From assembly GCA_017626405.1 (NCBI GenBank), contig JAGAIS010000001.1:358885-422884 (forward strand): a stretch of DNA of 64,000 bases, read 5' to 3'. The notes below the pieces were generated by a model. The model saw nothing but the letters and a program-made list of their open reading frames with translations, was not told the DNA's origin and did not search any database. The position numbers and the translations under genes are program-made. The first letter of the stretch is position 1. Every line of letters starts with the position of its first letter. This DNA comes from Bacilli bacterium (GTDB taxonomy: Bacteria > Bacillota_I > Bacilli_A > RF39 > UBA660). This document shows, one piece after another, positions 1 to 64,000 of the stretch.

Positions 1-295
1 TCGATATTCTATTGAAGTCTGGATCAGATACATTAATATTTAGTTCTTGAGCGAATTCTTCGGGTGTTTTAGGTGTTTTAGAACCCGATGTTTTTTTTGT
101 GGTTGTAGTACTTGTAGTTGTAGTAGTTGTAGTTATTGTCGTACTAGTAGTCGTTGTAGTAGTAGTTTTTTTTGAATTATCGCCTTTCTTTAATACGCCA
201 AAATGTATTATTAGAAATACGGATGTAATAACGATTACAACTATTGAAATAAAAAGTACTATTTTTACAGAAGTTTTTAATTGTTTTCTTTTCAT
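1..295 (-). CDS. membrane-anchored protein with Thr-rich linker; N-terminal part only, the gene runs off the left edge
   Basis: Own reverse-strand translation. ATG at 295-293 follows an AGAGAGG SD. MKRKQLKTSVKIVLFISIVVIVITSVFLIIHFGVLKKGDNSKK, then a run of about 25 Thr/Ser, then KKTSGSKTPKTPEEFAQELNINVSDPDFNRIS with no stop before position 1. Track ORF 99..329(+) is its antisense shadow. Confidence 0.6.
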   Translation of the reverse strand, partial: MKRKQLKTSVKIVLFISIVVIVITSVFLIIHFGVLKKGDNSKKTTTTTTTSTTITTTTTTTSTTTTKKTSGSKTPKTPEEFAQELNINVSDPDFNRIS

Positions 296-400
296 TTATT
301 TTGCCTCTCTTACGAAAAAAATTATATAGTAAATTTATCTACTATATTATATCATATACAACTAGAAATAATGATGTTAATAGATTAATTTGTCTAATAT

Positions 401-1009
401 TTACGGATAGATGTAAATCATTGGTGTTGCACTAATATCAAATAGATTAACTCCATCACCTTTACCTCCAATAAATGCACTTGTTAAATTGGCAAAATCG
501 ATTGATGAATCAATATTAACTTTTTTGATATTTTCGTTTTTTATTGCATTTTTAAAACTCAATAATGGCATTCCACCACTTCTTCCTGCTAGGATATTTA
601 AGTTTTCAAGGCTTTTAAATCCATCATATTTTATTCCTTTTCTAAGAACGAGAAATTGACCATCTCTTTTTGTTAATCCTGCAAAAGACTTGATATAATC
701 ACCTTTATTATCTTGATATACGTAAATTGTAGCTTCAGGTCCACAAAAACCAATATCTACACTTTTTGATAAAACCGATGCTGCTACATTATTAGCACCG
801 CTTGTTAATATTACTTCGATATCTAAATCTTCAAAATAATTATTTTCTAGTGCTACATACCATGGCGCATAAAAAACTGAGTGAGTAACTTCTGCAACTT
901 TAATTTTTTTGTTTTCCTCTTTCTTATCATTACTTCCAAACATAAATGCGAGTAGAGTGAGTATTATAAGAATCACTCCAATTATAATTAAGACTATTGT
1001 CCTTTTCAA
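401..1009 (-). CDS. NMT1/THI5-like (NitT/TauT family) ABC substrate-binding protein, apparently C-terminally truncated
   Basis: VAEVTHSVFYAPWYVALENNYFEDLDIEVILTSGANNVAASVL...DIGFCGPEATIYV is typical of this SBP family. The likely start is TTG at 1009-1007, after GGAGG, giving MKRTIVLIIIGV (signal anchor). The product is only about 203 aa, whereas I recall family members at roughly 320-340 aa. No permease or ATPase genes are adjacent. Confidence 0.6.
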   Translation of the reverse strand: MKRTIVLIIIGVILIILTLLAFMFGSNDKKEENKKIKVAEVTHSVFYAPWYVALENNYFEDLDIEVILTSGANNVAASVLSKSVDIGFCGPEATIYVYQDNKGDYIKSFAGLTKRDGQFLVLRKGIKYDGFKSLENLNILAGRSGGMPLLSFKNAIKNENIKKVNIDSSIDFANLTSAFIGGKGDGVNLFDISATPMIYIYP

Positions 1010-1120
1010 AAAATAACCTCCTTTATTTTCCACTTTATTATATGGAATTATTTTAAAAAAGGTTCTTATTTTATAAATTGATATTATTGTGCTATAATTA
1101 TAATAGGAAGTGATTGATAT

Positions 1121-1564
1121 ATGGGAATTAATATAACTCAAAAAGAAGTAGAGGAATTATTAAAAGAAATTGAACTTGCAATGAGATTGCCTTCAATAAT
1201 AGATATTACGCCCGATGAAATTTTGTGTATTGAAGATAATGCTACGAGAGAGACGATGCAAAGAAAATTTTATTTAATAAATGAATTGTTTGTTGTCCCA
1301 TTACAAAAACTTTTGAATAAATCAATTAATGCAGTTAATAAAGAAAGATATAGTTTTGATTACTCTTCCTATTCAATAAAACAAAGAATTCGTATAATAG
1401 CTAAAGATTTATTAATTTTTGGTTATAAACCAGCAGACTTATGTACACTTTTACCACATACGGTAGAAGAAGTTGATAGAAGAGTAAAGGAGATTGAAGC
1501 CCGCCGCGCTTTACGAGTAATTAATTCTAAAAAAACAAATACTAATCAAAGAAGAATTTCATAG
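1121..1564 (+). CDS. hypothetical protein
   Basis: 147-aa ORF in an AT-rich background with no recognisable motif. It ends 8 nt before a convergent gene. Confidence 0.45.
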   Translation: MGINITQKEVEELLKEIELAMRLPSIIDITPDEILCIEDNATRETMQRKFYLINELFVVPLQKLLNKSINAVNKERYSFDYSSYSIKQRIRIIAKDLLIFGYKPADLCTLLPHTVEEVDRRVKEIEARRALRVINSKKTNTNQRRIS

Positions 1565-1571
1565 AAAAACA

Positions 1572-2168
1572 TCATATTGTTTTATGATGTTTTTTTATGC
1601 GTTTAATAAAAAAGAATAAAAGTACGATTCCGATAATAATTGGCTTGTAGTAATTTTTAAAAATTGAGATAACTAATTCCCAGTTTTCTCCTAACATATT
1701 GCCAAGAAGTATGAATATAGTATTCCATAGAAGAGAGCCTATAGAAGTAAGAAGTAAAAATATGCTAAAGTTATATCTAGATATTCCTGCCGGAATTGAA
1801 ATTAGACTTCGCAGTATTGGAATGAATCGGCAAATGAAAATTGATTTTCCTCCTTCTTCGTTAAATACATCGATGGAGTTTAATATTTTGTCTTCTTTTA
1901 ATTTTAGTAAGTGACCGACTTTGGAACGAGCAATTGTAATAATCTTTTTTTTATTTAAGAAAAAACCTAAAAAATAGAGAATTATGGCTCCAAAGATCGA
2001 ACCTAGAGTAGAAAATATTATTACTGATAAAATGCTTAAGTCAGAATAACGGCATACAAATCCGGAAAAAGTAAGTATTACTTCGGAGGGAATAGGTGGG
2101 AAAACATTTTCTATTGCAATTAGGAGAAATATACCTAAGTAGCCGTATTTAACGATTATTGTTTGCAT
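1572..2168 (-). CDS. DedA family membrane protein
   Basis: IENVFPPIPSEVILTFSGF and CRFIPILRSLISIPAGISRYNF motifs, multiple TM helices, AGGTGA SD. Confidence 0.85.
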   Translation of the reverse strand: MQTIIVKYGYLGIFLLIAIENVFPPIPSEVILTFSGFVCRYSDLSILSVIIFSTLGSIFGAIILYFLGFFLNKKKIITIARSKVGHLLKLKEDKILNSIDVFNEEGGKSIFICRFIPILRSLISIPAGISRYNFSIFLLLTSIGSLLWNTIFILLGNMLGENWELVISIFKNYYKPIIIGIVLLFFFIKRIKKHHKTI

Positions 2169-2281
2169 GTAATCACCTAATAATAATATGTGCCTTTTCT
2201 CTAATTAATACTTTAAATAAATGTTTACACATAGATTTAATTTTGCTATAATGATATAGAGAATAGAGAGGTATTTTTGTT

Positions 2282-3931
2282 ATGAAGAAAATGATTGGAG
2301 TTATAAACGATAATTTACGTTCAGTAGTTAATGGAATTAAAGAACATAGAGAGTCTACAGAAAATAATTTATCAGTTGTTAAGAATGAGATAGATGAAAA
2401 AGTTGCTACAGCTTCTAAATATAAAGAGGAAGTTGAAACTGCAAGAAAAACAATAATCAATCTAGAAACAGAAATATCCGAACTAGAGAATGACTTGAAA
2501 GAACTAAATGAAAAATTTGGTTCGAAGAACTTTAAAGAGATATTGGCTGCCGGAGATAAAGAAATCAATACAAAGATAATTGAAAAGAGAGCATCTATTA
2601 GTGAGCAAAATAGTATTATTGGAGAAATTACTAAGAAAGCTCATCAATTAAAGAAAGAATTAACGAAACTTAAAGATAAAAAAGTAGTTATTGAAGAAGA
2701 CTTAAATAAGACAATTATTTTAGAGGGATATTATAAAAAGAGAATTAATGCTATTATTGATTTTTCAGTTGAACATCCTGATGAACTTGCTACATATAAA
2801 GAGATTGAAGAAGTGGGATCTTTAAGTACGGAAGAAATAGAAGATATTGATATCAACAATATTATTGATGGACAAGTATTCAATGAAATAGATTCAATAT
2901 CTAGTGGTCAAGAAGTTGATTTAGATACAATAGATGAAGTTCTAAAGAATGCTGATGATTCGCTAGATGATGAAGAGATTAACGAGAGTGATACTGATTC
3001 AGAAGGCTATTTTTCTAATTTAGATGAAATAATAAATACGGCAAATGGAATAATTGAAAGCAATGAAGAGAAAGAATCAGAAGAACTTCATGAAGAGAAT
3101 AAATCTATCGAATCAGAAAATATAATAGATATTAAAGTAGATGAACAAATTGATGCAAAAGAAAATGAAAAACATATTCAACTTCATCAAATGAGTGAAC
3201 CTATTACTGTAAATCTAGATAATTTAGATGTAGATATGACAAATGGAATTAATCCAGAAATTGTATTTAGTAATGATAAGGGATTTAGTGATAGCAATTT
3301 AGTTAAGTGTGGATTGATAAAAGAAAACTTCGATCCAAAAGATTTAGAACTATTGAAACCTCTATTTGATAGGGAGAACACTTTAGAATTTATTAAAGTA
3401 TTAAAGAAGCATGGATTCAATGAAAGTAACATATATAATTCAGTAGGAGTATTATTATATGTTACTCCACAAAACCTTGATAAGATGTTGACGATGCTTG
3501 AGAGTGTTGCTTCTAAGGAAGATATCGACTATATATTCAGATATTTAGATAAAGTAAATATTAGTAAATTAGAGCAAAATATTCAAACTTCAAATGATAG
3601 TAGTTTAACTGAATTATTAATTACAGCTTTAAATGAAGAAAAGGAAGCGGATTTAGTTAATTTGTTATCGATAACGGAAAAAGATGTTAATTACATTAAG
3701 AAAAATTCATCTGAAGATTATAAATTAATGGTTAATTTCCCTGAAGTTATATTATCTAACTATAATACATTAAAGGAATATAAGATAGATAATATTACTG
3801 ACTGTATTGTTAAACATCCTCATAGATTTACATTTAATCCAAGTAAATTTGCATCTATTCTCGATAAATATGATGTTGAAGATTTAGTTAGATGTATTAA
3901 TAAGAATTCAGCTGTTATTGATAAATTATAA
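2282..3931 (+). CDS. coiled-coil / acidic protein of unknown function
   Basis: 549-aa ORF. The N-terminal ~170 aa are heptad-like (KEEVETARKTIINLETEISELENDLKELNEKF), followed by a long D/E-rich middle and a helical C-terminal region. Terminator follows. Confidence 0.7.
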   Translation: MKKMIGVINDNLRSVVNGIKEHRESTENNLSVVKNEIDEKVATASKYKEEVETARKTIINLETEISELENDLKELNEKFGSKNFKEILAAGDKEINTKIIEKRASISEQNSIIGEITKKAHQLKKELTKLKDKKVVIEEDLNKTIILEGYYKKRINAIIDFSVEHPDELATYKEIEEVGSLSTEEIEDIDINNIIDGQVFNEIDSISSGQEVDLDTIDEVLKNADDSLDDEEINESDTDSEGYFSNLDEIINTANGIIESNEEKESEELHEENKSIESENIIDIKVDEQIDAKENEKHIQLHQMSEPITVNLDNLDVDMTNGINPEIVFSNDKGFSDSNLVKCGLIKENFDPKDLELLKPLFDRENTLEFIKVLKKHGFNESNIYNSVGVLLYVTPQNLDKMLTMLESVASKEDIDYIFRYLDKVNISKLEQNIQTSNDSSLTELLITALNEEKEADLVNLLSITEKDVNYIKKNSSEDYKLMVNFPEVILSNYNTLKEYKIDNITDCIVKHPHRFTFNPSKFASILDKYDVEDLVRCINKNSAVIDKL

Positions 3932-3936
3932 GAATA

Positions 3937-3965
3937 GGTATCAGTTTTTACTGATATCTTTTTTT
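3937..3965 (+). terminator. Rho-independent terminator
   Basis: GGTATCAG / CTGATATC 8-bp stem (one G-U pair), 6-nt loop, T7 run. Confidence 0.65.
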
Positions 3966-4052
3966 GTCTATGAAATGTAAAAGTATGGGTTAAAACAAAT
4001 AATTTAACATATTTTTTTGTTATAATAAAAGTGATTACTATGGAGGTGTGAA

Positions 4053-6002
4053 ATGAAAAAGAATATTCTTGTTGTTATAATTTTGATTTTTTCTTTTATT
4101 ATTACAGTTCCTAGTGTGAGTGCAAATGAAAGAGGCAAAGTTTTTGGCGATTTTGTGTCTGTAAGAATGAAGGCTAGTTCTAGTTCTACAAAGATCTATG
4201 ATTTAATATATGGAAGTAATGTTACTATTATTGGAGAAGAGGGTTCTTTTTATAAAGTAATATATGATGGCATAAATACTGGCTATATGAGTAAGACTTA
4301 TGTATACAAAGACAACCAATATAAACTTGATAATCCTGAATATTGTAACTATTTAGTATCTATAGGATTCCCAGCCTCTTATTGTCCATATTTATCATAT
4401 GTTCATTCGAAACATCCAACTTGGACTTTTACTCCCATTAAAACGGGATTAGATTTCTATAATGATGTAGTGGATGGAGAAGAAGGTAAGAATTGTCTTA
4501 CAACTACTAATGATGTATATAGATCAGGAACAACTGTCTGTGATGCTGGAGGATATTACTTTGTCAATCAAACAGTAAATGCATACTTTTTGGATCCAAG
4601 AAATTTTCTTAATGAAAAAACTATCTTTATGTTTGAAAATTTGAATTATACTCCTATGTCTCAAAATAGAGAAGGAGTTAAAAGTATATTAGGTTCAACT
4701 TCTTTTTTAGTTACAAAAACTGATACTGATGGTTCATCTTATATTGATTATTATTTAGATGCTGGTTTTAAAACTAATGTTGCACCAATGCATTTAGCAT
4801 CACGTACTAAACAAGAAGGGGCGAGTGATGAATCTTATGGCCCCGTAACTGGTACTGTTACGTCGACGCTTCGAGAATTTGGAAATAGAACCTTATATGG
4901 ATTTTATAATTTTTATAATATAGGTGCTAGTAATGGTAGTAGTCCTCAATTAAAAGGTCTTGCCTATGCAGCAGGTTATAAGGGGCTCTCTGATACTATA
5001 ACAACGTATGGTCGTCCATGGAACACACGAAAAAAGGCGATTTATGGTGGGGCGGAGTTTATTGGTTCATCTTATATTAATGAAGGACAAAATACCTTAT
5101 ATCTTCAAAAGTTCAACGTTAATCCAAAGAATACAGGTACGCGTTATTCTCATCAATATATGTCTAATATATTGTCTCCTTATTCAGAAGGAAAGAGTAT
5201 GAAATCAGCATATGATAAGATGTCTTTAACGGAAACAGATTTTAATTTTGCTATTCCTGTTTATGAGAATATGCCTACCGAAACTTATCAGCCTTCTCTA
5301 TTAAATGGTAATAATTTGCTTGCAAGCATTAATATTGATGGAAAACCACTCGAAAATTTCGATTCCGATATCTTGGAATATACTCAATATATACTAGCTA
5401 GTAAGACGGAAGTTAGCATTTCGGCAGTTTCCAATTCTTCAGACTCAAAAGTTGAGGGAACGGGAACTATCAAATTGCCATTAGAGAAAAATGAAATCAT
5501 AATTAAAGTAACTGCTCAAAATGGAGAAATTAGAAATTATAAAATAAATATTATTAGAGTTCAAGATACAACTACTGTTGAAGAGGTAGTTTTGAAACTT
5601 GGTGTAAAGGCAAATGGAAACTATATGTATGGAATGAGTGTTGGTACCGATACATCAACTATTATTGCATCAATTTTAAAAATTAGTCCAACAGCATCTG
5701 TTGTTGTTAGTGATTCAGCGGGTAATATAAAAACTGGACCATTAGCTACGGGAGATAAAGTTAGATTAAAAACATTAACTAGTGAAGAAAAAACTTTTGA
5801 AATTGCAATAAATGGCGATGTAAATGGAGATGGATTAGTAGATATAAAAGATTTATTGCGCGTTCAAAAGTATTTGTTATCGACAGTTAATTTAGAAGGA
5901 TCTTCTTCTATTTCAGCCGATAATAATTATGATGGCAAGATAAATGTTCAAGATTTACTTAGAATACAAAAATATATATTAGGTAGTATTACTATATTAT
6001 AG
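4053..6002 (+). CDS. secreted peptidoglycan hydrolase: SH3-like + GH73-type N-acetylglucosaminidase + cadherin-like beta-sandwich + C-terminal dockerin
   Basis: Signal peptide (...VPSVSA). SH3-like segment FGDFVSVRMKASSSS..GSFYKVIYDGINTGYMSKTYV. Glucosaminidase-type block YFLDPRNFL, HLASRTKQEGAS, YNFYNIGA, GQNTLYLQKFNV, SHQYMSNILSPYSE. Cadherin-like module aa 418-502. Dockerin at the C-terminus. Confidence 0.85.
   Translation: MKKNILVVIILIFSFIITVPSVSANERGKVFGDFVSVRMKASSSSTKIYDLIYGSNVTIIGEEGSFYKVIYDGINTGYMSKTYVYKDNQYKLDNPEYCNYLVSIGFPASYCPYLSYVHSKHPTWTFTPIKTGLDFYNDVVDGEEGKNCLTTTNDVYRSGTTVCDAGGYYFVNQTVNAYFLDPRNFLNEKTIFMFENLNYTPMSQNREGVKSILGSTSFLVTKTDTDGSSYIDYYLDAGFKTNVAPMHLASRTKQEGASDESYGPVTGTVTSTLREFGNRTLYGFYNFYNIGASNGSSPQLKGLAYAAGYKGLSDTITTYGRPWNTRKKAIYGGAEFIGSSYINEGQNTLYLQKFNVNPKNTGTRYSHQYMSNILSPYSEGKSMKSAYDKMSLTETDFNFAIPVYENMPTETYQPSLLNGNNLLASINIDGKPLENFDSDILEYTQYILASKTEVSISAVSNSSDSKVEGTGTIKLPLEKNEIIIKVTAQNGEIRNYKINIIRVQDTTTVEEVVLKLGVKANGNYMYGMSVGTDTSTIIASILKISPTASVVVSDSAGNIKTGPLATGDKVRLKTLTSEEKTFEIAINGDVNGDGLVDIKDLLRVQKYLLSTVNLEGSSSISADNNYDGKINVQDLLRIQKYILGSITIL
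5811..5981 (+). other. dockerin module (two Ca-binding F-hand segments)
   Basis: NGDVNGDGLVDIKDLLRVQKYLL ... ADNNYDGKINVQDLLRIQKYIL. Both loops fit D-x-N-x-D-G-x-x-x-x-x-D. Confidence 0.8.
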
Positions 6003-6010
6003 GAGGAATT

Positions 6011-7573
6011 ATGAAGAAAATTTATTTATTATTAATGGGAGTATTTGCATTTTTGTTGTTTAGTCCTAATGTCTATGCTGCAAGCGCTAGTGTAAAAGTT
6101 AAAGCTAGTAATAACACATTGGTTGTTGGCTCAACTACCAAAGTAACAGTTACTGTTTCTTCTAGTGATTTAGGTGCATGGGAGTATTGTATTTCTTACG
6201 ATTCTAGTGTACTAAAGTTAACAAGTTCTACAGCTGATGCTAATACTTGTGTTAAAGCTGGTTATGTCGAGAAAAAGGGTCAAACTAGTTCATCTGAGAC
6301 ATTTACTTTTAAAGCTATTAAATCAGGGTCATCAAAGGTTACTGTAAAATCATATGCTATATATTCTTATAGTACTGAGACAGTAATGAATACTAGTGCT
6401 TCTAGTGTTACTATTAAGACTATGACTCAAGCAGAATTAGAGGCTACTTATTCGACAAATGCGAATCTTAAAAGTTTGACTGTAGATGGTTATGAATTAA
6501 CTCCAGCATTTGATAAGAATACTTTAGAGTATAGAGTGGAAGTTCCAAATGAAGTATCAAGTGTTAATATATCTCTAACTAAAGAAGACTTTACAGCTCA
6601 AATAAGTGGCGATGGTCTAAAAGAATTAACTGAGGGGGATAACAAGTTTGAAATAATAGTCACTGCTCAAAAGGGAAATTCTAAAACATATGTAGTTAAT
6701 GTCTATAGAAAAGAACTAGATCCAATTTCTGTAAAAATAGATAATAAAGAATATTTTATTGTAAGAAAGTCTGATGCTATTCCTCAATATCCTACATTTG
6801 TAGCAACAACTATAATGTATGGAGAAGATGAAATACCAGCACTTTATAGTGAAATTACTGATTATACTCTAATTGCTGTAAAAGATGAAGATGGAAATAT
6901 TTTAACTTTCATTTATAGAGATGGTGAATTTACAAGATATAATGAAGTAAAGAGCGATGCTCTAACAATATTTCCTAAAGAATTACCGGATGATGATAGA
7001 TTTAGCAATTTAATAAAAGTTAGTTTTGATTACAATGGGTATAAGTTAGAGGGATATCAAGTAAGTGAAAATTCAAATTATGCTATTATTTATGCTCAAA
7101 ACATTGAAACTGGCGATATAAAATTCTATTCACTTGATAAGAAAAACAGTACAATTCAAGAATACAACGAAGAGTTAAGCGAGAGTTATACTGAACGTAT
7201 GAATATTATGAAATATATTATTTTAGGTTTTATTGCTCTAACTATTATATTATTGTTAATTATAATATTTAGAAAACCAAAGAGAGTAGTTCAGACTGTT
7301 CCAATAAGAGAAGAGTGTTTAGATATTGAACAGGTTAATAAGAAACATAAAAAAGATAAAAAGATAAAAATACAAGAAATAATTCCTGAAGAAGATAAAG
7401 AAAATACAAATGTTATTAAACTAATTGAAGTTGAATCTAAAGAAGAATCTGAAGATGAAGATGATATCAATGATGAGGAAGCAGAAGGAGAAAGAACTCT
7501 AAGTAAAAGAGAAATGAAAAAGTTAAAAAAGCAAGAGAGAAAAAAAGAAAAGGCTAGACTAAAGGAATTCTAG
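6011..7573 (+). CDS. membrane-anchored cohesin-like protein (cohesin-like + cadherin-like + unknown domain + C-terminal TM + K/E-rich tail)
   Basis: Signal peptide (..SPNVYA). Cohesin-like aa 24-137 (ASASVKVKASNNTLVVGSTTKVTVTVSSSDLGAWEYCISYDSSVLKL...FTFKAIKSGSSKVTV). Cadherin-like aa 150-233 (LKSLTVDGYELTPAFDKNTLEYRVEV...IIVTAQKGNSKTYVVNVYR). TM helix aa ~399-420 (nt 7205-7270), then a charged tail. Starts 8 nt after the dockerin-hydrolase stop. Confidence 0.7.
   Translation: MKKIYLLLMGVFAFLLFSPNVYAASASVKVKASNNTLVVGSTTKVTVTVSSSDLGAWEYCISYDSSVLKLTSSTADANTCVKAGYVEKKGQTSSSETFTFKAIKSGSSKVTVKSYAIYSYSTETVMNTSASSVTIKTMTQAELEATYSTNANLKSLTVDGYELTPAFDKNTLEYRVEVPNEVSSVNISLTKEDFTAQISGDGLKELTEGDNKFEIIVTAQKGNSKTYVVNVYRKELDPISVKIDNKEYFIVRKSDAIPQYPTFVATTIMYGEDEIPALYSEITDYTLIAVKDEDGNILTFIYRDGEFTRYNEVKSDALTIFPKELPDDDRFSNLIKVSFDYNGYKLEGYQVSENSNYAIIYAQNIETGDIKFYSLDKKNSTIQEYNEELSESYTERMNIMKYIILGFIALTIILLLIIIFRKPKRVVQTVPIREECLDIEQVNKKHKKDKKIKIQEIIPEEDKENTNVIKLIEVESKEESEDEDDINDEEAEGERTLSKREMKKLKKQERKKEKARLKEF
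6080..6421 (+). other. cohesin-like module
   Basis: About 115-aa beta-rich module with the V.V...vG....V.V......l.a....i.YD...L pattern. Assigned by eye only. Confidence 0.5.
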
Positions 7574-7584
7574 TCTTTTTTTTT
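7556..7584 (+). terminator. Rho-independent terminator
   Basis: AGACTA / TAGTCT 6-bp stem, 9-nt loop, T8-9 run immediately after the stop. Confidence 0.5.
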
Positions 7585-7600
7585 GCATATAATTTTTTAG

Positions 7601-8362
7601 GTGATAAATTTGAAATATATAAAATATTTTATATTAATTCTTTTATGCGTAGCTTCTTTTTATTTGTCAGATCAAGTTATTCTATATGTTGAGAATTTGA
7701 GCCCGATTATGCAAACAATTAAAGAAGTTGAAGATAATTATAATACGGAACCAATTGATGCAAAAATTGAAGGTAATACAATTATACCTGGTAAAAAGGG
7801 TACTGTTGTAAATGAAAGGGAATCATATTTAAAGATGAATGAATTTGGAGTATTCAATGAGAACTTCTTTGTATTTGATTATATAAAACCTGATATATCT
7901 CTGTCGGATTTCAAAGATAAAATAATTATTGGAAGTAGTAAACGCGAATATGTTTCTATTATTATTGACGATTGGAAATATTCTGATTATTTGAGTGATT
8001 TTGATTATTCATATTTGGTTAAAGATTCTAATAATTTAAAAATAATATCCAATGTAACATATATAAATGGAAGTATTGAGAATTATAAGAGTATTAATAA
8101 TTATTTAAAATCAAAGAAAAAACTGAGCAATATAGTTCTTGCAGAAAATGCCAATATTCATGAAAATAAAGATAAATATATTATTTCTCCTAGTTTGGAT
8201 TTATATCATTCTAACTATTATTCTAGTGTATCAAAGATTGAGGGAGGAATGATTATATATGTTCATGATAGTGTTACTTTATCGGAATTTAAAATATTAA
8301 TGGATACAATTAAATATAAAAAGCTAAAGTTAATGGAGTTAACTGAGTTTATTACCGAATAA
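7601..8362 (+). CDS. hypothetical N-terminally anchored protein
   Basis: 253-aa ORF. The start is ambiguous: GTG at 7601, or TTG at 7610 after AGGTGA. One N-terminal hydrophobic helix; no motif recognised. Confidence 0.55.
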   Translation: MINLKYIKYFILILLCVASFYLSDQVILYVENLSPIMQTIKEVEDNYNTEPIDAKIEGNTIIPGKKGTVVNERESYLKMNEFGVFNENFFVFDYIKPDISLSDFKDKIIIGSSKREYVSIIIDDWKYSDYLSDFDYSYLVKDSNNLKIISNVTYINGSIENYKSINNYLKSKKKLSNIVLAENANIHENKDKYIISPSLDLYHSNYYSSVSKIEGGMIIYVHDSVTLSEFKILMDTIKYKKLKLMELTEFITE

Positions 8363-8391
8363 TTATGTTATAATAAGTATAGGTGATAATC

Positions 8392-10950
8392 ATGAAAAAA
8401 ATTGTCTTAATTGATGGAAATAATTTAATGTATAGGGCATATTATGCTACAGCATATACAGGGAATCTAATGAAAAACTCTAAGGGTATTGTAACTAATG
8501 CTCTATATGGTTTTGTAAATATGATAAATAAAATAATAGATGAGGAGAAACCAAAGTATTTAGCTGTCGCTTTTGATGTTGGAAAGAGTTTTAGACATCG
8601 TGAATATGCAGATTATAAAGCTGGAAGAAATGAGACTCCAACGGAATTATTAAATCAACTTGTAATGGTAAGAGAATTACTTGATAAAATGGGAATATAC
8701 AATATTAATGTCTTGGATTATGAAGCTGATGATATCATAGGTACGCTTGCTAAACGAGCTAATTTGGATCCAATGTGGGATGCAACTATTATTACAAGTG
8801 ATCATGATTATTTACAATTAATTACAGATATTGTCGATGTTAAACTATTGAGTCAAAAGGGATTTAAGAAATATAATCCAAGTACTTTTTATGAGGATTA
8901 TGGAATAGAACCTATTCATGTAATTGATTTGAAAGCTCTTATGGGAGATTCATCAGATAATATTCCGGGAGTTCCTGGTATTGGTGAAAAGACGGCATTA
9001 AAACTATTATCCGAATATAAAACTCTAGATAATTTATATGATAATATTGATAGTGTTAAGGGAAAACTACATGATAAATTAGTGGAAAATAAAGACTCAG
9101 CATATTTTTCTTATAAACTTGCAACAATCTATTGTGATGTTCCCGATATACCAGATTTTGAATGTATGGAATATAATGGACCTACTGAATGTTTGGATGA
9201 TTATTATAGAGAATTAGAATTCTATTCTTTGATTAAGACTCATGAACAAGTAAAAAAGGAAACAGCAAAAATTGAATTTAAAGAACTTAAAGATCTAAAT
9301 GATATTAATACGGAAAGACAGATAAGCTACTATATTGAATGTGATAAAGAGAATTATCATGATGGTAAAATTCTTGGTATGGGATTATATGATACAGTTA
9401 ATCTTTACTATATAGAACCTGATAGAGTTGTCGATGTAATGAATCATATTAGAAATCGCGTTAAATATACATTTGATTTAAAAAAGAATATGGTATTACT
9501 TAAGGATGTTGAAATAAACACTATTTATGATATGAGTATAGCTGCTTATCTTTTAAATAAGAATTTTAAGGATGATTTGGCAATACTAATGAACAATGAT
9601 TCTATTAATGCGACTACATATCATGATTTAGTTAAGAGTATGAATATTGAAGATATTAAAAATACTGTTACTTCTAAAGCAAAATATATATATGATTTGC
9701 ATGATAAATATATCGATGATTTAAAAAGTGAAGAAATGTATGAACTATTTGATACTATTGAAATGCCTTTAGTAAGAGTTCTTGCTAAGATGGAACTTGC
9801 GGGTATTCGATGTGACGCTAAAGTATTGAGTAAAATGAAAGAAGAAATGGATGTCAAGATTGAGAATATAAAAAGTCAAATATATTCTCTATGTGGTCAT
9901 GAATTCAATATTTCATCCCCAAAACAACTTGGAGAAGTTTTATTCGAAGAACTAGGATTACCTCATAGTAAAAAGGGCAGTACGGGATATAAAACGGGAG
10001 CTGAAGTATTAGAAAAACTAATTGGTGTTCATCCTGTTATCGAACTTATCTTAGATTATAGAAATTATACTAAGTTATCTAGTACTTATCTTGAAGGCTT
10101 AAAAAAATATATTCGTGATGATGGAAAGATTCATACAATATATAAGCAGACATTAACGCGTACAGGTAGGCTTTCGTCAGTTGATCCAAACTTGCAAAAT
10201 ATACCAGCTCGCGATGAACTTGGAAGACTTATCAGAAAAGCATTTTTGCCGGTTAATCAAGTTTTCTTATCTGCAGATTATTCACAAATAGAATTAAGGA
10301 TATTAGCTCATATTTCTAAATCGAAGGAATTAATAGATGCCTTTGTTAGGGGAGATGATATTCATACTAAAGTTGCAGCCGATATATTTAATAAGAGTAT
10401 GGATGATGTTACTAAGACAGAGAGAAGAACTGCAAAGGCTGTAATATTTGGAATTGTCTATGGAATAAGTGGATTTGGATTGGGCGAAAATATTGGCCTA
10501 TCTACTAAGGAAGCAAAGCAGTTTATAGATAAATACTATGAACTATATCCGGGAGTTAAAAACTATATGGATATGATTGTAGCATCATCTAAAGAGACAG
10601 GATATGTTAGAACGCTTTTTAACCGCAAAAGAAATATCGATGAATTATTCAGTTCTAATTTTATGATTAGACAAAGTGGAGAAAGAATAGCTTTAAATAC
10701 GCCTATTCAAGGTACTAGTGCTGATATTATTAAAATGGCAATGGTTGAGGTTGATAGAGCATTTGAAGCAAATAATATAAAATCTCAAATGTTACTTCAA
10801 ATACACGATGAATTAGTATTTGACTGTTTAGAGGAAGAAAAGGAAAAAGTAAAGGATATTGTTAAAACTATTATGGAAGGTATCGTCGATTTTAGTGTTC
10901 CATTAAAAGTAAGTACAGATTTTGGAACGGATTTATATGAGACAAAATAA
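8392..10950 (+). CDS. polA: DNA polymerase I
   Basis: 5'-nuclease N-terminus (LIDGNNLMYRAYYA), HhH (GDSSDNIPGVPGIGEKTA), polymerase motif A (LSADYSQIELRILAH), motif B (RRTAKAVIFGIVYG), motif C (LLQIHDELVF). ATG at 8392 after AGGTGA is preferred over the track GTG at 8383. Confidence 0.95.
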   Translation: MKKIVLIDGNNLMYRAYYATAYTGNLMKNSKGIVTNALYGFVNMINKIIDEEKPKYLAVAFDVGKSFRHREYADYKAGRNETPTELLNQLVMVRELLDKMGIYNINVLDYEADDIIGTLAKRANLDPMWDATIITSDHDYLQLITDIVDVKLLSQKGFKKYNPSTFYEDYGIEPIHVIDLKALMGDSSDNIPGVPGIGEKTALKLLSEYKTLDNLYDNIDSVKGKLHDKLVENKDSAYFSYKLATIYCDVPDIPDFECMEYNGPTECLDDYYRELEFYSLIKTHEQVKKETAKIEFKELKDLNDINTERQISYYIECDKENYHDGKILGMGLYDTVNLYYIEPDRVVDVMNHIRNRVKYTFDLKKNMVLLKDVEINTIYDMSIAAYLLNKNFKDDLAILMNNDSINATTYHDLVKSMNIEDIKNTVTSKAKYIYDLHDKYIDDLKSEEMYELFDTIEMPLVRVLAKMELAGIRCDAKVLSKMKEEMDVKIENIKSQIYSLCGHEFNISSPKQLGEVLFEELGLPHSKKGSTGYKTGAEVLEKLIGVHPVIELILDYRNYTKLSSTYLEGLKKYIRDDGKIHTIYKQTLTRTGRLSSVDPNLQNIPARDELGRLIRKAFLPVNQVFLSADYSQIELRILAHISKSKELIDAFVRGDDIHTKVAADIFNKSMDDVTKTERRTAKAVIFGIVYGISGFGLGENIGLSTKEAKQFIDKYYELYPGVKNYMDMIVASSKETGYVRTLFNRKRNIDELFSSNFMIRQSGERIALNTPIQGTSADIIKMAMVEVDRAFEANNIKSQMLLQIHDELVFDCLEEEKEKVKDIVKTIMEGIVDFSVPLKVSTDFGTDLYETK

Positions 10951-10979
10951 TTGACTTTATTTATTATTTTAAATATAAT
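10951..10979 (+). promoter_or_regulatory. sigma-A type promoter
   Basis: TTGACT, 17 nt, TATAAT directly after the polA stop and upstream of 11006. Confidence 0.5.
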
Positions 10980-11005
10980 ACTACTCGTTAGATGAGGGGT
11001 TAATT

Positions 11006-11797
11006 ATGGGATTAAATAAAGAAGCTATAGATAATTCAATTGTTTTATTGAGAGATTATGATGATATTATTGTTAACAAAAGGTTTATAAGAGAATTTCT
11101 TTCGATAATTGGAGATTCTCGAGAAGAAACAATAGGGTATCACTTTATCAATAGTAAGAGTAATCCGGCCAGTTTAGATTCAAAAGATATGTGTATATAT
11201 ATCGATCCAGTATATATGCCTTATTCTGTTGAGAGCAATATAAGATTATTTCAAAAGTTGTATCCGGAAATAGATGAAACATTTTTGCGAAACTTCTTTG
11301 CTGTAGGAACTATTTTACATGAGATATATCATTTAGATCAGGTTAAAATGGCTTATGCCAATGCTTCTTCTTATGAAGAAATAGGAAGATTATATAGAAT
11401 TTTTTATGATACTATGGATAGAAGTTTTTTAAATCGTTTAAAGTACAATGTTAATCCTGGTAGCTTTTTTCACGAGAGAAATGCTTGGATTATGTCATCT
11501 ATTGATTTAGCAAATATATATAGATATACCGCATTAGAACCTATTGCTACTAATATATATTTAGCTTCAATAATGGAGGGATATGAAAAATCCACTTGTC
11601 CAGTAAAGAAAACTCTTAATAAAATAGGTCTTCCTTATGGATTTGACTTGCGAGGAATTCCTTTTATTGAATTACTCTATAATGGTTTTATGGTTGATAT
11701 CGATAAATATAATCAAGTTATTGATTTTATTGGGAATACTCCTGTTGAAAAACTACATGTTGAAGAGATAGATAAAAAAATAAGAAGTTTAAGGTAG
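11006..11797 (+). CDS. hypothetical protein with HExxH motif (possible metallopeptidase-like)
   Basis: 263-aa ORF with GAGGGG SD. Contains GTILHEIYHLDQ (HExxH). No signal peptide. Confidence 0.55.
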   Translation: MGLNKEAIDNSIVLLRDYDDIIVNKRFIREFLSIIGDSREETIGYHFINSKSNPASLDSKDMCIYIDPVYMPYSVESNIRLFQKLYPEIDETFLRNFFAVGTILHEIYHLDQVKMAYANASSYEEIGRLYRIFYDTMDRSFLNRLKYNVNPGSFFHERNAWIMSSIDLANIYRYTALEPIATNIYLASIMEGYEKSTCPVKKTLNKIGLPYGFDLRGIPFIELLYNGFMVDIDKYNQVIDFIGNTPVEKLHVEEIDKKIRSLR

Positions 11798-11804
11798 TGA
11801 TGTT

Positions 11805-12623
11805 ATGCCAGAAATAGCTGAGGTTAGAACAGTTGCTAAAGTATTAAATAAAAGTATAGTTGGTAAGAGAATAATTGGAATTGATATTATTTATGATGGA
11901 ATTATTGATGGTGATATTGATAGTTTTAAAAATTCTATTAAAGATCATATAATTACTAATGTATCGAATTATGGAAAGTGGTTATTTTTAGTGCTTGGTG
12001 ATTTAACTATCATGTCTCATCTTAGAATGGAGGGAAAATATTACTATAAAGATTCTAAAGAACAAGTTGAAAAGCATGAACATATTATATTTCACCTAGA
12101 TGACAATCATGATTTAAGATATCATGATACACGAAAATTTGGGGTAATGAAACTTGTTAAGACTGAAGAAATCTATAAGACAAAAGAGATTAGTAAGCTG
12201 GGAATTGAACCTGATAATGCCAGTCTTACAGGAGAGTATTTATATAATTCTATTCACAGTTTAAAAGGACCAATTAAAAGCGCTTTGCTCGATCAGACAA
12301 TTATCAATGGTTTAGGTAATATATATGTAGATGAAGTTTTATTTTCAGCGAGATTAAATCCAAACAAAGAATGTATGAAAGTCAGTTTAAAATCATGTAA
12401 CTCAATTGTCGAATCTGCTAGTAGAATTATTCAAATGGCAACTAAGTGTGGAGGAACGACAATAAGAAGTTATACTTCATCACTCGGAGTTAAGGGATCG
12501 TATCAAGATTATCTAGTTGTTCATACTAAAGAAGGACTACCTTGTCCTGTATGTGGCACAGTAATTAAAAAGATAAGAGTTGGCGGAAGAGGGACTTATT
12601 ATTGTCCAAAATGTCAAAAATAA
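11805..12623 (+). CDS. mutM: formamidopyrimidine-DNA glycosylase
   Basis: N-terminal MPEIAEVRTV (catalytic Pro2/Glu3), H2TH region (LLDQTIINGLGNIYVDEVLF), C-terminal zinc finger CPVCG...YYCPKCQ. Confidence 0.92.
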   Translation: MPEIAEVRTVAKVLNKSIVGKRIIGIDIIYDGIIDGDIDSFKNSIKDHIITNVSNYGKWLFLVLGDLTIMSHLRMEGKYYYKDSKEQVEKHEHIIFHLDDNHDLRYHDTRKFGVMKLVKTEEIYKTKEISKLGIEPDNASLTGEYLYNSIHSLKGPIKSALLDQTIINGLGNIYVDEVLFSARLNPNKECMKVSLKSCNSIVESASRIIQMATKCGGTTIRSYTSSLGVKGSYQDYLVVHTKEGLPCPVCGTVIKKIRVGGRGTYYCPKCQK

Positions 12624-12649
12624 TGATATAATTACTTTAGAGGTGTAGT

Positions 12650-13621
12650 ATGAATAAAGAAGAAGAGTTTATAGAAGAAAAAGAATCAGAAAAAACAGAA
12701 GAAATTAAGCAAGAAAATAAAATTTGGCATATTGTTAAATTAATATTTATTATTATAACTGCTCCAATTTGGTTTCCATGGAAAGTTTTATTTGTCAGAA
12801 GAAAAAATCGCAAATTTAAAGATATGAGTACTCCAATTAAAGTATTTAGAGTATTGAGGAGTCCGATTACTTTACCATTAAAGTTTTGTATATTTATGCT
12901 TATTATTGGAATTGAAATCTTTATTGGCTATAAGATAAGATTTTCGCCAGTTACATATCCATTAACAAGAGCATCTGTCTATAGTCATTATTTACAAAAA
13001 TCGAATAACAAGTTAGATGGAGCAATGGGCGTATCAGCTTGTGAATTAAATACTCATTATGAAGAATTTAAGACAGCATTTTCCTATATAGATAAATGGG
13101 ATATAGATTCTAAGAATAAAATGTATGTAGTGCTTGATGCAGATATTACTAAGTTTGTATTTGAGTATATAGATGATGCTTCCGTATCATATATATTAAA
13201 TCGTTTTAATACGGAACCTGAACTTCGCGATGATGTTCAAATGATTTCTAAAGATGTCAATAAGATATTAAATCGTGGAATTAAAGAATTCCCTGAAATG
13301 GTTCCTTATGATGACTTTGATATATTTCTTGAGCCAGCATCATCTATAGGTGGTATGGTAGATTATCGACAAGCTCTAGATATTATATGGGCTGGTGTTA
13401 GTACGATGATAAATACTAATATGGTAGAAATAGATAATTCTTATACAGCTACTGAGATAGATTTTGAATCATATGATTTATGTATCGATTCTCTAGTTTA
13501 TTATAGTAAAGGTCACACAATAGTTGAAACATATAACTATATTAATGAAAAGTATAAAGATACGGATTTTGATTATTCAGAAGAAAATACTAATGTTATT
13601 ATATCTGATTATGAAGAATAG
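12650..13621 (+). CDS. hypothetical membrane protein
   Basis: 323-aa ORF with GAGGTG SD. Acidic N-terminus, two hydrophobic helices (IWHIVKLIFIIITAPIWFPW; FCIFMLIIGIEIFIGY). Confidence 0.55.
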   Translation: MNKEEEFIEEKESEKTEEIKQENKIWHIVKLIFIIITAPIWFPWKVLFVRRKNRKFKDMSTPIKVFRVLRSPITLPLKFCIFMLIIGIEIFIGYKIRFSPVTYPLTRASVYSHYLQKSNNKLDGAMGVSACELNTHYEEFKTAFSYIDKWDIDSKNKMYVVLDADITKFVFEYIDDASVSYILNRFNTEPELRDDVQMISKDVNKILNRGIKEFPEMVPYDDFDIFLEPASSIGGMVDYRQALDIIWAGVSTMINTNMVEIDNSYTATEIDFESYDLCIDSLVYYSKGHTIVETYNYINEKYKDTDFDYSEENTNVIISDYEE

Positions 13622-13652
13622 AGTATAAACACAGTAATATGAGTGTATATTT

Positions 13653-13683
13653 AAGCATTGATTAATAGATCAGTGCTTTTTTT
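13653..13683 (+). terminator. Rho-independent terminator
   Basis: AAGCATTGAT / ATCAGTGCTT 10-bp stem (one G-U pair), 6-nt loop, T7 run. Confidence 0.65.
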
Positions 13684-13790
13684 GCCTTTATTCGATAAAT
13701 ACTTTACTATTATTTGTTAACAAATTGTTAATCATATAATATTTGGCTATTTTTTATGTTATAATTAAAGCATACTAAGGAGGTATCTTT

Positions 13791-15530
13791 ATGAGTGATC
13801 AATTACTTGGAATGATAACTATTTTTTATTTAGTTATAACGATCATTTTTGTTGCTGTTGCAGTTTATTTGACAATTAAAAACATTAAAAAACTTTATAA
13901 AGATACTTTAACTCAACTTGAAAGAAATAAAAATTTAATTATCAGTGGTTCTATATTGTCAGAACTTAATAAAGTAGAATCTCTAATAAACAATAAAGAT
14001 TTGCAGGAAAAATATAATTATTGGAAATCTCAATTTAAAACAATTAAAGATGAAGAAGTTCCAAAAATTACTGATGAATTAATCGAAGTAGAAGATTTAA
14101 TCGATCATAAGATGAATGGAGAAATAAGAGAAAAATTAATTAAAATAGAATTTGAAATATATCTTGTTAAGAGTAAATCTCAAAAGTTATTGGATGATAT
14201 TAAGGAAATTACTTTATCAGAGCAAAAGAATAGGGAAATTGTCACTAAATTGAAGAGCGATTATCGCACGATATTTTTAGCATATAATAACAATAATAAA
14301 GAGGATTATTCCCTAATTCAAATTCCATTAGAATTACAATTTGAAAATGTCGATAAATTATTTTCCGCTTTCGAGATGGCAATGGAAAATAATGTCTATA
14401 CGGAAGTTGGCAAGATTGTCAAAGCTCTTGATGATACGATAGGAAACCTAAAAATTGTAATAGAAGAAGCTCCTAGTATTATTCTAATGGGTAAAAATAT
14501 GATTCCTAATCGCATTGATGAAGTTAAGAAAATATATGATAAGATGACTAATGAAGGGTATAATCTAGATTATTTAAAAATAGATTATAATATAAGTGAG
14601 TCGGAGAAAAAGATTGCTGATATTTTTGATCGCTTAAATGTTCTTAACTTGGAAGATTCGGTTTTTGAACTACGTACTATACTAGATTATTTTGATCATC
14701 TCTATAATGATTTCGATAAGGAAAAAGTATCGAGAAAACTATTTGATGGCTATATTAGAAGTGTCATTATGAAATGTAAAAAGTTAAAGAAAATTGTTGG
14801 CAATCTATCTAATAATATTGATAATATTAAAATTAGCTATGATTTAACTGACGATGATGTTAAGATAATATCTGAATTACAGGAGAATATTTTCGAGTGC
14901 GAAACTAAGTATGATGAAGTTATTGCTCTATATCGAGAGAAGAATACTGCGTATTCAAAACTAAATAAGGAAATGGAAATTATTAATCAAAAATTATTAA
15001 AGTGTGAAGATCGTCTTCATTATACTTTGAATAGTTTAGGAAGTTTAAAGGAAGATGAAATAAGGGCAAGAGAACAATTGGATGAAATTAGGAGTATTAT
15101 TAAGCAAGCAAAGAGTCATATGTCATCTTTTAAACTTCCGATTGTACCAAAGAATTATTATGTCGAATTAGAAGAGGCCAATGAAGCTATTAGAAATATG
15201 GTTATTGAACTTGAGAAACAGCCAATATCAATTAAAACATTAAACTTGAGAGTTGATACAGCAAGAGATCTTGTTTTGAAAGTTTTTAATACGTCACTTG
15301 AAATAGTTAAAACGGCATCGATGGCAGAAAATGCAATCGTGTTCGGCAACCGTTATAGGAGAGTTAATCCAAGTATTAATGCTGGACTTACAAAAGCGGA
15401 AAGAGAATTCTTTAAGGGAAATTTTAAGAGTAGTTTAGAATATGCCATTAATTCAATTAATATTGTAGAACCTGGTATTCATAAAAAATTACTTGATGCT
15501 TATAAATTAGAACAAGAAAGGGCTAGTTAA
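13791..15530 (+). CDS. ezrA: septation ring formation regulator EzrA
   Basis: Single N-terminal TM helix (ITIFYLVITIIFVAVAVYLTI) followed by ~540 aa of coiled coil. The 579-aa size is typical. Lies next to a cysteine desulfurase gene, which I recall being near ezrA in Bacilli. Confidence 0.82.
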   Translation: MSDQLLGMITIFYLVITIIFVAVAVYLTIKNIKKLYKDTLTQLERNKNLIISGSILSELNKVESLINNKDLQEKYNYWKSQFKTIKDEEVPKITDELIEVEDLIDHKMNGEIREKLIKIEFEIYLVKSKSQKLLDDIKEITLSEQKNREIVTKLKSDYRTIFLAYNNNNKEDYSLIQIPLELQFENVDKLFSAFEMAMENNVYTEVGKIVKALDDTIGNLKIVIEEAPSIILMGKNMIPNRIDEVKKIYDKMTNEGYNLDYLKIDYNISESEKKIADIFDRLNVLNLEDSVFELRTILDYFDHLYNDFDKEKVSRKLFDGYIRSVIMKCKKLKKIVGNLSNNIDNIKISYDLTDDDVKIISELQENIFECETKYDEVIALYREKNTAYSKLNKEMEIINQKLLKCEDRLHYTLNSLGSLKEDEIRAREQLDEIRSIIKQAKSHMSSFKLPIVPKNYYVELEEANEAIRNMVIELEKQPISIKTLNLRVDTARDLVLKVFNTSLEIVKTASMAENAIVFGNRYRRVNPSINAGLTKAEREFFKGNFKSSLEYAINSINIVEPGIHKKLLDAYKLEQERAS

Positions 15531-15532
15531 TT

Positions 15533-16660
15533 ATGGTTTATTTAGATTATTCGGCAACAACACCCGTTTTACCTGAAGTGTTAGATAGTTATAATAAAGT
15601 TACTGAGGAGTTCTTTGGGAATCCTAATAGTTTGCATAATTTAGGTGTTAAATCCAATGAATTACTTATGAGTGCAACTAAGCAAATTGCTGATCTTTTG
15701 GGAATAAGCGAGAGAGAATTTGTATATACAAGTGGGGCAACTATGTCCAATAATATGGCACTTTTAGGAGTAGCAAATGCCTATCGTAGATATGGAAATA
15801 GAATCGTGGTATCTAGACTCGAACATCCTAGTATATATGGGATATGTAAGTATTTAGAGAAACAGGGATTTGTTATAGATTATGTCGATGTTACAGAAGA
15901 GGGAGTAATTGACTTTGATGATTTAAAGAGAAAAGTTACTAAGGATACAATTCTAGTTAGTATATGTGCTGTCAATTCAGAAACGGGAGCTAGACAGCCT
16001 CTAAAGACAATTAGACAAGTTATGAGAAAGAACAATGAGAATTGTATATTTCACTCTGATATGACTCAGGCAATTGGAAAAGTAAATGTATCTGTTACCG
16101 ATGTTGATTTAGCTACTATAAGTGGCCATAAGATATATGGACCTAAAGGAATCGGAATGCTTTATAAAAATAAGAATTTAGTTTTAGCACCAATTCTATT
16201 TGGCAGTAATGAACTTGATTTATCTCCAGGAACTCCTCCTTTACCTTTAATTGTTTCTTTTGCTAAGGCTTTGAGACTTGCCTTAAAAGATATTTCGAAA
16301 AAAGAGGAAATCGTTAGAGGTTATAATGAGAAAATAATTGCTCATTTAAGAGAATTTCCAAATGTTAAAATCAATACTTCTAAGTATTGTATTCCTCATA
16401 TTTTAAATATAAGTCTAATGGATATTAAACCAGAAACTTTTATTCATGCACTTGAGATGGATGAAGTATATGTTTCATCTAATACAGCTTGTTCTAAGGG
16501 TAAGAAAAGCGAAGCAGTGTATGCAATGTATAAAGACGATATGAGAAGTGAGACAACTATACGCATAAGTCTTTCTTATATGACAATGCCTTCGGAAATA
16601 ACAGAATTCTTAAATTCTTTCGACAAGCACTATAATGAATTAATTGGTTTAAAGAAGTAA
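15533..16660 (+). CDS. cysteine desulfurase (NifS/IscS, class V aminotransferase)
   Basis: YLDYSATTP, SGATMSNN, PLP-lysine block ISGHKIYGPKGIGMLY, C-terminal active-site Cys region SSNTACS. Confidence 0.9.
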   Translation: MVYLDYSATTPVLPEVLDSYNKVTEEFFGNPNSLHNLGVKSNELLMSATKQIADLLGISEREFVYTSGATMSNNMALLGVANAYRRYGNRIVVSRLEHPSIYGICKYLEKQGFVIDYVDVTEEGVIDFDDLKRKVTKDTILVSICAVNSETGARQPLKTIRQVMRKNNENCIFHSDMTQAIGKVNVSVTDVDLATISGHKIYGPKGIGMLYKNKNLVLAPILFGSNELDLSPGTPPLPLIVSFAKALRLALKDISKKEEIVRGYNEKIIAHLREFPNVKINTSKYCIPHILNISLMDIKPETFIHALEMDEVYVSSNTACSKGKKSEAVYAMYKDDMRSETTIRISLSYMTMPSEITEFLNSFDKHYNELIGLKK

Positions 16661-16661
16661 T

Positions 16662-16690
16662 TTGACAAATATTACTAATTTTGATAGTAT
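16662..16690 (+). promoter_or_regulatory. sigma-A promoter of the trpS leader
   Basis: TTGACA (16662-16667), 17 nt, TAGTAT (16685-16690), with TG at the extended -10 position. Confidence 0.65.
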
Positions 16691-16696
16691 TTAGAT

Positions 16697-16932
16697 ATAT
16701 TTTAAATCAGTGATTTGGATTAGTAAATATAGGAGAAGTTTTAAAGAGAATAACGAGTTTGGTGGAATCGTTTAAATGGACTTATATTGAATGGACCAAT
16801 GAGAGATTTTCTGAATATAGTAGGGAAATCCGGAATTTTCTATTCCGTTAAAATTAGAACATATATGATAGTATATGATTTCATTAGGTGGCATAAGAAA
16901 CTTTTTCCTTTTGGGATTTAGTTTCTTTTTTT
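16697..16932 (+). promoter_or_regulatory. T-box leader, Trp-specific
   Basis: AGAGA element (16744-), GGTGGAA distal loop, TGG-A triplets at 16777 and 16792, F-box CCGTTA (16845-16850). T-box core ATTAGGTGGCATAAG carries UGGC, which matches a G discriminator + CCA. Terminator AAGAAACT/AGTTTCTT + T run at 16895-16932. Confidence 0.8.
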
Positions 16933-17018
16933 ATTTAGGAGTGGTAATATGAAGTATTTTAAGCGATGGTGCATTAGTATTTAAATTTAAAATATAATTA
17001 TTAGAAAGAGGAATTTTT

Positions 17019-18101
17019 ATGAAAAATATATTAACAGGCGATAGACCAACAGGAAGACTACATATTGGTCACTATGTAGGTTCTTTAAGAAGAAGAGTCG
17101 AATTGCAAAACGAAGGTGACTATGATAATTTTTATATTGAAATAGCTGATGCTCAGGCGTTGACAGATAATTATGATAATCCTGGCAAGGTGCGTGAAAA
17201 TGTTTTGGAAGTTGCACTAGATTATCTCGCTTGCGGTATAGATCCGAGCAAAGTTACAATTTTTATTCAATCTCAAGTTCCAAGTTTATGTGAACTTACT
17301 TTCTATTATATGAATCTTGTAACATTATCGCGTTTAGAGAGAAATCCAACAATTAAAGAAGAGTTAAAGATGAGAAAGTTTGGTTCTTCGATACCTGCAG
17401 GATTCTTAACTTATCCAATTAGTCAAGCAGCTGATATTACGGGATTTGATGCAACTATTATTCCGGTTGGTGAAGATCAACTACCGATGATTGAACAGAC
17501 GAGAGAAATCGTAAGATCATTTAATAACATTTATGGTAGTATTTTACATGAACCAAATGCAATATTACCAGAAAGTGAATCTGCCAATAGACTTCCGGGT
17601 ATTGATGGACGTGCTAAGATGAGTAAATCACTTAACAATTGTATTTATTTATCTGATGAACCCGAAGTTATAAAGGAAAAGGTTATGAGTATGTATACTG
17701 ATCCTGAACATATAAGAGTAGAAGATCCTGGTAAGATTGAAGGTAATACAGTTTTTACTTACTTAGATGTATTTGCTAAACCTGAACATTTTGAAAAATA
17801 CTTAAGTGATTATAAAAATCTAGATGAATTAAAGAACCACTACCAAAGAGGTGGAGTAGGAGATGTTAAAATCAAATTATTCTTAAATAACATCTTACAA
17901 GAAGAATTAGAACCAATTAGACAACGTCGCAAGATGTTAGCAAGCGATATTGAAAGTGTATATCGCATTCTTGAAGAGGGAACTAAAAAAGCTAATTTAG
18001 TATGTGATGAAGTATGTAATAATGTAAAAAAACTTATGGGACTAAATTATTTTAGTGACGAAAGTTTTTTAAATAGTCAAAGAGAAAAATATAATAATTA
18101 A
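17019..18101 (+). CDS. trpS: tryptophan--tRNA ligase
   Basis: GDRPTGRLHIGHYVG (HIGH region) and KMSKSLNN (KMSKS). Preceded by a T-box with a TGG specifier. Confidence 0.92.
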   Translation: MKNILTGDRPTGRLHIGHYVGSLRRRVELQNEGDYDNFYIEIADAQALTDNYDNPGKVRENVLEVALDYLACGIDPSKVTIFIQSQVPSLCELTFYYMNLVTLSRLERNPTIKEELKMRKFGSSIPAGFLTYPISQAADITGFDATIIPVGEDQLPMIEQTREIVRSFNNIYGSILHEPNAILPESESANRLPGIDGRAKMSKSLNNCIYLSDEPEVIKEKVMSMYTDPEHIRVEDPGKIEGNTVFTYLDVFAKPEHFEKYLSDYKNLDELKNHYQRGGVGDVKIKLFLNNILQEELEPIRQRRKMLASDIESVYRILEEGTKKANLVCDEVCNNVKKLMGLNYFSDESFLNSQREKYNN

Positions 18102-18150
18102 TAGTTTTTAATAATGATTATCTTATGATAAAATAATAATAGGTGACATT

Positions 18151-18672
18151 ATGGAAACAGGTTTAAAATTTATCTTATCTTCCTTTTTATTGTGCGTTAT
18201 AACAACTTTGTTAATTGCTATTAATTTTATATATAAGGATTTTTTTAAAGTAGAATACAACAAAAATCCAGAAATAAAAAATGTAGAAGTATTCGAAGAA
18301 GAATTTGAATATAATGGAATTATAGAAAAAATAAAAGTAGCTAATTATAAATCACATTTGGGATTTCAAATGAACTATGAATTGGATAAATTCAAACCTT
18401 CTTTGAAAAGTGATTCTAGTGTATATTTCTATTATAAGGATAATGTTGATATATATTTAAAGGTTGAAAAATTAAATAGAAGAGATTACTATGATTCTTA
18501 TAATAAAGATAATTCCCAAAAAGATAATAATGATTCAATATATCAATATGATTATTTGAGAAGCGATAAGTCTTATTTTAAAATCACTTTTAAGAATTTA
18601 GATAATCAGGATTATTCTTATTTGAACTCTAGATTTGAATATATGATTAATAGTTTCTATATTTTAGATTAG
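18151..18672 (+). CDS. hypothetical N-terminally anchored protein
   Basis: 173-aa ORF with AGGTGA SD and an N-terminal hydrophobic helix. Asn/Tyr/Asp-rich remainder. Confidence 0.5.
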   Translation: METGLKFILSSFLLCVITTLLIAINFIYKDFFKVEYNKNPEIKNVEVFEEEFEYNGIIEKIKVANYKSHLGFQMNYELDKFKPSLKSDSSVYFYYKDNVDIYLKVEKLNRRDYYDSYNKDNSQKDNNDSIYQYDYLRSDKSYFKITFKNLDNQDYSYLNSRFEYMINSFYILD

Positions 18673-18734
18673 ATATTTTTTGATTGTTATTTTTTATACA
18701 ATTGATTATAATTATATTTATTGGAGGTATTTAT

Positions 18735-20381
18735 ATGACTGATAAAGAACTAGCTAATGTAATATTTCCGAATATTACAAAGACGATAGAAGATTATGAA
18801 AAAATGTATCCAGAAAGAGAATTACCTGAAGGAGCAAAAGTTACTAGATTTGCTCCAAGTCCAACGGGATTCGTTCATATTGGTAATATTTTACAAGCTG
18901 TATTAGATTATTATCTAGCTAAGAATAGTGGAGGTATATTCTATTTAAGAAATGAAGATACTGATACTAAAAGAGAAGTATCGAGTGCTGTTGAGAAGAT
19001 AATGGATGCATTAAAATATATGGAAATGCTACCTGACGAATATGAATTTGATGGAAGTGTAGTTGGTAACTATGGACCTTATGTTCAAAGTGAAAGAAAA
19101 GAAATTTATCATACATTTATTAAACATTTAATTGAAATTGGAAGAGCTTATCCATGCTTCTGTACTTCTGAAGAATTAGAAATCATGAGAAAAAAACAAG
19201 AAGCTAAAAAAGGACGTATTGGTTATCATGGTGGATGGGCTAAATGCCGTGATTTATCTAATGAAGAGAGAATAGAAAGAATTAAGAATGGTGAAAAATT
19301 CGTTATTCGTTTTAAATCAATGGGTAACTATGATAGAAAGATTAACTATGAAGATTTAGTTACAGGAGTAATTGAATTTCCACAAAATGATGAAGACTTT
19401 GTCATTATGAAATCAGAAGATTTACTTCCTACATATCATTTTGCTCATTTAGTAGATGATCATTTGATGCATACGACTCATGTAGTTAGAGGACAGGAAT
19501 GGTTACCAAGTGTACCTAAACATGTCGAATTGTTTGAAACTTTTGGTTTTAAACAACCTAAATATATTCATAGCTCGCTTCTATTAAAACAAGATGGAAA
19601 TGTTAGAAGAAAGATAAGTAAGCGAAAAGATCCTGAAGCTTTAATGGAATATTATATGGAACATGGTTATCCAAGAGAAGCTGTTATTGAGTCACTCATG
19701 ACTATATTAAACAGCAACTATGAAGAGTGGAGAGATAGTAATCCGGAAGCTAATTATTTAGACTTTGAATTTGACCCTAAAAAAGTAGGAACAAGTGGAG
19801 CACTTTATGATTTAGAGAAATTAGATAACATATCAAAAAATTTAATATCGAGAATGAGTGCTGATCAAGTATATGATAATTTAGTTCATTATACGGAAAT
19901 ATATGATCCTGAATTTAATAAAATAGTTACTAATGATCCTGATTATACAAAAAGTATTCTAAATATTGAAAGAGTTCAGGATAAACCAAGAAAAGACTTT
20001 GCTAACTTCTCAGATATTAAGAAGGGTATTTGGTATATGTATGATGAGTTATTTGATAGTCCTGAATATGAATGGATGAAGATAACTGATATTGGAGAAA
20101 TAAAAAATATTTTAAATACATATATAGATGAATTCTATAGTGAGTCTGATACATCGGAAGAATGGTTCAATAAAGTTAAATTAATGTGTGATAAACTAGG
20201 CTATGCATCTAATATGAAAGAGTATAAACAAAATCCTGATGCTTATAAGGGAAATGTTGCCGATATCTCAACTGTATTGAGAGTTGCACTAACTAGTAAA
20301 TCTCAAACACCTGATCTTTATCAAATAATGAACATTTTAGGAAAGAATAGAATTGTTAATAGATTTAAAGATATTTCTTAG
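18735..20381 (+). CDS. gltX: glutamate--tRNA ligase
   Basis: RFAPSPTGFVHIGNILQAVLDY (HIGH region), LRNEDTDTKRE, KISKRKD (KMSKS-like). ATG at 18735 after GGAGG is preferred to the track start at 18684. Confidence 0.9.
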   Translation: MTDKELANVIFPNITKTIEDYEKMYPERELPEGAKVTRFAPSPTGFVHIGNILQAVLDYYLAKNSGGIFYLRNEDTDTKREVSSAVEKIMDALKYMEMLPDEYEFDGSVVGNYGPYVQSERKEIYHTFIKHLIEIGRAYPCFCTSEELEIMRKKQEAKKGRIGYHGGWAKCRDLSNEERIERIKNGEKFVIRFKSMGNYDRKINYEDLVTGVIEFPQNDEDFVIMKSEDLLPTYHFAHLVDDHLMHTTHVVRGQEWLPSVPKHVELFETFGFKQPKYIHSSLLLKQDGNVRRKISKRKDPEALMEYYMEHGYPREAVIESLMTILNSNYEEWRDSNPEANYLDFEFDPKKVGTSGALYDLEKLDNISKNLISRMSADQVYDNLVHYTEIYDPEFNKIVTNDPDYTKSILNIERVQDKPRKDFANFSDIKKGIWYMYDELFDSPEYEWMKITDIGEIKNILNTYIDEFYSESDTSEEWFNKVKLMCDKLGYASNMKEYKQNPDAYKGNVADISTVLRVALTSKSQTPDLYQIMNILGKNRIVNRFKDIS

Positions 20382-20395
20382 AAATATCTTTTTTC
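20367..20395 (+). terminator. Rho-independent terminator overlapping the gltX stop
   Basis: AAAGATATTTC / GAAATATCTTT stem, 3-nt loop, T run. Confidence 0.6.
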
Positions 20396-20489
20396 TTTTA
20401 TATGTTTGATTTTTGTGGTATAATAATTTTATAGTAGGGGTGCTAGAAGAAATAGTTAAGTAATTTATTTATTTTGAGGATGTGATATT

Positions 20490-21341
20490 ATGAAATGTAA
20501 AAAATGTGGATGTGATTTAGAGGTTAATGATAAGTTTTGCTATAATTGTGGTGAAATTGTTGAAAATAATATAGAGCAAACAGAAATTAAGGAACCTATT
20601 TTTCCTGATGCTAAAGAAGCTCCATTGCCAGGTACTAGTAGTTCTAATGTAAAAAGTGATGATACTTCAACTTCTATCGAAGAATCTAAAGTAGAATCAG
20701 CTCAAGAAAAAATAGTTGTTGAAGATAAAAAACAAACTGATGAAAAAGATAAAAAGAAAAAATCTAATCCATTAGTACTTGTTATAATTGTCGTATTAGC
20801 TATTACAGCAGCTATTCTATTATTTATTTTGCTATATGGAACTGAAGGTTTAAAAATGGCTAGTAAAACAACAACTACTACATCAACTACAACAACTACG
20901 ACGACAACGACAAAAAAAGCATTACTTACTAACGAACATGTTATTGATTCAATAAAAATAACAGTTCCAAGTGACTGGACATATCTTGATAATACGAGCG
21001 ACTCAGGAACTATAGTTAGTCAAACTGTAGGATTACAAATTAATATTTCACCAATGAATTCGATGAACTTTGAAAATGTTAAAAATGATCAAACTATAAT
21101 AGATAATAATTTAGTAGAAAAGGGAATTCAAATATTAAACAAGAATATTATTTCTTTTGAGGGAAAAGAATATTTATATTATGAAGTAGTAAGTAATAAT
21201 ACAAATCAAGTTTTTCTATTTACAAGTATCAGTAATGGCAATACTATTAGATTTGAAATACCTACACCAAATGCAGATTATAATATAGCAATGCCTTTTG
21301 TTAACTCAATTGCAACTAGTGCAGAAATATATAACCAATAA
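20490..21341 (+). CDS. zinc-ribbon membrane protein with Thr-rich linker
   Basis: N-terminal CxxC...CxxC (KCKKCGCDL..FCYNCG), acidic region, TM helix (LVLVIIVVLAITAAILLFILLY), TTTTTSTTTTTTTTT linker (nt 20868-20912), then a ~140-aa extracytoplasmic domain. Confidence 0.65.
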   Translation: MKCKKCGCDLEVNDKFCYNCGEIVENNIEQTEIKEPIFPDAKEAPLPGTSSSNVKSDDTSTSIEESKVESAQEKIVVEDKKQTDEKDKKKKSNPLVLVIIVVLAITAAILLFILLYGTEGLKMASKTTTTTSTTTTTTTTTKKALLTNEHVIDSIKITVPSDWTYLDNTSDSGTIVSQTVGLQINISPMNSMNFENVKNDQTIIDNNLVEKGIQILNKNIISFEGKEYLYYEVVSNNTNQVFLFTSISNGNTIRFEIPTPNADYNIAMPFVNSIATSAEIYNQ

Positions 21342-21344
21342 AAT

Positions 21345-21370
21345 AAAAAGTGTCTTATGACACTTTTTTT
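21345..21370. terminator. bidirectional terminator between convergent genes
   Basis: AAAAAGTGTC ttat GACACTTTTT perfect 10-bp stem flanked by A and T runs. Confidence 0.7.
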
Positions 21371-22134
21371 AGTATATCTAAAGTATGATAACCACTACCT
21401 AGTAATTCAGGTCTTTCACAAATAGAAAGATTGTATTTAATAAATTCTGTGTATTCTTCATCGGATAGAGAATTGACCATGTCTCTTAAGTGATTAGCAA
21501 TTCCGTCCGGATTAATAATCTTAATTCTCTCTAGTTTTAGTGAGTTATTAAATTCATTAATATCTTCTAATCGTACAAAGCGATATAGATCAGTTTCTCT
21601 TGGAGTTATATTGTAATTTTCATCTACTAATCCATTCTTAATAGATTCTATGATGGCATGTTCTTTAAATCCATGATTAATGATAGCAAAGTCATTCATG
21701 CAGTAGGCGACAAAGATGATACCATTTTCTTTAGTTATCCTCTTTGCTTCTCTTAGGGCGCTTATTAATTCTTCATTTTTAATTAAATGATACATTGGTC
21801 CAAGTAGAAGTGTTACATCAAAAGTATTATCATCTAACATATTTAAGTTTGTAGCATTTGCATGAATAGTTTTAATACCTTTTTCTTCGATCTTTCTCAC
21901 ATTATGTTTAATTAATTCAACTGCTGTCACTTCATGACCCAAATCACTTAATTCTTTTGAATAAACACCGGAACCAGCCCCGATATCACATATTTTATCT
22001 CCAGCATTTAAAAACTTTTTTATATATGTCATAGTAATGTAAAATTCTAAATATCCATGTCTTGTCTTTAATCTTTTATCTTCATTGAATTTATTATAAT
22101 AATTAATTAAATTGTTTTCATTCATATATTTCAC
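21355..22134 (-). CDS. class I SAM-dependent methyltransferase
   Basis: Motif I ICDIGAGSGVYSKEL, acidic post-I (VTAVEL), later FDVTLLLGPMYHL. Confidence 0.8.
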   Translation of the reverse strand: MKYMNENNLINYYNKFNEDKRLKTRHGYLEFYITMTYIKKFLNAGDKICDIGAGSGVYSKELSDLGHEVTAVELIKHNVRKIEEKGIKTIHANATNLNMLDDNTFDVTLLLGPMYHLIKNEELISALREAKRITKENGIIFVAYCMNDFAIINHGFKEHAIIESIKNGLVDENYNITPRETDLYRFVRLEDINEFNNSLKLERIKIINPDGIANHLRDMVNSLSDEEYTEFIKYNLSICERPELLGSGYHTLDILKKVS

Positions 22135-22240
22135 CTGTATTTATAATAATCAAAATATATATATTTAACAAGTTATAAATATAATAAGTGAATAAAACAA
22201 CTTTTTTTCAACCATTATAAAGTTGAAAGGAGTTACTTAT

Positions 22241-23014
22241 ATGGGTAATTATAAAGTAAGCATAAATGGTATTAATACGAATAATCTAACTGTATTGACT
22301 AAAAAAGAGACTGATGAATTGTTTACTAGATATCATAATGGAGACTTAACTGCTAAAGAGGAGTTGATAAATGGCAATTTAAAATTAGTTCTATCAATTA
22401 TTAAAAAATATAATAATGGCAAAAACGATATGAATGATCTGTTTCAAGTAGGATGTATTGGCTTGATCAAAGCAATTGATAACTTTGATTCATCATTAAA
22501 TTTAATGCTTTCAACTTACGCTGTTCCATTAATTATCGGGGAAGTTAAAAGACACTTGAGAGATTCAACTAATCTAAGAATTACGAGAAGTATAAGAGAT
22601 TTAGCTTATAACATTATGAAGTTTAAAGACAAATATTTTGAAGAGAATGGTGTAGAGCCCACTAATGATGAGATAGTTTCAGCTTTAAATATAACTGAAT
22701 ATGAATTGAGAGAGGCGTATGACTCTTGTGTTGAACCAGCTAGTATATATGATCCCATATATAATGATGGAGGAGATACGATATATCTTCTCGATCAGAT
22801 AGCAGATAAGAATGTCGATAGTAATCGCGATGATATAATAGCTTTAAGAAAAGCTCTAAAACAGATAAAGAGTAGAGAGAGGGATATTTTAGTGAAACGC
22901 TATATAGTTGGGAAGACACAAATGGAACTTGCATCAGAGCTTGGAGTTAGTCAAGCACAAATATCGAGGATAGAAAAGTCTGCAATTAAAAACGTTAAAA
23001 AACTGATTAAATAG
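22241..23014 (+). CDS. sigma-70 family sigma factor, SigF/SigG-like (sporulation/stress group 3)
   Basis: Region 2 DLFQVGCIGLIKAIDNFD and LSTYAVPLIIGEVKRHLRD (compare the FSTYAVPMIIGEI.R.LRD I recall in SigF/G). Region 4 HTH QMELASELGVSQAQISRIEKSAIKNVK. ATG at 22241 after AAAGGAG. Confidence 0.82.
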   Translation: MGNYKVSINGINTNNLTVLTKKETDELFTRYHNGDLTAKEELINGNLKLVLSIIKKYNNGKNDMNDLFQVGCIGLIKAIDNFDSSLNLMLSTYAVPLIIGEVKRHLRDSTNLRITRSIRDLAYNIMKFKDKYFEENGVEPTNDEIVSALNITEYELREAYDSCVEPASIYDPIYNDGGDTIYLLDQIADKNVDSNRDDIIALRKALKQIKSRERDILVKRYIVGKTQMELASELGVSQAQISRIEKSAIKNVKKLIK

Positions 23015-23114
23015 GTACGTTGTAAGGAAAGTGACAACAATACTCGAAAATTGTAATAAATAATCTATTATTTATGATATAATTTTATTAGGTATTATAG
23101 AAGGAAGTGAAAAT

Positions 23115-24323
23115 ATGGGATTAATTAGTGCTGCAACAGGATCAATATCTAATGTTGTAGGAGATCAATTTAAAGAGTATGTCACTTGTCCAACGAGTGA
23201 TAAAAGTGTTTTAGTTGCTAGAGGTACAGTAAATCATGGAGATGCTAACTCTAATCCAACTGAAGGAGTTATAACAAATGGAAGTAAGATTGTCGTTCCA
23301 TCCGGATATGCTATGATGATTGTTGATAATGGAGCAATCAAAGAATTTACTGCTGAGCCTGGAGAATTTATTTGGGATACATCTAGTGAACCAAGTATAT
23401 TCGAAGGAGGATTCTTCAAAGGAATAGGAGATTCAATTAAGAAAATTGGAGATCGTATTACTTATGGTGGACAAGCTGCAAGAGATCAAAGAGTTTACTA
23501 TGTTAATTTATTAAATATTACAGGAAATAAATACGGATCATCAAATCCTCAAACTATATATGATGTTTTATATGGATCTGTAGAAGTTACTTTCCATGGA
23601 GAATATTCATTTAAAGTTGTCGATCCAACAGTTTTAGTTGCTAATTTAATTGGTGCTAATCCTGCTGATACAATTACTGTTGATGAAGTAGTTGGTGGAC
23701 AATTAAAACAAACTTTTGCAAATAATGTTACAGTTTGTATAAGTGATTTAATGACAAAGAATAACATTTCATTTAATCAAATTCAAAGTTATTTAAATGA
23801 AGTAGTTAGTAAGATGAATAATTTACTTGATGATTCTTGGAGAGCTCAATATGGACTTGAAATTCAAGATTTATCATTAAATATTGTTCCTACTGAAGAA
23901 TCTCGTCAAATAATGAGAGAAGCAGATTCAGAAATTTCACGTGAAAAACGTAGAGGAGATTTGTATGCTTCAAATCCAAGTGGTTTAATGGCTGCTGCTA
24001 CTGCTGATACTATGCGTAATGCATCAAGTAATGAAAACGGTGCTATGATGGGATTCATGGGAATGAATATGGCTCAAAATGCTGGTGCTAATGTTATGAG
24101 TGCTGCTAGTCAAATGACTCCAACAGAACCTCCAGTATCACCAACACCAAATCCTGTTGGTGGAGTAGTTATGAATGAATCAGTTCCAGTTAAGGAATCG
24201 ACTCCAACAGTTGCACCTGATGCTTCAGCTGCAGAGCAAACTACTGATGCAAAATTCTGTAGTCAATGTGGATCACCAGCAAAAGGTAACTTCTGTTCAT
24301 CTTGTGGAGCAAAGTTAAACTAA
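23115..24323 (+). CDS. SPFH-domain protein with C-terminal zinc ribbon (YdjI-like)
   Basis: N-terminal MGLISAATG..VGDQFKEYVTCP, Met/Gly/Asn-rich segment (AMMGFMGMNMAQNAG), C-terminal FCSQCGSPAKGNFCSSCGAKL. This architecture matches B. subtilis YdjI as I recall it. Confidence 0.75.
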   Translation: MGLISAATGSISNVVGDQFKEYVTCPTSDKSVLVARGTVNHGDANSNPTEGVITNGSKIVVPSGYAMMIVDNGAIKEFTAEPGEFIWDTSSEPSIFEGGFFKGIGDSIKKIGDRITYGGQAARDQRVYYVNLLNITGNKYGSSNPQTIYDVLYGSVEVTFHGEYSFKVVDPTVLVANLIGANPADTITVDEVVGGQLKQTFANNVTVCISDLMTKNNISFNQIQSYLNEVVSKMNNLLDDSWRAQYGLEIQDLSLNIVPTEESRQIMREADSEISREKRRGDLYASNPSGLMAAATADTMRNASSNENGAMMGFMGMNMAQNAGANVMSAASQMTPTEPPVSPTPNPVGGVVMNESVPVKESTPTVAPDASAAEQTTDAKFCSQCGSPAKGNFCSSCGAKLN

Positions 24324-24330
24324 TTAATTA

Positions 24331-24357
24331 AAACAACATCATTGATGTTGTTTTTTT
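24331..24357 (+). terminator. Rho-independent terminator
   Basis: AAACAACATC att GATGTTGTTT followed by a T run. Confidence 0.7.
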
Positions 24358-24404
24358 ATATAATAATTTTTGCTGTATTCTAATATAATTTATTGGTGAA
24401 TTAT

Positions 24405-24632
24405 ATGCGTGTAAGTGACTTGCAGAGCAAAGAAGTAATTGCTCAAAATAATGGGAAAAATATTGGCAAAATAATAGATATTGATATATTGGAAAATGGC
24501 AAAATTAATTATTTTGTAGTTGAACCGAAGAAGTTTTTAAAAAAAATTAATATATATAATAACGAAACATGTATAAAATTGGAACAAATAGTTAAAATAG
24601 GGGAAGATGTGATACTTGTAGATTTGCATTAA
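24405..24632 (+). CDS. ylmC: PRC-barrel protein, YlmC/YmxH family
   Basis: MRVSDLQSKEVIAQNNGKNIGKIIDIDILENGKINYFVVE. Small size (~75 aa) typical of the family. Confidence 0.72.
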   Translation: MRVSDLQSKEVIAQNNGKNIGKIIDIDILENGKINYFVVEPKKFLKKINIYNNETCIKLEQIVKIGEDVILVDLH

Positions 24633-24662
24633 ATAAGGTATAATTTTTAGTGGGTGCACAAT

Positions 24663-25121
24663 ATGAATAGAAAAACAGTTATAATTGGTATTATTGCATT
24701 AGTTATTGATCAAATAACAAAATCATTAATGCAAATTTATGATGTACACTTTAATATTATAAATGAATTTTTAAGATTAAACTATATACAGAATACGGGA
24801 GCTGCTTGGTCTATTCTTGAAGGTAAGCAGTATTTATTAATAGGAATAACTATTCTCATGTTAATTTTAGTTTATAATATGTCTTTTTCATATGATAATA
24901 ATAAATTGAATAATTTTACCTTCGGAATTCTCTTTGGAGGTATTATTGGCAATTTATTCGATCGTGTTCTTTATGGAATGGTAAGAGATTTTATCGATAT
25001 TAATGTATTTGGGTATAATTTTCCAGTATTTAATATAGCCGATATGTTAATTGTATTGGGTGTAGTAATATTATTAATATCGACATTTAAAGGGGAATTG
25101 AAAAAATGGAAATTGAAGTAG
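24663..25121 (+). CDS. lspA: lipoprotein signal peptidase II
   Basis: NTGAAWSIL, VRDFID and FNIADM motifs; four TM helices. Confidence 0.9.
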   Translation: MNRKTVIIGIIALVIDQITKSLMQIYDVHFNIINEFLRLNYIQNTGAAWSILEGKQYLLIGITILMLILVYNMSFSYDNNKLNNFTFGILFGGIIGNLFDRVLYGMVRDFIDINVFGYNFPVFNIADMLIVLGVVILLISTFKGELKKWKLK

Positions 25122-25996
25122 TAGAAAATGTAGATAGAATAGATAAATACTTGACTAATTATGTAGATTTTTCAAGAACGATTATTTCTAAGATGATCGA
25201 TAGTGAATATATATTAGTTAATGGAAAGAAAGTAAAAGCTAATTATGTCGTTAAAGTTGGAGATATAATAACTGTTAAGGATGGATTTATCGAACCACTT
25301 GATATTAAGGCAGAAAATATCCCAATTGATATTCTTTATGAAGATGACGATATAATTGTTGTCAATAAAGCATCCGGTATGGTCGTACATCCGGGAAGTG
25401 GAGTAAGAGAACATACTCTAGTTAATGCCCTAATGTATCACACTAATTGTCTATCAGATATAAATGGAGAAGTAAGACCGGGAATAGTTCATCGTATCGA
25501 TAAAGACACTAGTGGACTTATGGTAGTTGCCAAGAATAATAAGAGTCATGAAATATTGGGCAATATGTTAGCTCATCATGATATTAAAAGAGAATATATT
25601 GCACTAGTTAAGGGAGTATTCCCAAACGAAACTGCTTCGATAGATGCTCCAATTGGAAGAGATAAATTAAACCGCAAAAAGATGGCAGTAACAAAGGAAA
25701 ACTCTAAGAATGCAATAACACATTTAAGAGTCATTAAGAGATATAAAGACTTTACTCTATTGAGATTAAGACTTGAGACAGGAAGAACACATCAGATTAG
25801 AGTTCATCTAGCTTATATTGGATATCCAGTCTATAATGATCCAGTATATACTAGTGACAAAACAACTGAGTTCGGTCAATTTCTTCATTCTGCCAGTATC
25901 GATTTTAAACATCCAATAACAGGTAAAGATATGCATTTTGAAGTTCCACTACCTAATGATTTCCAAGTATTTATTGATTCTTTAGAAGAATTGTAA
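25106..25996 (+). CDS. rluD: 23S rRNA pseudouridine synthase, RluD subfamily
   Basis: S4-like N-terminus, catalytic HRIDKDTSGLMVVAK, GRTHQIRVHL. Overlaps the lspA end by 16 nt. Confidence 0.9.
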   Translation: MEIEVVENVDRIDKYLTNYVDFSRTIISKMIDSEYILVNGKKVKANYVVKVGDIITVKDGFIEPLDIKAENIPIDILYEDDDIIVVNKASGMVVHPGSGVREHTLVNALMYHTNCLSDINGEVRPGIVHRIDKDTSGLMVVAKNNKSHEILGNMLAHHDIKREYIALVKGVFPNETASIDAPIGRDKLNRKKMAVTKENSKNAITHLRVIKRYKDFTLLRLRLETGRTHQIRVHLAYIGYPVYNDPVYTSDKTTEFGQFLHSASIDFKHPITGKDMHFEVPLPNDFQVFIDSLEEL

Positions 25997-26031
25997 TATT
26001 ATAGTAGTACTGTTGAAAGGAATATAAAAGT

Positions 26032-27168
26032 ATGAGTAGTTTAAATTTAACTAAAATAGATGAAATTACAATGAGATTAATTCATTATTTTATTACAAAA
26101 GAAAACTATCAACCAATAGTAGTAAAAGGTTTAGATAATGAAATATGGCTTGAAAATATTGAGAAACCTTATAAAGTAATAAGAATAAGTAGTAATTATA
26201 TTCATAACAATGAACAATTAGATTATGATATATTCAAAACTAAAGCAGTTGTAAAACAGATAAAGAGAAAAATGTTATCTTTTAAAACTAACACACTCAA
26301 TATTTTGCTTAATGTAGGAGACAATGTCAATGTTGATAAAAATGTTAAAAATATGGAATATATAACTGTTAACAATGTATCTGAACTTACTGAAAAGTCT
26401 AAAGTTTTAGAGTTATTTCCAGCTCTTAAGAATGATGAAGTAGAAGGATCTAATGATATGGACTTCTTCTTAAATGTTACTCAAGATATCAATGAATCAA
26501 CAGAGAAGAAGAATAAACTATATGAAAAGACATTCAAAAAGAAGAGAATAGTTGTTACATATGCTCTAATAGTATTAAATATAATTATCTACTTCCTATC
26601 GATGTCTGGAATTATTGATTTAAATTTATTTGCTATGAATGGCGCCTTAGTTTCAGATAATCATGAATGGTGGAGAATTATTACATCGATGTTCTTTCAT
26701 GGTAGTATTATTCATTTATTCTGTAATATGTATTCACTTTATGTCATTGGAGTAGAATTAGAAACTGTTATAGGCAAATGGAAGTTTATGGCCGTATATT
26801 TAATAAGCGGAATAGTATCTAGTTTGTTGAGTGGAGTAATAAATGGAGAATTAATATATAGTATAGGTGCTAGTGGAGCTATATTTGGACTCATGGCATC
26901 ATTACTATACTTTGGTAATCATTATCGATTATATTTGAGTAATATAATGACTCATCAATTAGTCCCAATAATATTAATTAACTTAGCAATAGGTTTTAGT
27001 TTACCTTATATTGATAACTGGGCACATATTGGTGGTTTAGTTGGTGGATTATTTTCAAGTATGATTGTTGGAATCGAAGGTAAAACGGATAAGAAAGATA
27101 CTATCAATGGAATTATTTTAACAACTATATTAATAGTTTTCTTAATTTTTATGTTATTTAATAAATAA
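26032..27168 (+). CDS. rhomboid family intramembrane serine protease
   Basis: WWRIITSMFFHGSIIHLFCNM, catalytic GASGAIFGL and HIGGLVGG. Cytoplasmic N-terminal domain of ~170 aa. Confidence 0.85.
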   Translation: MSSLNLTKIDEITMRLIHYFITKENYQPIVVKGLDNEIWLENIEKPYKVIRISSNYIHNNEQLDYDIFKTKAVVKQIKRKMLSFKTNTLNILLNVGDNVNVDKNVKNMEYITVNNVSELTEKSKVLELFPALKNDEVEGSNDMDFFLNVTQDINESTEKKNKLYEKTFKKKRIVVTYALIVLNIIIYFLSMSGIIDLNLFAMNGALVSDNHEWWRIITSMFFHGSIIHLFCNMYSLYVIGVELETVIGKWKFMAVYLISGIVSSLLSGVINGELIYSIGASGAIFGLMASLLYFGNHYRLYLSNIMTHQLVPIILINLAIGFSLPYIDNWAHIGGLVGGLFSSMIVGIEGKTDKKDTINGIILTTILIVFLIFMLFNK

Positions 27169-27198
27169 AAAAAGTTTCGAGTGATTTCGAAACTTTTT
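27169..27198. terminator. bidirectional terminator (rhomboid / lexA)
   Basis: AGTTTCGA gtgatt TCGAAACT stem flanked by A and T runs. Confidence 0.7.
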
Positions 27199-27203
27199 AT
27201 TTT

Positions 27204-27839
27204 TTAGATTTTTCGATATAGACCAATAGCTTTTCCTAAAATAACACAGTTTTTTACAATGATTGGCGACAATTCATCATTTTCTGGCTGTAGGCGAATA
27301 TGATCATTTTCCTTATAAAATCTCTTTAGTGTTACTTCGCCTTCATCAGTCATGGCAACAACGATTTCACCATTTCTAGCAACACTTTGCTTTTGTACGA
27401 TAACAATATCGCCATCAAATATACCTGCATTAATCATCGAGTCTCCTGAACACAAAAGAGTAAATATCGATTCTCTAGCAGGGATTAGAGATGCTGGTAG
27501 AGAAAAGTATTCATTAGGATTTTCTATAGCTTCAATAGGATTACCACAAGCAACTTTTCCAAGTAGTGGCACACTTACAACATCTTCCGTATCCTTCTCT
27601 TCAAATTCATTTTCAACTAGTAATTCAATAGTTCTAAATTTAGAGTTTTGCTTTCTTATGAATCCTTTAGATTCTAATTCTTTCAAATGAGTATGAGCAG
27701 TTGCTGGACTAGATAATCCCATACCAGCACATATTTCTCTTACTGAAGGTGGGAACCCATGAGCAACCATATATTTTTTAATAAATTGTAAAGTCTCTTC
27801 TTGTTTTTTAGTTAAATCTTTATGAGCTTTATTTGCCAT
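27204..27839 (-). CDS. lexA: LexA repressor
   Basis: wHTH N-terminus (FPPSVREICAGMGLSSPATAHTHLKELESKGFI), cleavage-site region GKVACGNP, S24 peptidase motifs GDSMINAGI (Ser) and VTLKRF (Lys). Confidence 0.93.
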   Translation of the reverse strand: MANKAHKDLTKKQEETLQFIKKYMVAHGFPPSVREICAGMGLSSPATAHTHLKELESKGFIRKQNSKFRTIELLVENEFEEKDTEDVVSVPLLGKVACGNPIEAIENPNEYFSLPASLIPARESIFTLLCSGDSMINAGIFDGDIVIVQKQSVARNGEIVVAMTDEGEVTLKRFYKENDHIRLQPENDELSPIIVKNCVILGKAIGLYRKI

Positions 27840-27859
27840 ATCATATTCCTCCTAAAATA

Positions 27860-27888
27860 ATAATACCAAACAAGTGTACAAATGTCAA
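27860..27888 (-). promoter_or_regulatory. lexA promoter
   Basis: On the minus strand: TTGACA (27888-27883), 17 nt, TATTAT (27865-27860). SOS-box cores overlap the -35 and the spacer. Confidence 0.6.
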
Positions 27889-27898
27889 ACAAATGTTT
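27874..27898. promoter_or_regulatory. two adjacent LexA (Cheo-type) operator-like sites
   Basis: gtACAAATGTcaaACAAATGTtta. The second site, CAAACAAATGTTTA, matches 12/14 of CGAACRNRYGTTYC with AAAC-N4-GTTT dyad symmetry. Confidence 0.65.
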
Positions 27899-27924
27899 AA
27901 TTTTAAAATATGAATAATTTTTAC

Positions 27925-27953
27925 TTGATACGAACAAATGTATGTAATAAAAT
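27925..27953 (+). promoter_or_regulatory. promoter of the small divergent ORF
   Basis: TTGATA (27925-27930), 17 nt, TAAAAT (27948-27953). The spacer contains the third SOS box. Confidence 0.6.
27931..27944. promoter_or_regulatory. LexA (Cheo-type) operator
   Basis: CGAACAAATGTATG matches 12/14 of CGAACRNRYGTTYC. It is the third copy of the ACAAATGT core in this intergenic region. Confidence 0.7.
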
Positions 27954-27978
27954 TGAATTGTAGAAAGGAGTGATACTT

Positions 27979-28122
27979 ATGTTGGAAAAACTAAAAGAAT
28001 GGAGAGGAGGAATTTTATTATTCTTGAGTTTGGTCTTAATGTTCAATATTTATCTCGATCGAGTAAATGAACTAAATTCAATAGAAGATCAAACTAGAAT
28101 AGCTTATTATGAAAATAATTAA
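27979..28122 (+). CDS. 47-aa single-pass membrane peptide, candidate SOS-induced cell-division inhibitor (YneA/SosA-analogous position)
   Basis: Absent from the ORF track (<60 aa). AAAGGAG SD lies 8 nt upstream. Own translation: MLEKLKEWRGGILLFLSLVLMFNIYLDRVNELNSIEDQTRIAYYENN. Has its own promoter, SOS box and terminator. Confidence 0.5.
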   Translation: MLEKLKEWRGGILLFLSLVLMFNIYLDRVNELNSIEDQTRIAYYENN

Positions 28123-28131
28123 AAGTTAAAG

Positions 28132-28165
28132 AATCTTTACTGAAGTACAAAGTAGAGATTTTTTT
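28132..28165 (+). terminator. Rho-independent terminator
   Basis: AATCTTTACT / AGTAGAGATT 10-bp stem (one G-U pair), 9-nt loop, T5 run. Confidence 0.6.
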
Positions 28166-28295
28166 ATGTTATAATACTTTCAAATATAATTAAATATTCA
28201 AGTGATATTAATAGAAAAAGTGTTAGATTATAACAGATTAATTTTACAAGATTTTAAATAAATGTTATAATCACTTACGTAAACGGAGTGGTTTT

Positions 28296-29696
28296 ATGAA
28301 TCTACCAGATATGAAAAGTGCTAAGATGAGAAATAAAGAATCAGTAGAGTTTATCTATGAAAATCCAATTGTTAATAATTCTTTTAGTGGGCAAAAGTAC
28401 TATATTAGAACTTATGGATGTCAAATGAATGTTCACGATTCAGAAGAGATTTCATGTTTGCTTGAAAACATTGGATTTGAACGTGTAGAAAGTGAAGTTG
28501 ATGCCGATCTTGTTATTTTGAATACTTGTGCAATTAGAGAAAATGCTCATGATCATGTATTTGGCTTTTTAGGTCGCCTTAAGCATTTAAAGAAAGAAAA
28601 TCCTAATTTAAAAATAATAATATGTGGATGTATGGCACAAGAGAGAAGTGTCGTAGATGAGATAATGTCTCGTCACAAATACATTGATTTAATAGTTGGT
28701 ACTCACAATATTCATGAGCTTCCTAATTATTTAATGAATTTAAATGAGGGCTTAAATATAGAAGTTAAGAGCAATGAAAACAATATATATGAGATAGGAA
28801 ATAATTTTAGAAGAGATTCTAATATTACTGCTTGGGTTAATATTATGTATGGTTGTGATAAGTTCTGTACATATTGTATTGTTCCTTATACGAGAGGAAA
28901 AGAGAGAAGTAGAAAATCTAAAGACATATTAAGAGAAGTAGAATGTTTGAAGGCACAAGGTTATAAAGAAGTTACTTTACTTGGACAAAATGTCAATGCT
29001 TATGGCAATGATTTAGAAGACGATTTAAATTTTGCAGAGTTACTTGAGAGTGTTGCTAAGACAGGAATTGAACGAGTTAGATTTGTCACAAGTCATCCAT
29101 GGAATTTTACTGATGAGATGATTGATATAATTGCTAAATATGATAATATCATGCCTTATATTCATTTGCCTTTACAAAGTGGATCTGATCAAATATTAAA
29201 ACTAATGGGTAGAAGATATACAAGAGAAGAATATAAAGAATTATACGATAAAATAAAATCAAAAGTTAAGAATGTTGCTATAACAACTGATATCATAGTT
29301 GGATTTCCAAACGAGACTGATGAAGATTTTGAAGCGACTTTAGAGATGGTTAATTATTGTAAGTATGATGGAGCATATACTTTTATCTATTCTCCACGTG
29401 AAGGAACTCCGGCAGCTAAGATGGAGGATAAAATACCTCGCGAAGTAAAAGAGAATAGATTACAAAGATTAAATGAGATTGTTAATAAGTATTCCAATAT
29501 GAACAATCAAAAATATTTAAATAAAACAGTTAAAGTATTATTAGTTGGACCATCAGAAAAAGGTGAAGATAAATTATATGGATATACGGAGACAATGAAG
29601 TTAGTCAATGTTAAATGTGATCCAAGTTTAGTAGGTAATATAGTTGATGTGGAAATAACTGATGCTAAGAGTTTCAGCTTAGATGGAGAAGTGTAA
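28296..29696 (+). CDS. miaB: tRNA-2-methylthio-N6-dimethylallyladenosine synthase
   Basis: MTTase N-terminal block YIRTYGCQMNVHDSE..LNTCAIRE, radical-SAM CDKFCTYCIVPYTRG, C-terminal TRAM domain. Confidence 0.92.
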   Translation: MNLPDMKSAKMRNKESVEFIYENPIVNNSFSGQKYYIRTYGCQMNVHDSEEISCLLENIGFERVESEVDADLVILNTCAIRENAHDHVFGFLGRLKHLKKENPNLKIIICGCMAQERSVVDEIMSRHKYIDLIVGTHNIHELPNYLMNLNEGLNIEVKSNENNIYEIGNNFRRDSNITAWVNIMYGCDKFCTYCIVPYTRGKERSRKSKDILREVECLKAQGYKEVTLLGQNVNAYGNDLEDDLNFAELLESVAKTGIERVRFVTSHPWNFTDEMIDIIAKYDNIMPYIHLPLQSGSDQILKLMGRRYTREEYKELYDKIKSKVKNVAITTDIIVGFPNETDEDFEATLEMVNYCKYDGAYTFIYSPREGTPAAKMEDKIPREVKENRLQRLNEIVNKYSNMNNQKYLNKTVKVLLVGPSEKGEDKLYGYTETMKLVNVKCDPSLVGNIVDVEITDAKSFSLDGEV

Positions 29697-29716
29697 TTAA
29701 TAAATCGGGGGATTTT

Positions 29717-30958
29717 ATGGAAAATCTATTTATAAGTAATTTAAATAAAAAGAGTGTTAGTGAATTTACTACAGATTTTGGTGCGGGTTTAAGAAAAGAT
29801 TCTGATAAACCTTTTAAAAAAGTTTGTAATATCTTTACTAATGCAAATATTATTAGATTGGATCAAGATTTTAGTTTGACTGATGAAGAATATTTTAGTA
29901 CTCTCGATTCCAATTATATTGATCCACTTCAATATGGTTTAAAAAAAGGGAAAAATAATATTGTTTTAGAAAGATATCCAAAGTTAGACGATAATGAATC
30001 GTATATTTTTGTATGTAATCATACTTGTCCCGAAGATATTGAAACAGTTTTAAATATAATAGATAGAAATGCTTATTTAGTTTTGGGATCTATTGATACT
30101 TTAAAACATAATCCGGAAGCTTATTTATTATGGCTAAACGGGGTAATTCCTTTTGATATCTTATCAGAAGAAGAACGTGCTTTACTAGTTCCCAAGATGA
30201 ATAGAGTTTTATCTTTGGGCAACAGCATTTTAATTTTCCCTGAAGGTTCTCATAATAGTAATCCTTATAATTTAATTAATGATTTATTTGATGGACCAGT
30301 TAATTCATCACTTGATACATCTAAAAAAATTGTACCAATAACTTTAATGCGAGATGATGAACTTAGTACTACTTATATTGATGTTGGAAATCCAATAGAT
30401 TTAAAACAGCTTGATATTAATCCTCTTGATTATTATAAGCAAGAACTTGTAGCTGAGGATGAAGAAAAATATTATGTTAAATCAATATCTTCTTATATAA
30501 GAAATAAGATGGCAACTTCAGTATACTATATGATGATGAGACATTTTAAACCAATTATTCGAAATGATTATGATGATATTTCTGAGTATTTTAGAAACAA
30601 GTTTATTGAAAATGCTTTTAAAAAATTACATTGGGGAGAACATAATGTTGAACAATATCTTAAAATAGGAATAGATAATTTAGAATGGGAATATGATGTC
30701 TTTAAAGCCGAATATTTAGTAAAAAAAACTAAAGAAAGACAAGAATATGAGGAAGTAGTTGCTGATATGGCAAGAATACAAAGAAAAATGTTAGAAAGTG
30801 GAAATGTTGAAAGTTTTATTGGAGTAAAAAAAGGAATAATTGACTATCAAGCATTAGAACAAAATATTAAAGATAATGTTGTAGCAGATAATATGCGAAA
30901 ATATTGGATTGAAAATTACTATAATAAACAAAACAAAAAATTAGAGAGAAGAAAGTAA
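29717..30958 (+). CDS. lysophospholipid acyltransferase (PlsC/LPLAT) family protein with long C-terminal extension
   Basis: HX4D motif (CNHTCPED) and FPEGSHN motif. About 200 extra C-terminal residues of unknown function. Confidence 0.6.
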   Translation: MENLFISNLNKKSVSEFTTDFGAGLRKDSDKPFKKVCNIFTNANIIRLDQDFSLTDEEYFSTLDSNYIDPLQYGLKKGKNNIVLERYPKLDDNESYIFVCNHTCPEDIETVLNIIDRNAYLVLGSIDTLKHNPEAYLLWLNGVIPFDILSEEERALLVPKMNRVLSLGNSILIFPEGSHNSNPYNLINDLFDGPVNSSLDTSKKIVPITLMRDDELSTTYIDVGNPIDLKQLDINPLDYYKQELVAEDEEKYYVKSISSYIRNKMATSVYYMMMRHFKPIIRNDYDDISEYFRNKFIENAFKKLHWGEHNVEQYLKIGIDNLEWEYDVFKAEYLVKKTKERQEYEEVVADMARIQRKMLESGNVESFIGVKKGIIDYQALEQNIKDNVVADNMRKYWIENYYNKQNKKLERRK

Positions 30959-31047
30959 ATAGAATAATATTTACTTTTTTTGTTAATAAAAATGAGGTTT
31001 TATTGCAAAAATATTCTAACTAGTTTATTATTAATATAGGTGATAAT

Positions 31048-32898
31048 ATGATAGAGTTTGAAATACCTTTTGTTTGTTTAATTTTTTCATCACTTATATC
31101 TGTTGTATTTTTTTCTAAGAAAAAGAAAGAATTAGAAGAAAATACATATTATAAAAAAATACTAATTTTTACATTACTTGTAAACACAACTAATTTTGTA
31201 TCACATTATTTAGCTTATAAGTATGCAGGTGATGGATTAACGGAAGAATTTAGTCTTATATTTTCTAATATTAATAAATTAGGTTCAGTATTCATTGTGA
31301 TAATAACAATGAATATACTTTCCTATATTTTATATATTAGTTTTGAAAAATATCGTAAGAATTTTAAGTTAAATAATAGAATAAATACTGTTTTATATTT
31401 TGTTATAGGTATAATAACTTTCTTATTAGATTTTGAAGTTTATAAAATTGGTGGTGTAACTAGTGGAAAAGGATCTGCTGTTATCTTAACTTTTGGCTTA
31501 GCTTTCATTAATTTGATTACATCTCTAGTAATTGCTTTAATTAATTTTAAAAAATATGATAAAAGATACAATGCAATTTATTATATAATTCCACTTATAT
31601 TCTTTTTAGGTGTTTTTGTTTTATTTCATCCTGAATTTAATATTTATGATCTTATATTAAGTTTACTTTGTTATCTAATGTATTTTACTATTGAGAATCC
31701 GGATGTTAAAATGATTACTCAGCTTGAAATTGCGAAGGAATCAGCAGAAAAAGCAAATCGTGCTAAATCTGATTTCTTAAGTAGTATGTCTCATGAGATA
31801 AGAACTCCCTTGAATGCTATTGTTGGGCTATCGCAAGATATTGTTAATTATGACATACCTAAAGAAGCTTTAGAGGATGCTTTTGATATAATCAATGCAT
31901 CAAATACACTTCTTGAAATTGTTGGAAACATATTGGATATTAACAAAATTGAAAGCGATAAAATGGAAATAATCGAAAAACCTTATAATTTTAGAAGTGA
32001 AATAGAATCTTTAATTAGGGTAACACAAACAAGAATTGGGGAAAAACCAATTGAATTTTCTTATAATATAGCTGAAGATATTCCTGATGAATTAATTGGT
32101 GATAAAGTACATATTAAAGCTATTGTAAATAATTTAGTTACTAACGCTATTAAGTATACTGATAAAGGTAATATTAATGTTAGTATAAAATGTATTAATC
32201 GGGAAGATATATGTACTTTATATATAAGTGTTCAAGATACTGGTAGAGGAATAAAAGCGGATGATATAAATAAATTATTTAATAAATTCGAGAGATTGGA
32301 TATTGAAAAGAATAGTACTACTGAAGGTACGGGATTAGGTCTTGCTATAACTAAGAGATTAACAGAAATGATGGGCGGAAAGATTAATGTCCAAAGTACT
32401 TATGGTATTGGTTCTCTATTTGTTGTTTCAGTTCCTCAAAAGATTAGTAAAAGAGAAGATTTAACAAATACACAAGTAATAAGAACTCAGAATATAATAT
32501 CTAATTTGCGAAGCAATTATAAGGGCAAAAAAATACTAATAGTTGATGATAATAAATTAAATATTAAAGTGGCTCGTAGGGCATTAAATGATTTTGAATT
32601 CTCGATTGATGAAGCCTATAATGGAGAAGAGTGTATAAATCTTATAAAATCTGGCAATAGCTATGATTTGATATTAATGGATATCATGATGCCAGTAATG
32701 AGTGGAACAACAGCTTTAAATGAATTAAAGAAAATAGAAGGATTTAATACTCCAGTAATAGCTTTAACTGCTGATGCTTTATCCGGTTCAGAGGAAAAAT
32801 ATAAGAGTGAAGGATTTGTATGTTATATAGCAAAGCCATTCAGTAAAGAGCAAATTCAAGAAAAATTAGATTATGTTTTTATGAGAGATTCAATGTGA
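31048..32898 (+). CDS. hybrid sensor histidine kinase / response regulator
   Basis: About 6 N-terminal TM helices. H-box SHEIRTPLNAIVGL, N box NLVTNAIKYT, G boxes DTGRGI and GTGLGLAI. C-terminal receiver KILIVDDNKLN...DLILMDIMMPVMSG...YIAKP. Confidence 0.88.
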   Translation: MIEFEIPFVCLIFSSLISVVFFSKKKKELEENTYYKKILIFTLLVNTTNFVSHYLAYKYAGDGLTEEFSLIFSNINKLGSVFIVIITMNILSYILYISFEKYRKNFKLNNRINTVLYFVIGIITFLLDFEVYKIGGVTSGKGSAVILTFGLAFINLITSLVIALINFKKYDKRYNAIYYIIPLIFFLGVFVLFHPEFNIYDLILSLLCYLMYFTIENPDVKMITQLEIAKESAEKANRAKSDFLSSMSHEIRTPLNAIVGLSQDIVNYDIPKEALEDAFDIINASNTLLEIVGNILDINKIESDKMEIIEKPYNFRSEIESLIRVTQTRIGEKPIEFSYNIAEDIPDELIGDKVHIKAIVNNLVTNAIKYTDKGNINVSIKCINREDICTLYISVQDTGRGIKADDINKLFNKFERLDIEKNSTTEGTGLGLAITKRLTEMMGGKINVQSTYGIGSLFVVSVPQKISKREDLTNTQVIRTQNIISNLRSNYKGKKILIVDDNKLNIKVARRALNDFEFSIDEAYNGEECINLIKSGNSYDLILMDIMMPVMSGTTALNELKKIEGFNTPVIALTADALSGSEEKYKSEGFVCYIAKPFSKEQIQEKLDYVFMRDSM

Positions 32899-32976
32899 AT
32901 AAAAAAGGTGTAAAAAATGAGTTTTATTTTTTACGCTTTTTTGTTATAATAAAGTAGAAGAATTGAGGGTGGCAAT

Positions 32977-33915
32977 ATGAACGATAGTCAGAATAATCAA
33001 AACAATGATTTTAAAAATGTCAATGCTGTTGTTATTGGAGAACTAAGAAAAGATAAAATTGGAAGACCTATATTAGTTGCTGAACTATTCGTAATTATTT
33101 TAATCGTTATGATTTCATTACCGTTCTTAAGTAGCATGTTAGATGATGAAAATAGTTCACTTTATAAATTACTTCATGGGTCTTCAACACCGGTAGTACA
33201 AACACCAACAAATAAAAGTGAGTATAGTGATGCAAGAGTAAAACAGCCACTTAATAGTCAAACTTCTATGAAGTATGGTAGTTTAATATTAAAGAAATTT
33301 GTCTTATCGAGAGATAAGATAAATGTTACTATATCGAGTTATAATGGAATATTGAATTTAGATGAAGAAGCATATTATTTAAACTTATACTCATCAAGTG
33401 ATAATCTACTTGCTCATATTAAATTAGTTGGTGAATATGACAATTCAGAAAAACAAGTTAGTTTGACAAGTTCGGGTTTGAGTTTTAATTCTGATATGAG
33501 TTATAAGGGTATGGTTGTAAAAATGAAAGATTCTGATTATCCTAGTGTCAGTATGGAAACGGATGAGACAGGTATTGGATCTTTTATTTGTAAGAAAGAT
33601 AATCGTTCAATTGAATATATATTTAAAAACAACTATTTAATTGGTATTAAAGATAATGTGATTGTAAATATATCTAGTCAAGAGACAACTGATGATTACC
33701 TAAATTTAAAGAGAATCTATGATGAGAAAGCATCAAGTTTGGGTAGTGTTGCTACTAATGAAGAGGGTATAGATGGATTTACTTTCAGTGCAAATATGGA
33801 TTTAGAAAATTATCGAATCCCTGATGGAATAAAAGACTATGAATATTATGCACTTGATACAGAAGCAAAAATAGTTCATTATGCTGAAACAGGAAAAGGA
33901 TTTGATTGCGAGTGA
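32977..33915 (+). CDS. hypothetical N-terminally anchored protein
   Basis: 312-aa ORF with GAGGGTGG SD. One TM helix (ILVAELFVIILIVMISLPFL), then a presumably extracytoplasmic domain. Confidence 0.55.
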   Translation: MNDSQNNQNNDFKNVNAVVIGELRKDKIGRPILVAELFVIILIVMISLPFLSSMLDDENSSLYKLLHGSSTPVVQTPTNKSEYSDARVKQPLNSQTSMKYGSLILKKFVLSRDKINVTISSYNGILNLDEEAYYLNLYSSSDNLLAHIKLVGEYDNSEKQVSLTSSGLSFNSDMSYKGMVVKMKDSDYPSVSMETDETGIGSFICKKDNRSIEYIFKNNYLIGIKDNVIVNISSQETTDDYLNLKRIYDEKASSLGSVATNEEGIDGFTFSANMDLENYRIPDGIKDYEYYALDTEAKIVHYAETGKGFDCE

Positions 33916-34634
33916 CATACAATTTTTGTATAAATGATTTTGAAGGTCCTCTGGACCTTTTATTGCATTTAATAAGAAGCAGTAAAATGGATATTTATGA
34001 TATCAATATTGAAAGTATTACTAAGCAATATTTGGATATTATAAATAGTTGCGTAGATAATTCGGTTGATGCTAATTCGGAGTATTTAGTAATGGCAGCT
34101 GAACTGATTCATTTAAAAAGTAGATTATTAATTAAGAAAGATGAGACTTTAGATGAAGATGAAGAATACGAGTTTAATTCGGAAGAAGATTTGCGCAATA
34201 AGCTGCTTGAATATGAACATGTTAAAGAACTGACAGGGACATTTCATCAATTGGAAGAAAAAAGGAGTGAAATATTTACAAAACTTCCAAGTGATTTAAG
34301 TGAATATAGAAGTGAAAATACAGGAATGATTAAAGGCGAAGTTGAGTTAGATGATTTGATTAATGCTTTTGAATTGTTCTTATCTCGTCAAAAGTTAAAT
34401 AAACCACTTAATACAAAAATTGCAAAAAAAGAATTGAGTGTTCATGAGAGAACAACGCAGATTAGAAATCTTTTAAAAAAAGTTAAAAAGTGCGAGTTTA
34501 CTGAAATATTCGATGTCTTAACTAAACCTTATGTTGTCGTTACATTCTTATCGATATTAGAGATGTCTAAAAACGATGAATTACTTATTACACAGGATGA
34601 AAATTTTGGTAAGATAATGTTGGAAATGAAGTGA
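33906..34634 (+). CDS. scpA: segregation and condensation protein A
   Basis: FEGPLDLLLHLI, EYLVMAAELIHLKSRLL. TTG start overlaps the upstream stop. Confidence 0.88.
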   Translation: MRVTYNFCINDFEGPLDLLLHLIRSSKMDIYDINIESITKQYLDIINSCVDNSVDANSEYLVMAAELIHLKSRLLIKKDETLDEDEEYEFNSEEDLRNKLLEYEHVKELTGTFHQLEEKRSEIFTKLPSDLSEYRSENTGMIKGEVELDDLINAFELFLSRQKLNKPLNTKIAKKELSVHERTTQIRNLLKKVKKCEFTEIFDVLTKPYVVVTFLSILEMSKNDELLITQDENFGKIMLEMK

Positions 34635-34638
34635 TTAA

Positions 34639-35208
34639 ATGGAAGAATTAGGAGTTTTAGAAGGTATACTTTTTGTTATGGGTGATGAGGGAATAGATTT
34701 GCATAGTGTATCGGAAATTATGGAAATAACGGAAGAACATGCTAAAGAATTACTTCTTGAACTTAAGAAGAGTTATGAAGATAAATCGAGAGGACTTAGA
34801 ATATCTTATTTGGGAGATGCGTTTAAGTTAACTACTAAGCAAGAACATAAAAAATACTATGAAAAATTAGTTGTTACACCAGGTACTAATAAGTTGAGTC
34901 AAGCAGCTTTAGAGACTTTAGCTATAATTGCCTATAATCAACCAATATCGACTTCAGAAGTAAGTGAGATAAGGGGAGTACAAAGCGGTCAATTAATAAG
35001 AAAACTAGTTGCTAAAGGTTTAATAAAGGAAGCTGGTAAATCCGATTTATCAGGGCATCCTAATCTCTATCGTACAACTAGAGAATTCTTAGACTACTTT
35101 GGTTTAGCAACACTTGAAGATTTGCCAAACGTTGAATTAAAAGAAGAAATAGAAGAAGATGAAACTGATCTATTCAATTCAATTTATAAAGATGAAAGTG
35201 ATGAATAA
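34639..35208 (+). CDS. scpB: segregation and condensation protein B
   Basis: LEGILFVMGDEG, LETLAIIAYNQPISTSEVSEIRGV, YRTTREFLDYFGL. Directly follows scpA. Confidence 0.88.
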   Translation: MEELGVLEGILFVMGDEGIDLHSVSEIMEITEEHAKELLLELKKSYEDKSRGLRISYLGDAFKLTTKQEHKKYYEKLVVTPGTNKLSQAALETLAIIAYNQPISTSEVSEIRGVQSGQLIRKLVAKGLIKEAGKSDLSGHPNLYRTTREFLDYFGLATLEDLPNVELKEEIEEDETDLFNSIYKDESDE

Positions 35209-35269
35209 TCACTTTTTTATTGACTAAAAATAGTAATTACTAGATAATATTTTTTGTGGGGGAAATCAA

Positions 35270-35884
35270 ATGGAAAATTTCAGTTTAACTTATACTCATG
35301 AAGTAGAAGATTATTTTAATCCAGAAGTATTTCATGATTATAGTTTTCAAAGCGGACATTTTGATGGAAAAGATTTTTCTAAATATCTAGATTATGATGA
35401 ATATTTAGAATCGTTTATAAACTTTAGAAAAATTATTAAAAGAGACATACAAAGTATAATAAATACTAGAATAAAAGGTCTAAATAATAATGATGGGTTA
35501 ATGAACGAACTAAATACAGTAGTTGAAACTGTTGATAATGGAATCGACTTTGACTTTATGAATGGTGAGAATTTTGCCTTTAGAACTGATGCCTTTCTAT
35601 GTTTTAATAATTATGAAAACTATGTCGATGAATTAGAATGGGGAAGTTTGGGAAGTGATGCTAAGTCTTATGAAACTATTGTTATAATTGATTCTCATCT
35701 AAAGAACTTTTACTTTATTAGAACTTCTAAGAAGATTTGTTCTTTAACGACTAGTACGACAATTAATGCTTATCAGGTTAAGGGTAAAAATGTAAAGAGA
35801 AGAAAAGTTAATTTTAAGAATGGATTAACTTTAATAGATCATAGCGAAGATGAAATCCTAAAAATATTAAGTCTAGTTAGTTAA
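35270..35884 (+). CDS. hypothetical protein
   Basis: 204-aa ORF with GGGGGA SD. No motif recognised. Confidence 0.5.
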   Translation: MENFSLTYTHEVEDYFNPEVFHDYSFQSGHFDGKDFSKYLDYDEYLESFINFRKIIKRDIQSIINTRIKGLNNNDGLMNELNTVVETVDNGIDFDFMNGENFAFRTDAFLCFNNYENYVDELEWGSLGSDAKSYETIVIIDSHLKNFYFIRTSKKICSLTTSTTINAYQVKGKNVKRRKVNFKNGLTLIDHSEDEILKILSLVS

Positions 35885-35930
35885 AAATTTTACAAAAATT
35901 CATTCATTTGTGTTATAATGAATGAGTAAT

Positions 35931-36017
35931 GCCCGTATGGTGGAATTGGTAGACACGTTGGACTCAAAATCCAATGATAGCAATATCGTGTCGGTTCGAG
36001 TCCGACTACGGGCACCA
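35931..36017 (+). tRNA. tRNA-Leu (anticodon CAA), CCA encoded
   Basis: Acceptor GCCCGTA/TACGGGC, anticodon stem TTGGA/TCCAA with loop CTCAAAA, long variable arm (GATA gcaa TATC), T arm GTCGG TTCGAGT CCGAC, discriminator A + CCA. Upstream TGtTATAAT extended -10. Confidence 0.92.
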
Positions 36018-36071
36018 TAAGAGTTTTACTTGAACTGTCTAGAAAACCTAGAAAGTCAGGTTTTATAAAGG

Positions 36072-36102
36072 AAAATCACTGTGTTAGAAGAGTGATTTTT
36101 TG
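36072..36102 (+). terminator. Rho-independent terminator after the tRNA
   Basis: AAAATCACT / AGTGATTTT stem, 10-nt loop, T run. Confidence 0.6.
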
Positions 36103-36254
36103 TTTGTTTTAAATTTTGTAGTGATATGAGTGAGTGATATTTACAGAACAGAAATTACTAATAGAAGCAAACGAAAAAATAAAGAAATAAATCGGAAATC
36201 TATGATATATTATAATCAGATAGAAAAATAGTAATTTGAAAGTGAGTGGATAAT

Positions 36255-36830
36255 ATGGAGAAAAGACCTGATCTAGAAAAAGGGTTAGATAGTAATACTT
36301 TTAAATCATATTATTATTTAAAAGAAGAATTAGTAGAATTTTGTAAAAAAAACAATTTACAAGCTACTGGCGGAAAACTAGAATTAACAGAAAGAATATC
36401 TAAATTTTTAGATACAGGGGAAAGAAGTATTAAATCTCATAATTCAAGAAGAACATTAATGCAGGCTGAAATTACTTTAGACTCAATAATTGAAGAAAAC
36501 TTTGTCTGCTCAGAAAAGCATAGAGAATTTTATAAAAATCAAATTGGTAAAAATTTTTCGTTTAATGTGTTATTTCAAAAATGGTTAAAGAATAATTCTG
36601 GAAAAACTTATAAAGAATCAATTGATGCATATTATCAAATTTTAAAAGATAAGAAGAAAAATAAAACAACTATAGATAAGCAATTTGAATATAATACATA
36701 TATAAGAGATTTTTTTGAAGATAATAAAGATAAGTCTCTAGAACATGCAATTAAATGTTGGAAATATAAAAAATCTTTAAAAGGACATAACAAATATGAA
36801 AGAGAAGATTTAAAAGCGTTATATAAATAG
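36255..36830 (+). CDS. SAP-like domain protein of unknown function
   Basis: YYLKEELVEFCKKNNLQATGGKLELTERISKFL resembles a SAP helix-extended-helix motif. The rest is unassigned. ATG at 36255 is preferred to GTG at 36246. Confidence 0.5.
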   Translation: MEKRPDLEKGLDSNTFKSYYYLKEELVEFCKKNNLQATGGKLELTERISKFLDTGERSIKSHNSRRTLMQAEITLDSIIEENFVCSEKHREFYKNQIGKNFSFNVLFQKWLKNNSGKTYKESIDAYYQILKDKKKNKTTIDKQFEYNTYIRDFFEDNKDKSLEHAIKCWKYKKSLKGHNKYEREDLKALYK

Positions 36831-36934
36831 TAATTTGTATGTTTTGATTTTTCATGACAAATAAAGATTAAAAAAGTCGGGTATATAAATTAATTCTTTA
36901 ATATAATTAATATAACGAAAGGAAGAAGTGGATT

Positions 36935-37795
36935 ATGAATTGGGTAGAAGTAATAACTAAAACTATCGATTATATTGAAGCTAATATATTAGAAGATTTT
37001 AATATTAACGATTTGTCCAAAGAAGTATATGTATCATCGTTATATTTGCAAAAAGGTTTCTCTATAATGTGTGGATATTCTATATCAGAATATATAAGAA
37101 ATAGAAGACTATCATTAGCAGCTTTGGATTTAATAAATACTGATGATAAAGTTATAGATATTGCTATAAAATACTTGTATGATTCACCAGATAGTTTTAC
37201 AAAAGCTTTTACAAGATTTCATGGATCAACACCACTTGCCGTTCGTAAAGATGGAGCAACTATAAAAGATTTTGCACCATTAAGAATAAGTATTGATTTA
37301 AAGGGAGGATATATTATGGAATTCAGAATTGAAGAAAAAGAAAGCTTTAAAGTTGTAGGATTAGCAAAAAAATTTAAATATGATAATGCATATGAAGAAG
37401 TACCAAAATTATGGCAAGAGTTTAATATGAGTGGTAATAAAGATATTTGTCCCATGTATGGATTAAATTATGATGAAACAATGGAATGCGATGAATTTAC
37501 GTATATGATTTGTGATAATTATAAAGATGGAATGGATGTTCCTAATGGTTATGTAGTCAAAGAAATACCTAAATTTACATGGGCAATATTTCCATGCTAT
37601 GGACCATCATTTAAAAGTATGCCAGAATTAAATGAAAAGATATTTAAAGAATGGTTACCAAATAGTAATGAGTATGAAATAGCTGCAGGATATAATTTAG
37701 AAATGTATTCTGATCCAACTGAATATGAAAATGGTATTATGAATGAAAAATACTATACGGAAGTTTGGATTCCTGTTAAGAAAAAAGAATTATAA
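36935..37795 (+). CDS. AraC family transcriptional regulator with GyrI-like effector-binding domain
   Basis: N-terminal double HTH (INDLSKEVYVSSLYLQKGF; DIAIKYLYDSPDSFTKAFTRFHGSTP). The C-terminal ~150 aa (FKVVGL...WQEF...TEVWIPV) are typical of GyrI-like domains. Confidence 0.85.
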   Translation: MNWVEVITKTIDYIEANILEDFNINDLSKEVYVSSLYLQKGFSIMCGYSISEYIRNRRLSLAALDLINTDDKVIDIAIKYLYDSPDSFTKAFTRFHGSTPLAVRKDGATIKDFAPLRISIDLKGGYIMEFRIEEKESFKVVGLAKKFKYDNAYEEVPKLWQEFNMSGNKDICPMYGLNYDETMECDEFTYMICDNYKDGMDVPNGYVVKEIPKFTWAIFPCYGPSFKSMPELNEKIFKEWLPNSNEYEIAAGYNLEMYSDPTEYENGIMNEKYYTEVWIPVKKKEL

Positions 37796-37807
37796 ATTAC
37801 AATTTAT

Positions 37808-37830
37808 AGAGCAAAAAAATGCTCTTTTTT
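37808..37830 (+). terminator. Rho-independent terminator
   Basis: AGAGCA aaaaaa TGCTCT followed by T5. Confidence 0.6.
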
Positions 37831-38061
37831 ATTGGTGTAATGATAAAAAGTACTGATAGAAATTAATCGGAAATCAAACGAATAGTGATTTTGGGTATAG
37901 GTCTTTCAAAAGGATTGTGATATACCGAAAATGTCAACGAGGGACAGTTCATATAAGGTACGAATATCGCACCATTAGTAATCAATCTGAACCTATGGTT
38001 TGGTTAAAGGAATCTCTACTTCAATATGGAAGCGGAGATTTTTAATTTTCTTTATGATAAG

Positions 38062-38084
38062 TCTCGAATATATCGAGATTTTTT
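38062..38084 (+). terminator. hairpin + T run inside the leader of the Ppx/GppA-like gene
   Basis: TCTCGA atata TCGAGA perfect stem followed by T6, about 58 nt upstream of the ATG at 38142. Confidence 0.5.
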
Positions 38085-38141
38085 GTATGTTAAGAATTAT
38101 TAAATAATGATATAATTATTTTAGAAATTATGGAGGACAAT

Positions 38142-39032
38142 ATGGTAAAAAGAATTGCGATAATTGAAATTGGTAGTAATAATACCAAGACACATATTTA
38201 TGAAGATGGAAACTTAATTAGCGAAAATAATATTACTATAGAATTTAAGAAAAACTATAAAAAGGAAGATAAAATTCAATCTTCTGATTTAGATAAGTTA
38301 TATGATATTATCAAGTCTGTTTTAGAATATACTGATAATGTTCATATTTATGGTTGCAGTATATTTCGAAATATAACTGATGAAGAGCTAAACGAAATTA
38401 ATAAAGATTTGAAAGAAAAATTTGATTTACAAATCGAAGTAGTATCTCAAGAAGATGAAGCAAAATATACAGCATTAGGATGTTATAATAATATAAAATA
38501 TGATGGCAATTTATGTGTGTTCATTGGTGGCGGTGGTTCTATAGAACTAATCTTTGTTAATAATGGAAAAGTTATAGAAAAAAAATATTATGATTTTGGA
38601 GTTGTTGATATAACAAATAAATTTAGTAGTTTAAAGGATGATATACCAACTTGTACTTTTGATGAGGTTTATAATTATGTTGATGATCTTATTGGAAGTT
38701 TAAATGTAAAAGCAGATGTTTTAATTTTAGCGGGTGGAGATCACTTATATTGGTATAATAATGCAAGATATGATTTGCAAAAAAATACATTATATGAGTG
38801 TGAAAATCAAAAATATGTTATTACAAGAGAAATGAGTGATAATTATGACAAAGACGCCTTAGTTACATCTTTAGATAAAATAAGAGAGAATAGTGATAAT
38901 CCATTATGGTTTGATGGATCAAGAGCAATGAAGGTTATAACAAATTTAATTTCTCATAAAGTAGATGCTAAATACATTATACCTACAAAAATAAATATGG
39001 AAGATGGTTTAAAAGAAACATTAATTCCATAA
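38142..39032 (+). CDS. Ppx/GppA-like phosphatase family (ASKHA fold) protein
   Basis: IAIIEIGSNNTKTHIY (phosphate-1 like), VFIGGGGSIELIF (phosphate-2 like). ATG at 38142 uses the GGAGG at 38132. Confidence 0.65.
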   Translation: MVKRIAIIEIGSNNTKTHIYEDGNLISENNITIEFKKNYKKEDKIQSSDLDKLYDIIKSVLEYTDNVHIYGCSIFRNITDEELNEINKDLKEKFDLQIEVVSQEDEAKYTALGCYNNIKYDGNLCVFIGGGGSIELIFVNNGKVIEKKYYDFGVVDITNKFSSLKDDIPTCTFDEVYNYVDDLIGSLNVKADVLILAGGDHLYWYNNARYDLQKNTLYECENQKYVITREMSDNYDKDALVTSLDKIRENSDNPLWFDGSRAMKVITNLISHKVDAKYIIPTKINMEDGLKETLIP

Positions 39033-39201
39033 ATGGATGAAAAATATTTGTTGTAAAAAATTCAAATATTACCTTTTAGAAATATATGTAGTATAATTGC
39101 TTATATTGAAGTGGTGCCAATATATTTATATAGGGGGTTCGATATCTAGTCTCTAAAGGCTAGTATGATTTGAATCTCGAGTACTTAGTTCAAGTATTTA
39201 T

Positions 39202-39231
39202 AAAAAACTAACTAGAAATAGTTAGTTTTTT
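39202..39231. terminator. bidirectional hairpin terminator
   Basis: AAAAAACTAAC tagaaata GTTAGTTTTTT. Confidence 0.6.
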
Positions 39232-39306
39232 ATAAATATTAATGATAACTATTAAAACGAATTAATGTTAATTGTTAATTGTTAAAGAAAAAAATCTAAC
39301 AATCAG

Positions 39307-40347
39307 TTAGATTTTTTTAATATCTATTGCTTTGTGTCTTTTTATAAAGTGGAAGAATATATAGAATATTCCGCAGAATATAATAAATAGGTAAAAACTG
39401 ATTCCTCTTAGTAAAATCATTGCTGAAGTAGCAAACCTCGATCCATAGATAAATCTATTTATTTGTAGTAATAGTCCTTCGCTTATAGCAACACCACCCG
39501 GAGTAGGTACGAAGTCACAAGCTAATGTTAAACATACTTGGAAGGAAATTAATTCTGCATAAGATAAAGTGTTAAAACCAAAAGATTTATAAATTAGATA
39601 ACTAATAGATAAAAGAGATAATCTTTGAAATAGTAGAATAAAGAATGATTCAATTAATATTTTAGGATTATCTTTAGTGAATTTTGCACATTTTTGATAT
39701 CCAGTAATAGCATCATTTACTTTAACTTTTAAGTTGTCTTTATCTTTTACAATGTGCAATTTAGAACCTAAGAGAATTAATAAATCTATTATCTTTGGAA
39801 TTAATTTTTTTGAATATATTAAAGCTATCATAAATAATATCAATAAGAGAGTTGTAATATATCCGAGTGAAAAAAGAATAACAAATAATTTATTTTGTGA
39901 AAATATATCATCATAGAATAATATAAAAGCAAGAGTTGCTAAAATAAGTAGACATATTTTATAAATTGCTGTATGTAGTAAAACTACTACCGAGTTCATT
40001 TGATAGTCAACTCCGTCTTTTTTCATTTCAATCATTTGGACTGGTTGGCCTCCAATACTACTTGGTGTTATAGCTGAGAAATATACTTCAGTGAATAGAT
40101 AACCGAAAGCTTGATACCAATTTATTTTCTTATTGAAATGATAGAACATTCTCTTAGTATATAGACTTGCAAAGAAAGAATATAAAAAAACACATCCAAA
40201 AGCCATTATGATATATATGATATTGCAATTTTTTATGGAATCAATAAACATATCAATTGAATAATCTCGTAAAATAAAGTAATATGTACCAATTAATAAA
40301 GCTAAAAATAAAATAATAGATAGTATATATTGCTTTTTATTTTTCAT
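39307..40347 (-). CDS. MprF-type flippase-like (UPF0104 / LPG-synthase TM domain) membrane protein
   Basis: 346 aa with ~8 TM helices. The N-terminal YFILRDYSIDMFIDSIKNCNIIYIIMAF pattern is typical of UPF0104. A terminator hairpin (39288-39320) overlaps the stop. Confidence 0.65.
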   Translation of the reverse strand: MKNKKQYILSIILFLALLIGTYYFILRDYSIDMFIDSIKNCNIIYIIMAFGCVFLYSFFASLYTKRMFYHFNKKINWYQAFGYLFTEVYFSAITPSSIGGQPVQMIEMKKDGVDYQMNSVVVLLHTAIYKICLLILATLAFILFYDDIFSQNKLFVILFSLGYITTLLLILFMIALIYSKKLIPKIIDLLILLGSKLHIVKDKDNLKVKVNDAITGYQKCAKFTKDNPKILIESFFILLFQRLSLLSISYLIYKSFGFNTLSYAELISFQVCLTLACDFVPTPGGVAISEGLLLQINRFIYGSRFATSAMILLRGISFYLFIIFCGIFYIFFHFIKRHKAIDIKKI

Positions 40348-40440
40348 GTTTTCACTTCCATTATAAGTCTAACATATTAAAATAAAAAAATACATATTTT
40401 TCTATGTGGGAACATAAAGGTATATTAAGTACTCATAAAT

Positions 40441-40469
40441 TTGACTTTTTCTAATAAAAGTGTTAATAT
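40441..40469 (+). promoter_or_regulatory. sigma-A promoter at the head of the cohesin/giant-protein locus
   Basis: TTGACT, 17 nt, TAATAT. Confidence 0.55.
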
Positions 40470-40520
40470 ATGTAGCCAACAACCGAGAAATGTATCTTTT
40501 GAATAAATTAGGGGGTTTTT

Positions 40521-41222
40521 ATGAAAAAGAAATTATTTTTAGGATTATTTGGTATGACTTTATGTTTACTACCAAATAATGTGCTTGCTTTGAATGCTTC
40601 TGTAAATGTATCTGGAAGCGATACTGTTAATGTTGGAGAAAATTTTAAAATAAGTGTATCAATTAATGATGTTATGGGTACTAATGATGGCATCGAAAGT
40701 TTTAGTGGACAAGTTAGTTATGATAGAGAATTGTTAGAATATATTGGGGTTGAGACAAACAATTCAAACTATGATTTTTTAGTTAATGAAGATAATTTAA
40801 AATTAGCAGCTTTAGATTATACTATGGCAAGAGGTATAAAAGAAGATACAATTATATATACTTTTACTTTTAGAGCAAAAAGTACTGGAAATACTAGTAT
40901 TTCTATTGATAATTTAAAAGTAACTGATTCAAAATCATATTTGGATGTAAATGTTAATTCTTTAAACTTTTCTATTATTAATAAACCAACGACGACTGCG
41001 AAATCAAATATATCTACTAGAGTAATTGCTAGTAAGACATTTAGTAAGAATGCTGTAATAGAAAGTACAACTTTAACTACTGAGACAACTACATCAACTA
41101 GTACAACTATTAAGGCAAACAATGTTGAAATTAAAAAAAATGAAAAACAAACTTTAGTAAAGTCTATAAAGAATGCTATAAGTGATTTCATTAATAAGAT
41201 TAAAAATATATTTAGAGCATAA
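40521..41222 (+). CDS. secreted cohesin-like protein with Thr-rich tail
   Basis: Signal peptide (..NNVLA). Cohesin-like aa 24-153 (nt 40590-40979): LNASVNVSGSDTVNVGENFKISVSINDV...FSGQVSYDRELLEYIGVE...YTFTFRAKSTGNTSISIDNLKVTD. Then KPTTTAKS..TTLTTETTTSTSTT and a basic amphipathic C-terminus. Confidence 0.62.
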   Translation: MKKKLFLGLFGMTLCLLPNNVLALNASVNVSGSDTVNVGENFKISVSINDVMGTNDGIESFSGQVSYDRELLEYIGVETNNSNYDFLVNEDNLKLAALDYTMARGIKEDTIIYTFTFRAKSTGNTSISIDNLKVTDSKSYLDVNVNSLNFSIINKPTTTAKSNISTRVIASKTFSKNAVIESTTLTTETTTSTSTTIKANNVEIKKNEKQTLVKSIKNAISDFINKIKNIFRA

Positions 41223-41302
41223 GATGCTCTTTTTCTTTTGATTTTTTAAAAAAAATATACAATTTAATATAACATATGTTATAATTTTTCTAGGAAGTAG
41301 AG

Positions 41303-41854
41303 ATGTTTATGAAAAAAATTGATTTTAAATTGAATAAAAAGAAAATATTTATTATTGGTGGGGTAGTATTAGCACTTATTATATTAATAGTTGGTTTAGT
41401 TATCTTAGTTCCTAAGTTTACTTATAGTCAAGAAAAAGAATTAACTAAAGAACTTAAAGATTTAGGAAAATCATTTTATGAAGATTACTATTATAATGGT
41501 TTAGCTAAGACTGATGAAGAAAAGATTGAATTTGTTAGTAGATATAAAGATTTGGGAATTAAAGTAAGTTTAAGTAATGCTGCTAGGGTTAAAGTTAATG
41601 AGACTGATGAAATTTTAAAGAAGTTTGTAAACAAGAAAACTGGAGAAGAATGTGATGCTGATAGTTCAATGATTACGATATTCCCAAAAGAACCTTATGG
41701 GGTTAAAGATTACTCAATCAATGTCAACTTAGTATGTGGTTTTGAAAAAGAAACAACTACTACAACTCAAAAAGAAGTTCAAGTAGAATCTAATAAAACT
41801 TCTGAAAAGACTTCAGAAAAAGAAAATGATAAGACGACAAAAAAAGCTCAATAG
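41303..41854 (+). CDS. hypothetical N-terminally anchored protein
   Basis: TM helix IFIIGGVVLALIILIVGLVILV, a ~110-aa domain, then an ETTTTTQ...K/T/E-rich tail. Confidence 0.55.
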   Translation: MFMKKIDFKLNKKKIFIIGGVVLALIILIVGLVILVPKFTYSQEKELTKELKDLGKSFYEDYYYNGLAKTDEEKIEFVSRYKDLGIKVSLSNAARVKVNETDEILKKFVNKKTGEECDADSSMITIFPKEPYGVKDYSINVNLVCGFEKETTTTTQKEVQVESNKTSEKTSEKENDKTTKKAQ

Positions 41855-41877
41855 GAAACTATTTGAGTTTTTTTTAA
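41841..41877 (+). terminator. Rho-independent terminator
   Basis: AGCTCAATAG gaaa CTATTTGAGTT stem with one bulge, T8 run. Confidence 0.55.
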
Positions 41878-41896
41878 TTTTATGATTATTTAAATG

Positions 41897-41925
41897 ATGA
41901 CAAAGGAGTTAAGTTGTAGTATAAT
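41897..41925 (+). promoter_or_regulatory. sigma-A promoter of the 14.45-kb gene
   Basis: ATGACA, 17 nt, TATAAT, about 30 nt upstream of the ATG at 41956. Confidence 0.55.
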
Positions 41926-41955
41926 TTTCTTATATAGGATAGATGGTAAAATTGT

Positions 41956-44900
41956 ATGAGAAGTAAAAGAATTTCAAACAACAATTTTTTATTTAATATA
42001 AAACTAGTATTAACATGTATAATTTTGTTAGTACTTTTTTGCGTTTTTCCAATAGATGTAAAAGCTATTCATGGTTCAAATGTCTATGAATTTTCTTATT
42101 CTGGTAATTATGAGGTGTTTACTGTTCCTAAGAGTGGCTGGTATAGATTGGAAACTTGGGGAGCTCAAGGTGGATATAGAACAAACTCATCTATGGGTGG
42201 AAAAGGTGGATACTCAAAAGGTGAAGTATATTTAGAACGTGGACAAGAATTATATGTTTATGTTGGTGGATTTGGTAAAACTCACGGTGGATGGAATGGC
42301 GGTGGATTTCAACCTGTCACTAAACAATATGGTGGTGGAGCAACTGACATTCGTATTGGCGGAACTTCTTTATATCACAGAATAATTGTCGCTGGTGGTG
42401 GTGGTACTGATGGTGCTACTGGAATAGCTGGTGGCGCTGGAGGGGGATACTGGGCTGGTAATACTTCTGGTGGATGCGGTTCTGGTGGTAATGCAGCTTC
42501 TATGTCTGGTGCTGGTAGTCATCGTGCTTCATTCGGTATTGGTGGAGACGGTGCATCATGGAGTGGCGGACATGCTGGAGCCGGTGGCGGCGGCTGGTAC
42601 GGCGGCGGCGGTGCTGACCCTGATGGCTCTGGAGATGATGACAAAGGTGGTGGAGGCGGATCTGGATTTGCTTGGTCTGCTCAAAATGCCACTTATGCTC
42701 CTAGTGGATACAAGGTTCCAACGAGCCTTTATATGACTAATTTATCATTTGGTACTGGTTCAAGAAGTGGTGATGGTTTTGCAAGAATTACTGAATTAGT
42801 ACTTGATGGTATTACTTCTATTGAAATTAATAGAGGTACTGTTCCAATTGATTTTAAATACAACAAATACACATATTATCTAACGGTCGATAACGATGTT
42901 GAAAATGTTAGATTTAATATTGAAACAGAAGATGACTTTACATTGACTCAAAGCAATAGAAGTACAGATATGACTACTAATTTGAGTGTTACTAATATAA
43001 TTACTTTGACTGATAATGAAACTGGTCTAGTTACTACTTATACAGTTAATGTTAGAAAACAAAATTACTATTTAGCTAATGTTAATGGCAATGTAAGGTA
43101 TAACTACAGTTATACTGGAGAAACAGAAAAGTTCTACGTTCCTGCAACAGGTATTTATACGATTCAAACTTGGGGAGCTCAAGGTGGTTATCGTAATGCA
43201 AATTACCAATATGGTGGACGTGGAGGATATAGTTCTGCTGATATGTACCTTGTAAAAGGAGAAGTTCTATATGTAAATGTTGGCGGACAAGGAAATACCA
43301 TTTCCCTTGATGGAAAAACTAAAGGATGGAATGGTGGCGGTTATGCAACCGGATATTATGCTAATGGTGGTCAATGGTATGAAACTACTAACATTTATGG
43401 TGGTGGAGCTAGTGATGTAAGATATGGTGGAAATACCCTTTATAATCGTGTTGTTGTAGCTGGCGGCGGTGGTGCTGTTGGTGCTACTGGTTATGCTGGT
43501 GCGCCAGCATGGGGATCTTCTGGTACAGGATGTGGTTCTGGTGGTACTGCGGGAGGTTATACTGCTGGTGGTACTTATCGTGCTACATTTGGACGCGGTG
43601 GTGATGGCGGCGCTTGGAGCGGCGGATATGCTGGAGCCGGAGGCGGAGGATGGTACGGCGGAGGCGGTGCTAATCCTGATGGTTCTGGAGATGATGACAA
43701 AGGTGGTGGAGGCGGATCTGGATTTGCCTTTACATCCGGACTTGCTCAATATGTTCCAAGTGGATATTTAGTAACAAGCAAAAATTATCTAACTAACGCA
43801 ACTTTATTGGGCGGAGGTTCTTCTTTCCCTTCACCTAGTGGCTCAAATGAAACTGGACATGGCGGAAATGGTTATGTTAGAATTAGCCCAAAATTAATAA
43901 ATGGTGTACAATCTGTAACTATTAATGATGGAGAAGTACCAATAGATTTTGACTATACAGTTTATACATACTATATTCCTATTCTAGATAGTGTTGAAAA
44001 CGTCAATGTCTCATTTATTCTAAATGATGGATATTCAATGGTTGAAAGCTATCAAGGAAGTTATGTCCTAGGAGATAAAAAAGATTATGTCTATTCTGTT
44101 GATGTTATTAATGATATAACAGGATTAACTGTAAATTATACAATTCATTTTAAGAAACAAAGTGGATATTTAATGAGTGGAACTACTGGTTCTTATGGCT
44201 ATTCTTATAATGGTTATCCACAAAAATTTGTTGCTCCTGCAGCAGGTATTTATACATTTGAAGCTTGGGGAGCTCAAGGTGGACATAGGGGTGCCAATAA
44301 TAGTGGTCGCGGTGGTTACTCGACTGGACAGATGTTTTTAAATAAAGGCCAAATAGTTTATGTCTATGTTGGTTCTAATGGCAATAACAAAGGATGGAAT
44401 GGTGGTGGTTACCAACCTGGCATTGGAATATATGGTGGTGGTGCATCAGATATTCGTGTTGGTGGGCAATCGCTTTACAATAGAGTTCTTGTAGCCGGTG
44501 GTGGTGGTTCCGTTGGTGCTTCTGGAAATTATGGAGGTGTCGGCGGAGGTACTACCGGAGGATATGGTGTCGGTTCTTATGGTGCGTTAGGTACTCCTGG
44601 TACTCAGACTTCTCCTGGTGGCGGAGGAATTGCTGGTTCTTTTGGAATTGGTGGTAATGGTTACTCTGCTAATGGAGGACATGGTGGAGCCGGAGGCGGC
44701 GGTTGGTACGGCGGTGGCGGTTCAACCGTTGATGGTTCTGGCGACGATGATAGAAGTGGTGCTGGAGGTTCTGGTTTTGTATGGACTAGCGATACAGCAA
44801 GTTATGTACCTGATGCTTACCTTGTATCGGAAAACTATTTCTTAATGAGTGCTAAAACTATTGCTGGAAATGCGGCTTTTCCTAATATAAATGGAACAGG

Positions 44901-47900
44901 AAATGAAACGGGTCATGCAGGAAATGGATTTGTTAAAATTTCATTCTCATTATCATATGATTTTGATATTACGGTAAGTGACAATGTTACATTAGATAAA
45001 GAATTTGACTATGATATTAAAGAATATGTAGGTACTTTATCAACTAATGATTCTTCTTTAGTAAATTTCAATGTAAGTGAAAGTGATTCAATATTAAAAG
45101 TAGTTGGAGATGGAACTCAAGAAATTCATGTAGGTGATAATACATTCAATATAGTTATCACTTATGTAAATGGAGCTGTCGAAACATTCACTTATCATAT
45201 TTATCGCGAAGCCAATAATATTGATTATTTGAATAATATTTACTTTGATGAACATCCATTAAGTGAATTTAATGGTGGAGTAGAATTTAATAAAGATACT
45301 TTAGAGTATAATTTAACTTTACCTTATAATATGGATGAATATGAATTGACAGTAGACAAAGGTTCTGCAGATCAAATTATTACTAACTTAGGTCATGTAA
45401 TAAATAAAAACAATAGTTATAGTATTCCAATTTCCGTTACTAATGAAACGGGAAATAGTACTAGAACTTATATTTTAAATATAACTTTACCTCATTCAAG
45501 TGCGTTAAAGAAAATAACGTTTACTAGTAGTGGAGATACTGTGATAGAATTCCCAATTGAGGAAGGTAAGACAGAATTCGATATAGATTTTGAAAGTTAT
45601 ATTGCGAGTATGATTGCAACGCCTGAAGTATATGATGGAGAAGCTAGTGCTGTAGTAACTGGTGATGGTTATATTGAAGATGATGAATATATAATCGAAA
45701 TTGATGTAACTGAACCTCATGTTGATCCAACTCATTATGTGTTGCATATTAGACGTATTACTGTTAGTGGTTACGAAAAAGGATTAACTTACAATGGGAA
45801 TGTCCAAACAGTTATCATTCCTTATAGTCACGAGTATTTATTGCAAGCATGGGGAGCTCAAGGTGGCCGTGGTGGTGGCCGCGGTGGTTACTCTTATGGT
45901 TCCGTATTCCTAGAAAAGGGAACAGTTCTTTATGTTTATACTGGTGGATCTGGTGATTCTGGCGGATTTAATGGTGGAGGTACTTCAAAAGCCGGTTATG
46001 GTGGAGGAGCATCAGATATTCGTGTTGGAACAGATTCATTATACAGCCGTGTTATCATAGCTGGTGGTGGTGGAGGTCACGGAAGTGACGGATGTGCTGC
46101 TGGTGGCGTCGGTGGAGGCTTAAGCGGTGGAGGATCTGCTGGTCAAGGCTCATGTGGAACTCAAGCTGGTGGAGGTACTCAATTAGATGCCGGTGCTTAT
46201 GGTCAATATGGCAATGCTTTAGGAAACAAAGGTAAATTTGGACGAGGTGCTAATGCTCCATCTACTGGTGGTTCTTACTACGGTGGTGGTGGAGGCGGAG
46301 GCTTCTACGGAGGAGGTTCAGGTTCTACTGCTGGTTGGTCAAACGGTGGTGGTGGTGGTTCAGGTTATGTTTATACTACTGAAACTGCATCTTCTGTTGA
46401 AAGAAATACAAACTGGTTATTAGATGAAAATTATTATTTAACTGACGCTGCTACTTTAAGTGGTTCTAATCACTTTGTTAGTCCAAGCGGTTCTATGGAA
46501 ACTGGACATTCTGGAAATGGATATACAAAAATATCTATTCCATATCAAAATAGTGAAAATAATTTCTTAAAGGGAATTGTTTCAAATAAAGGTATCGTAA
46601 CTCCTGAAGAATGGGATTATGATGAGACAACTTACTATTTAAATCTAAGTAGTAGTGATGTTGAAATCAATATTGAAGGTATACCTGCAGATGGAAAAGC
46701 TAGTGTAGTAGGAAACGGAAACTACGTTATTGAAGCTGGTACTACTGAGATTAATTTAATCGTAACTAGTGAAAGTGGACACACTAGAACTTATACATTA
46801 ATTGTTATAAGAGATGCGGATTCTAATCCAAATCCTAAAAATATCAGTGTTAATGGTATGCTTGAACAATATTGTTCATTAATTGAAGGAGCTTGTGATT
46901 ATTCATTTGATGTTGATGTTCATGAATATGATATTACAGTTCCTTATCAAATAAGAGAAATTGTAATGGTTGTTAATAAAGGACATTATTTCCAAACTGT
47001 AAATGGTGATGGATTATATGCCCTTAATGGTGGAATGAACGATATTGTTATTAATATAACAAGTGAAGATCAAAGTTCTTCTTCAGAATATGTTTATCAT
47101 ATTAATAGAGATATGACTGGAAATGCAGATTTGAGAGTTTTAAGACTTACTGATCCAGAATATGAATTGAACTATTCATATAATGTTAGTGATTATTATG
47201 TTACTATTCCTCATGAAAAGGAAACGGTTACATTAGAAGCTATTGCAGATGATCCAAATGCTACAGTTAATATAGTATATCCTGATGGAGAATTGGATTA
47301 TGGTACTAATGTAGTTTCTATAACTGTTACTGCTCAAAATGGAGTTACTAAAGAATATCGAGTATTTGTAAATCGCCTTGAAAGTAATAATGCATTCTTA
47401 AATGAATTAGTTATTTCTAATATAACTGATGGTAAAGATGAAATTATTACACCAACGCCAGAATTTAATAAAATGAACTTAACATATAATATGGTTTTGG
47501 AAAACGATGTTACTAAGATTAAATTTGATGGTGTGGCTGAAGATGAATTTGCAAGTATTGAAGGATTAGGGGAGTACGAATTAAATGTTGGCAATAACAC
47601 GATTAAAATTACGGTTGTTGCTCAAGATGAGAGTAAATTAACTTATACATTTAATGTAAATAGAAAAGCCAATGCAAATGCATTACTATCTTCATTATCG
47701 ATGGATGAACATGCGTTTACTGAAGCTTTTGAATCAGAAAAATTTGTTTACTATGTATATGTGACTGGAGAAATTACTACTGCTACTATTAATGCAACTC
47801 CAGAAAAAGATACATCTACATATCAGATAATTGGCAATACAAGTAGTTTAGTTGCCGGTAAAAATGAGATTGTTGTTCGTGTAACTGCCGAAGATGGAAC

Positions 47901-50900
47901 ACAATGTGATTATCGTATTATTATTAATCGTACAGGTTATAATGATTCAACATTGTTAACGCTTGATGTTACAAATGGAATAGAGTCTTATACATTTACT
48001 CCTCCATTTGATCCTCTATACGATACATACTCACTAAATCTTCCTAATGATGTTACAAATGTCATATTAACAGCTACTTCTGATGCTGCTAAGCGAGTAA
48101 AAATAGGTTCTTCTAGTGTATTTGTTAAGAAGATTAACTTATTAACTGATAACCCTTCAGTTACATCTATAACAGTTACTGCTGAAGACGGAACAGTTAC
48201 TACTTATAATGTTACAATTACTCGTGAGCTATCTAGTGATAACTCTCTAGATGTATTAGAAGTGGCAGATCATGAATTAATACCAAATTTTGAAAGTGAT
48301 GTCTTAAATTACAGTTTTACAACATATGAACATTCACTTTCTATTTCGGCAATACCAACTAATCGATTTGCTAAAGTAGTTATAAGTGATAATTATAAAA
48401 ATCTAGTTCCGGGAGAAAATACTATAACTATTGATGTTACTTCAGAAACTGGAGATAAGAGAACTTATACATTGACAGTTACTCGTGAATTATCAAGCGA
48501 TAATACATTAAAAGAATTGTCTATTAGAGGAAATCAATTAATACCAGATTTTGATCCTACAGTAGATAATTACTCATTTGTAACTTCTTATGAAGGATTA
48601 GATATTTCTGCTATTCCAAATAATAAATATGCAAGTGTAGAAATATTAGGTAATATTAAACCTTTAAACGAAGGACTTAATGTTATTGAGATAAAAGTAA
48701 CTGCTGAAAATGGAGATATCAAATACTATACGATTTCTGTAACTCGAGTATTAGATGATAATTCATTCCTTAGTAATTTGACTACTAACGAAGGCATAAA
48801 TGAAACATTTGATAAAGAAGTTCTAGATTATACTTTAACAACTGAGAGTGAGTCTATTTCAATCATAGCTACTTTAGAAAGTGAATTTTCTAAATATGAT
48901 ATTTTAGATAGTGATTCTAATAAAGTAACTAGTATGCCAACTAATTTAAAATTAGGTGATAATGTATTTAGTATTGTTGTTACAGCTCAAAATGGCTTAA
49001 TAAAAACTTATAATTTAACTATTACTCGCAATTTGAGAAGTGATGCTAAATTAAAAGGTTTAAGTCCAATAAACGAAAATTTTGTAAGTACAGTTTATAA
49101 CTATACTTATACTACTACTGAACATGAAGTTACTATTACTCCAGTTTTAAGTGATGAATTACATGCAACTTACAAAATATTCAATGTTGATTATGATGAG
49201 GTTTCAAATAAAGTATCATTAAATACTGGATCTAATGTATTCTTGATTCAAGTAACTGCTGAAGATGGTACTGTTCTTATTTATAATTATGTAGTTACTC
49301 GCAATCCAAAAGATATAGCTACTATTGAATCTGTATCATTTGAAACTAGTCCAAAGATTGATAAGGATAATTTTGTATATTCTGTTACAACTGATGAAAC
49401 AAGTTTAAATTTTGATGATATGGTATTAACAGATCCTTATTCAACCGTATTAATTGATGGCAATAGTGATTTTGTCAATGGTGAAGAATCAATTGTAACC
49501 GTTATAGTTACTAGTGAATCGGGTAAGGTAAAAAATATTTATACATTTAATGTAACTAAAGTTATTTCTCATGATTCAACTTTAAAGAATATTAAACTAG
49601 GGGAATATGAATTATCTCCAAAGTTCAATAGAGATACGTTGGAATATGAAGTATTTGTTCCAAATGATTTACAGAATGTTACTTTGGAAGCATATTCTTC
49701 TAAAAACACTTCTATTATTAAGAGTATACTTTTAGATAGTGAAGAATTAGTAACTTCTTATAATAAAGATTTTAATGAAAGTATAACAATGCATCCAATA
49801 GCTGATGATCCAATTATTACTATATTAGTAGAAGCTGAAGATGGTACAACAAGTACGTATAAATTAAATGTTTTAAGTGAAGACTTAATTAATAATTATT
49901 TAAAAACTTTAACTGTAAGCTGTGGAGAATTAAATCCAGTATTTGATAAGAAGACTCAAGAATATGTTGTTTATATTCCGGATGATCAAACTACATGTAC
50001 AGTTGAAGGTGTTTCTGAAGTTAATATTGCTACTGTTACAGGAAATGGAGAATATACACTTCCATTAGATCAGAAGAGTGTAAGAGCTAATATTGAAGTA
50101 ACAAGTGCTAGAGGAGAAAAAAGAGTTTATACAGTAAGAATTAGAAGAGGTATTTCTAGTGAATCTAGATTATCTGATCTATCTATTAAGGGTTATAGTT
50201 TTGATATTCCTTTTGATCCTGATACTTTTGAATATAATGTTGTACTACCAAATCAAATAAGTCCATTAGATGAAAACTATTTTGAATATACACTTATGGA
50301 TGAAGATGCAACAATAGATTTCCCAAGTTTAGATTTAGTAACTAATGTTGTTAATAAATATGTTATAGTTGTTACTGCTGAAGACGGAGTAACTAAGAGT
50401 GCATATACTATTAATGTAACTAGAACTAAGAGTGATGATACTACTTTAAATACTGTTGATGTCATTGTAGGAAGTGAAACAATTACATGTACAATTGATG
50501 CTGATACAAAGAGTTGTACAGTTGATGTTCCTGCTGATACTAGTGATTTTGAAATTAACGCCCATCTATCTAATAATCAAAGCGTTAATCCAGCTAATAT
50601 TAGTAAACATGTATTTAATTCAGCTGATTATACTAAGACAGTAGAATTAAAAGTAATTGCTGAAAATGGTGTTGATTTTGAAAACTATACAGTTAACTTA
50701 AACAGATTATATTCAGATAACAATGATTTAATGAGTATCGAAGTTAACTATGTTCCTTTAGATGGATTTAGTAGTTCAAAACTTACTTATAATAAAACTG
50801 TTATGGGAACATTATCACAAGTAATGATAAGTGTAACTTTAGCTGATTCTAAAGCAACAGTTGTTACTGATTTAAGTCAGCCATTTGCATTAAATTATGG

Positions 50901-53900
50901 AATTAATCCAATATTAATTACAGTAAGAAGTGAATCTGGAATAGAAAAAACTTATGCTGTCAATATTAAGAGAAGTGACTCTGAAGATGCAATGTTATCT
51001 CATTTGGAAGTTAAAAATTATCCATTTGAGGAAAAATTCGATCCTGAAGAAACTGAATACACTCTTAGAGTTCCAAGAAGTAAAAAAACTTTAACTAAGA
51101 GTGAAATTATATATTCATTAAGCGATCCAGATTCAACTATAACATTAGATAATAAATTAGATATTGACTTTACTAAGCAATATAATATTTATAATGTTAC
51201 AGTTACTGCAGGAAATGGTGTAGTAAGAAAGACTTATCATATTAATGTCTTACCAGAGTTAGAAACTGTCAATACAATTGATTATGTAATTATCGATGAT
51301 AATATAGTAAAAGATTCTGATAATGATAATATTATTAATTATGATATCTTCGATGATGAATCAGAAGCAACTTTAACCGACATTAAACTTAGTGGTGAAT
51401 ATGCAGAACATGCAGTTAGATTTCCAACTAAACTAAATTATGGTACTCCATTTACATTTACTGTATTAGCAGAAAATGGTACTGTAAGAACATATACTAT
51501 TAACTTAGTAAGAACTAAAACTAGAGAATTAAAGTTGAGTAATATTGTTGCTAATTTTGAACCAACTGATGATTGTGATGGTATTTGTAATTTTAATACT
51601 GCATTTAACTCAGATACTTTAGAATATACAATATATGTTCCAAATGAACTTACTAGTTTAGAAGATTTAGTTATTACTCCTAAAAATAATTTACAAACTT
51701 ATAAAGTATTAGGTAATAGTAGTTTTGATGTAGGAGAAAATATAGTTATTGTTAGAACTGAAAACTCTTTAGGAGAAACACTAGATTATGTACTACATGT
51801 ATTTAGAGAAGCAAATAGTGATCCAAATCTACTAGGTATTAATTTTATTACTCCACAATATGATATATTGGAATTTGATGAAAATAATTATGAGTATTTT
51901 GTTGAATTTAATGCAATTTCTAGTGGTAATTATGAATTAGAATTTGATAAGAAACATTCAGGACAGACTGTAAAGGTTACAGGCGCTAAAGTATTGTACT
52001 TTGGTAAAAATGATATCATAGTTCAATCTAAGAGCGAAAGTTGTTCTACTAGTGTTAAAACGAGAGCTGGATGTAATCAGAGAGATTATGTAATTCATGC
52101 ATATCGAAATGAAGAATATAGTAATCTATTAAATGCTTTAACAGTATCTAATGGTAATTCTGGAGATTTGTTACAGACATTTAACAAATATAAATTCGAT
52201 TATACATTTACTGTAGATTCAGAAATATCAATGATAAAATTAGAAGGTATAGCTGTTGATGAAGCTCATACAACCGTTACAGGTAATGGAGAATTTAAAT
52301 TAAAAATGGGTTATAATTCGTTTAAGATTATCGTAAATCCAGAAACGGGAAATCCTGCAGTTTATACGGTTAATATTATTAGAGATCCATCAAGTAATGT
52401 TAACTTAGAAAACTTAACTGTAATGGATTATGAGATGACTCCAGAATTTGATAAGAATACAGTTGATTATTATGTTAATATACCAGCTACTGTTTCATCT
52501 TTAGATATTAGATATACGAAAGAGGATTCAGAGTCTACTGTATTGATAAATGGTAACAATAATTTTGTTACAGGAGAAAACTTAGTTAAAGTAATTGTTT
52601 TATCTGCTGATAAAACGAGAGGTAAAACTTATAATATTTATGTTACTCGTGAGAGAAGTACAGTAAATACATTAAATGGTATTTCAGTATCTAGTGAGAT
52701 AGATTCAAATATAGTTTACTATCCTATAAATCCTGCATTTGCTCCTGATACTAACGAATATACATTTAATGTTCCACACAATATTAGTAATGTTAATGTT
52801 GAAGTTACTAAGGGACATCCTGATGAATTTGTTACAGGCGATGGAGATTATGCATTAGAGTATGGTGAAAACATTGTTGATATTACTGTTACATCAGAAG
52901 CTGGCACAGTAAACCATTATCAAGTTACAATTAATAGAGAATTTAATTTCAGTGTTGAAAACTTAAGAGTTGTTAACGGTGATAATATCTATCCGTTAAA
53001 TCCACTTTATTCTGATACAATAGATGAATATAGTGTATCTGTTGCAAATGATATAGATAATGTAGATGTCTTAGCTGATTTATTGGAAACCTTAAATGAT
53101 GTAGATGGTCTTGGAAATCATACTTTAAAAACTGGCAATAATGATATTTTAATTACTATTAGTTATGGAGAAAAAGGAAGCAGAACAATTACTATTCATG
53201 TAGATCGTGAAAAGAGTAATGATGCCTCTTTAGCTGAATTATCCGTAGCTGAAGGTGTAATTGATCCAATATTTGAAAGTAATAAGTATGATTATGCTGT
53301 TGAAATTCCATATGAATATGAAAGTGCTACAATTCTTTATAAGACAAATGAAGAAAATGCAACTGTTGAAATAAAGAATAATACTGATTTAGAAGTTGGA
53401 GTTCCTAAAACTATTGAAGTAATAGTAACTGCCGAAAATGGAGATAAGCAAACTTATACTATTACAGCAACTAGATTGCCAATGCCTTCTGCTTCAAATA
53501 AATTAACAGATATGTATATTGATGAAGGTACATTTAATCCATTATTCAATATGTCAATAATGAATTATTCTACAGACGTATCTAAAGATACTAAGAGAGT
53601 TACTTTGCATGTAAGAGCTGAGGAGCCAAGATATTCAACTGTTCAAGTTTATAAGAGAGGTTCTTCTGTATTATCTACAATAGATATGAGTAAATCTGAT
53701 CCATCAATTCTATTAAATGTAGATTATGGAAAGAATACATTTATAATTAAAGTTACTAATTATGAAGGAAGCATTAGAAATTATCAATTAGATATATATA
53801 GATCTGGACCAAATGAAGCTAGAATTAAGAGTTTAGCATTCAATGTTGGAACTTTATCTCCATATTTTGATAAGAATAAAAATGCTTATACAATGAGTGT

Positions 53901-56406
53901 AGATACTTCTGTAAGCAGTGTATTTGAATCAGTAGTAATGGTTGATCCACTTGCAAGTTATACTATAACTGGAAATAAAAACCTAAAAGCTGGAGATAAT
54001 ACAATTACTATTAAAACTACTGCTCAAGACGGAGTAACGCACTTAGAGTACACGATCATAGTTAATAAGCAAGCTAGTGATAATGCATTCTTGAGTGATA
54101 TAGTTACATTCCCAGAAAAAGACTTTGAATTTAATAAAACTAAGTATTCATATACTTATCATGTTCCAGCTAATACTAATTCAGTTCAAGTAATTGGTAT
54201 TAGGGAAGATTCAAAAGCTAAAATTACGGGTAATGGAATATATACATTGGAAGATAATAAAGATAGAGTTATTACTTTAACAGTTACAGCCGAAAGTGGA
54301 AATGTTAAGACTTATACTATTACTGTTACAAGAAGTAAAGATAATAATAATTTCTTAGAGAGTTTAACTACAAATGAAGGAGTTTTAGTACCTGAATTTG
54401 ATAAAGAAAAGGATAGTTATGAAATTGAAGTAGAAAACTATGTAGATACGATTAACTTAACTGGTAAACCTGAATCAAGTAAAGCAACAGTTACAGGAAA
54501 TGGATTAAAGAATCTTACAGTTGGTTCTAACAAGTTCCAAATTGTCGTAACTGCTGAAGATGGAAGTATTAGAACATATTTCATTACAGTTATTAGAAAA
54601 GAAAGTGAAAGTGCAAAGACAAGTTTAGACGATTTAGTTGTTGTTGAAGGTGAAATTAATCCAAAGTTCTCACCAGAAATACTAAATTATACAGTAAATA
54701 TTCCATATGAATATGATACTGCTACAATTCTTTACACAGCACATAATATCAATGCAATAGTCGATATATCGGGAAATACTGATTTAGTAGTAGGCTCAAA
54801 CTTAGTTACTGTTAAGGTAACACTAAATGATGAATATACTGTTTATACTATCAATGTAGTAAAACAAGATCCATCGAATACTTACCTTTCTGATTTATCA
54901 GTAATAGATCATACTATTAATCCAGAATTCAATAAGGAAACAATGAATTATTCATTAAATGTTTCTTCAAAAACTGAGAGTATTTCAGTTAAGGGAGTTC
55001 CTGAATTATCGACAAGTAAAGTATATTTGAAAGTTAATAATTCAGAATATAAATTAATAACTGATATTACTGAAGTTGAATTAATTAATGGTAAAAACGA
55101 GATTATGTTTAAAGTTCTATCTAGTAGTAATGCAGAGCGTGTTTATAAGTTAATTGTTACTAAGAATGTAAGTGATGATAATAAACTATTAACATTAAAT
55201 ACAAATATAGGAACAATTAATCCTGAATTTGATCCAGATACTAATGATTATAGGATTGAAGTTCCGGTAGGTACTGAATCTATAACATTAACTGGTACAG
55301 TAAGTAAAGATGCTACAGTTAGCGGACTTGATACTTACAATGTTATTGTTGGTGAAGAAACTCACTTTATTACTGTAACTAGTCAGAGTGGTATAATTAA
55401 CACTTATTCAGTTAAAGTAGTAAGAGAAGCTAATAATGATGCTACAATTACGAATATAGTTCCTTCAGATAGTAATTTAAATCCAAGTTTCACATTAGGT
55501 GTAAAGAATTATAATATGGAAGTTGAGGGTGATGTAGATAGTATTTCATTTGCTGTTAATACGGCAGATAAAAATGCGACAGTAATTGGAAATAATGCAA
55601 CAGCATTATTCAATGGACCAAATACAATTACTATTACATCGATTGCTGAAGATGGTATTACTACTGAAACAGTAACTATCATAGTAACGAGAAAAGTAGA
55701 TATTATTTCAATTGATGTAGAACCTGAAATAGATATACCAATTGGCAATGATTATCAATTAAATGTAATATTAAATCCAACTGATACATATTATACTGGT
55801 TTAACTTATAGAGTTGATGATTCAAGTGTTTTAACTATTAATTCTGATGGTTTAATAACTCCTAAAAAGATTGGAGATACTAGAATAACTATTACATCGA
55901 CTAGAAAACCAAGTTTAGTAGTAGTAACTACAATTCATGTAATTAATCCAGAAATCCAATCTGATGTATATGTAATTAATAGAGATATTGGTTATGTTAC
56001 AGGAATGGAAGTAGGAGATACAATTGAAGATTTCATTAATAATTTTAAAAATGATAAAGAAACTTTAAGTGTTGTCGATTCTTCTGAAGAAAATGTATTG
56101 GATGCTGAAAATACTGTTGCAACTAGGTATATAGTTAAACTTATTATAAATGGTACTACATATGACGAATTAACTTTAGTATTAAAGGGCGATATTGATG
56201 GCGATGGCGATGTTTCTGTAGCAGACGTAACAAAAATTAGAAATGTTGTTTTAAGAAAAATTACTTTTGATGCTATAGAACATGCTGCAGGAGATATTGA
56301 TATAGATAGTGATATATCTGTTGCCGATGTTACTAAAACTCGTAATTTTGTATTGAAAAAAGTATCGACTTTAAATACAGATTTATACAAATCTCTTGAA
56401 GATTAA
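41956..56406 (+). CDS. giant secreted protein (4816 aa): 4 x glycine-rich (ALK/LTK-GRD-like) modules + ~38 cadherin-like beta-sandwich modules + Big_2-like + pre-dockerin module + dockerin
   Basis: 14,451 nt of uninterrupted reading frame in AT-rich DNA. Signal peptide ending VKA. Module content read directly from the translation; see the sub-features below. Confidence 0.92.
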   Translation: MRSKRISNNNFLFNIKLVLTCIILLVLFCVFPIDVKAIHGSNVYEFSYSGNYEVFTVPKSGWYRLETWGAQGGYRTNSSMGGKGGYSKGEVYLERGQELYVYVGGFGKTHGGWNGGGFQPVTKQYGGGATDIRIGGTSLYHRIIVAGGGGTDGATGIAGGAGGGYWAGNTSGGCGSGGNAASMSGAGSHRASFGIGGDGASWSGGHAGAGGGGWYGGGGADPDGSGDDDKGGGGGSGFAWSAQNATYAPSGYKVPTSLYMTNLSFGTGSRSGDGFARITELVLDGITSIEINRGTVPIDFKYNKYTYYLTVDNDVENVRFNIETEDDFTLTQSNRSTDMTTNLSVTNIITLTDNETGLVTTYTVNVRKQNYYLANVNGNVRYNYSYTGETEKFYVPATGIYTIQTWGAQGGYRNANYQYGGRGGYSSADMYLVKGEVLYVNVGGQGNTISLDGKTKGWNGGGYATGYYANGGQWYETTNIYGGGASDVRYGGNTLYNRVVVAGGGGAVGATGYAGAPAWGSSGTGCGSGGTAGGYTAGGTYRATFGRGGDGGAWSGGYAGAGGGGWYGGGGANPDGSGDDDKGGGGGSGFAFTSGLAQYVPSGYLVTSKNYLTNATLLGGGSSFPSPSGSNETGHGGNGYVRISPKLINGVQSVTINDGEVPIDFDYTVYTYYIPILDSVENVNVSFILNDGYSMVESYQGSYVLGDKKDYVYSVDVINDITGLTVNYTIHFKKQSGYLMSGTTGSYGYSYNGYPQKFVAPAAGIYTFEAWGAQGGHRGANNSGRGGYSTGQMFLNKGQIVYVYVGSNGNNKGWNGGGYQPGIGIYGGGASDIRVGGQSLYNRVLVAGGGGSVGASGNYGGVGGGTTGGYGVGSYGALGTPGTQTSPGGGGIAGSFGIGGNGYSANGGHGGAGGGGWYGGGGSTVDGSGDDDRSGAGGSGFVWTSDTASYVPDAYLVSENYFLMSAKTIAGNAAFPNINGTGNETGHAGNGFVKISFSLSYDFDITVSDNVTLDKEFDYDIKEYVGTLSTNDSSLVNFNVSESDSILKVVGDGTQEIHVGDNTFNIVITYVNGAVETFTYHIYREANNIDYLNNIYFDEHPLSEFNGGVEFNKDTLEYNLTLPYNMDEYELTVDKGSADQIITNLGHVINKNNSYSIPISVTNETGNSTRTYILNITLPHSSALKKITFTSSGDTVIEFPIEEGKTEFDIDFESYIASMIATPEVYDGEASAVVTGDGYIEDDEYIIEIDVTEPHVDPTHYVLHIRRITVSGYEKGLTYNGNVQTVIIPYSHEYLLQAWGAQGGRGGGRGGYSYGSVFLEKGTVLYVYTGGSGDSGGFNGGGTSKAGYGGGASDIRVGTDSLYSRVIIAGGGGGHGSDGCAAGGVGGGLSGGGSAGQGSCGTQAGGGTQLDAGAYGQYGNALGNKGKFGRGANAPSTGGSYYGGGGGGGFYGGGSGSTAGWSNGGGGGSGYVYTTETASSVERNTNWLLDENYYLTDAATLSGSNHFVSPSGSMETGHSGNGYTKISIPYQNSENNFLKGIVSNKGIVTPEEWDYDETTYYLNLSSSDVEINIEGIPADGKASVVGNGNYVIEAGTTEINLIVTSESGHTRTYTLIVIRDADSNPNPKNISVNGMLEQYCSLIEGACDYSFDVDVHEYDITVPYQIREIVMVVNKGHYFQTVNGDGLYALNGGMNDIVINITSEDQSSSSEYVYHINRDMTGNADLRVLRLTDPEYELNYSYNVSDYYVTIPHEKETVTLEAIADDPNATVNIVYPDGELDYGTNVVSITVTAQNGVTKEYRVFVNRLESNNAFLNELVISNITDGKDEIITPTPEFNKMNLTYNMVLENDVTKIKFDGVAEDEFASIEGLGEYELNVGNNTIKITVVAQDESKLTYTFNVNRKANANALLSSLSMDEHAFTEAFESEKFVYYVYVTGEITTATINATPEKDTSTYQIIGNTSSLVAGKNEIVVRVTAEDGTQCDYRIIINRTGYNDSTLLTLDVTNGIESYTFTPPFDPLYDTYSLNLPNDVTNVILTATSDAAKRVKIGSSSVFVKKINLLTDNPSVTSITVTAEDGTVTTYNVTITRELSSDNSLDVLEVADHELIPNFESDVLNYSFTTYEHSLSISAIPTNRFAKVVISDNYKNLVPGENTITIDVTSETGDKRTYTLTVTRELSSDNTLKELSIRGNQLIPDFDPTVDNYSFVTSYEGLDISAIPNNKYASVEILGNIKPLNEGLNVIEIKVTAENGDIKYYTISVTRVLDDNSFLSNLTTNEGINETFDKEVLDYTLTTESESISIIATLESEFSKYDILDSDSNKVTSMPTNLKLGDNVFSIVVTAQNGLIKTYNLTITRNLRSDAKLKGLSPINENFVSTVYNYTYTTTEHEVTITPVLSDELHATYKIFNVDYDEVSNKVSLNTGSNVFLIQVTAEDGTVLIYNYVVTRNPKDIATIESVSFETSPKIDKDNFVYSVTTDETSLNFDDMVLTDPYSTVLIDGNSDFVNGEESIVTVIVTSESGKVKNIYTFNVTKVISHDSTLKNIKLGEYELSPKFNRDTLEYEVFVPNDLQNVTLEAYSSKNTSIIKSILLDSEELVTSYNKDFNESITMHPIADDPIITILVEAEDGTTSTYKLNVLSEDLINNYLKTLTVSCGELNPVFDKKTQEYVVYIPDDQTTCTVEGVSEVNIATVTGNGEYTLPLDQKSVRANIEVTSARGEKRVYTVRIRRGISSESRLSDLSIKGYSFDIPFDPDTFEYNVVLPNQISPLDENYFEYTLMDEDATIDFPSLDLVTNVVNKYVIVVTAEDGVTKSAYTINVTRTKSDDTTLNTVDVIVGSETITCTIDADTKSCTVDVPADTSDFEINAHLSNNQSVNPANISKHVFNSADYTKTVELKVIAENGVDFENYTVNLNRLYSDNNDLMSIEVNYVPLDGFSSSKLTYNKTVMGTLSQVMISVTLADSKATVVTDLSQPFALNYGINPILITVRSESGIEKTYAVNIKRSDSEDAMLSHLEVKNYPFEEKFDPEETEYTLRVPRSKKTLTKSEIIYSLSDPDSTITLDNKLDIDFTKQYNIYNVTVTAGNGVVRKTYHINVLPELETVNTIDYVIIDDNIVKDSDNDNIINYDIFDDESEATLTDIKLSGEYAEHAVRFPTKLNYGTPFTFTVLAENGTVRTYTINLVRTKTRELKLSNIVANFEPTDDCDGICNFNTAFNSDTLEYTIYVPNELTSLEDLVITPKNNLQTYKVLGNSSFDVGENIVIVRTENSLGETLDYVLHVFREANSDPNLLGINFITPQYDILEFDENNYEYFVEFNAISSGNYELEFDKKHSGQTVKVTGAKVLYFGKNDIIVQSKSESCSTSVKTRAGCNQRDYVIHAYRNEEYSNLLNALTVSNGNSGDLLQTFNKYKFDYTFTVDSEISMIKLEGIAVDEAHTTVTGNGEFKLKMGYNSFKIIVNPETGNPAVYTVNIIRDPSSNVNLENLTVMDYEMTPEFDKNTVDYYVNIPATVSSLDIRYTKEDSESTVLINGNNNFVTGENLVKVIVLSADKTRGKTYNIYVTRERSTVNTLNGISVSSEIDSNIVYYPINPAFAPDTNEYTFNVPHNISNVNVEVTKGHPDEFVTGDGDYALEYGENIVDITVTSEAGTVNHYQVTINREFNFSVENLRVVNGDNIYPLNPLYSDTIDEYSVSVANDIDNVDVLADLLETLNDVDGLGNHTLKTGNNDILITISYGEKGSRTITIHVDREKSNDASLAELSVAEGVIDPIFESNKYDYAVEIPYEYESATILYKTNEENATVEIKNNTDLEVGVPKTIEVIVTAENGDKQTYTITATRLPMPSASNKLTDMYIDEGTFNPLFNMSIMNYSTDVSKDTKRVTLHVRAEEPRYSTVQVYKRGSSVLSTIDMSKSDPSILLNVDYGKNTFIIKVTNYEGSIRNYQLDIYRSGPNEARIKSLAFNVGTLSPYFDKNKNAYTMSVDTSVSSVFESVVMVDPLASYTITGNKNLKAGDNTITIKTTAQDGVTHLEYTIIVNKQASDNAFLSDIVTFPEKDFEFNKTKYSYTYHVPANTNSVQVIGIREDSKAKITGNGIYTLEDNKDRVITLTVTAESGNVKTYTITVTRSKDNNNFLESLTTNEGVLVPEFDKEKDSYEIEVENYVDTINLTGKPESSKATVTGNGLKNLTVGSNKFQIVVTAEDGSIRTYFITVIRKESESAKTSLDDLVVVEGEINPKFSPEILNYTVNIPYEYDTATILYTAHNINAIVDISGNTDLVVGSNLVTVKVTLNDEYTVYTINVVKQDPSNTYLSDLSVIDHTINPEFNKETMNYSLNVSSKTESISVKGVPELSTSKVYLKVNNSEYKLITDITEVELINGKNEIMFKVLSSSNAERVYKLIVTKNVSDDNKLLTLNTNIGTINPEFDPDTNDYRIEVPVGTESITLTGTVSKDATVSGLDTYNVIVGEETHFITVTSQSGIINTYSVKVVREANNDATITNIVPSDSNLNPSFTLGVKNYNMEVEGDVDSISFAVNTADKNATVIGNNATALFNGPNTITITSIAEDGITTETVTIIVTRKVDIISIDVEPEIDIPIGNDYQLNVILNPTDTYYTGLTYRVDDSSVLTINSDGLITPKKIGDTRITITSTRKPSLVVVTTIHVINPEIQSDVYVINRDIGYVTGMEVGDTIEDFINNFKNDKETLSVVDSSEENVLDAENTVATRYIVKLIINGTTYDELTLVLKGDIDGDGDVSVADVTKIRNVVLRKITFDAIEHAAGDIDIDSDISVADVTKTRNFVLKKVSTLNTDLYKSLED
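42073..42795 (+). repeat. glycine-rich module 1
   Basis: YEFSYSGNYEVFTVPKSGWYRLETWGAQGG..GGKGGYS..LYVYVGG..GWNGGG..YGGGATDIR..VAGGGG..GAGGGGWYGGGG..DGSGDDDKGGGGGSGF..GDGFARIT. Confidence 0.8.
43087..43890 (+). repeat. glycine-rich module 2
   Basis: Same motif order as module 1: WGAQGGYR, GGRGGYS, LYVNVGG, GWNGGG, YGGGASDVR, VAGGGG, GAGGGGWYGGGG, DGSGDDDKGGGGGSGF, ETGHGGNGYVRIS. Confidence 0.8.
44188..44943 (+). repeat. glycine-rich module 3
   Basis: WGAQGGHR, GRGGYS, VYVYVGS, GWNGGG, YGGGASDIR, VAGGGG, GAGGGGWYGGGG, DGSGDDDRSGAGGSGF, ETGHAGNGFVKIS. Confidence 0.8.
45763..46536 (+). repeat. glycine-rich module 4 (most diverged)
   Basis: WGAQGGRGGGRGGYS, LYVYTGG, GFNGGG, YGGGASDIR, IAGGGGG, YYGGGGGGGFYGGG, GGGGGSGY, ETGHSGNGYTKIS. 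Confidence 0.78.
46558..55692 (+). repeat. array of 33 consecutive cadherin-like beta-sandwich modules (about 92 aa each)
   Basis: Counted by eye. Each unit has the pattern L..L.v..g.l.P.F....y.Y...V...v..i.i.a.......a.v...g...l..G.N.i.I.VTAEDG...tYti.v.R. Five further copies are interleaved with the Gly-rich modules upstream. Confidence 0.75.
55696..55944 (+). other. Big_2-like Ig domain
   Basis: ISIDVEPEIDIPIGNDYQLNVILNPTDTYYTGLTYRVDDSSVLTINSDGLITPKKIGDTRITITS. Confidence 0.6.
56188..56361 (+). other. dockerin module
   Basis: GDIDGDGDVSVADVTKIRNVVLRK ... GDIDIDSDISVADVTKTRNFVLKK. Both loops have D at positions 1, 3, 5 and 12. Confidence 0.8.
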
Positions 56407-56436
56407 GAAACCTTAAAAATAAGGTTTCTTTTTTTT
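56405..56436 (+). terminator. Rho-independent terminator
   Basis: AAGAAACCTTA aaaa TAAGGTTTCTT perfect 11-bp stem followed by T6. Confidence 0.8.
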
Positions 56437-56539
56437 GCAAACTGTTTACATTTTTGATGTCAAAGATAGTAGAAAATTGACTTACTATTTGTTATACTTT
56501 AAATATAATAGGGAGAAGTAGAATGTAGAGGTTTTTTAT

Positions 56540-59500
56540 ATGAGAAAAAATAATAGATTATTTTCATCAATTTTATTTTTTGTAATCACTATCATATTTG
56601 CTATTCCGCTTAGTGTTAATGCTGCGGGTGAACATGGTTTGTCGACTAAGGCTGTAGTATGTGATTCGAGTATTTATAATAGTTCGGATTATGAAGAAAA
56701 TGCGGCTAATTGTTATGGTGATTATATAGAAGGTAATTTAAATACATATATTAAAGAAAATGGAACAGTTATTGATCCAGGAACTTTTGTCATGATTGTA
56801 GTTGAATATCATTTAGGCGCTGAAAGTGAAGTCACAGGTATTAATGCTACATTGCAATTTGATAATAATGTTTGGACTCCACTTACTGATTCTACAGGCG
56901 AGTTTTTAGGACTTGATAACGCTGAATCTTTTCCTCAAGGTACTAAATTAAAGAAAGCGCAATGGAACTCGTATGTTACATTAGATGATAGTACAGGTAA
57001 TATTATCGTATATGTTGATGAGGCTTCAACTTACAAATATACTTTAGATGATGATTATGAAATTGGTTATTTTTTCATGACAGTAAATTCTGATGTTCCT
57101 GCTGGTAATGTAGATATTACTTTTAAAAAAGATAATATAGGAGGAACAAAGGTTGTTGATGGTGATGGAAATAGACTTGATTATGTAACTGATGATATAT
57201 CATTTACTATTCCTGGCGAAGCAACAAGTCATGATGCATCTTTAGGTTCTCTATCTATTACTAATTCTGATACTGCATATATATTGGATCCTTCTTTTAC
57301 GGCTGGATCAGTTGAGAATAAAGTATATAATACGGTAGTTCCTTATGATATATCTCAAATAATGATTAATGCAACAACTAATGATGCGGGTGCTAACATA
57401 CTTCCTGCCGATTTAGGTAAGAAGACTTTGAGCCTTGGTATGAATACATTTACAATTACAATTACATCTGCATTTGGTAATGTTGAAACATATACGGTTA
57501 ATATATATAGATTGAGTAATGATGCTTCATTAAACTCTATCACTTTAACAAATGGAGTATCATTTGGAAATATGATAAGTGGACAATATACATATAGTAC
57601 AAGTGTTACTTATGCTACTAGTTCTACGAGTATTAGTGCAACACCTACACATACTAATGCATTTGTCGATAGTGGTGAAGGAACTTGGAATCTAACAAAT
57701 TTTGGAACACAAACAAATACTAAAACTGTTGTTGTTAAGGCTGAAAACTGTAAAAGTGAATATAGTTCGGTACCTGGAAATACTTGTACTGTTCAAAATT
57801 ATAATTTAACTATTAATCGTGATGCCCCTAGCACAAATGCTTATTTGAAAAATATTACTGTTGACACTCAGTCTTTAAATCAATTTTCTAATGGAAAGGT
57901 AACTTTTAATAAGACAATTTTAGAATATGATTTAGGGGAAGTTGCTTATGATAAGACAAGTGTTAATCTAAATGCTTTAGTAGATGATACTGGTAAATCT
58001 AAAGTTTCTGGATTGGGAAACAAAACATTGAATGTTGGAGAAAATACTTTCAATATTGATGTTGTTGCTGAAGATGGAAGTACGACTCTAACATATACAG
58101 TTAAGATATATAGATTGAGTAATGATTCGTTGCTTAAGAGTTTAAAAGTTGAAAGTGTACCACAAACTAGTGCTAGTATAGTTCCATCATTTAATTCTTC
58201 AGTTAATGAGTATAAATTTACTTACGATGAAACTGTTGGATCGTTTACATTAACTGCTGATGTAAATGATACTGATAAAGCTAAAATAGCTATTTATGAT
58301 ACAACTCCTAGTGAATATGTATTAAATTCTAATTCGGCTTCTTTTGGACTTGATACTACTAGTGTAGTTGTTAGCGTTCAAGCCGAAGATGGAACTATTA
58401 ATAACTATATAGTAAACTTTGAAAGACAAAAGAGTAGTGATACATCACTTCAAAGTCTATCTTTAGATAATGGAATACTAAAACCTGATTTTACAAGTGA
58501 TAATCGTCTATATTCAACTGTAGTAGAGCCTAATATTGATCATATTGAAGTCAATGCTGTACCTAACTCAGTATATGGAACTATTAAAGAAATAAAAGGA
58601 AATAATAACTTACAATTTGGTACAGGTAATCAAATTGAAGTTATTGTTGAAGCTGAGGATAAGAAAACTTCTTCATATGTAATTAATGTTGAGAGAAAAA
58701 AATATAATGATGCTACTTTGAGTGATATTAAGGTAAATGGTGTAAGCATTGAGGACTTTGATCCATCTACTAATAGTTATGTATTAGAAGCAGTACCTTT
58801 TGAGACAACTAGTATTAATATTGAGGGTATTAAAAATAATGAATATGCAACTGTAGACGGCAATGGTGATATTTCATTAAGTACTGGAGAAAATGTTATT
58901 ACAATAAAAGTAACTGCTCAAAATGGAGACGTAAATAATTATACTTTAAATATAAAAAGAGCAAAGAATAGTGATAATTCAATATCTAATTTACGTGTCA
59001 AAGGATATAATACTACATTAGTTGGACCTGATAATTCAATTATTGTTTATGAGGTAACTTTACCAAATGAAATATCAAGTATTGTTGCTTCTGATGTAAC
59101 ATTTGATTATCCTAGTGATGCTACAAATGTTTATAAGGATGAAAGTCTTGTATTATCAACTACTAATTCAAATGATTATAGCTTTACGGTTGTATCGGAG
59201 TCTGGATCTCCACAAATCTATTCGATTAAAATAAAAAGGGAAAAGTCTAGTGCAGCTGAAATTAGTAAAGTTGTATTATCTATAGGTGAAGATGATTCAA
59301 GATATTGTTTAATGGATAGCACTAATAAGTGTAAGATAGAAGTTCCTGTAGATACTTTGAATTTCTCACTTTACTCATTTATTTCAGATGAAGCTACAAT
59401 TAGCCCAGCTCAAGATACAGAATTTGAACTTCCTGCAAGTCAATCAGAAAAGGATGTAGTATTGATTGTTACTGCTGAAGATGGTACAAGTAATACTTAT

Positions 59501-62500
59501 ACGGTAACAGTAGCAAGACAAAAATCATCTAATAACGATGCAAGTGATATAACGATGCAAATAGGTGATGGTCCATCTTCGACAATTGATAATTTCAATA
59601 GTACTAAGTTAAACTATGATATTACTGTTAATGGAGATACATCGAGTGTTGTTATTGGCGCAGTAGTTGATGATCTAGGCAAAGCTAAAATTGCTATTAC
59701 TAATTCTACGAATGGTACTCCAGAAACAATCAATTATGTAACGGATTCTTCTAGTAAGACTATTGAATTAGAGTTTGATAGGAGAAATACTGTTGAAATA
59801 TTTATTAAAGCAGAAAATGGTCAAGTTAAGACTTATACTCTTTATATTACTCGCTTACATAGAAGTGATGCTACATTATCTAATTTAACTGTCAATGGAA
59901 TTACAGTTCCGGGATTTACTTCTGGCGAAGTAGCTCCTAAAACTTACACTTTAAGCAATGTTGATTATAATACTTCTAATTTAAATATTATGGCTATTCC
60001 AACTGATGAAAATGCAACTAAAACTGGAGATGGAATTCAATATTTAAATACTGGAGATAATAGTATATTAATTACAGTTACAGCACATGATGGAACTATT
60101 GGTATTTATACAATAGAAGTAAATCGTGCAAAGAATTCTGATAAGCGTATTAAAGATATAACTCTTGCTGGTGTTAGTGCAACTTATAATAGTTCTAGTG
60201 GACATTATGAAGTGACTGTTCCAAATAATATAGACATAGCTAATAGTACTAATTTAGTTGTTAATGTTTATGAAGGTAAAGAAAACTATGATGCATTAGC
60301 GAGTGTTACTTTTGATCCTAAAGATTTATTAACTACTGAATTAAATTCTATGGACATTAAAGTAACTGCTGAAGATAATAGTGTATCAACTTATGTATTG
60401 GATATTACGAGAACTAAATCTAATGTTGCTACATTGTCTAGTTTAACAGTTAGTAATGGTTCATTTAATCCATCTTTTAATAGCAACTTATTTGAGTACA
60501 CAGTAACTGTTCCGGTTGATTTAACTGAATTTGATGTTAGTGCAGTTACTACTGAAGGACATGCAATTATCAATTCAGGTACTGGTCACTATGAAATGAC
60601 AGAATCAAATATGGATATCAGTGTTTTGGTTACTAGTGAAGATTTATCTGTTACAGAAACTTATATATTACATGTTACTAGAACTAAATCATCAGTTAAT
60701 ACTTTAAATAGTATTACTGTAACTAGTGGAAGTGATGAGACTTTAATAAATTATTCTTTATCTCCTGAATTTTCTAGTAATGTAGTTAATTATACAGTTA
60801 ATGTTCCAGGTGATATTGAAGAAGTTGATATTTCTGCTATCAAAACTGATCCTTTAGCAACTATTGAATCCGGTTTAGGAAGTGTACCATTAAATGTAGG
60901 CGACAATACAGTTTTAATTAAAGTCAAATCTGAAAGTGGAGCTTATAATACATATACTATTAAGATTGTTAGAGCTAAGAAATTTAATAATTATTTATCT
61001 TCATTAGTTGTATCTAGTGGAAGTGGAGATACATATGTTGACTATAATATTCCTTTTGATAAGGATACTCTAGAATATGTGATACCTGAACTTACTAATA
61101 ATATTACAAGTTTAAAAATAGATGCTACAACTGAAGATGGCGATGCTACCATAACTGGTACTGGTTCAGTTAGTCTAGCTGTTGGGGATAATGATTTAAA
61201 TGTTATCGTAACAGCACAAGATGGAACTAAGAGAACTTATGTTATTAAAGTTAAAAGAGCAGCAAGTGATAATAATTTCTTGAAAAATCTATTTGTAAAT
61301 GGCTATACATTAAGTCCAAAATTCAATAAGAATACTTTAAATTATGAAGTAGAAGTACTTGCAACGAAAGCAACTTTCTCATCATCTGATGTAACTGCTA
61401 TACTTGAAGATTCTACTGCTTCAATTAGCTATGATGAAACTATGAACTTGAGTTTTGTTCCAAGCGATAATTTCTTTAAAATTACAGTAACAGCTCAAAA
61501 TGGTGACGAAAGAGTATATACGATTAATGTAAAGCGCAAAAAGAGCAGTGATGCTACACTTAAATTATTAAATCTAACTGGAGGTTCTTTAAATCCAGAG
61601 TTTAATAAGAGTAGAAATGAATATACATTGACTCTTCCTTATGGTGGAAAAGAATTTACTATTGAAGGTATTGCTAATGATGATAATGCTACTGTTTCTG
61701 GAAATGGTACTTACAATATTGATAGTATTATTACACCTTCAATAATAATCACAGTAACAGCCCAAGATGGAACATTTAATAGTTATAAATTTAATATTGT
61801 AGAAACTAAGAGTAATGATGATTCACTTGCAAGTTTAAGTGTTCAAGGTTATCCATTAGATAAAACATTCGTTACAACTACATTTAGTTATTCGATAGGA
61901 GATGTTCCTTTTGGAACTACAGGTTTAATAATAAATGCTAGTGCAACTAATCCTGAAGCTACTATTAAATATTATGTTGACAATGTATTACAAACTAATA
62001 ATATTGTTGCTTTACCTCAAACTCCGGGCGAGAAAGTTATAACTGTTAGAGTTACGGCTGCTGATGGAATTACTCAAAGTAAAGTATATAGTATTAAATA
62101 TAATTTAGTATATTCAGATAATACTTATCTAAAGACTTTAAGTCCTAGTGTTGGAACATTAGATTTCTTAAAGACAAAACAAACTTATACTTTAAATTTA
62201 GCTAATTCGGTTGATTCAGTAACATTTACTATTGAAACTGAGCATCCGGGAGCTAGTGTATCAGTTAATGATGGTGATAGGTCATTTACTACACCAGCAA
62301 AAACGGTAACGATTAATGATTTAGTAGTAGGAGATACTTTATTGAAAGTTGTTGTATATCCTGAAAATGGAAATGATAGTGAAGCTCGATTGTATCAAGT
62401 AGTTATTAATAGAGCTGAACCTGAAGCTAGTAGCGATAATTTCCTTTCATCTTTAAGTGTCGATGGTTATACATTGAGTCCTGAATTCAACGCAAGTACT

Positions 62501-63451
62501 AATGAATATAGTATTGGCAGCATACCTTATGCACTTGAAACATTAACAATTAATGCAACATTAAATGATGGTAAGGCTAATATAAAATATCTTGTTAATG
62601 GAGTTAACCAAGAAAATAATGTGGTAAATGTTCCAAGAGTTGAAGGAACGGGTGCTATAGTTGTTCAAGTAATAGCTGAAAATGGTAATGTCAATAATTA
62701 TAAGATTACATATAATAAGATACCTTCAAGCAATGCTTATCTATCTGAATTAATTGTAAGTGAAGGAAGTATAGAGTTTAATAAGGAAACATTCAACTAT
62801 GAAGTAAATGTTCCGAGAAATGTTAATTCCGTAGATATTACAGCTAGAGTAGAGGATGAAACATCAATTTTAAAAATGAATTCATATATTTATTCATCTC
62901 CTCATACTTTAACTATTTCTAACTTAAAACCTGGAAATACGGAAGTTATTATATTAGTTACTGCTGAAAATGGAACTACTTATACTTACGTAGTTACTTT
63001 GAAAAAGGAAGCAAATGTTAGTGAAGTTATTACATCAGTACAATACGGACATACGATAGTAAATGATTATATCGAGTCAGTTAAGTTACACGACACTGTA
63101 TTAAAATTAAAAAATGAATTGGATAATGAAAATCAATACTTAGAGATTTGGACAGCTGATGATCAACAAAAATTATCTGATGGTGATACTTTAGCTACTG
63201 GAATGATAGTTAAATTGATAATCGATGGAGAAGAGAAAGATCGTAAACTTATTGTAATTAAAGGTGATATAGTTGGCGATGGTGAAGTTGAACTATTCGA
63301 CGCCGTACAAATTGTTAACCATGTACTTGGTACTAAGATGTTGGAAGGCGCATATAAAGAAGCAGGATTGATAGTAAGTACAGATGATGTTGAACTATTC
63401 GATGCTGTACAAATTGTTAACCATGTACTTGGTACTAATTTGATGTATTAG
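56540..63451 (+). CDS. giant secreted protein (2303 aa): cohesin-like N-terminal module + 20 cadherin-like modules + pre-dockerin module + dockerin
   Basis: Signal peptide (..LSVNA). N-terminal module aa 35-224. Twenty repeat units counted by eye (nt 57230-63007). C-terminal dockerin. Confidence 0.9.
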   Translation: MRKNNRLFSSILFFVITIIFAIPLSVNAAGEHGLSTKAVVCDSSIYNSSDYEENAANCYGDYIEGNLNTYIKENGTVIDPGTFVMIVVEYHLGAESEVTGINATLQFDNNVWTPLTDSTGEFLGLDNAESFPQGTKLKKAQWNSYVTLDDSTGNIIVYVDEASTYKYTLDDDYEIGYFFMTVNSDVPAGNVDITFKKDNIGGTKVVDGDGNRLDYVTDDISFTIPGEATSHDASLGSLSITNSDTAYILDPSFTAGSVENKVYNTVVPYDISQIMINATTNDAGANILPADLGKKTLSLGMNTFTITITSAFGNVETYTVNIYRLSNDASLNSITLTNGVSFGNMISGQYTYSTSVTYATSSTSISATPTHTNAFVDSGEGTWNLTNFGTQTNTKTVVVKAENCKSEYSSVPGNTCTVQNYNLTINRDAPSTNAYLKNITVDTQSLNQFSNGKVTFNKTILEYDLGEVAYDKTSVNLNALVDDTGKSKVSGLGNKTLNVGENTFNIDVVAEDGSTTLTYTVKIYRLSNDSLLKSLKVESVPQTSASIVPSFNSSVNEYKFTYDETVGSFTLTADVNDTDKAKIAIYDTTPSEYVLNSNSASFGLDTTSVVVSVQAEDGTINNYIVNFERQKSSDTSLQSLSLDNGILKPDFTSDNRLYSTVVEPNIDHIEVNAVPNSVYGTIKEIKGNNNLQFGTGNQIEVIVEAEDKKTSSYVINVERKKYNDATLSDIKVNGVSIEDFDPSTNSYVLEAVPFETTSINIEGIKNNEYATVDGNGDISLSTGENVITIKVTAQNGDVNNYTLNIKRAKNSDNSISNLRVKGYNTTLVGPDNSIIVYEVTLPNEISSIVASDVTFDYPSDATNVYKDESLVLSTTNSNDYSFTVVSESGSPQIYSIKIKREKSSAAEISKVVLSIGEDDSRYCLMDSTNKCKIEVPVDTLNFSLYSFISDEATISPAQDTEFELPASQSEKDVVLIVTAEDGTSNTYTVTVARQKSSNNDASDITMQIGDGPSSTIDNFNSTKLNYDITVNGDTSSVVIGAVVDDLGKAKIAITNSTNGTPETINYVTDSSSKTIELEFDRRNTVEIFIKAENGQVKTYTLYITRLHRSDATLSNLTVNGITVPGFTSGEVAPKTYTLSNVDYNTSNLNIMAIPTDENATKTGDGIQYLNTGDNSILITVTAHDGTIGIYTIEVNRAKNSDKRIKDITLAGVSATYNSSSGHYEVTVPNNIDIANSTNLVVNVYEGKENYDALASVTFDPKDLLTTELNSMDIKVTAEDNSVSTYVLDITRTKSNVATLSSLTVSNGSFNPSFNSNLFEYTVTVPVDLTEFDVSAVTTEGHAIINSGTGHYEMTESNMDISVLVTSEDLSVTETYILHVTRTKSSVNTLNSITVTSGSDETLINYSLSPEFSSNVVNYTVNVPGDIEEVDISAIKTDPLATIESGLGSVPLNVGDNTVLIKVKSESGAYNTYTIKIVRAKKFNNYLSSLVVSSGSGDTYVDYNIPFDKDTLEYVIPELTNNITSLKIDATTEDGDATITGTGSVSLAVGDNDLNVIVTAQDGTKRTYVIKVKRAASDNNFLKNLFVNGYTLSPKFNKNTLNYEVEVLATKATFSSSDVTAILEDSTASISYDETMNLSFVPSDNFFKITVTAQNGDERVYTINVKRKKSSDATLKLLNLTGGSLNPEFNKSRNEYTLTLPYGGKEFTIEGIANDDNATVSGNGTYNIDSIITPSIIITVTAQDGTFNSYKFNIVETKSNDDSLASLSVQGYPLDKTFVTTTFSYSIGDVPFGTTGLIINASATNPEATIKYYVDNVLQTNNIVALPQTPGEKVITVRVTAADGITQSKVYSIKYNLVYSDNTYLKTLSPSVGTLDFLKTKQTYTLNLANSVDSVTFTIETEHPGASVSVNDGDRSFTTPAKTVTINDLVVGDTLLKVVVYPENGNDSEARLYQVVINRAEPEASSDNFLSSLSVDGYTLSPEFNASTNEYSIGSIPYALETLTINATLNDGKANIKYLVNGVNQENNVVNVPRVEGTGAIVVQVIAENGNVNNYKITYNKIPSSNAYLSELIVSEGSIEFNKETFNYEVNVPRNVNSVDITARVEDETSILKMNSYIYSSPHTLTISNLKPGNTEVIILVTAENGTTYTYVVTLKKEANVSEVITSVQYGHTIVNDYIESVKLHDTVLKLKNELDNENQYLEIWTADDQQKLSDGDTLATGMIVKLIIDGEEKDRKLIVIKGDIVGDGEVELFDAVQIVNHVLGTKMLEGAYKEAGLIVSTDDVELFDAVQIVNHVLGTNLMY
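57230..63007 (+). repeat. array of 20 cadherin-like beta-sandwich modules
   Basis: Same consensus as in the 4816-aa protein, for example LSNDASLNSITLTNG...; KSSDTSLQSLSLDNGILKPDFTSDNRLYSTVV...VEAEDKKTSSYVINVER. Confidence 0.75.
63263..63436 (+). other. dockerin module with duplicated helix segment
   Basis: GDIVGDGEVELFDAVQIVNHVLGT ... LIVSTDDVELFDAVQIVNHVLGT. The second Ca loop is degenerate. Confidence 0.65.
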
Positions 63452-63461
63452 GAGGAGTAAA

Positions 63462-64000
63462 ATGAAAAAGTTTAAAGCAAAATTTCAAAGTATATTATTA
63501 GTATTATTATTAATAATTAGTTGTTTTGGTGGAATTACTGATGTTTTTGCTACATCTACTGCCAAAGTTGAATTCGATGGAAACTCTTCAGTTTCCGTTG
63601 GATCCAATATAACTGTTAAATTAAAAGTTACATCAGTAACTTCTGATCAGGCAAGCTATAATGGTGTCGTAAGTTTGAGTGGTAACCTTTCTTTTGATTC
63701 GACATATTTAGAATATGTTTCAGCAACTCCAGCTACTAGTCCTTATGCTTTTAGTATTAATAAGAACAACAATTATAAAATCGCTGGAATGGATTTTTCA
63801 GGAAGTAATGGAATTAAATCATCGACAGTTGTTTTTACTTTTGTATTTAAGGCATTGAAGGCAGGAACAACTCAAGTTACATTAACTAATGCAAAGTTAA
63901 CAGATTCAACTTTCCAATATACAACTAGTGTAGTTCCTAAAAATATAACTATTGGTGGTTCTAATCCAACTACACCTACAACTCCAACAACTCCAACGAC
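63462..64000 (+). CDS. secreted cohesin-like protein with Pro/Thr linker, 5' part only (runs off the right edge)
   Basis: GGAGGAG SD, ATG at 63462, 10 nt after the previous stop. Own translation: MKKFKAKFQSILLVLLLIISCFGGITDVFATSTAKVEFDGNSSVSVGSNITVKLKVTSV...LSFDSTYLEYVSATP...VVFTFVFKALKAGTTQVTLTNAKLTD...GGSNPTTPTTPTTPT. Confidence 0.7.
   Translation, partial: MKKFKAKFQSILLVLLLIISCFGGITDVFATSTAKVEFDGNSSVSVGSNITVKLKVTSVTSDQASYNGVVSLSGNLSFDSTYLEYVSATPATSPYAFSINKNNNYKIAGMDFSGSNGIKSSTVVFTFVFKALKAGTTQVTLTNAKLTDSTFQYTTSVVPKNITIGGSNPTTPTTPTTPT

Follow-up and report, generated by a model that had tools for sequence, protein, structure and literature searches.

How might a bacterium hold on to a peptidoglycan hydrolase that it secretes? 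This question is raised by two adjacent genes in a 64,000-nucleotide stretch of DNA from a Bacilli bacterium (contig JAGAIS010000001.1), called the window below, in which all features are given by position on the + strand. ORF1 (4053..6002) encodes a secreted 649-aa protein with the order SH3_3, GH73, cadherin-like, X and dockerin (Pfam, NCBIfam, phmmer, family profile). ORF2 (6011..7573) encodes a predicted type I membrane protein of 520 aa with a cohesin, a cadherin-like module, a D3-D4 domain, a TM helix and a cytoplasmic tail (Pfam, AF2). In the original prediction a cohesin-dockerin contact was taken to position an autolysin at the membrane by way of a TM-anchored protein. Our comparison of sequences supports such an arrangement by the linkage of the two genes, by a corresponding pair in Vescimonas and by dockerin-cohesin co-variation.

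The signal peptides of ORF1 (residues 1-24, ending in VPSVSA; 4053..4124; hydrophobic segment 1-26) and of ORF2 (residues 1-23, ending in SPNVYA; 6011..6079) were read from the sequence and from hydrophobicity. In ORF1 an SH3_3 domain follows (residues 35-84; 4155..4304; Pfam PF08239 at 5e-09, PDB matches 2kt8 and 2kyb), a probable peptidoglycan-binding module. The next region (residues ~92-412; 4326..5288) is of the GH73 endo-beta-N-acetylglucosaminidase type by the family profile and NCBIfam SagB. The Pfam Glucosaminidase model PF01832 gave no match in ORF1. NCBIfam SagB matched at 5.6e-11, phmmer returned the structures of Atl, SagB, Acp and AtlE, and a family profile of 33 members matched 6fxo at 4e-23, 6fxp and 6u0o at ~4e-22, 5wqw at 5e-18 and 4pi7 at 3e-16. 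On these matches the assignment to GH73 is solid despite the silent Pfam model. A catalytic Glu, whose lack would have spoken against the original prediction, is present as E255 (codon 4815..4817, in RTKQ-E-GAS): in the alignments this predicted general acid is matched to the ETGNG Glu of 6fxo, 6fxp, 5wqw and 4pi7, and it is invariant among the 33 ORF1 homologues. We read the domain as a divergent glucosaminidase that keeps its predicted catalytic Glu. In ORF1, HQYMSN (5151..5168) corresponds to the 'YATD' motif of GH73; the Tyr (Y369) is invariant in the family alignment, and the Asp is replaced by Asn in the ORF1 lineage; the Vescimonas homologue retains HQYATD. The GH73 region also includes an N-terminal extension specific to the family.

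The GH73 region of ORF1 is followed by a cadherin-like beta-sandwich module (residues 424-502; 5322..5558; Pfam PF12733 at 8.5e-08), probably a spacer, which is absent from the Vescimonas homologue. Directly N-terminal of the dockerin lies a beta module, X (residues 506-585; 5568..5807), which is conserved in the family alignment and whose family HMM matches the Vescimonas protein at 6.6e-17. The dockerin itself (residues 586-649; 5808..5999) was identified by Pfam PF00404, by PDB dockerins such as 3ul4_B and by a motif scan; Dockerin_1 covers residues 588-643 at 6.9e-12 with a score of 45.8 bits (cut-off 22.9). The dockerin is duplicated and canonical: DVNGDGLVDIKD and DNNYDGKINVQD are its two Ca-binding loops, and its two helices, DLLRVQKYLL and DLLRIQKYIL, are almost identical. 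The predicted composition of the secreted enzyme (SH3-like, GH73-type, cadherin-like, dockerin) is thus confirmed by Pfam, NCBIfam and the profile search against structures.

At the presumed membrane-distal end of ORF2 lies a compact module (residues 24-138; 6080..6424), identified as a cohesin through homologue Pfam matches, profile, Foldseek and AF2. In the window sequence of ORF2, Pfam Cohesin gave no match and the cadherin-like module was the sole Pfam domain; because Pfam misses the cohesin there, the call rests on family-level evidence. Pfam Cohesin matches 13 of 36 ORF2 homologues (best 2.5e-8), and cohesins are the top PDB matches of the ORF2 family profile (5e-4 to 4e-3). The AF2 model of the module (pLDDT ~85-93) has cohesins as its best single-domain Foldseek matches, with 2vo8 first (TMt 0.68), followed by 6kgd, 2xdh and 5n5p (TMt range 0.56-0.68). 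Hence the family supports the N-terminal module as a predicted cohesin, albeit a short one of ~115 aa, compared with ~140 in typical cohesins. The second beta-sandwich, the cadherin-like module (residues 153-234; 6467..6712; Pfam PF12733 at 2.3e-12), occurs in 36 of 36 homologues and would form part of a stalk. Both modules of the downstream gene are as originally described. They are followed by a conserved, membrane-proximal, beta-hairpin-rich domain seen in the AF2 model, D3-D4 (residues 236-388; 6716..7174), and by the predicted TM helix (residues ~402-420; 7214..7270; hydrophobicity, AF2), after which RKPKR fits the positive-inside rule. Of 84 ORF2 homologues, 82 have a C-terminal TM helix, the other two being cut by contig ends.

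The genes lie 8 nt apart, and the TAG stop of ORF1 overlaps the AGGAGG ribosome-binding site of ORF2 (6000..6010), a layout consistent with an operon and with coupled translation. ORF1 is preceded by the ribosome-binding site GGAGGTG (4042..4048); both sites were read from the sequence. Between an upstream coiled-coil gene and ORF1 there is a terminator-like hairpin with a T-run (3936..3969; a 10-pair stem, then TTTTTTGTCT), which would mark the 5' boundary of the transcription unit, and ORF1 and ORF2 are predicted to be one two-gene operon. The pair had been placed directly upstream of polA among housekeeping genes. The setting stands (polA, mutM, ezrA, tRNA synthetases, scpAB), but a 253-aa ORF (7601-8362) intervenes between ORF2 and polA.

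The original prediction had proposed to look for co-occurrence of the two genes across genomes. Relatives of ORF2 are encoded in at least 319 GTDB species genomes. Among the matches listed, a GH73 and dockerin gene ends just upstream of the ORF2 relative in 79 of 80 loci; the 80th has no upstream DNA, hence the pair is adjacent in all 79 informative loci, which belong to different species. The spacing is ~8-14 nt in these 79, and flanking genes vary; over 84 related loci the median gap is ~12 nt. Neighbours such as polA and dedA are conserved in nearer relatives only. Distant ORF1 homologues (36-39% identity) lie in unrelated contexts, with an LCP/PASTA gene or the S10 ribosomal operon as neighbour, for example, and the cohesin-cadherin-TM gene is still found 8-9 nt downstream of them. 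A colinear pair is also present in the cultured Vescimonas fastidiosa MM35 (Oscillospiraceae, Clostridia), so that the pair spans two classes. In a search of 2.9 million viral contigs the ORF1-ORF2 family was essentially absent. Retention of the pair in hundreds of gut bacterial species suggests an uncharacterised way to hold a wall-remodelling enzyme on the cell that produces it.

Dockerin and cohesin co-vary more than control domain pairs, in figures that are all confounded by phylogeny: the dockerin distance matrix correlates best with that of the cohesin (r = 0.75), compared with 0.60 for the GH73 domain of the same polypeptide and 0.09 and 0.31 for the other ORF2 domains. With GH73, D3-D4 and the cadherin-like module controlled for, the similarly confounded partial correlation is 0.545 for dockerin and cohesin, 0.20 for X and cohesin and 0.04 for SH3 and cohesin. 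The partial correlation of GH73 and cohesin is 0.546, and cohesin columns co-vary with GH73 columns too. Among the highest mutual-information scores no domain pair is more enriched than dockerin with cohesin, and the symmetric helix positions 603/637 and 599/633 figure in the top pairs.

The explanation that we favour, with moderate confidence, is that the operon builds a self-tethered peptidoglycan hydrolase complex acting on the cell's own wall. Both proteins would be exported by Sec, and ORF2 would stay in the membrane by its single C-terminal TM helix. Its ectodomain would form a stalk, built of D3-D4 and then the cadherin-like module and tipped by the cohesin, into which the X-dockerin of ORF1 would plug in a Ca2+-dependent manner. 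The enzyme would thereby stay attached to the cell that secretes it, with the two stalks fixing how far it stands from the membrane, and its SH3_3 and catalytic domains would work on the cell's own glycan strands. This would serve wall expansion, the separation of daughter cells or the trimming of newly made strands.

The same complex could also be a surface weapon or foraging tool that lyses neighbours or harvests gut peptidoglycan fragments. With the cohesin at the outer end of a stalk of several modules, and with the spacers of ORF1 in addition, the enzyme could face away from the cell, and its SH3_3 domain could bind the peptidoglycan of other bacteria. Dockerin-tagged lysozyme-like modules from rumen metagenomes have been read as a means of competition between microbes (PMC6487960). 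However, the pair is spread over hundreds of species genomes and lies among housekeeping or wall-assembly genes such as LCP/PASTA, the closest characterised relatives of the GH73 domain are endogenous housekeeping autolysins (Atl, SagB, AtlE, Acp), and neither an immunity gene nor toxin-like features are evident; we consider such a use unlikely.

A regulatory role of ORF2 is to be weighed as well. D3-D4 and the tail might connect the hydrolase with wall synthesis or with the division apparatus, in the manner of FtsEX-PcsB/CwlO or SpdC-SagB, with docking merely delivering the enzyme. D3-D4 is strongly conserved and confidently modelled (pLDDT 93.5, pTM 0.82), and Foldseek against the PDB gave no match for it at E<=0.001. 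The tail (residues 421-520; 7271..7570; AF2, composition) has 21 Lys and 21 Glu in 100 aa and is disordered in the AF2 model except for a confidently predicted C-terminal helix (499-519) that is conserved among nearer homologues. For SagB, one of the top GH73 matches, control by a membrane partner is on record (bioRxiv 10.1101/2020.05.21.109470). The Lys/Glu tail of ~100 aa that had been predicted to follow the TM helix is indeed there in ORF2, but it is not a general trait: across the family the tail measures 0 to 173 aa, with many members below 15 residues, so that a role in cytoplasmic signalling cannot be general. Moreover, no ATPase or kinase partner is conserved among the neighbouring genes of the compared loci, and the coiled-coil gene is set off by the terminator-like hairpin and kept in nearer relatives only. 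There seems to be little chance that regulation is the main task of ORF2.

Adjacency might also reflect co-regulation only, with the ORF2 cohesin binding other dockerins and the ORF1 dockerin binding another cohesin or none. Cohesin-dockerin specificity is not readable from sequence alone, and the window holds three dockerin-bearing and three cohesin-like proteins in total. The two distant dockerins score below the Pfam threshold (22.1 and 15.4 bits) and are both detected by the family HMM. Cross-pairing is possible because these two dockerin-like proteins and two more cohesin-like genes are present, and ORF2 might anchor the distant giant cadherin-repeat dockerin proteins too. Among the cohesin-bearing proteins of the window a TM helix is visible in ORF2 only, the third gene running off the window end. 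The suggestion that ORF2 is the only obvious anchor for the dockerins 34 kb away nevertheless fails, since the additional cohesin-like genes (the first at 40521-41222, the second from 63462 on) adjoin the giant dockerin genes. The recognition helices of the giant proteins differ from those of ORF1, the ORF1-ORF2 linkage has no exception among the informative loci and extends to Vescimonas, and dockerin-cohesin co-variation is the strongest of the domain pairs tested; mere co-regulation is therefore improbable. A last reading, in which ORF2 starts with a generic domain of the Ig-like or adhesin kind and the ORF1 dockerin is a mere Ca-binding stabiliser, with the proteins not touching, is very improbable: the missing Pfam Cohesin match in the window ORF2, weak chagasin-like (Inhibitor_I42) matches in 12 of 36 homologues and moderate Foldseek TM-scores of 0.6-0.68 would fit, but cohesins top both profile and single-domain fold matches, Pfam finds them in over a third of the homologues, the dockerin helices show high conservation and an internal symmetry that is typical of functional dual-binding dockerins, and the gene linkage is strict.

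The self-tethered complex that we propose resembles the anchoring scaffoldins of cellulosomes and amylosomes (such as C. thermocellum SdbA/OlpB, R. flavefaciens ScaE, R. bromii Sca) in that a cohesin surface protein would carry a secreted enzyme by the enzyme's C-terminal dockerin, which is duplicated and Ca-binding; an X module precedes the dockerin, a trait shared with anchoring pairs of types II and III. It differs in its cargo, a predicted peptidoglycan hydrolase and not an enzyme for plant polysaccharides or starch, in having just one cohesin, with one dedicated partner encoded in the same operon, in an anchor that is a C-terminal TM helix and not SLH repeats or a sortase signal, and in an unusually compact cohesin that lies under Pfam detection in the window sequence. 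A GH73/dockerin/cohesin association is already on record: a passing mention in Ze et al. [quoted passage not shown] The published passages on R. bicirculans come without architecture, membrane anchor, operon, distribution or mechanism. In view of the homologous pair in V. fastidiosa, a related species of the Oscillospiraceae, the R. bicirculans association is probably the same module.

SagB-SpdC of Staphylococcus aureus is close in another respect, as its GH73 belongs to the same sequence cluster (6fxp and 6u0o; SagB is also the best NCBIfam match) and a membrane protein partner holds the glucosaminidase at the membrane surface and positions it on glycan strands. SagB, however, carries a TM helix at its own N-terminus, and its partner SpdC, a CAAX-protease-like protein with eight TM helices, is not homologous to ORF2, whereas ORF1 would be soluble once its signal peptide is cleaved and would attach by cohesin-dockerin contact to a single-pass stalk. 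Non-cellulosomal use of cohesins and dockerins in a gut Firmicute is also found in the toxin/glycosidase complexes (NagH/NagJ/NanJ) of Clostridium perfringens, which join secreted host-glycan-degrading enzymes to one another. We know of no pair among them in which a membrane anchor carries a wall hydrolase, and to our knowledge their partner genes do not form a dedicated operon. The C. perfringens cohesins 2vo8, 2jh2 and 2o4e are among the best matches of the ORF2 cohesin in fold and sequence.

Family profiles, an AlphaFold2 model and a gap of 8 nt between the two genes confirmed what had been read from the sequence alone, namely that a gene for a GH73-type enzyme ending in a dockerin lies beside a gene for a cohesin-like protein with a transmembrane (TM) anchor. 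We refer to the first as ORF1 (4053-6002, + strand, 649 aa) and to the second as ORF2 (6011-7573, + strand, 520 aa). Because of this gap, an AGGAGG ribosome-binding site of ORF2 that overlaps the ORF1 stop codon, and a terminator-like hairpin (3936-3959) between ORF1 and the gene upstream, they look like a two-gene operon. The G+C content of the window is about 28%, and its housekeeping genes (polA, mutM, ezrA, tRNA synthetases, lspA, lexA, miaB and scpAB) are on the + strand. The original prediction had placed the pair directly upstream of polA; however, a 253-aa ORF intervenes (7601-8362, + strand, GTG start, N-terminal hydrophobic segment). Its similarity to the YlxY sporulation/polysaccharide-deacetylase family is confined to the first ~95 residues of that family (3e-10, far under the cut-off), and the ORF is conserved between ORF2 and polA in nearer relatives. 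About 6 kb downstream of the pair lies the gene for a full-length EzrA septation-ring regulator (13791-15530, + strand; Pfam 4.5e-94), which shows that this organism divides with a conventional FtsZ-based apparatus like that of walled Firmicutes. The gene upstream of ORF1 (2282-3931, + strand) encodes an acidic protein of 549 aa with an N-terminal coiled coil and no signal peptide, for which we found no homologue in Pfam, NCBIfam or the PDB. It was rejected as part of the core module, since the terminator-like hairpin precedes ORF1 and the gene is kept upstream of the pair in nearer relatives only (32-82% identity).

Neither key domain is matched by Pfam in our two proteins: ORF1 gave no match to Glucosaminidase (PF01832) even at E<=0.1, with none precomputed for its homologues, and in ORF2 a Cadherin-like module (residues 153-234) was the sole match, with none to Cohesin (PF00963). 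The assignments therefore come from family profiles and a structure model. In ORF1 Pfam finds an SH3_3 domain (residues 35-84), a Cadherin-like beta-sandwich (residues 424-502) and Dockerin_1 (PF00404; residues 588-643; 45.8 bits, gathering cut-off 22.9). The N-terminus is a cleavable-looking, signal-peptide-like segment, and no second hydrophobic segment was found in the protein. Between the cadherin-like module and the dockerin, the family alignment reveals a conserved segment of ~80 aa (residues 506-585), here called the X module. The dockerin is canonical and type I-like, with two duplicated segments in each of which a calcium-binding loop (DVNGDGLVDIKD and DNNYDGKINVQD) is followed by a helix. 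With D or N asked for at loop positions 1, 3, 5, 9 and 12, the loops present D589-N591-D593-D597-D600 and D623-N625-D627-N631-D634, and the helices DLLRVQKYLL and DLLRIQKYIL are near-identical.

The best NCBIfam match of ORF1 is the GH73 enzyme SagB (42 bits, cut-off 425), and in phmmer searches it matches the C-terminal half of solved GH73 enzymes. A GH73 profile built from 33 family members was compared with the PDB, where it matched the S. aureus Atl glucosaminidase 6fxo (4e-23), SagB 6fxp and 6u0o (about 4e-22), C. perfringens Acp 5wqw (5e-18) and AtlE 4pi7 (3e-16), in alignments of ~170-250 residues that cover most of the catalytic domain. One doubt attached to the original prediction, a missing catalytic Glu, is removed because the general-acid Glu of the helix-end E-[ST]-G motif (ETGNG/ETGAV) in 6fxo, 6fxp, 6u0o, 5wqw and 4pi7 falls on E255 of ORF1 (RTKQ-E-GAS), which is invariant across the 33 homologues. 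Y369 (HQ-Y369-MSN), likewise invariant in the family, aligns with the Tyr of HQYATD/HQYASD in the solved enzymes; the Asp of the YATD motif is Asn in the ORF1 lineage and is retained in the homologue from the cultured isolate Vescimonas fastidiosa MM35. ORF1 is thus predicted to be a divergent GH73 enzyme of a subfamily outside the coverage of the Pfam model.

The AlphaFold2 model of ORF2 was built on 36 homologues (mean pLDDT 79, ectodomain 85-93). Its layout consists of a signal peptide (residues 1-23), a beta-sandwich module (residues 25-138, pLDDT ~85-93), the cadherin-like module that Pfam also finds, a membrane-proximal, beta-hairpin-rich domain that we call D3-D4 (residues about 236-388, of which 240-384 in the model; 6716-7174, + strand), a helix containing the TM segment (residues 387-420), a disordered acidic stretch (residues 428-494) and a confident C-terminal helix (residues 499-519). 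The N-terminal module is classed as a putative compact cohesin on three grounds. Pfam Cohesin is matched at E<=0.01 by 13 of the 36 homologues (best 2.5e-8). The best PDB matches of the ORF2-family profile are cohesins (5e-4 to 4e-3), in the order 2y3n_A (5e-4), 3l8q, 1tyj, 5g5d and NagJ 2jh2. Cohesins are also the best single-domain Foldseek matches of the modelled N-terminal module (TMt 0.68 for 2vo8, 0.62 for 6kgd, 0.63 for 2xdh and 0.56 for 5n5p); single-domain rows alone were used, the search with the whole protein being dominated by meaningless multi-domain matches. By model and Foldseek the module resembles the nine-stranded beta-sandwich (jelly-roll) of solved cohesins and, with ~115 aa, is shorter than usual. 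ORF2 contains one such module and no CBM.

Modelled alone, D3-D4 reached a pLDDT of 93.5 and a pTM of 0.82, and Foldseek matched it to no solved structure in the PDB at E<=0.001. OspA and glucan-binding repeats came up as weak matches and were set aside as not significant. As the domain is modelled, it may represent an undescribed fold or family; it is conserved and present also in the Vescimonas homologue. The TM helix is followed by RKPKR, in line with the positive-inside rule, and a C-terminal TM helix is found in 82 of 84 ORF2 homologues, the other two being cut by contig ends. The long Lys/Glu-rich cytoplasmic tail that had been described is present in ORF2 but is not a general feature, since tails in the family range from 0 to 173 aa (median 54). 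A role in cytoplasmic coupling, if any, would therefore be lineage-specific.

Searching one genome per GTDB species, we found ORF2 relatives in 319 species genomes, and the neighbourhoods of the best 80 loci among them were analyzed. All 80 come from uncultured gut or rumen MAGs of 'Bacilli', Erysipelotrichales or 'Tenericutes', including Ca. Coprovivens, Ca. Onthocola, CAG:582 and CAG:609. In 79 of them the gene that ends right before the ORF2 homologue encodes a GH73 domain and, after it, a dockerin (the 80th has no upstream DNA), and the gap between the paired genes is typically 8-14 nt. By comparison, polA, the 253-aa downstream ORF, dedA and the upstream coiled-coil gene are conserved in nearer relatives only. 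The same pairing was found starting from distant ORF1 homologues (36-39% identity), which have a cohesin-cadherin-TM gene 8-9 nt downstream in unrelated surroundings: an LCP/PASTA wall-assembly gene, the S10 ribosomal operon or HTH regulators.

When records of plasmids and secondary replicons were searched by tblastn, a colinear pair came up in Vescimonas fastidiosa MM35 (Oscillospiraceae, Clostridia), a human gut isolate in culture, where it lies on an 861-kb secondary replicon (NZ_AP023416.1, 503342-506849). Here WP_212821509.1 contains SH3, GH73 with the canonical HQYATD, a Pro/Glu linker, the X module and a dockerin. In WP_212821511.1, whose gene starts 10 nt downstream, a signal peptide is followed by cohesin-like and cadherin-like modules and then by D3-D4, a TM helix and an acidic tail. 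The search for homologues of this partner was saturated by Vescimonas variants 95-98% identical, many of them in public metagenomes. Since the pair is kept in varied contexts as well as in Vescimonas, we infer that the module occurs in two classes of Bacillota and moves as one unit. A phage origin was rejected: among 2.9 million viral contigs (IMG/VR) the module is essentially absent, with one weak GH73-only match. A representative-protein search with the ORF2 ectodomain was swamped by giant multi-cadherin proteins and is uninformative on family size. The MAG CAYSFO01 holds two copies of the pair on different contigs (loci L007 and L036; ORF2 identity 50% and 45%), and some genomes seem to hold paralogous pairs, unless the bin is mixed.

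Do the two proteins also carry traces of an interaction? We analyzed co-variation in 79 non-redundant ORF1-ORF2 pairs. The distance matrix of the dockerin correlates best with that of the cohesin (r = 0.75), better than with GH73 on the same polypeptide (0.60), the X module (0.51), D3-D4 (0.31) or the cadherin-like module of ORF2 (0.09). When all column pairs between ORF1 and ORF2 were scanned for APC-corrected mutual information, the domain pair with the strongest enrichment was dockerin x cohesin (0.307% of its pairs in the top 100, 0.053% expected), and the leading couplings joined the symmetric dockerin helix positions 603/637 and 599/633 to cohesin residues 82, 65, 94 and 96. Because the scan is subject to phylogenetic confounding, a mirror-tree partial correlation was added. 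With GH73, D3-D4 and cadherin-like distances regressed out, dockerin and cohesin still correlate at 0.545, compared with 0.20 for X-cohesin, 0.04 for SH3-cohesin and about 0 for the dockerin with other ORF2 domains. Distinct dockerin helix types track distinct cohesin types: ALDLLQVQK goes with GSWQMDLNYDK...M, INDLILVQS with GWEYCL...CV and I[KQ]DLLRVQK with AWEYCISYDSS...CVKAG. The co-varying cohesin positions (54, 59, 65, 82, 94, 96 and 117) would lie, in the model, on strands that match by order strands 3, 5, 6 and 8 of cohesins. However, the same cohesin columns couple with GH73 columns too (GH73-cohesin partial correlation 0.546), so shared phylogeny explains part of the signal. Together with the strict gene linkage, co-variation favours a dockerin-cohesin partnership of ORF1 and ORF2, with predicted Ca2+-dependent binding, as supportive rather than decisive evidence.

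In the mechanism that we propose both proteins would be exported, and ORF2 would be retained in the membrane via its single TM helix, with the cohesin at the distal end of a stalk of beta-modules. The X-dockerin part of ORF1 would plug into this cohesin, so that the SH3_3-GH73 head is kept on the producing cell, with the spacers of the two proteins determining how far it reaches. The closest characterised enzymes (Atl, SagB, AtlE, Acp), the genomic context of housekeeping or wall-assembly genes and the wide distribution of the pair across the lineage point to a predicted role of ORF1 as a housekeeping autolysin or in glycan-strand processing. ORF2 is predicted to work like an anchoring scaffoldin, not as a cellulosome: cellulosome-type scaffoldins combine several cohesins and/or a CBM with polysaccharide-degrading cargo and an SLH or sortase anchor, whereas ORF2 has one cohesin, a TM anchor and a predicted peptidoglycan-hydrolase cargo. 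The likeness to SagB-SpdC is close, as in both a GH73 enzyme would be positioned at the membrane by a membrane partner, but the means of attachment are completely different. SagB has its own N-terminal TM anchor and SpdC is a polytopic CAAX-like membrane protein, whereas ORF1 has a signal peptide and ORF2 is single-pass, with no similarity to CAAX proteases in Pfam or NCBIfam.

The proposed tethering of ORF1 by ORF2 is largely supported by this comparative evidence. A further part of the original prediction, that ORF2 is the only obvious anchor for dockerin proteins encoded far downstream, did not hold, because every dockerin gene has a cohesin gene of its own beside it. With an HMM of the ORF2-family cohesin we found two more cohesin-like modules in the window, in genes that bracket the two giant dockerin genes. 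The first (40521-41222, + strand, 233 aa, E 1.8e-12), just upstream of them, encodes a secreted protein without a TM helix or any Pfam match. Its signal peptide is followed by the module (residues about 28-155), which matches the NagJ cohesin of C. perfringens weakly over its full length, and then by a linker rich in Thr and Ser and an amphipathic helix at the C-terminus. The second (63462-63998, + strand, cut by the window end; E 3.5e-9) starts 11 nt after the stop of the second giant gene and has a signal peptide and a PTTPTTPT linker. ORF2 is the only cohesin protein in the window with a visible TM helix, the last of the three ORFs being truncated. The secreted 4816-aa product of the first giant gene (41956-56406, + strand) contains four glycine-rich domains of the ALK/LTK type, one Big_2 module and 26 cadherin-like repeats. 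It ends in a divergent dockerin-like module that falls just short of the Pfam cut-off at 22.1 bits and is recognised by the family HMM (1.3e-8). The 5' part of this gene lifts the local G+C to 41%, against ~28% for the window. The second (56540-63451, + strand; 2303 aa) has 14 cadherin-like repeats and a degenerate C-terminal dockerin-like module (GDIVGDGEVELFDAVQIVNHVLG...) with an eroded second calcium-binding loop, sub-threshold for Pfam (family HMM 1.5e-13), and shares 33% identity with the ORF1 X-dockerin region (BLASTP). The recognition helices of the giant proteins (VADVTKIRNVVL and LFDAVQIVNHVL) differ from those of ORF1.

Spatial confinement of dangerous wall hydrolases is a central question in cell-wall biology, and the known solutions use repeats that bind the wall, a TM anchor that is part of the enzyme, or membrane complexes that activate it (FtsEX, SpdC). 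If the proposed mechanism is true, a GH73 enzyme docked on a membrane stalk by cohesin and dockerin would be a further, modular solution. Non-cellulosomal cohesins and dockerins are well known, and some of the many 'orphan' ones might thereby acquire a physiological role. Dockerin-tagged lysozyme-like modules from rumen metagenomes have been read as competition tools (PMC6487960), dockerin-carrying genes of cockroach-gut Firmicutes have been assigned to the SpoIID KEGG entry (PMC10266427), and R. albus strains are listed with a dockerin-bearing GH73 (PMC4081043). For Ruminococcus bicirculans, a lone cohesin and a lone dockerin have been mentioned in passing in connection with a GH73 enzyme (PMC4611034). 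Our literature search, with Wegmann 2014 and Peer 2009 outside its scope, found no description of the operon, the TM-anchored cohesin stalk protein, its distribution or its mechanism. The kind of attachment itself is known; what is new is its application to a housekeeping wall hydrolase via a dedicated membrane stalk.

It is possible, albeit doubtful, that the pair represents a dedicated and ancient 'autolysin tether' in large uncultured gut lineages of Bacilli and in Oscillospiraceae, in which a cohesin-dockerin plug replaces LysM, SH3b, CWB or SLH anchors, the rigid multi-module ORF2 stalk, with the unmatched D3-D4 fold as one of its parts, acts as a ruler that fixes the cutting distance of the glucosaminidase from the membrane, and neighbouring-gene cohesin-dockerin pairs (three in the window) serve as the lineage's general means of surface attachment. 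If so, the way in which these organisms process glycan strands or separate their cells would be governed in large part by the pair. Abundant, uncultured gut Bacilli carry the pair widely, and it is directly testable because Vescimonas fastidiosa MM35 has it too; this breadth and the cultured carrier add to the interest of the module. At present these genes are annotated as 'dockerin type I domain-containing protein' and 'cadherin-like beta sandwich domain-containing protein', labels under which a likely role in wall remodelling goes unseen and which may lead metagenome surveys to overcount 'cellulosome components'. The GO term 'polysaccharide catabolic process' on the GH73-dockerin protein, including that of Vescimonas, is probably misleading and inherited from the dockerin. 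Record titles deserve similar caution: 13 of the module-carrying MAG records (loci L007, L010, L011, L012, L017, L031, L034, L036, L041, L063, L065, L066 and L076) have doubtful taxonomic titles, several reading 'uncultured Muribaculaceae bacterium' and one 'Methanobacteriaceae archaeon', and such records probably carry a wrong label or come from mis-binned assemblies. The closest relative of the window among the matches listed, L012 (81-90% protein identity), is one of these oddly titled records.

Follow-up and report, generated by a model that had tools for sequence, protein, structure and literature searches.

Organisation of the locus

The window, that is, the whole 64,000-nt stretch of DNA analysed here, comes from an uncultured, low-GC gut bacterium. 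An ORF check showed that positions 40521-64000 hold five co-oriented genes (g1, g2, A, B, and g5), of which the first four encode products of 233, 183, 4816, and 2303 aa, respectively. The ORF coordinates given in the original prediction proved exact, and the last frame begins at 63462 and is still open at the window edge. The features are as follows.

40521..41222, + strand: g1, with a signal peptide, a cohesin, a Thr-rich linker, and a conserved C-terminal amphipathic peptide (Pfam, orthologues)
40590-41000, + strand: cohesin of g1, aa 24-160 (Pfam Cohesin, 46.0 bits once trimmed; cut-off 24.1)
41214..41230, + strand: terminator-like hairpin, then a T-run, 3' of g1 (0.1 expected in shuffles)
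41303..41854, + strand: g2, a small protein with an N-terminal TM helix, an ectodomain of ~110 aa, and two invariant Cys (translation)
41897..41925, + strand: sigma-70-like promoter match upstream of A, ATGACA, 17-nt spacer, TATAAT (11/12, consensus match only)
41956..56406, + strand: A, a 4816-aa secreted giant (Pfam, self-built HMM)
42067..46551, + strand: N-terminal "tip" of A, four ALK/LTK-type glycine-rich domains (GRDs) (PF12810; boundaries from the self-built HMM)
46552..55692, + strand: stalk of A, 33 successive cadherin-like beta-sandwich modules, aa 1533-4579 (Pfam, self-built HMM)
55708..56175, + strand: Big_2 (aa 4585-4650; 19.6 bits, below cut-off) and X module (aa 4655-4740) of A
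56176..56403, + strand: dockerin of A (Pfam Dockerin_1, 24.6 bits; cut-off 22.9)
56405..56430, + strand: strong terminator-like hairpin of 11 pairs, then a T-run, 3' of A (0.1 expected in shuffles)
56540..63451, + strand: B, a 2303-aa secreted protein (Pfam, self-built HMM)
56624..57226, + strand: divergent cohesin of B, aa 29-229 (AF2, Foldseek, profile search)
57227..63007, + strand: stalk of B, 20 cadherin-like modules, aa 230-2156 (Pfam Cadherin-like, 365 bits; self-built HMM)
63008..63448, + strand: X module (aa 2157-2235) and dockerin (aa 2236-2303) of B (profile, AF2, Foldseek)
63462..64000, + strand: g5, cut by the window edge, with a signal peptide, a cohesin, and the start of a PT linker (Pfam Cohesin, 41.0 bits)

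The ATG of g5 lies 10 nt past the stop codon of B, and the ribosome-binding site that serves it (AGGAGGAG) overlaps this stop codon, an arrangement that suggests co-translation of B and g5 instead of separate synthesis. The original prediction had the giant genes separately transcribed, each from its own promoter-like signal, with a strong terminator behind the first. The terminator was found as an 11-pair hairpin with its T-run, and the promoter-like site before A matches at 11 of 12 positions, but that before B is weaker (9/12) and the count of such sites in both scanned regions was not above that in shuffles. Separate transcription thus stands as consensus patterns only, and not for B and g5. 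The scan 3' of g1 returned two hairpins, which are the two strands of one palindromic hairpin.

Module composition of the giant proteins

Our self-built HMM counted 58 cadherin-like modules (38 for A, 20 for B) in addition to the four glycine-rich modules, matching the earlier estimate of about 58 plus four. All module calls made by eye held under HMM, profile, or predicted-fold tests: with Pfam, the cohesins of g1 and g5 and the dockerin of A scored above the cut-offs, and the two binding modules of B, which fell below them, were recovered by profile and fold searches. No GH, CBM, SLH, or LysM match was obtained by Pfam scans of the five genes, and no LPXTG motif lies near any C-terminus in the locus, in agreement with the original prediction.

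Protein A consists of a signal peptide, four GRDs with cadherin-like modules between them, the 33-module run, Big_2, an X module that is kept in A orthologues, and a dockerin. The Pfam scores were 600 bits for Cadherin-like and 407 bits, over four stretches, for ALK_LTK_GRD. The GRDs (aa 38-283, 369-648, 735-1002, and 1268-1532), with 1, 1, and 3 cadherin-like modules in the successive gaps, share 45-58% mutual identity and account for a local rise in GC to 0.37-0.41. Among nine strain variants that are >99% identical, all full length at 4816 aa (9/9), strain-variable sites were 7-fold enriched in GRD1, the outermost of the four (11/246 versus 20/3047 in the stalk; Fisher p 7e-6). The identity among stalk modules is low (mean 32%, maximum 52%), indicating that the repeats are old. 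At the C-terminus, the two-segment dockerin that had been called canonical is indeed present: its two near-identical 22-residue segments, GDIDGDGDVSVADVTKIRNVVL and GDIDIDSDISVADVTKTRNFVL, have intact acidic positions in the Ca loops, and its profile matched PDB dockerins with E 2.6e-18 (8x39) and 5e-13 (1ohz).

Protein B, which is 2303 aa long in 6/6 variants, carries a signal peptide, a cohesin, its 20-module stalk, an X module, and a dockerin, and looks like an adaptor. The cohesin has an N-terminal extension of ~45 aa with a helix and a conserved Cys pair. A single-sequence Pfam search left it below the cut-off (15.6 bits, E 0.019), but the top five PDB matches of its profile were all cohesins (E ~1e-3), and an AF2 model built from a 19-sequence alignment (pLDDT 93.2, pTM 0.89) retrieved only cohesins among its top 50 Foldseek matches in the PDB (probability 1.00). 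The dockerin behaved likewise: Pfam recognised its first half only (19.0 bits, below cut-off), but its profile matched PDB dockerins at E 7e-9, and the AF2 model of the X module and dockerin (pLDDT 92.3, pTM 0.80) had dockerins as all of its top 22 Foldseek matches. By both profile and fold, its nearest likeness is the ScaB adaptor dockerin 4uyp (4uyp_B, TM 0.82, rmsd 1.5 A). The two helices are identical across 16 residues (VELFDAVQIVNHVLGT twice); the Ca loops, DIVGDGEVELFD and LIVSTDDVELFD, are degenerate, with Val at loop position 3 and LIVSTDD as the second loop, so Ca-dependent folding of this genome's B dockerin is not assured.

Membrane anchors and accessory proteins

The third cohesin with a PT linker (nt 63552-63971) belongs to g5, whose full length of 733 aa was read at L001 16923-19124. 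Past the window edge, the PT linker is followed by four cadherin-like modules, a TM helix, and a cytoplasmic tail of ~130 aa that is conserved in 11 homologues; helix and tail show 50-60% identity among homologues. A paralogue, g6 (L001 19399-20925; 508 aa), has three cadherin-like modules, a C-terminal TM, and a cohesin 93% identical to that of g5. With the signal peptide outside and basic residues after the C-terminal TM helix placing the tail inside the cell, both are by sequence type-I membrane proteins that present a cohesin on a PT linker and cadherin-like stalk. These TM anchors explain the absence of SLH and LPXTG anchoring.

The secreted cohesin protein g1 was confirmed by its signal peptide and Pfam score. 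It lacks its own membrane anchor, and its C-terminal peptide (..SDF..KIKNIF) is kept in six orthologues. The translation of g2 contains the N-terminal TM helix expected of a small anchored protein. Neither Pfam nor the PDB gave a match to g2, even with a 36-sequence profile, and it fits no known family; its relatives form 523 representative clusters, all of 130-270 aa, and in related genomes it always adjoins a cohesin gene of the locus. g1 and g2 are putative conserved accessories. We would guess that the g1 peptide binds g2, which would add another anchoring point, or else that free dockerins are capped by g1.

A second dockerin-cohesin pair in the window

Another such pair lies 35 kb upstream of the main locus:

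4053..6002, + strand: u1, a dockerin-bearing, GH73-like protein (Pfam, PDB profile, NCBIfam)
6011..7573, + strand: u2, a TM-anchored cohesin (family HMM, Pfam)

In u1, a signal peptide is followed by SH3_3 (36.6 bits), a GH73-like N-acetylglucosaminidase domain (~nt 4848-5264), a cadherin-like module, a stretch of ~85 aa, which is possibly an X module although it was not detected as one, and a dockerin (nt 5814-5981; Dockerin_1, 45.8 bits). The PDB matches were the Atl glucosaminidase 6fxo (E 3e-10), SagB, and AtlE, and the NCBIfam SagB model matched with E 5.6e-11, far under that model's cut-off. Starting 9 nt past u1, u2 comprises a signal peptide, a cohesin (nt 6080-6424), a cadherin-like module (47.6 bits), a domain of ~170 aa, a TM helix, and a charged cytoplasmic tail. 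The cohesin originally proposed at 6080-6421 was supported by a family-specific cohesin HMM over the full model length (E 2e-5), but not by a Pfam cohesin match. By these annotations, u2 is a second membrane-anchored cohesin, and, with the GH73-like u1 beside it, the cohesin-dockerin network of the organism is not enzyme-free. The pair follows the same logic as the main locus, with a dockerin protein beside a TM-anchored cohesin.

Conservation and co-evolution of the binding modules

The order A (X module, dockerin), B (cohesin to X module, dockerin), and g5 (cohesin, TM helix, tail), with g1 and g2 nearby, occurs at 20 distinct loci, counted in species-representative genomes (gut MAGs), and is kept across genomes whose proteins share only 30-55% identity. 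Metagenomes contain >100 orthologues each of B and g5. In L004, L006, and L007, B has its cohesin and no A gene lies between g2 and B, so the A dockerin is not obviously the partner of that cohesin there. Downstream of g5, small dockerin proteins and 297-300-aa cohesin-plus-dockerin adaptors were found at these three loci as well as at L009 and L010.

Partial Mantel tests are liberal with related sequences; run over 11 loci with four flanking non-interface segments as the control, they gave correlations with the g5 cohesin for both the dockerin (r 0.54, p 0.003) and the X module (r 0.69, p 0.0006) of B, and between the A dockerin and the B cohesin (r 0.42, p 0.002). Cross pairs were not significant (r ~0.13), including the B dockerin against the B cohesin (r 0.13, p 0.18). 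From this we infer that the B dockerin pairs with the g5 cohesin and the A dockerin with the B cohesin, a pattern that suggests a three-tier fibre of anchor, B, and A. Because the paired modules are chromosomal neighbours, shared recombination history could contribute to the signal. Segments 1 and 2 within one dockerin are more alike (0.68 identical for B-type, 0.63 for A-type) than across species (0.41 and 0.34), which points to concerted evolution of the two near-identical helices in both dockerins. In type I dockerins, such helices are the mark of a dual binding mode.

A probable membrane-rooted surface fibre

Taken together, the locus probably encodes a non-enzymatic cell-surface fibre, assembled non-covalently through cohesins and dockerins and rooted in the cytoplasmic membrane. 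In such a fibre, g5 and the shorter g6 would sit in the membrane, with four (g6: three) cadherin-like modules and the PT linker holding the cohesin off the cell on a stalk that probably spans the cell wall. The C-terminal X module and dockerin of B, made from one message with g5, would plug into the g5 or g6 cohesin, and the 20-module stalk of B would end in the divergent cohesin that takes the A dockerin. A would then add 38 modules, with the four glycine-rich domains as a ligand-binding tip at the far end. Ig-like domains span ~4 nm per beta-sandwich module, at which the extended assembly would reach ~250-300 nm. Judged from architecture alone, it most likely lets the cell adhere, whether to the mucus or glycans of a host, to particles of food, or to other microbes.

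An enzyme-display scaffold of the cellulosome or amylosome type, whose cadherin-like arrays bind polysaccharide while the spare cohesins of g1, g6, and perhaps B recruit enzymes encoded elsewhere, seems unlikely to us. The locus does have four cohesins (g1, B, g5, and g6) against only two dockerins (A and B), which means that the rest of the genome must encode further partners, and the dockerin-bearing enzyme u1 in the same window, the small dockerin proteins and adaptors downstream of g5 in five related loci, and the carbohydrate binding proposed for PF12733 modules in Pfam all fit a scaffold. However, neither the 74 kb around the locus (no plant-polysaccharide GH, CE, PL, or CBM) nor, as far as scanned, the adjoining genes of the 20 related loci contain such enzymes, the sole enzyme found acts on peptidoglycan and is encoded beside a cohesin of its own, and each scaffold protein bears one cohesin, in contrast to the multi-cohesin arrays of enzyme-integrating scaffoldins.

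Less likely still is that successive B molecules polymerise head-to-tail into filaments or a mesh coat of indefinite length that A merely caps. B has both modules required, and keeps its cohesin at the three loci without an adjacent A gene, but its dockerin co-evolves with the g5 cohesin instead of its own and most resembles that of ScaB; in known adaptor scaffoldins, cohesin and dockerin differ in specificity, which prevents self-binding. The degenerate Ca loops and sub-threshold Pfam score of the B dockerin might even mean that the modules no longer pair, that A and B leave the cell as soluble proteins or as matrix material of a biofilm, spore coat, or exosporium, and that their gene co-location is historical. 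This is very improbable, since conserved modules and order in such divergent proteins, dockerin helices that differ between species yet stay identical within each protein, and co-varying cohesins and dockerins are not expected of decaying modules.

The surface-fibre reading, already favoured in the original prediction, is therefore supported by the TM-anchored g5 and g6, the gene order in ~20 genomes, and the co-evolution of neighbouring dockerins and cohesins; these anchors, this conservation, the module pairing, and the second pair u1/u2 are new. Among known systems, the best PDB match of the family cohesin profile, obtained for g1, is the Clostridium perfringens NagJ cohesin 2jh2 (E 3e-4). 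Cellulosomes are built from the same cohesin-dockerin parts; here, in contrast, the product is probably not an enzyme complex but a long surface fibre, anchored in the membrane, in which these parts join the giant repeat proteins A and B, and the five genes include no polysaccharide-degrading enzyme.

Genomic setting of the locus

The five co-oriented ORFs lie at exactly the coordinates given in the original prediction, within a window whose GC content is about 28%:

40521-41222, + strand, g1, secreted cohesin protein
41303-41854, + strand, g2, small N-terminally anchored protein
41956-56406, + strand, A, giant secreted repeat protein ending in an X module and a dockerin
56540-63451, + strand, B, second giant secreted repeat protein, also ending in an X module and a dockerin
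63462 onward to the window edge, + strand, g5, membrane-anchored cohesin protein

On the same strand, the window carries housekeeping genes for DNA polymerase I, Fpg, EzrA, two aminoacyl-tRNA synthetases, a sigma factor, LspA, a rhomboid protease, LexA, MiaB and ScpA/ScpB. Because such genes surround it, the locus is chromosomal and does not lie on an obvious mobile element; an origin from a mobile element was rejected on this ground. The transcription signals proposed for the giant genes were partly upheld: at the level of sequence patterns, g1 and A are each followed by a terminator and A is preceded by a good promoter match, but overall the region is not richer in promoter-like matches than shuffled sequence. 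g5 has a ribosome-binding site that overlaps the B stop codon. One isolated tRNA-Leu(CAA) gene (35931-36017) is located about 4.5 kb upstream of the locus, and no sign of an integration site was seen there.

Identity of the modules

The module families of the locus proteins, and of u1, the dockerin protein of a second dockerin/cohesin pair in the window, were assigned using Pfam.

Table. Pfam scores of the modules. Cut-offs in bits: Cohesin (PF00963) 24.1; Cadherin-like (PF12733) 24.2; ALK_LTK_GRD (PF12810) 24.5; Big_2 22.8; Dockerin_1 22.9.
Protein; family; score
g1 (trimmed); Cohesin; 46.0 bits
g5; Cohesin; 41.0 bits
A; Cadherin-like; 600 bits
A; ALK_LTK_GRD, 4 stretches; 407 bits
A; Big_2 (weak); 19.6 bits, under the cut-off of 22.8
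A, C-terminus; Dockerin_1; 24.6 bits
B; Cadherin-like; 365 bits
B, N-terminus; Cohesin; 15.6 bits, under the cut-off of 24.1
B, C-terminus; Dockerin_1; 19.0 bits, under the cut-off of 22.9
u1; Dockerin_1; 45.8 bits

An HMM iterated on the locus's own modules recovered the 58 predicted cadherin-like modules as 38 in A plus 20 in B, and also gave the borders of the four ALK/LTK-type glycine-rich domains (GRDs) of A. These GRDs showed a weak direct match to the structure of the C. elegans ALK homologue (7lir).

The two B modules under the Pfam cut-offs were examined by profiles and predicted structures. For the B cohesin, the five best PDB matches of a profile built from 19 B N-termini were all cohesins, and so were the first 50 Foldseek PDB matches of its AlphaFold2 model (pLDDT 93.2, pTM 0.89; TM up to 0.74 on the target), which include R. 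flavefaciens ScaC, C. acetobutylicum CipA, C. thermocellum type I/II and C. perfringens cohesins. For the B dockerin, a profile of 17 B-type sequences matched PDB dockerins down to an E-value of 7e-9. The model of the X-dockerin unit (28-sequence alignment; pLDDT 92.3, pTM 0.80) gave dockerins as its first 22 Foldseek matches, led by the dockerin of the adaptor ScaB from A. cellulolyticus (4uyp_B; TM 0.82, rmsd 1.5 A, 30% identity). The A-type dockerin profile reached an E-value of 2.6e-18 against the PDB. Among solved structures, the closest relative of the cohesin family of g1, g5 and g6 (a shorter g5 paralogue beyond the window edge) is the C. perfringens NagJ cohesin (2jh2, 2ozn; E 3e-4), and the cohesin of u2, the partner gene of u1, was matched solely by a family-specific HMM (E 2e-5). 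Taken together, the Pfam scores, profiles and AlphaFold2/Foldseek results bear out the proposed cohesins and dockerins, which fail neither the HMM nor the fold comparisons.

Single sequences of the g5 cohesin, the B cohesin and GRD1 gave nothing useful in phmmer searches against PDB sequences, for which profiles were needed. A protein search with the N-terminal 233 aa of B returned no matches, while the full-length B query did; an hhalign comparison of the B cohesin with g5-type cohesins yielded a probability of only 1.7%. The B and g5-type cohesins are very divergent, and it was the predicted fold that settled the cohesin identity.

Directly before the dockerins of both A and B lies a conserved module of about 85 aa (the X module). 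No homology was detected between that of B and the known X modules of type II/III dockerins, Foldseek matching the dockerin part only. In the Ca loops of the A dockerin (DIDGDGDVSVAD and DIDIDSDISVAD), acidic residues are kept at positions 1, 3, 5 and 12. Those of the B dockerin (DIVGDGEVELFD and LIVSTDDVELFD) are degenerate, with several Ca-coordinating residues absent; B orthologues elsewhere have a more canonical loop (DTSGDGEIDLFD).

Membrane anchors and the small proteins g1 and g2

A 228-kb metagenome contig (L001), identified by an exact match to B, adds 10 kb past the window edge and gives g5 in full (733 aa, L001 16923-19124). Its signal peptide and cohesin are followed by a PT linker, by four cadherin-like modules and by a hydrophobic helix, behind which lie the residues RKRK and about 130 aa of cytoplasmic tail. 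This tail had no match in Pfam. Among homologues (P0001-P0120) only 50-60% identical overall it is strongly conserved and ranks with the most conserved parts of the protein, carrying the motifs PIIEVKPEFNFGSKN..DDDV and PYDPYDETVTK..ELIDAI, which suggests an intracellular partner. The cohesin of g6, the next gene, is 93% identical to that of g5; the protein also has three cadherin-like modules and a TM helix, and its tail is short and basic. Some 6 kb beyond g6 in the downstream direction (L001 25148-26912) are three consecutive small paralogues (201, 179 and >179 aa), each with an N-terminal hydrophobic segment; they had no Pfam match.

As predicted, no SLH or LysM match and no C-terminal LPXTG motif was found at the locus. 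This absence is explained by the cohesins being held by type-I membrane proteins: g5, g6 and u2 each have a C-terminal TM helix with basic residues behind it. To our knowledge, a scaffoldin anchor made of a TM helix and a conserved cytoplasmic tail has not been characterised before. Genes for signal peptidase II (24654-25121) and a rhomboid intramembrane protease (26032-27168) are present 14-16 kb upstream of the locus, and the rhomboid could in principle release the single-pass anchors g5, g6 and u2.

One explanation considered for the TM anchoring was a wall-less, Mollicutes-like host. This idea is weakened because the window encodes EzrA, an SH3/GH73-like peptidoglycan hydrolase and a fragment resembling YlxY. 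The latter is an ORF with an N-terminal TM segment (7601-8362) that partially matches the sporulation-associated polysaccharide deacetylase family YlxY (E 3e-10, far under the family cut-off); together with EzrA (13791-15530), it hints at a host that is walled and perhaps sporulating. Genome surveys predict peptidoglycan in most RF39 and in part of ML615J-28 and RFN20, and report sortases to be missing in two of these three uncultured Bacilli orders (PMC10868615). The lack of sortase in some of these orders is a possible reason for membrane anchoring, and the g5 and g6 stalks could plausibly span a wall.

The protein g1 has no anchor but ends in an amphipathic peptide conserved in all orthologues. 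A 36-sequence profile of g2 found no relative in Pfam or the PDB. Its family, to which P0241-P0390 belong, comprises 523 representative clusters at 50% identity of small, N-terminally anchored, unannotated proteins with invariant Tyr, Gly and Pro residues and two invariant Cys. That g1 and g2 are partners is a guess.

A second dockerin-cohesin pair in the window

Two further genes in the window encode a separate pair, with u2 starting 9 nt downstream of u1:

4053-6002, u1, signal peptide, SH3_3, GH73-like N-acetylglucosaminidase domain, cadherin-like module and dockerin
6011-7573, u2, cohesin, cadherin-like module, TM helix and charged tail

The GH73 domain of u1 resembles the staphylococcal glucosaminidases Atl, SagB and AtlE (PDB 6fxo, E 3e-10; NCBIfam SagB, E 5.6e-11). 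Judged from sequence, u1 looks like a peptidoglycan hydrolase displayed on the membrane-anchored cohesin u2. With the main locus, this means that the organism uses the arrangement of a dockerin protein encoded beside a membrane-anchored cohesin in at least two places, one of them involving an enzyme. The predicted absence of carbohydrate-active enzymes therefore holds for the main locus but not for the network as a whole. Just upstream of the pair, at 2282-3931, lies a gene for a 549-aa protein that is highly acidic and rich in coiled coils and had no family match.

Conservation and strain variation

A scan with one genome per species detected 20 distinct homologous loci. Most of them are in MAGs from human (including Hadza), mouse and ruminant gut whose titles read uncultured Tenericutes, Bacilli, Bacillales or Mycoplasma sp.; of three further loci, all with a GC content of 27-30%, the first bears the title Ruminococcus, the second Clostridiales, and the third names no taxon. 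Three others (L015, L016 and L017) are titled Saccharibacteria/Nanosyncoccaceae and have a GC content of 44.5% versus 25-33% in the rest. This composition argues against mis-binning or recent transfer, and suggests either that the locus passed between two reduced-genome gut lineages long ago or that the bins are mislabelled. In metagenome searches, g5 and B each had more than 100 orthologues, with hundreds of members in several clusters.

When the modules of the window were mapped on all ORFs of the loci, a recurring order became evident: an A-like protein (X module and A-type dockerin), a B-like protein (cohesin, then X module and B-type dockerin) and a g5-like protein (cohesin, TM helix and tail), with g1 and g2 upstream of or just after the anchors. 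The GC-44% loci have two dockerin giants and an anchor with a conserved tail, and retain g2. Some loci have no A at the usual position and contain added proteins of 297-300 aa with both cohesin and dockerin.

Table. Proteins of 297-300 aa encoded directly after the anchor.
Locus; coordinates; modules detected
L004; 12166-13059; dockerin alone
L006; 12227-13126; cohesin and dockerin (mini-adaptor)
L007; 13279-14178; cohesin and dockerin (mini-adaptor)
L009; 2456-3358; cohesin and dockerin (mini-adaptor)
L010; 2327-3220; cohesin alone

In L004, L006 and L010, a dockerin protein of about 256 aa comes after the protein listed.

Strain variability, raised in the original prediction as a point for comparative genomics, was found in sequence but not in length. 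In the window's own species, nine full-length A and six full-length B variants are more than 99% identical and invariant in length; the locus is thus not variable in repeat number. A recent repeat expansion was rejected, given these fixed lengths and a mean identity of only 32% among the cadherin-like modules of the A stalk. The few variable sites are concentrated in GRD1, the outermost GRD of A (42067-42804): amino-acid differences among the nine A variants fall at 11/246 sites in GRD1 versus 20/3047 in the stalk, an approximately 7-fold enrichment (Fisher p 7e-6).

Predicted pairing of the modules and assembly order

The two segments of each dockerin are more alike within a protein than segments 1 and 2 are across species, with identities of 0.68 versus 0.41 for the B type and 0.63 versus 0.34 for the A type; in the B dockerin of the window, the two helices are identical over 16 residues. 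Such concerted evolution is typical of type I dockerins with a dual binding mode, and it implies a putative binding surface under selection.

Pairing was examined by partial Mantel tests on pairwise module distances over 11 loci, controlled for four nearby segments outside the interfaces, two of them from the B stalk (N- and C-terminal) and two from g5 (its stalk and its tail).

Table. Partial Mantel correlations; the tests are liberal, and the co-varying modules are also chromosomal neighbours.
Modules; partial r; p
B dockerin vs g5 cohesin; 0.54; 0.003
B X module vs g5 cohesin; 0.69; 0.0006
A dockerin vs B cohesin; 0.42; 0.002
B dockerin vs B cohesin; ~0.13; not significant
A dockerin vs g5 cohesin; ~0.14; not significant

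These correlations, together with the g5 ribosome-binding site lying over the B stop codon, support a putative chain from the membrane through g5/g6 and B to A, in which the four GRDs of A would be distal. The observation behind the original prediction is confirmed, and its interpretation as a fibre is supported by computation; from the same sequence-level evidence we infer how such a fibre might work. In a scenario that we consider rather unlikely as a whole, the locus would build a three-tier non-covalent fibre of about 0.3 micrometre, and the anchor's conserved cytoplasmic domain could couple events at the tip to the cell interior. It would serve reduced-genome gut bacteria, among them uncultured Bacilli/'Tenericutes' and gut Saccharibacteria that gained it by ancient transfer, in attachment to a partner cell, on which the dockerin-borne peptidoglycan hydrolase encoded nearby might act.

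Significance of the locus

In textbooks, cohesin-dockerin pairs figure as parts of machines that degrade polysaccharides, and what the many pairs outside cellulosomes do has stayed obscure. The present locus provides a clean test case, being conserved and enzyme-free with a parts list that suggests a specific assembly order. Its TM helix and conserved cytoplasmic tail represent a third route of scaffoldin anchoring beside SLH modules and sortase. The hosts are common but uncultured, some orthologue clusters holding hundreds of metagenomic member sequences, and the expenditure of about 25 kb of coding sequence on one surface structure indicates that it matters to their lifestyle. The ALK/LTK-type GRD gains a bacterial context, at a putative exposed tip that varies between strains. 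For engineering, dockerins joining stalks of such length are candidate connectors that would be mechanically strong and orthogonal. If attachment to a partner cell were true, cohesin-dockerin pairing would be a general attachment organelle of host-dependent bacteria and not an enzyme-organising device.

Comparison with known systems

Cellulosomes with adaptor scaffoldins (ScaA/ScaB/ScaC of A. cellulolyticus; CipA and anchoring scaffoldins of C. thermocellum) are among the closest known systems. Shared features are type-I-like dockerins with two duplicated F-hand segments, cohesin beta-sandwiches and a hierarchy of anchor, adaptor and cargo in which one protein has both cohesin and dockerin. 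The B dockerin is nearest to that of ScaB (4uyp) in sequence and fold, and the B cohesin to those of R. flavefaciens ScaC and C. acetobutylicum CipA. However, none of three features of a strict cellulosome was found at the locus. No GH, CE or PL match was found in g1, g2, A, B, g5 or g6, the sole dockerin enzyme in the window being the GH73-like peptidoglycan glucosaminidase u1. Each cohesin protein has a single cohesin and not an array, with no CBM match, and C-terminal TM helices (g5, g6 and u2), with a conserved cytoplasmic tail in g5, take the place of SLH or sortase anchoring to the wall. Moreover, the cargo here is 58 cadherin-like modules plus GRDs, and the hosts are uncultured gut MAGs labelled Tenericutes/Bacilli, not cellulolytic clostridia.

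In the CttA-ScaE pair of R. flavefaciens, a non-enzymatic adhesive protein is held by an X-dockerin dyad on a single-cohesin anchor, and a comparable arrangement is predicted here from sequence; the X-dockerin model of B is confident as a unit, and its X module co-varies with the anchor cohesin. CttA binds cellulose via dedicated modules and ScaE is sortase-anchored, whereas our locus has no cellulose-binding module or LPXTG, a membrane protein as anchor, an extra adaptor tier and stalks 20-38 modules long. The Foldseek matches of the B model covered the dockerin part only and gave no homology between its X module and that of CttA. The NagJ/NagH glycosidase 'toxin complexes' of C. perfringens also represent non-cellulosomal cohesin-dockerin use in a gut-associated low-GC Firmicute, and the g1/g5 cohesin family is nearest to the NagJ cohesin, a resemblance confined to cohesin sequence. 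Those complexes join secreted glycoside hydrolases; the locus proteins contain no catalytic domains, and giant non-enzymatic repeat proteins and membrane anchors would be joined instead.

Giant adhesins such as the RTX adhesins LapA and MpIBP, Salmonella SiiE and staphylococcal Ebh resemble A and B in their dozens of diverged Ig-/cadherin-like modules with low identity between neighbours (mean 32% here), and project a ligand-binding region far from the cell, as A and B are predicted to do. Each of them is one polypeptide chain, kept at the cell by a type I secretion plug, by sortase or by a membrane segment, whereas the putative fibre would be split over three polypeptides joined by cohesin-dockerin contacts; no RTX or other defining module of these families was found in the locus proteins. 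In animals, the GRD lies in the ALKAL cytokine-binding ectodomain of a receptor tyrosine kinase. The four N-terminal domains of A match this family (PF12810) at 407 bits, but here the four copies would stand at the tip of a bacterial surface protein.

Non-cellulosomal dockerins also occur in host-dependent bacteria. A giant Omnitrophota ORF with nine such domains was proposed as an adhesin ('may serve as adhesins'; PMC10066038), and the cultivated saccharibacterium Southlakia epibionticum cannot grow epibiotically without one of its dockerin-domain proteins (PMC10633639); among the loci described here, three come from MAGs labelled Saccharibacteria. Judged from their descriptions, these proteins differ from our locus in having no reported cohesin partner, anchor or hierarchical locus. 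Genome surveys have also revealed cohesin-dockerin pairs outside cellulosomes (Peer et al. 2009, as cited in PMC10066038), and full-text literature searches found no description of a system like the present one, in agreement with the original prediction. Overall, the locus shares its parts and its hierarchical logic with cellulosomes that have adaptor scaffoldins, and the idea of an adhesin on a one-cohesin anchor is known from CttA-ScaE; it differs in the cargo, the mode of anchoring, the proposed division of a giant adhesin into pieces that plug together, and the hosts.
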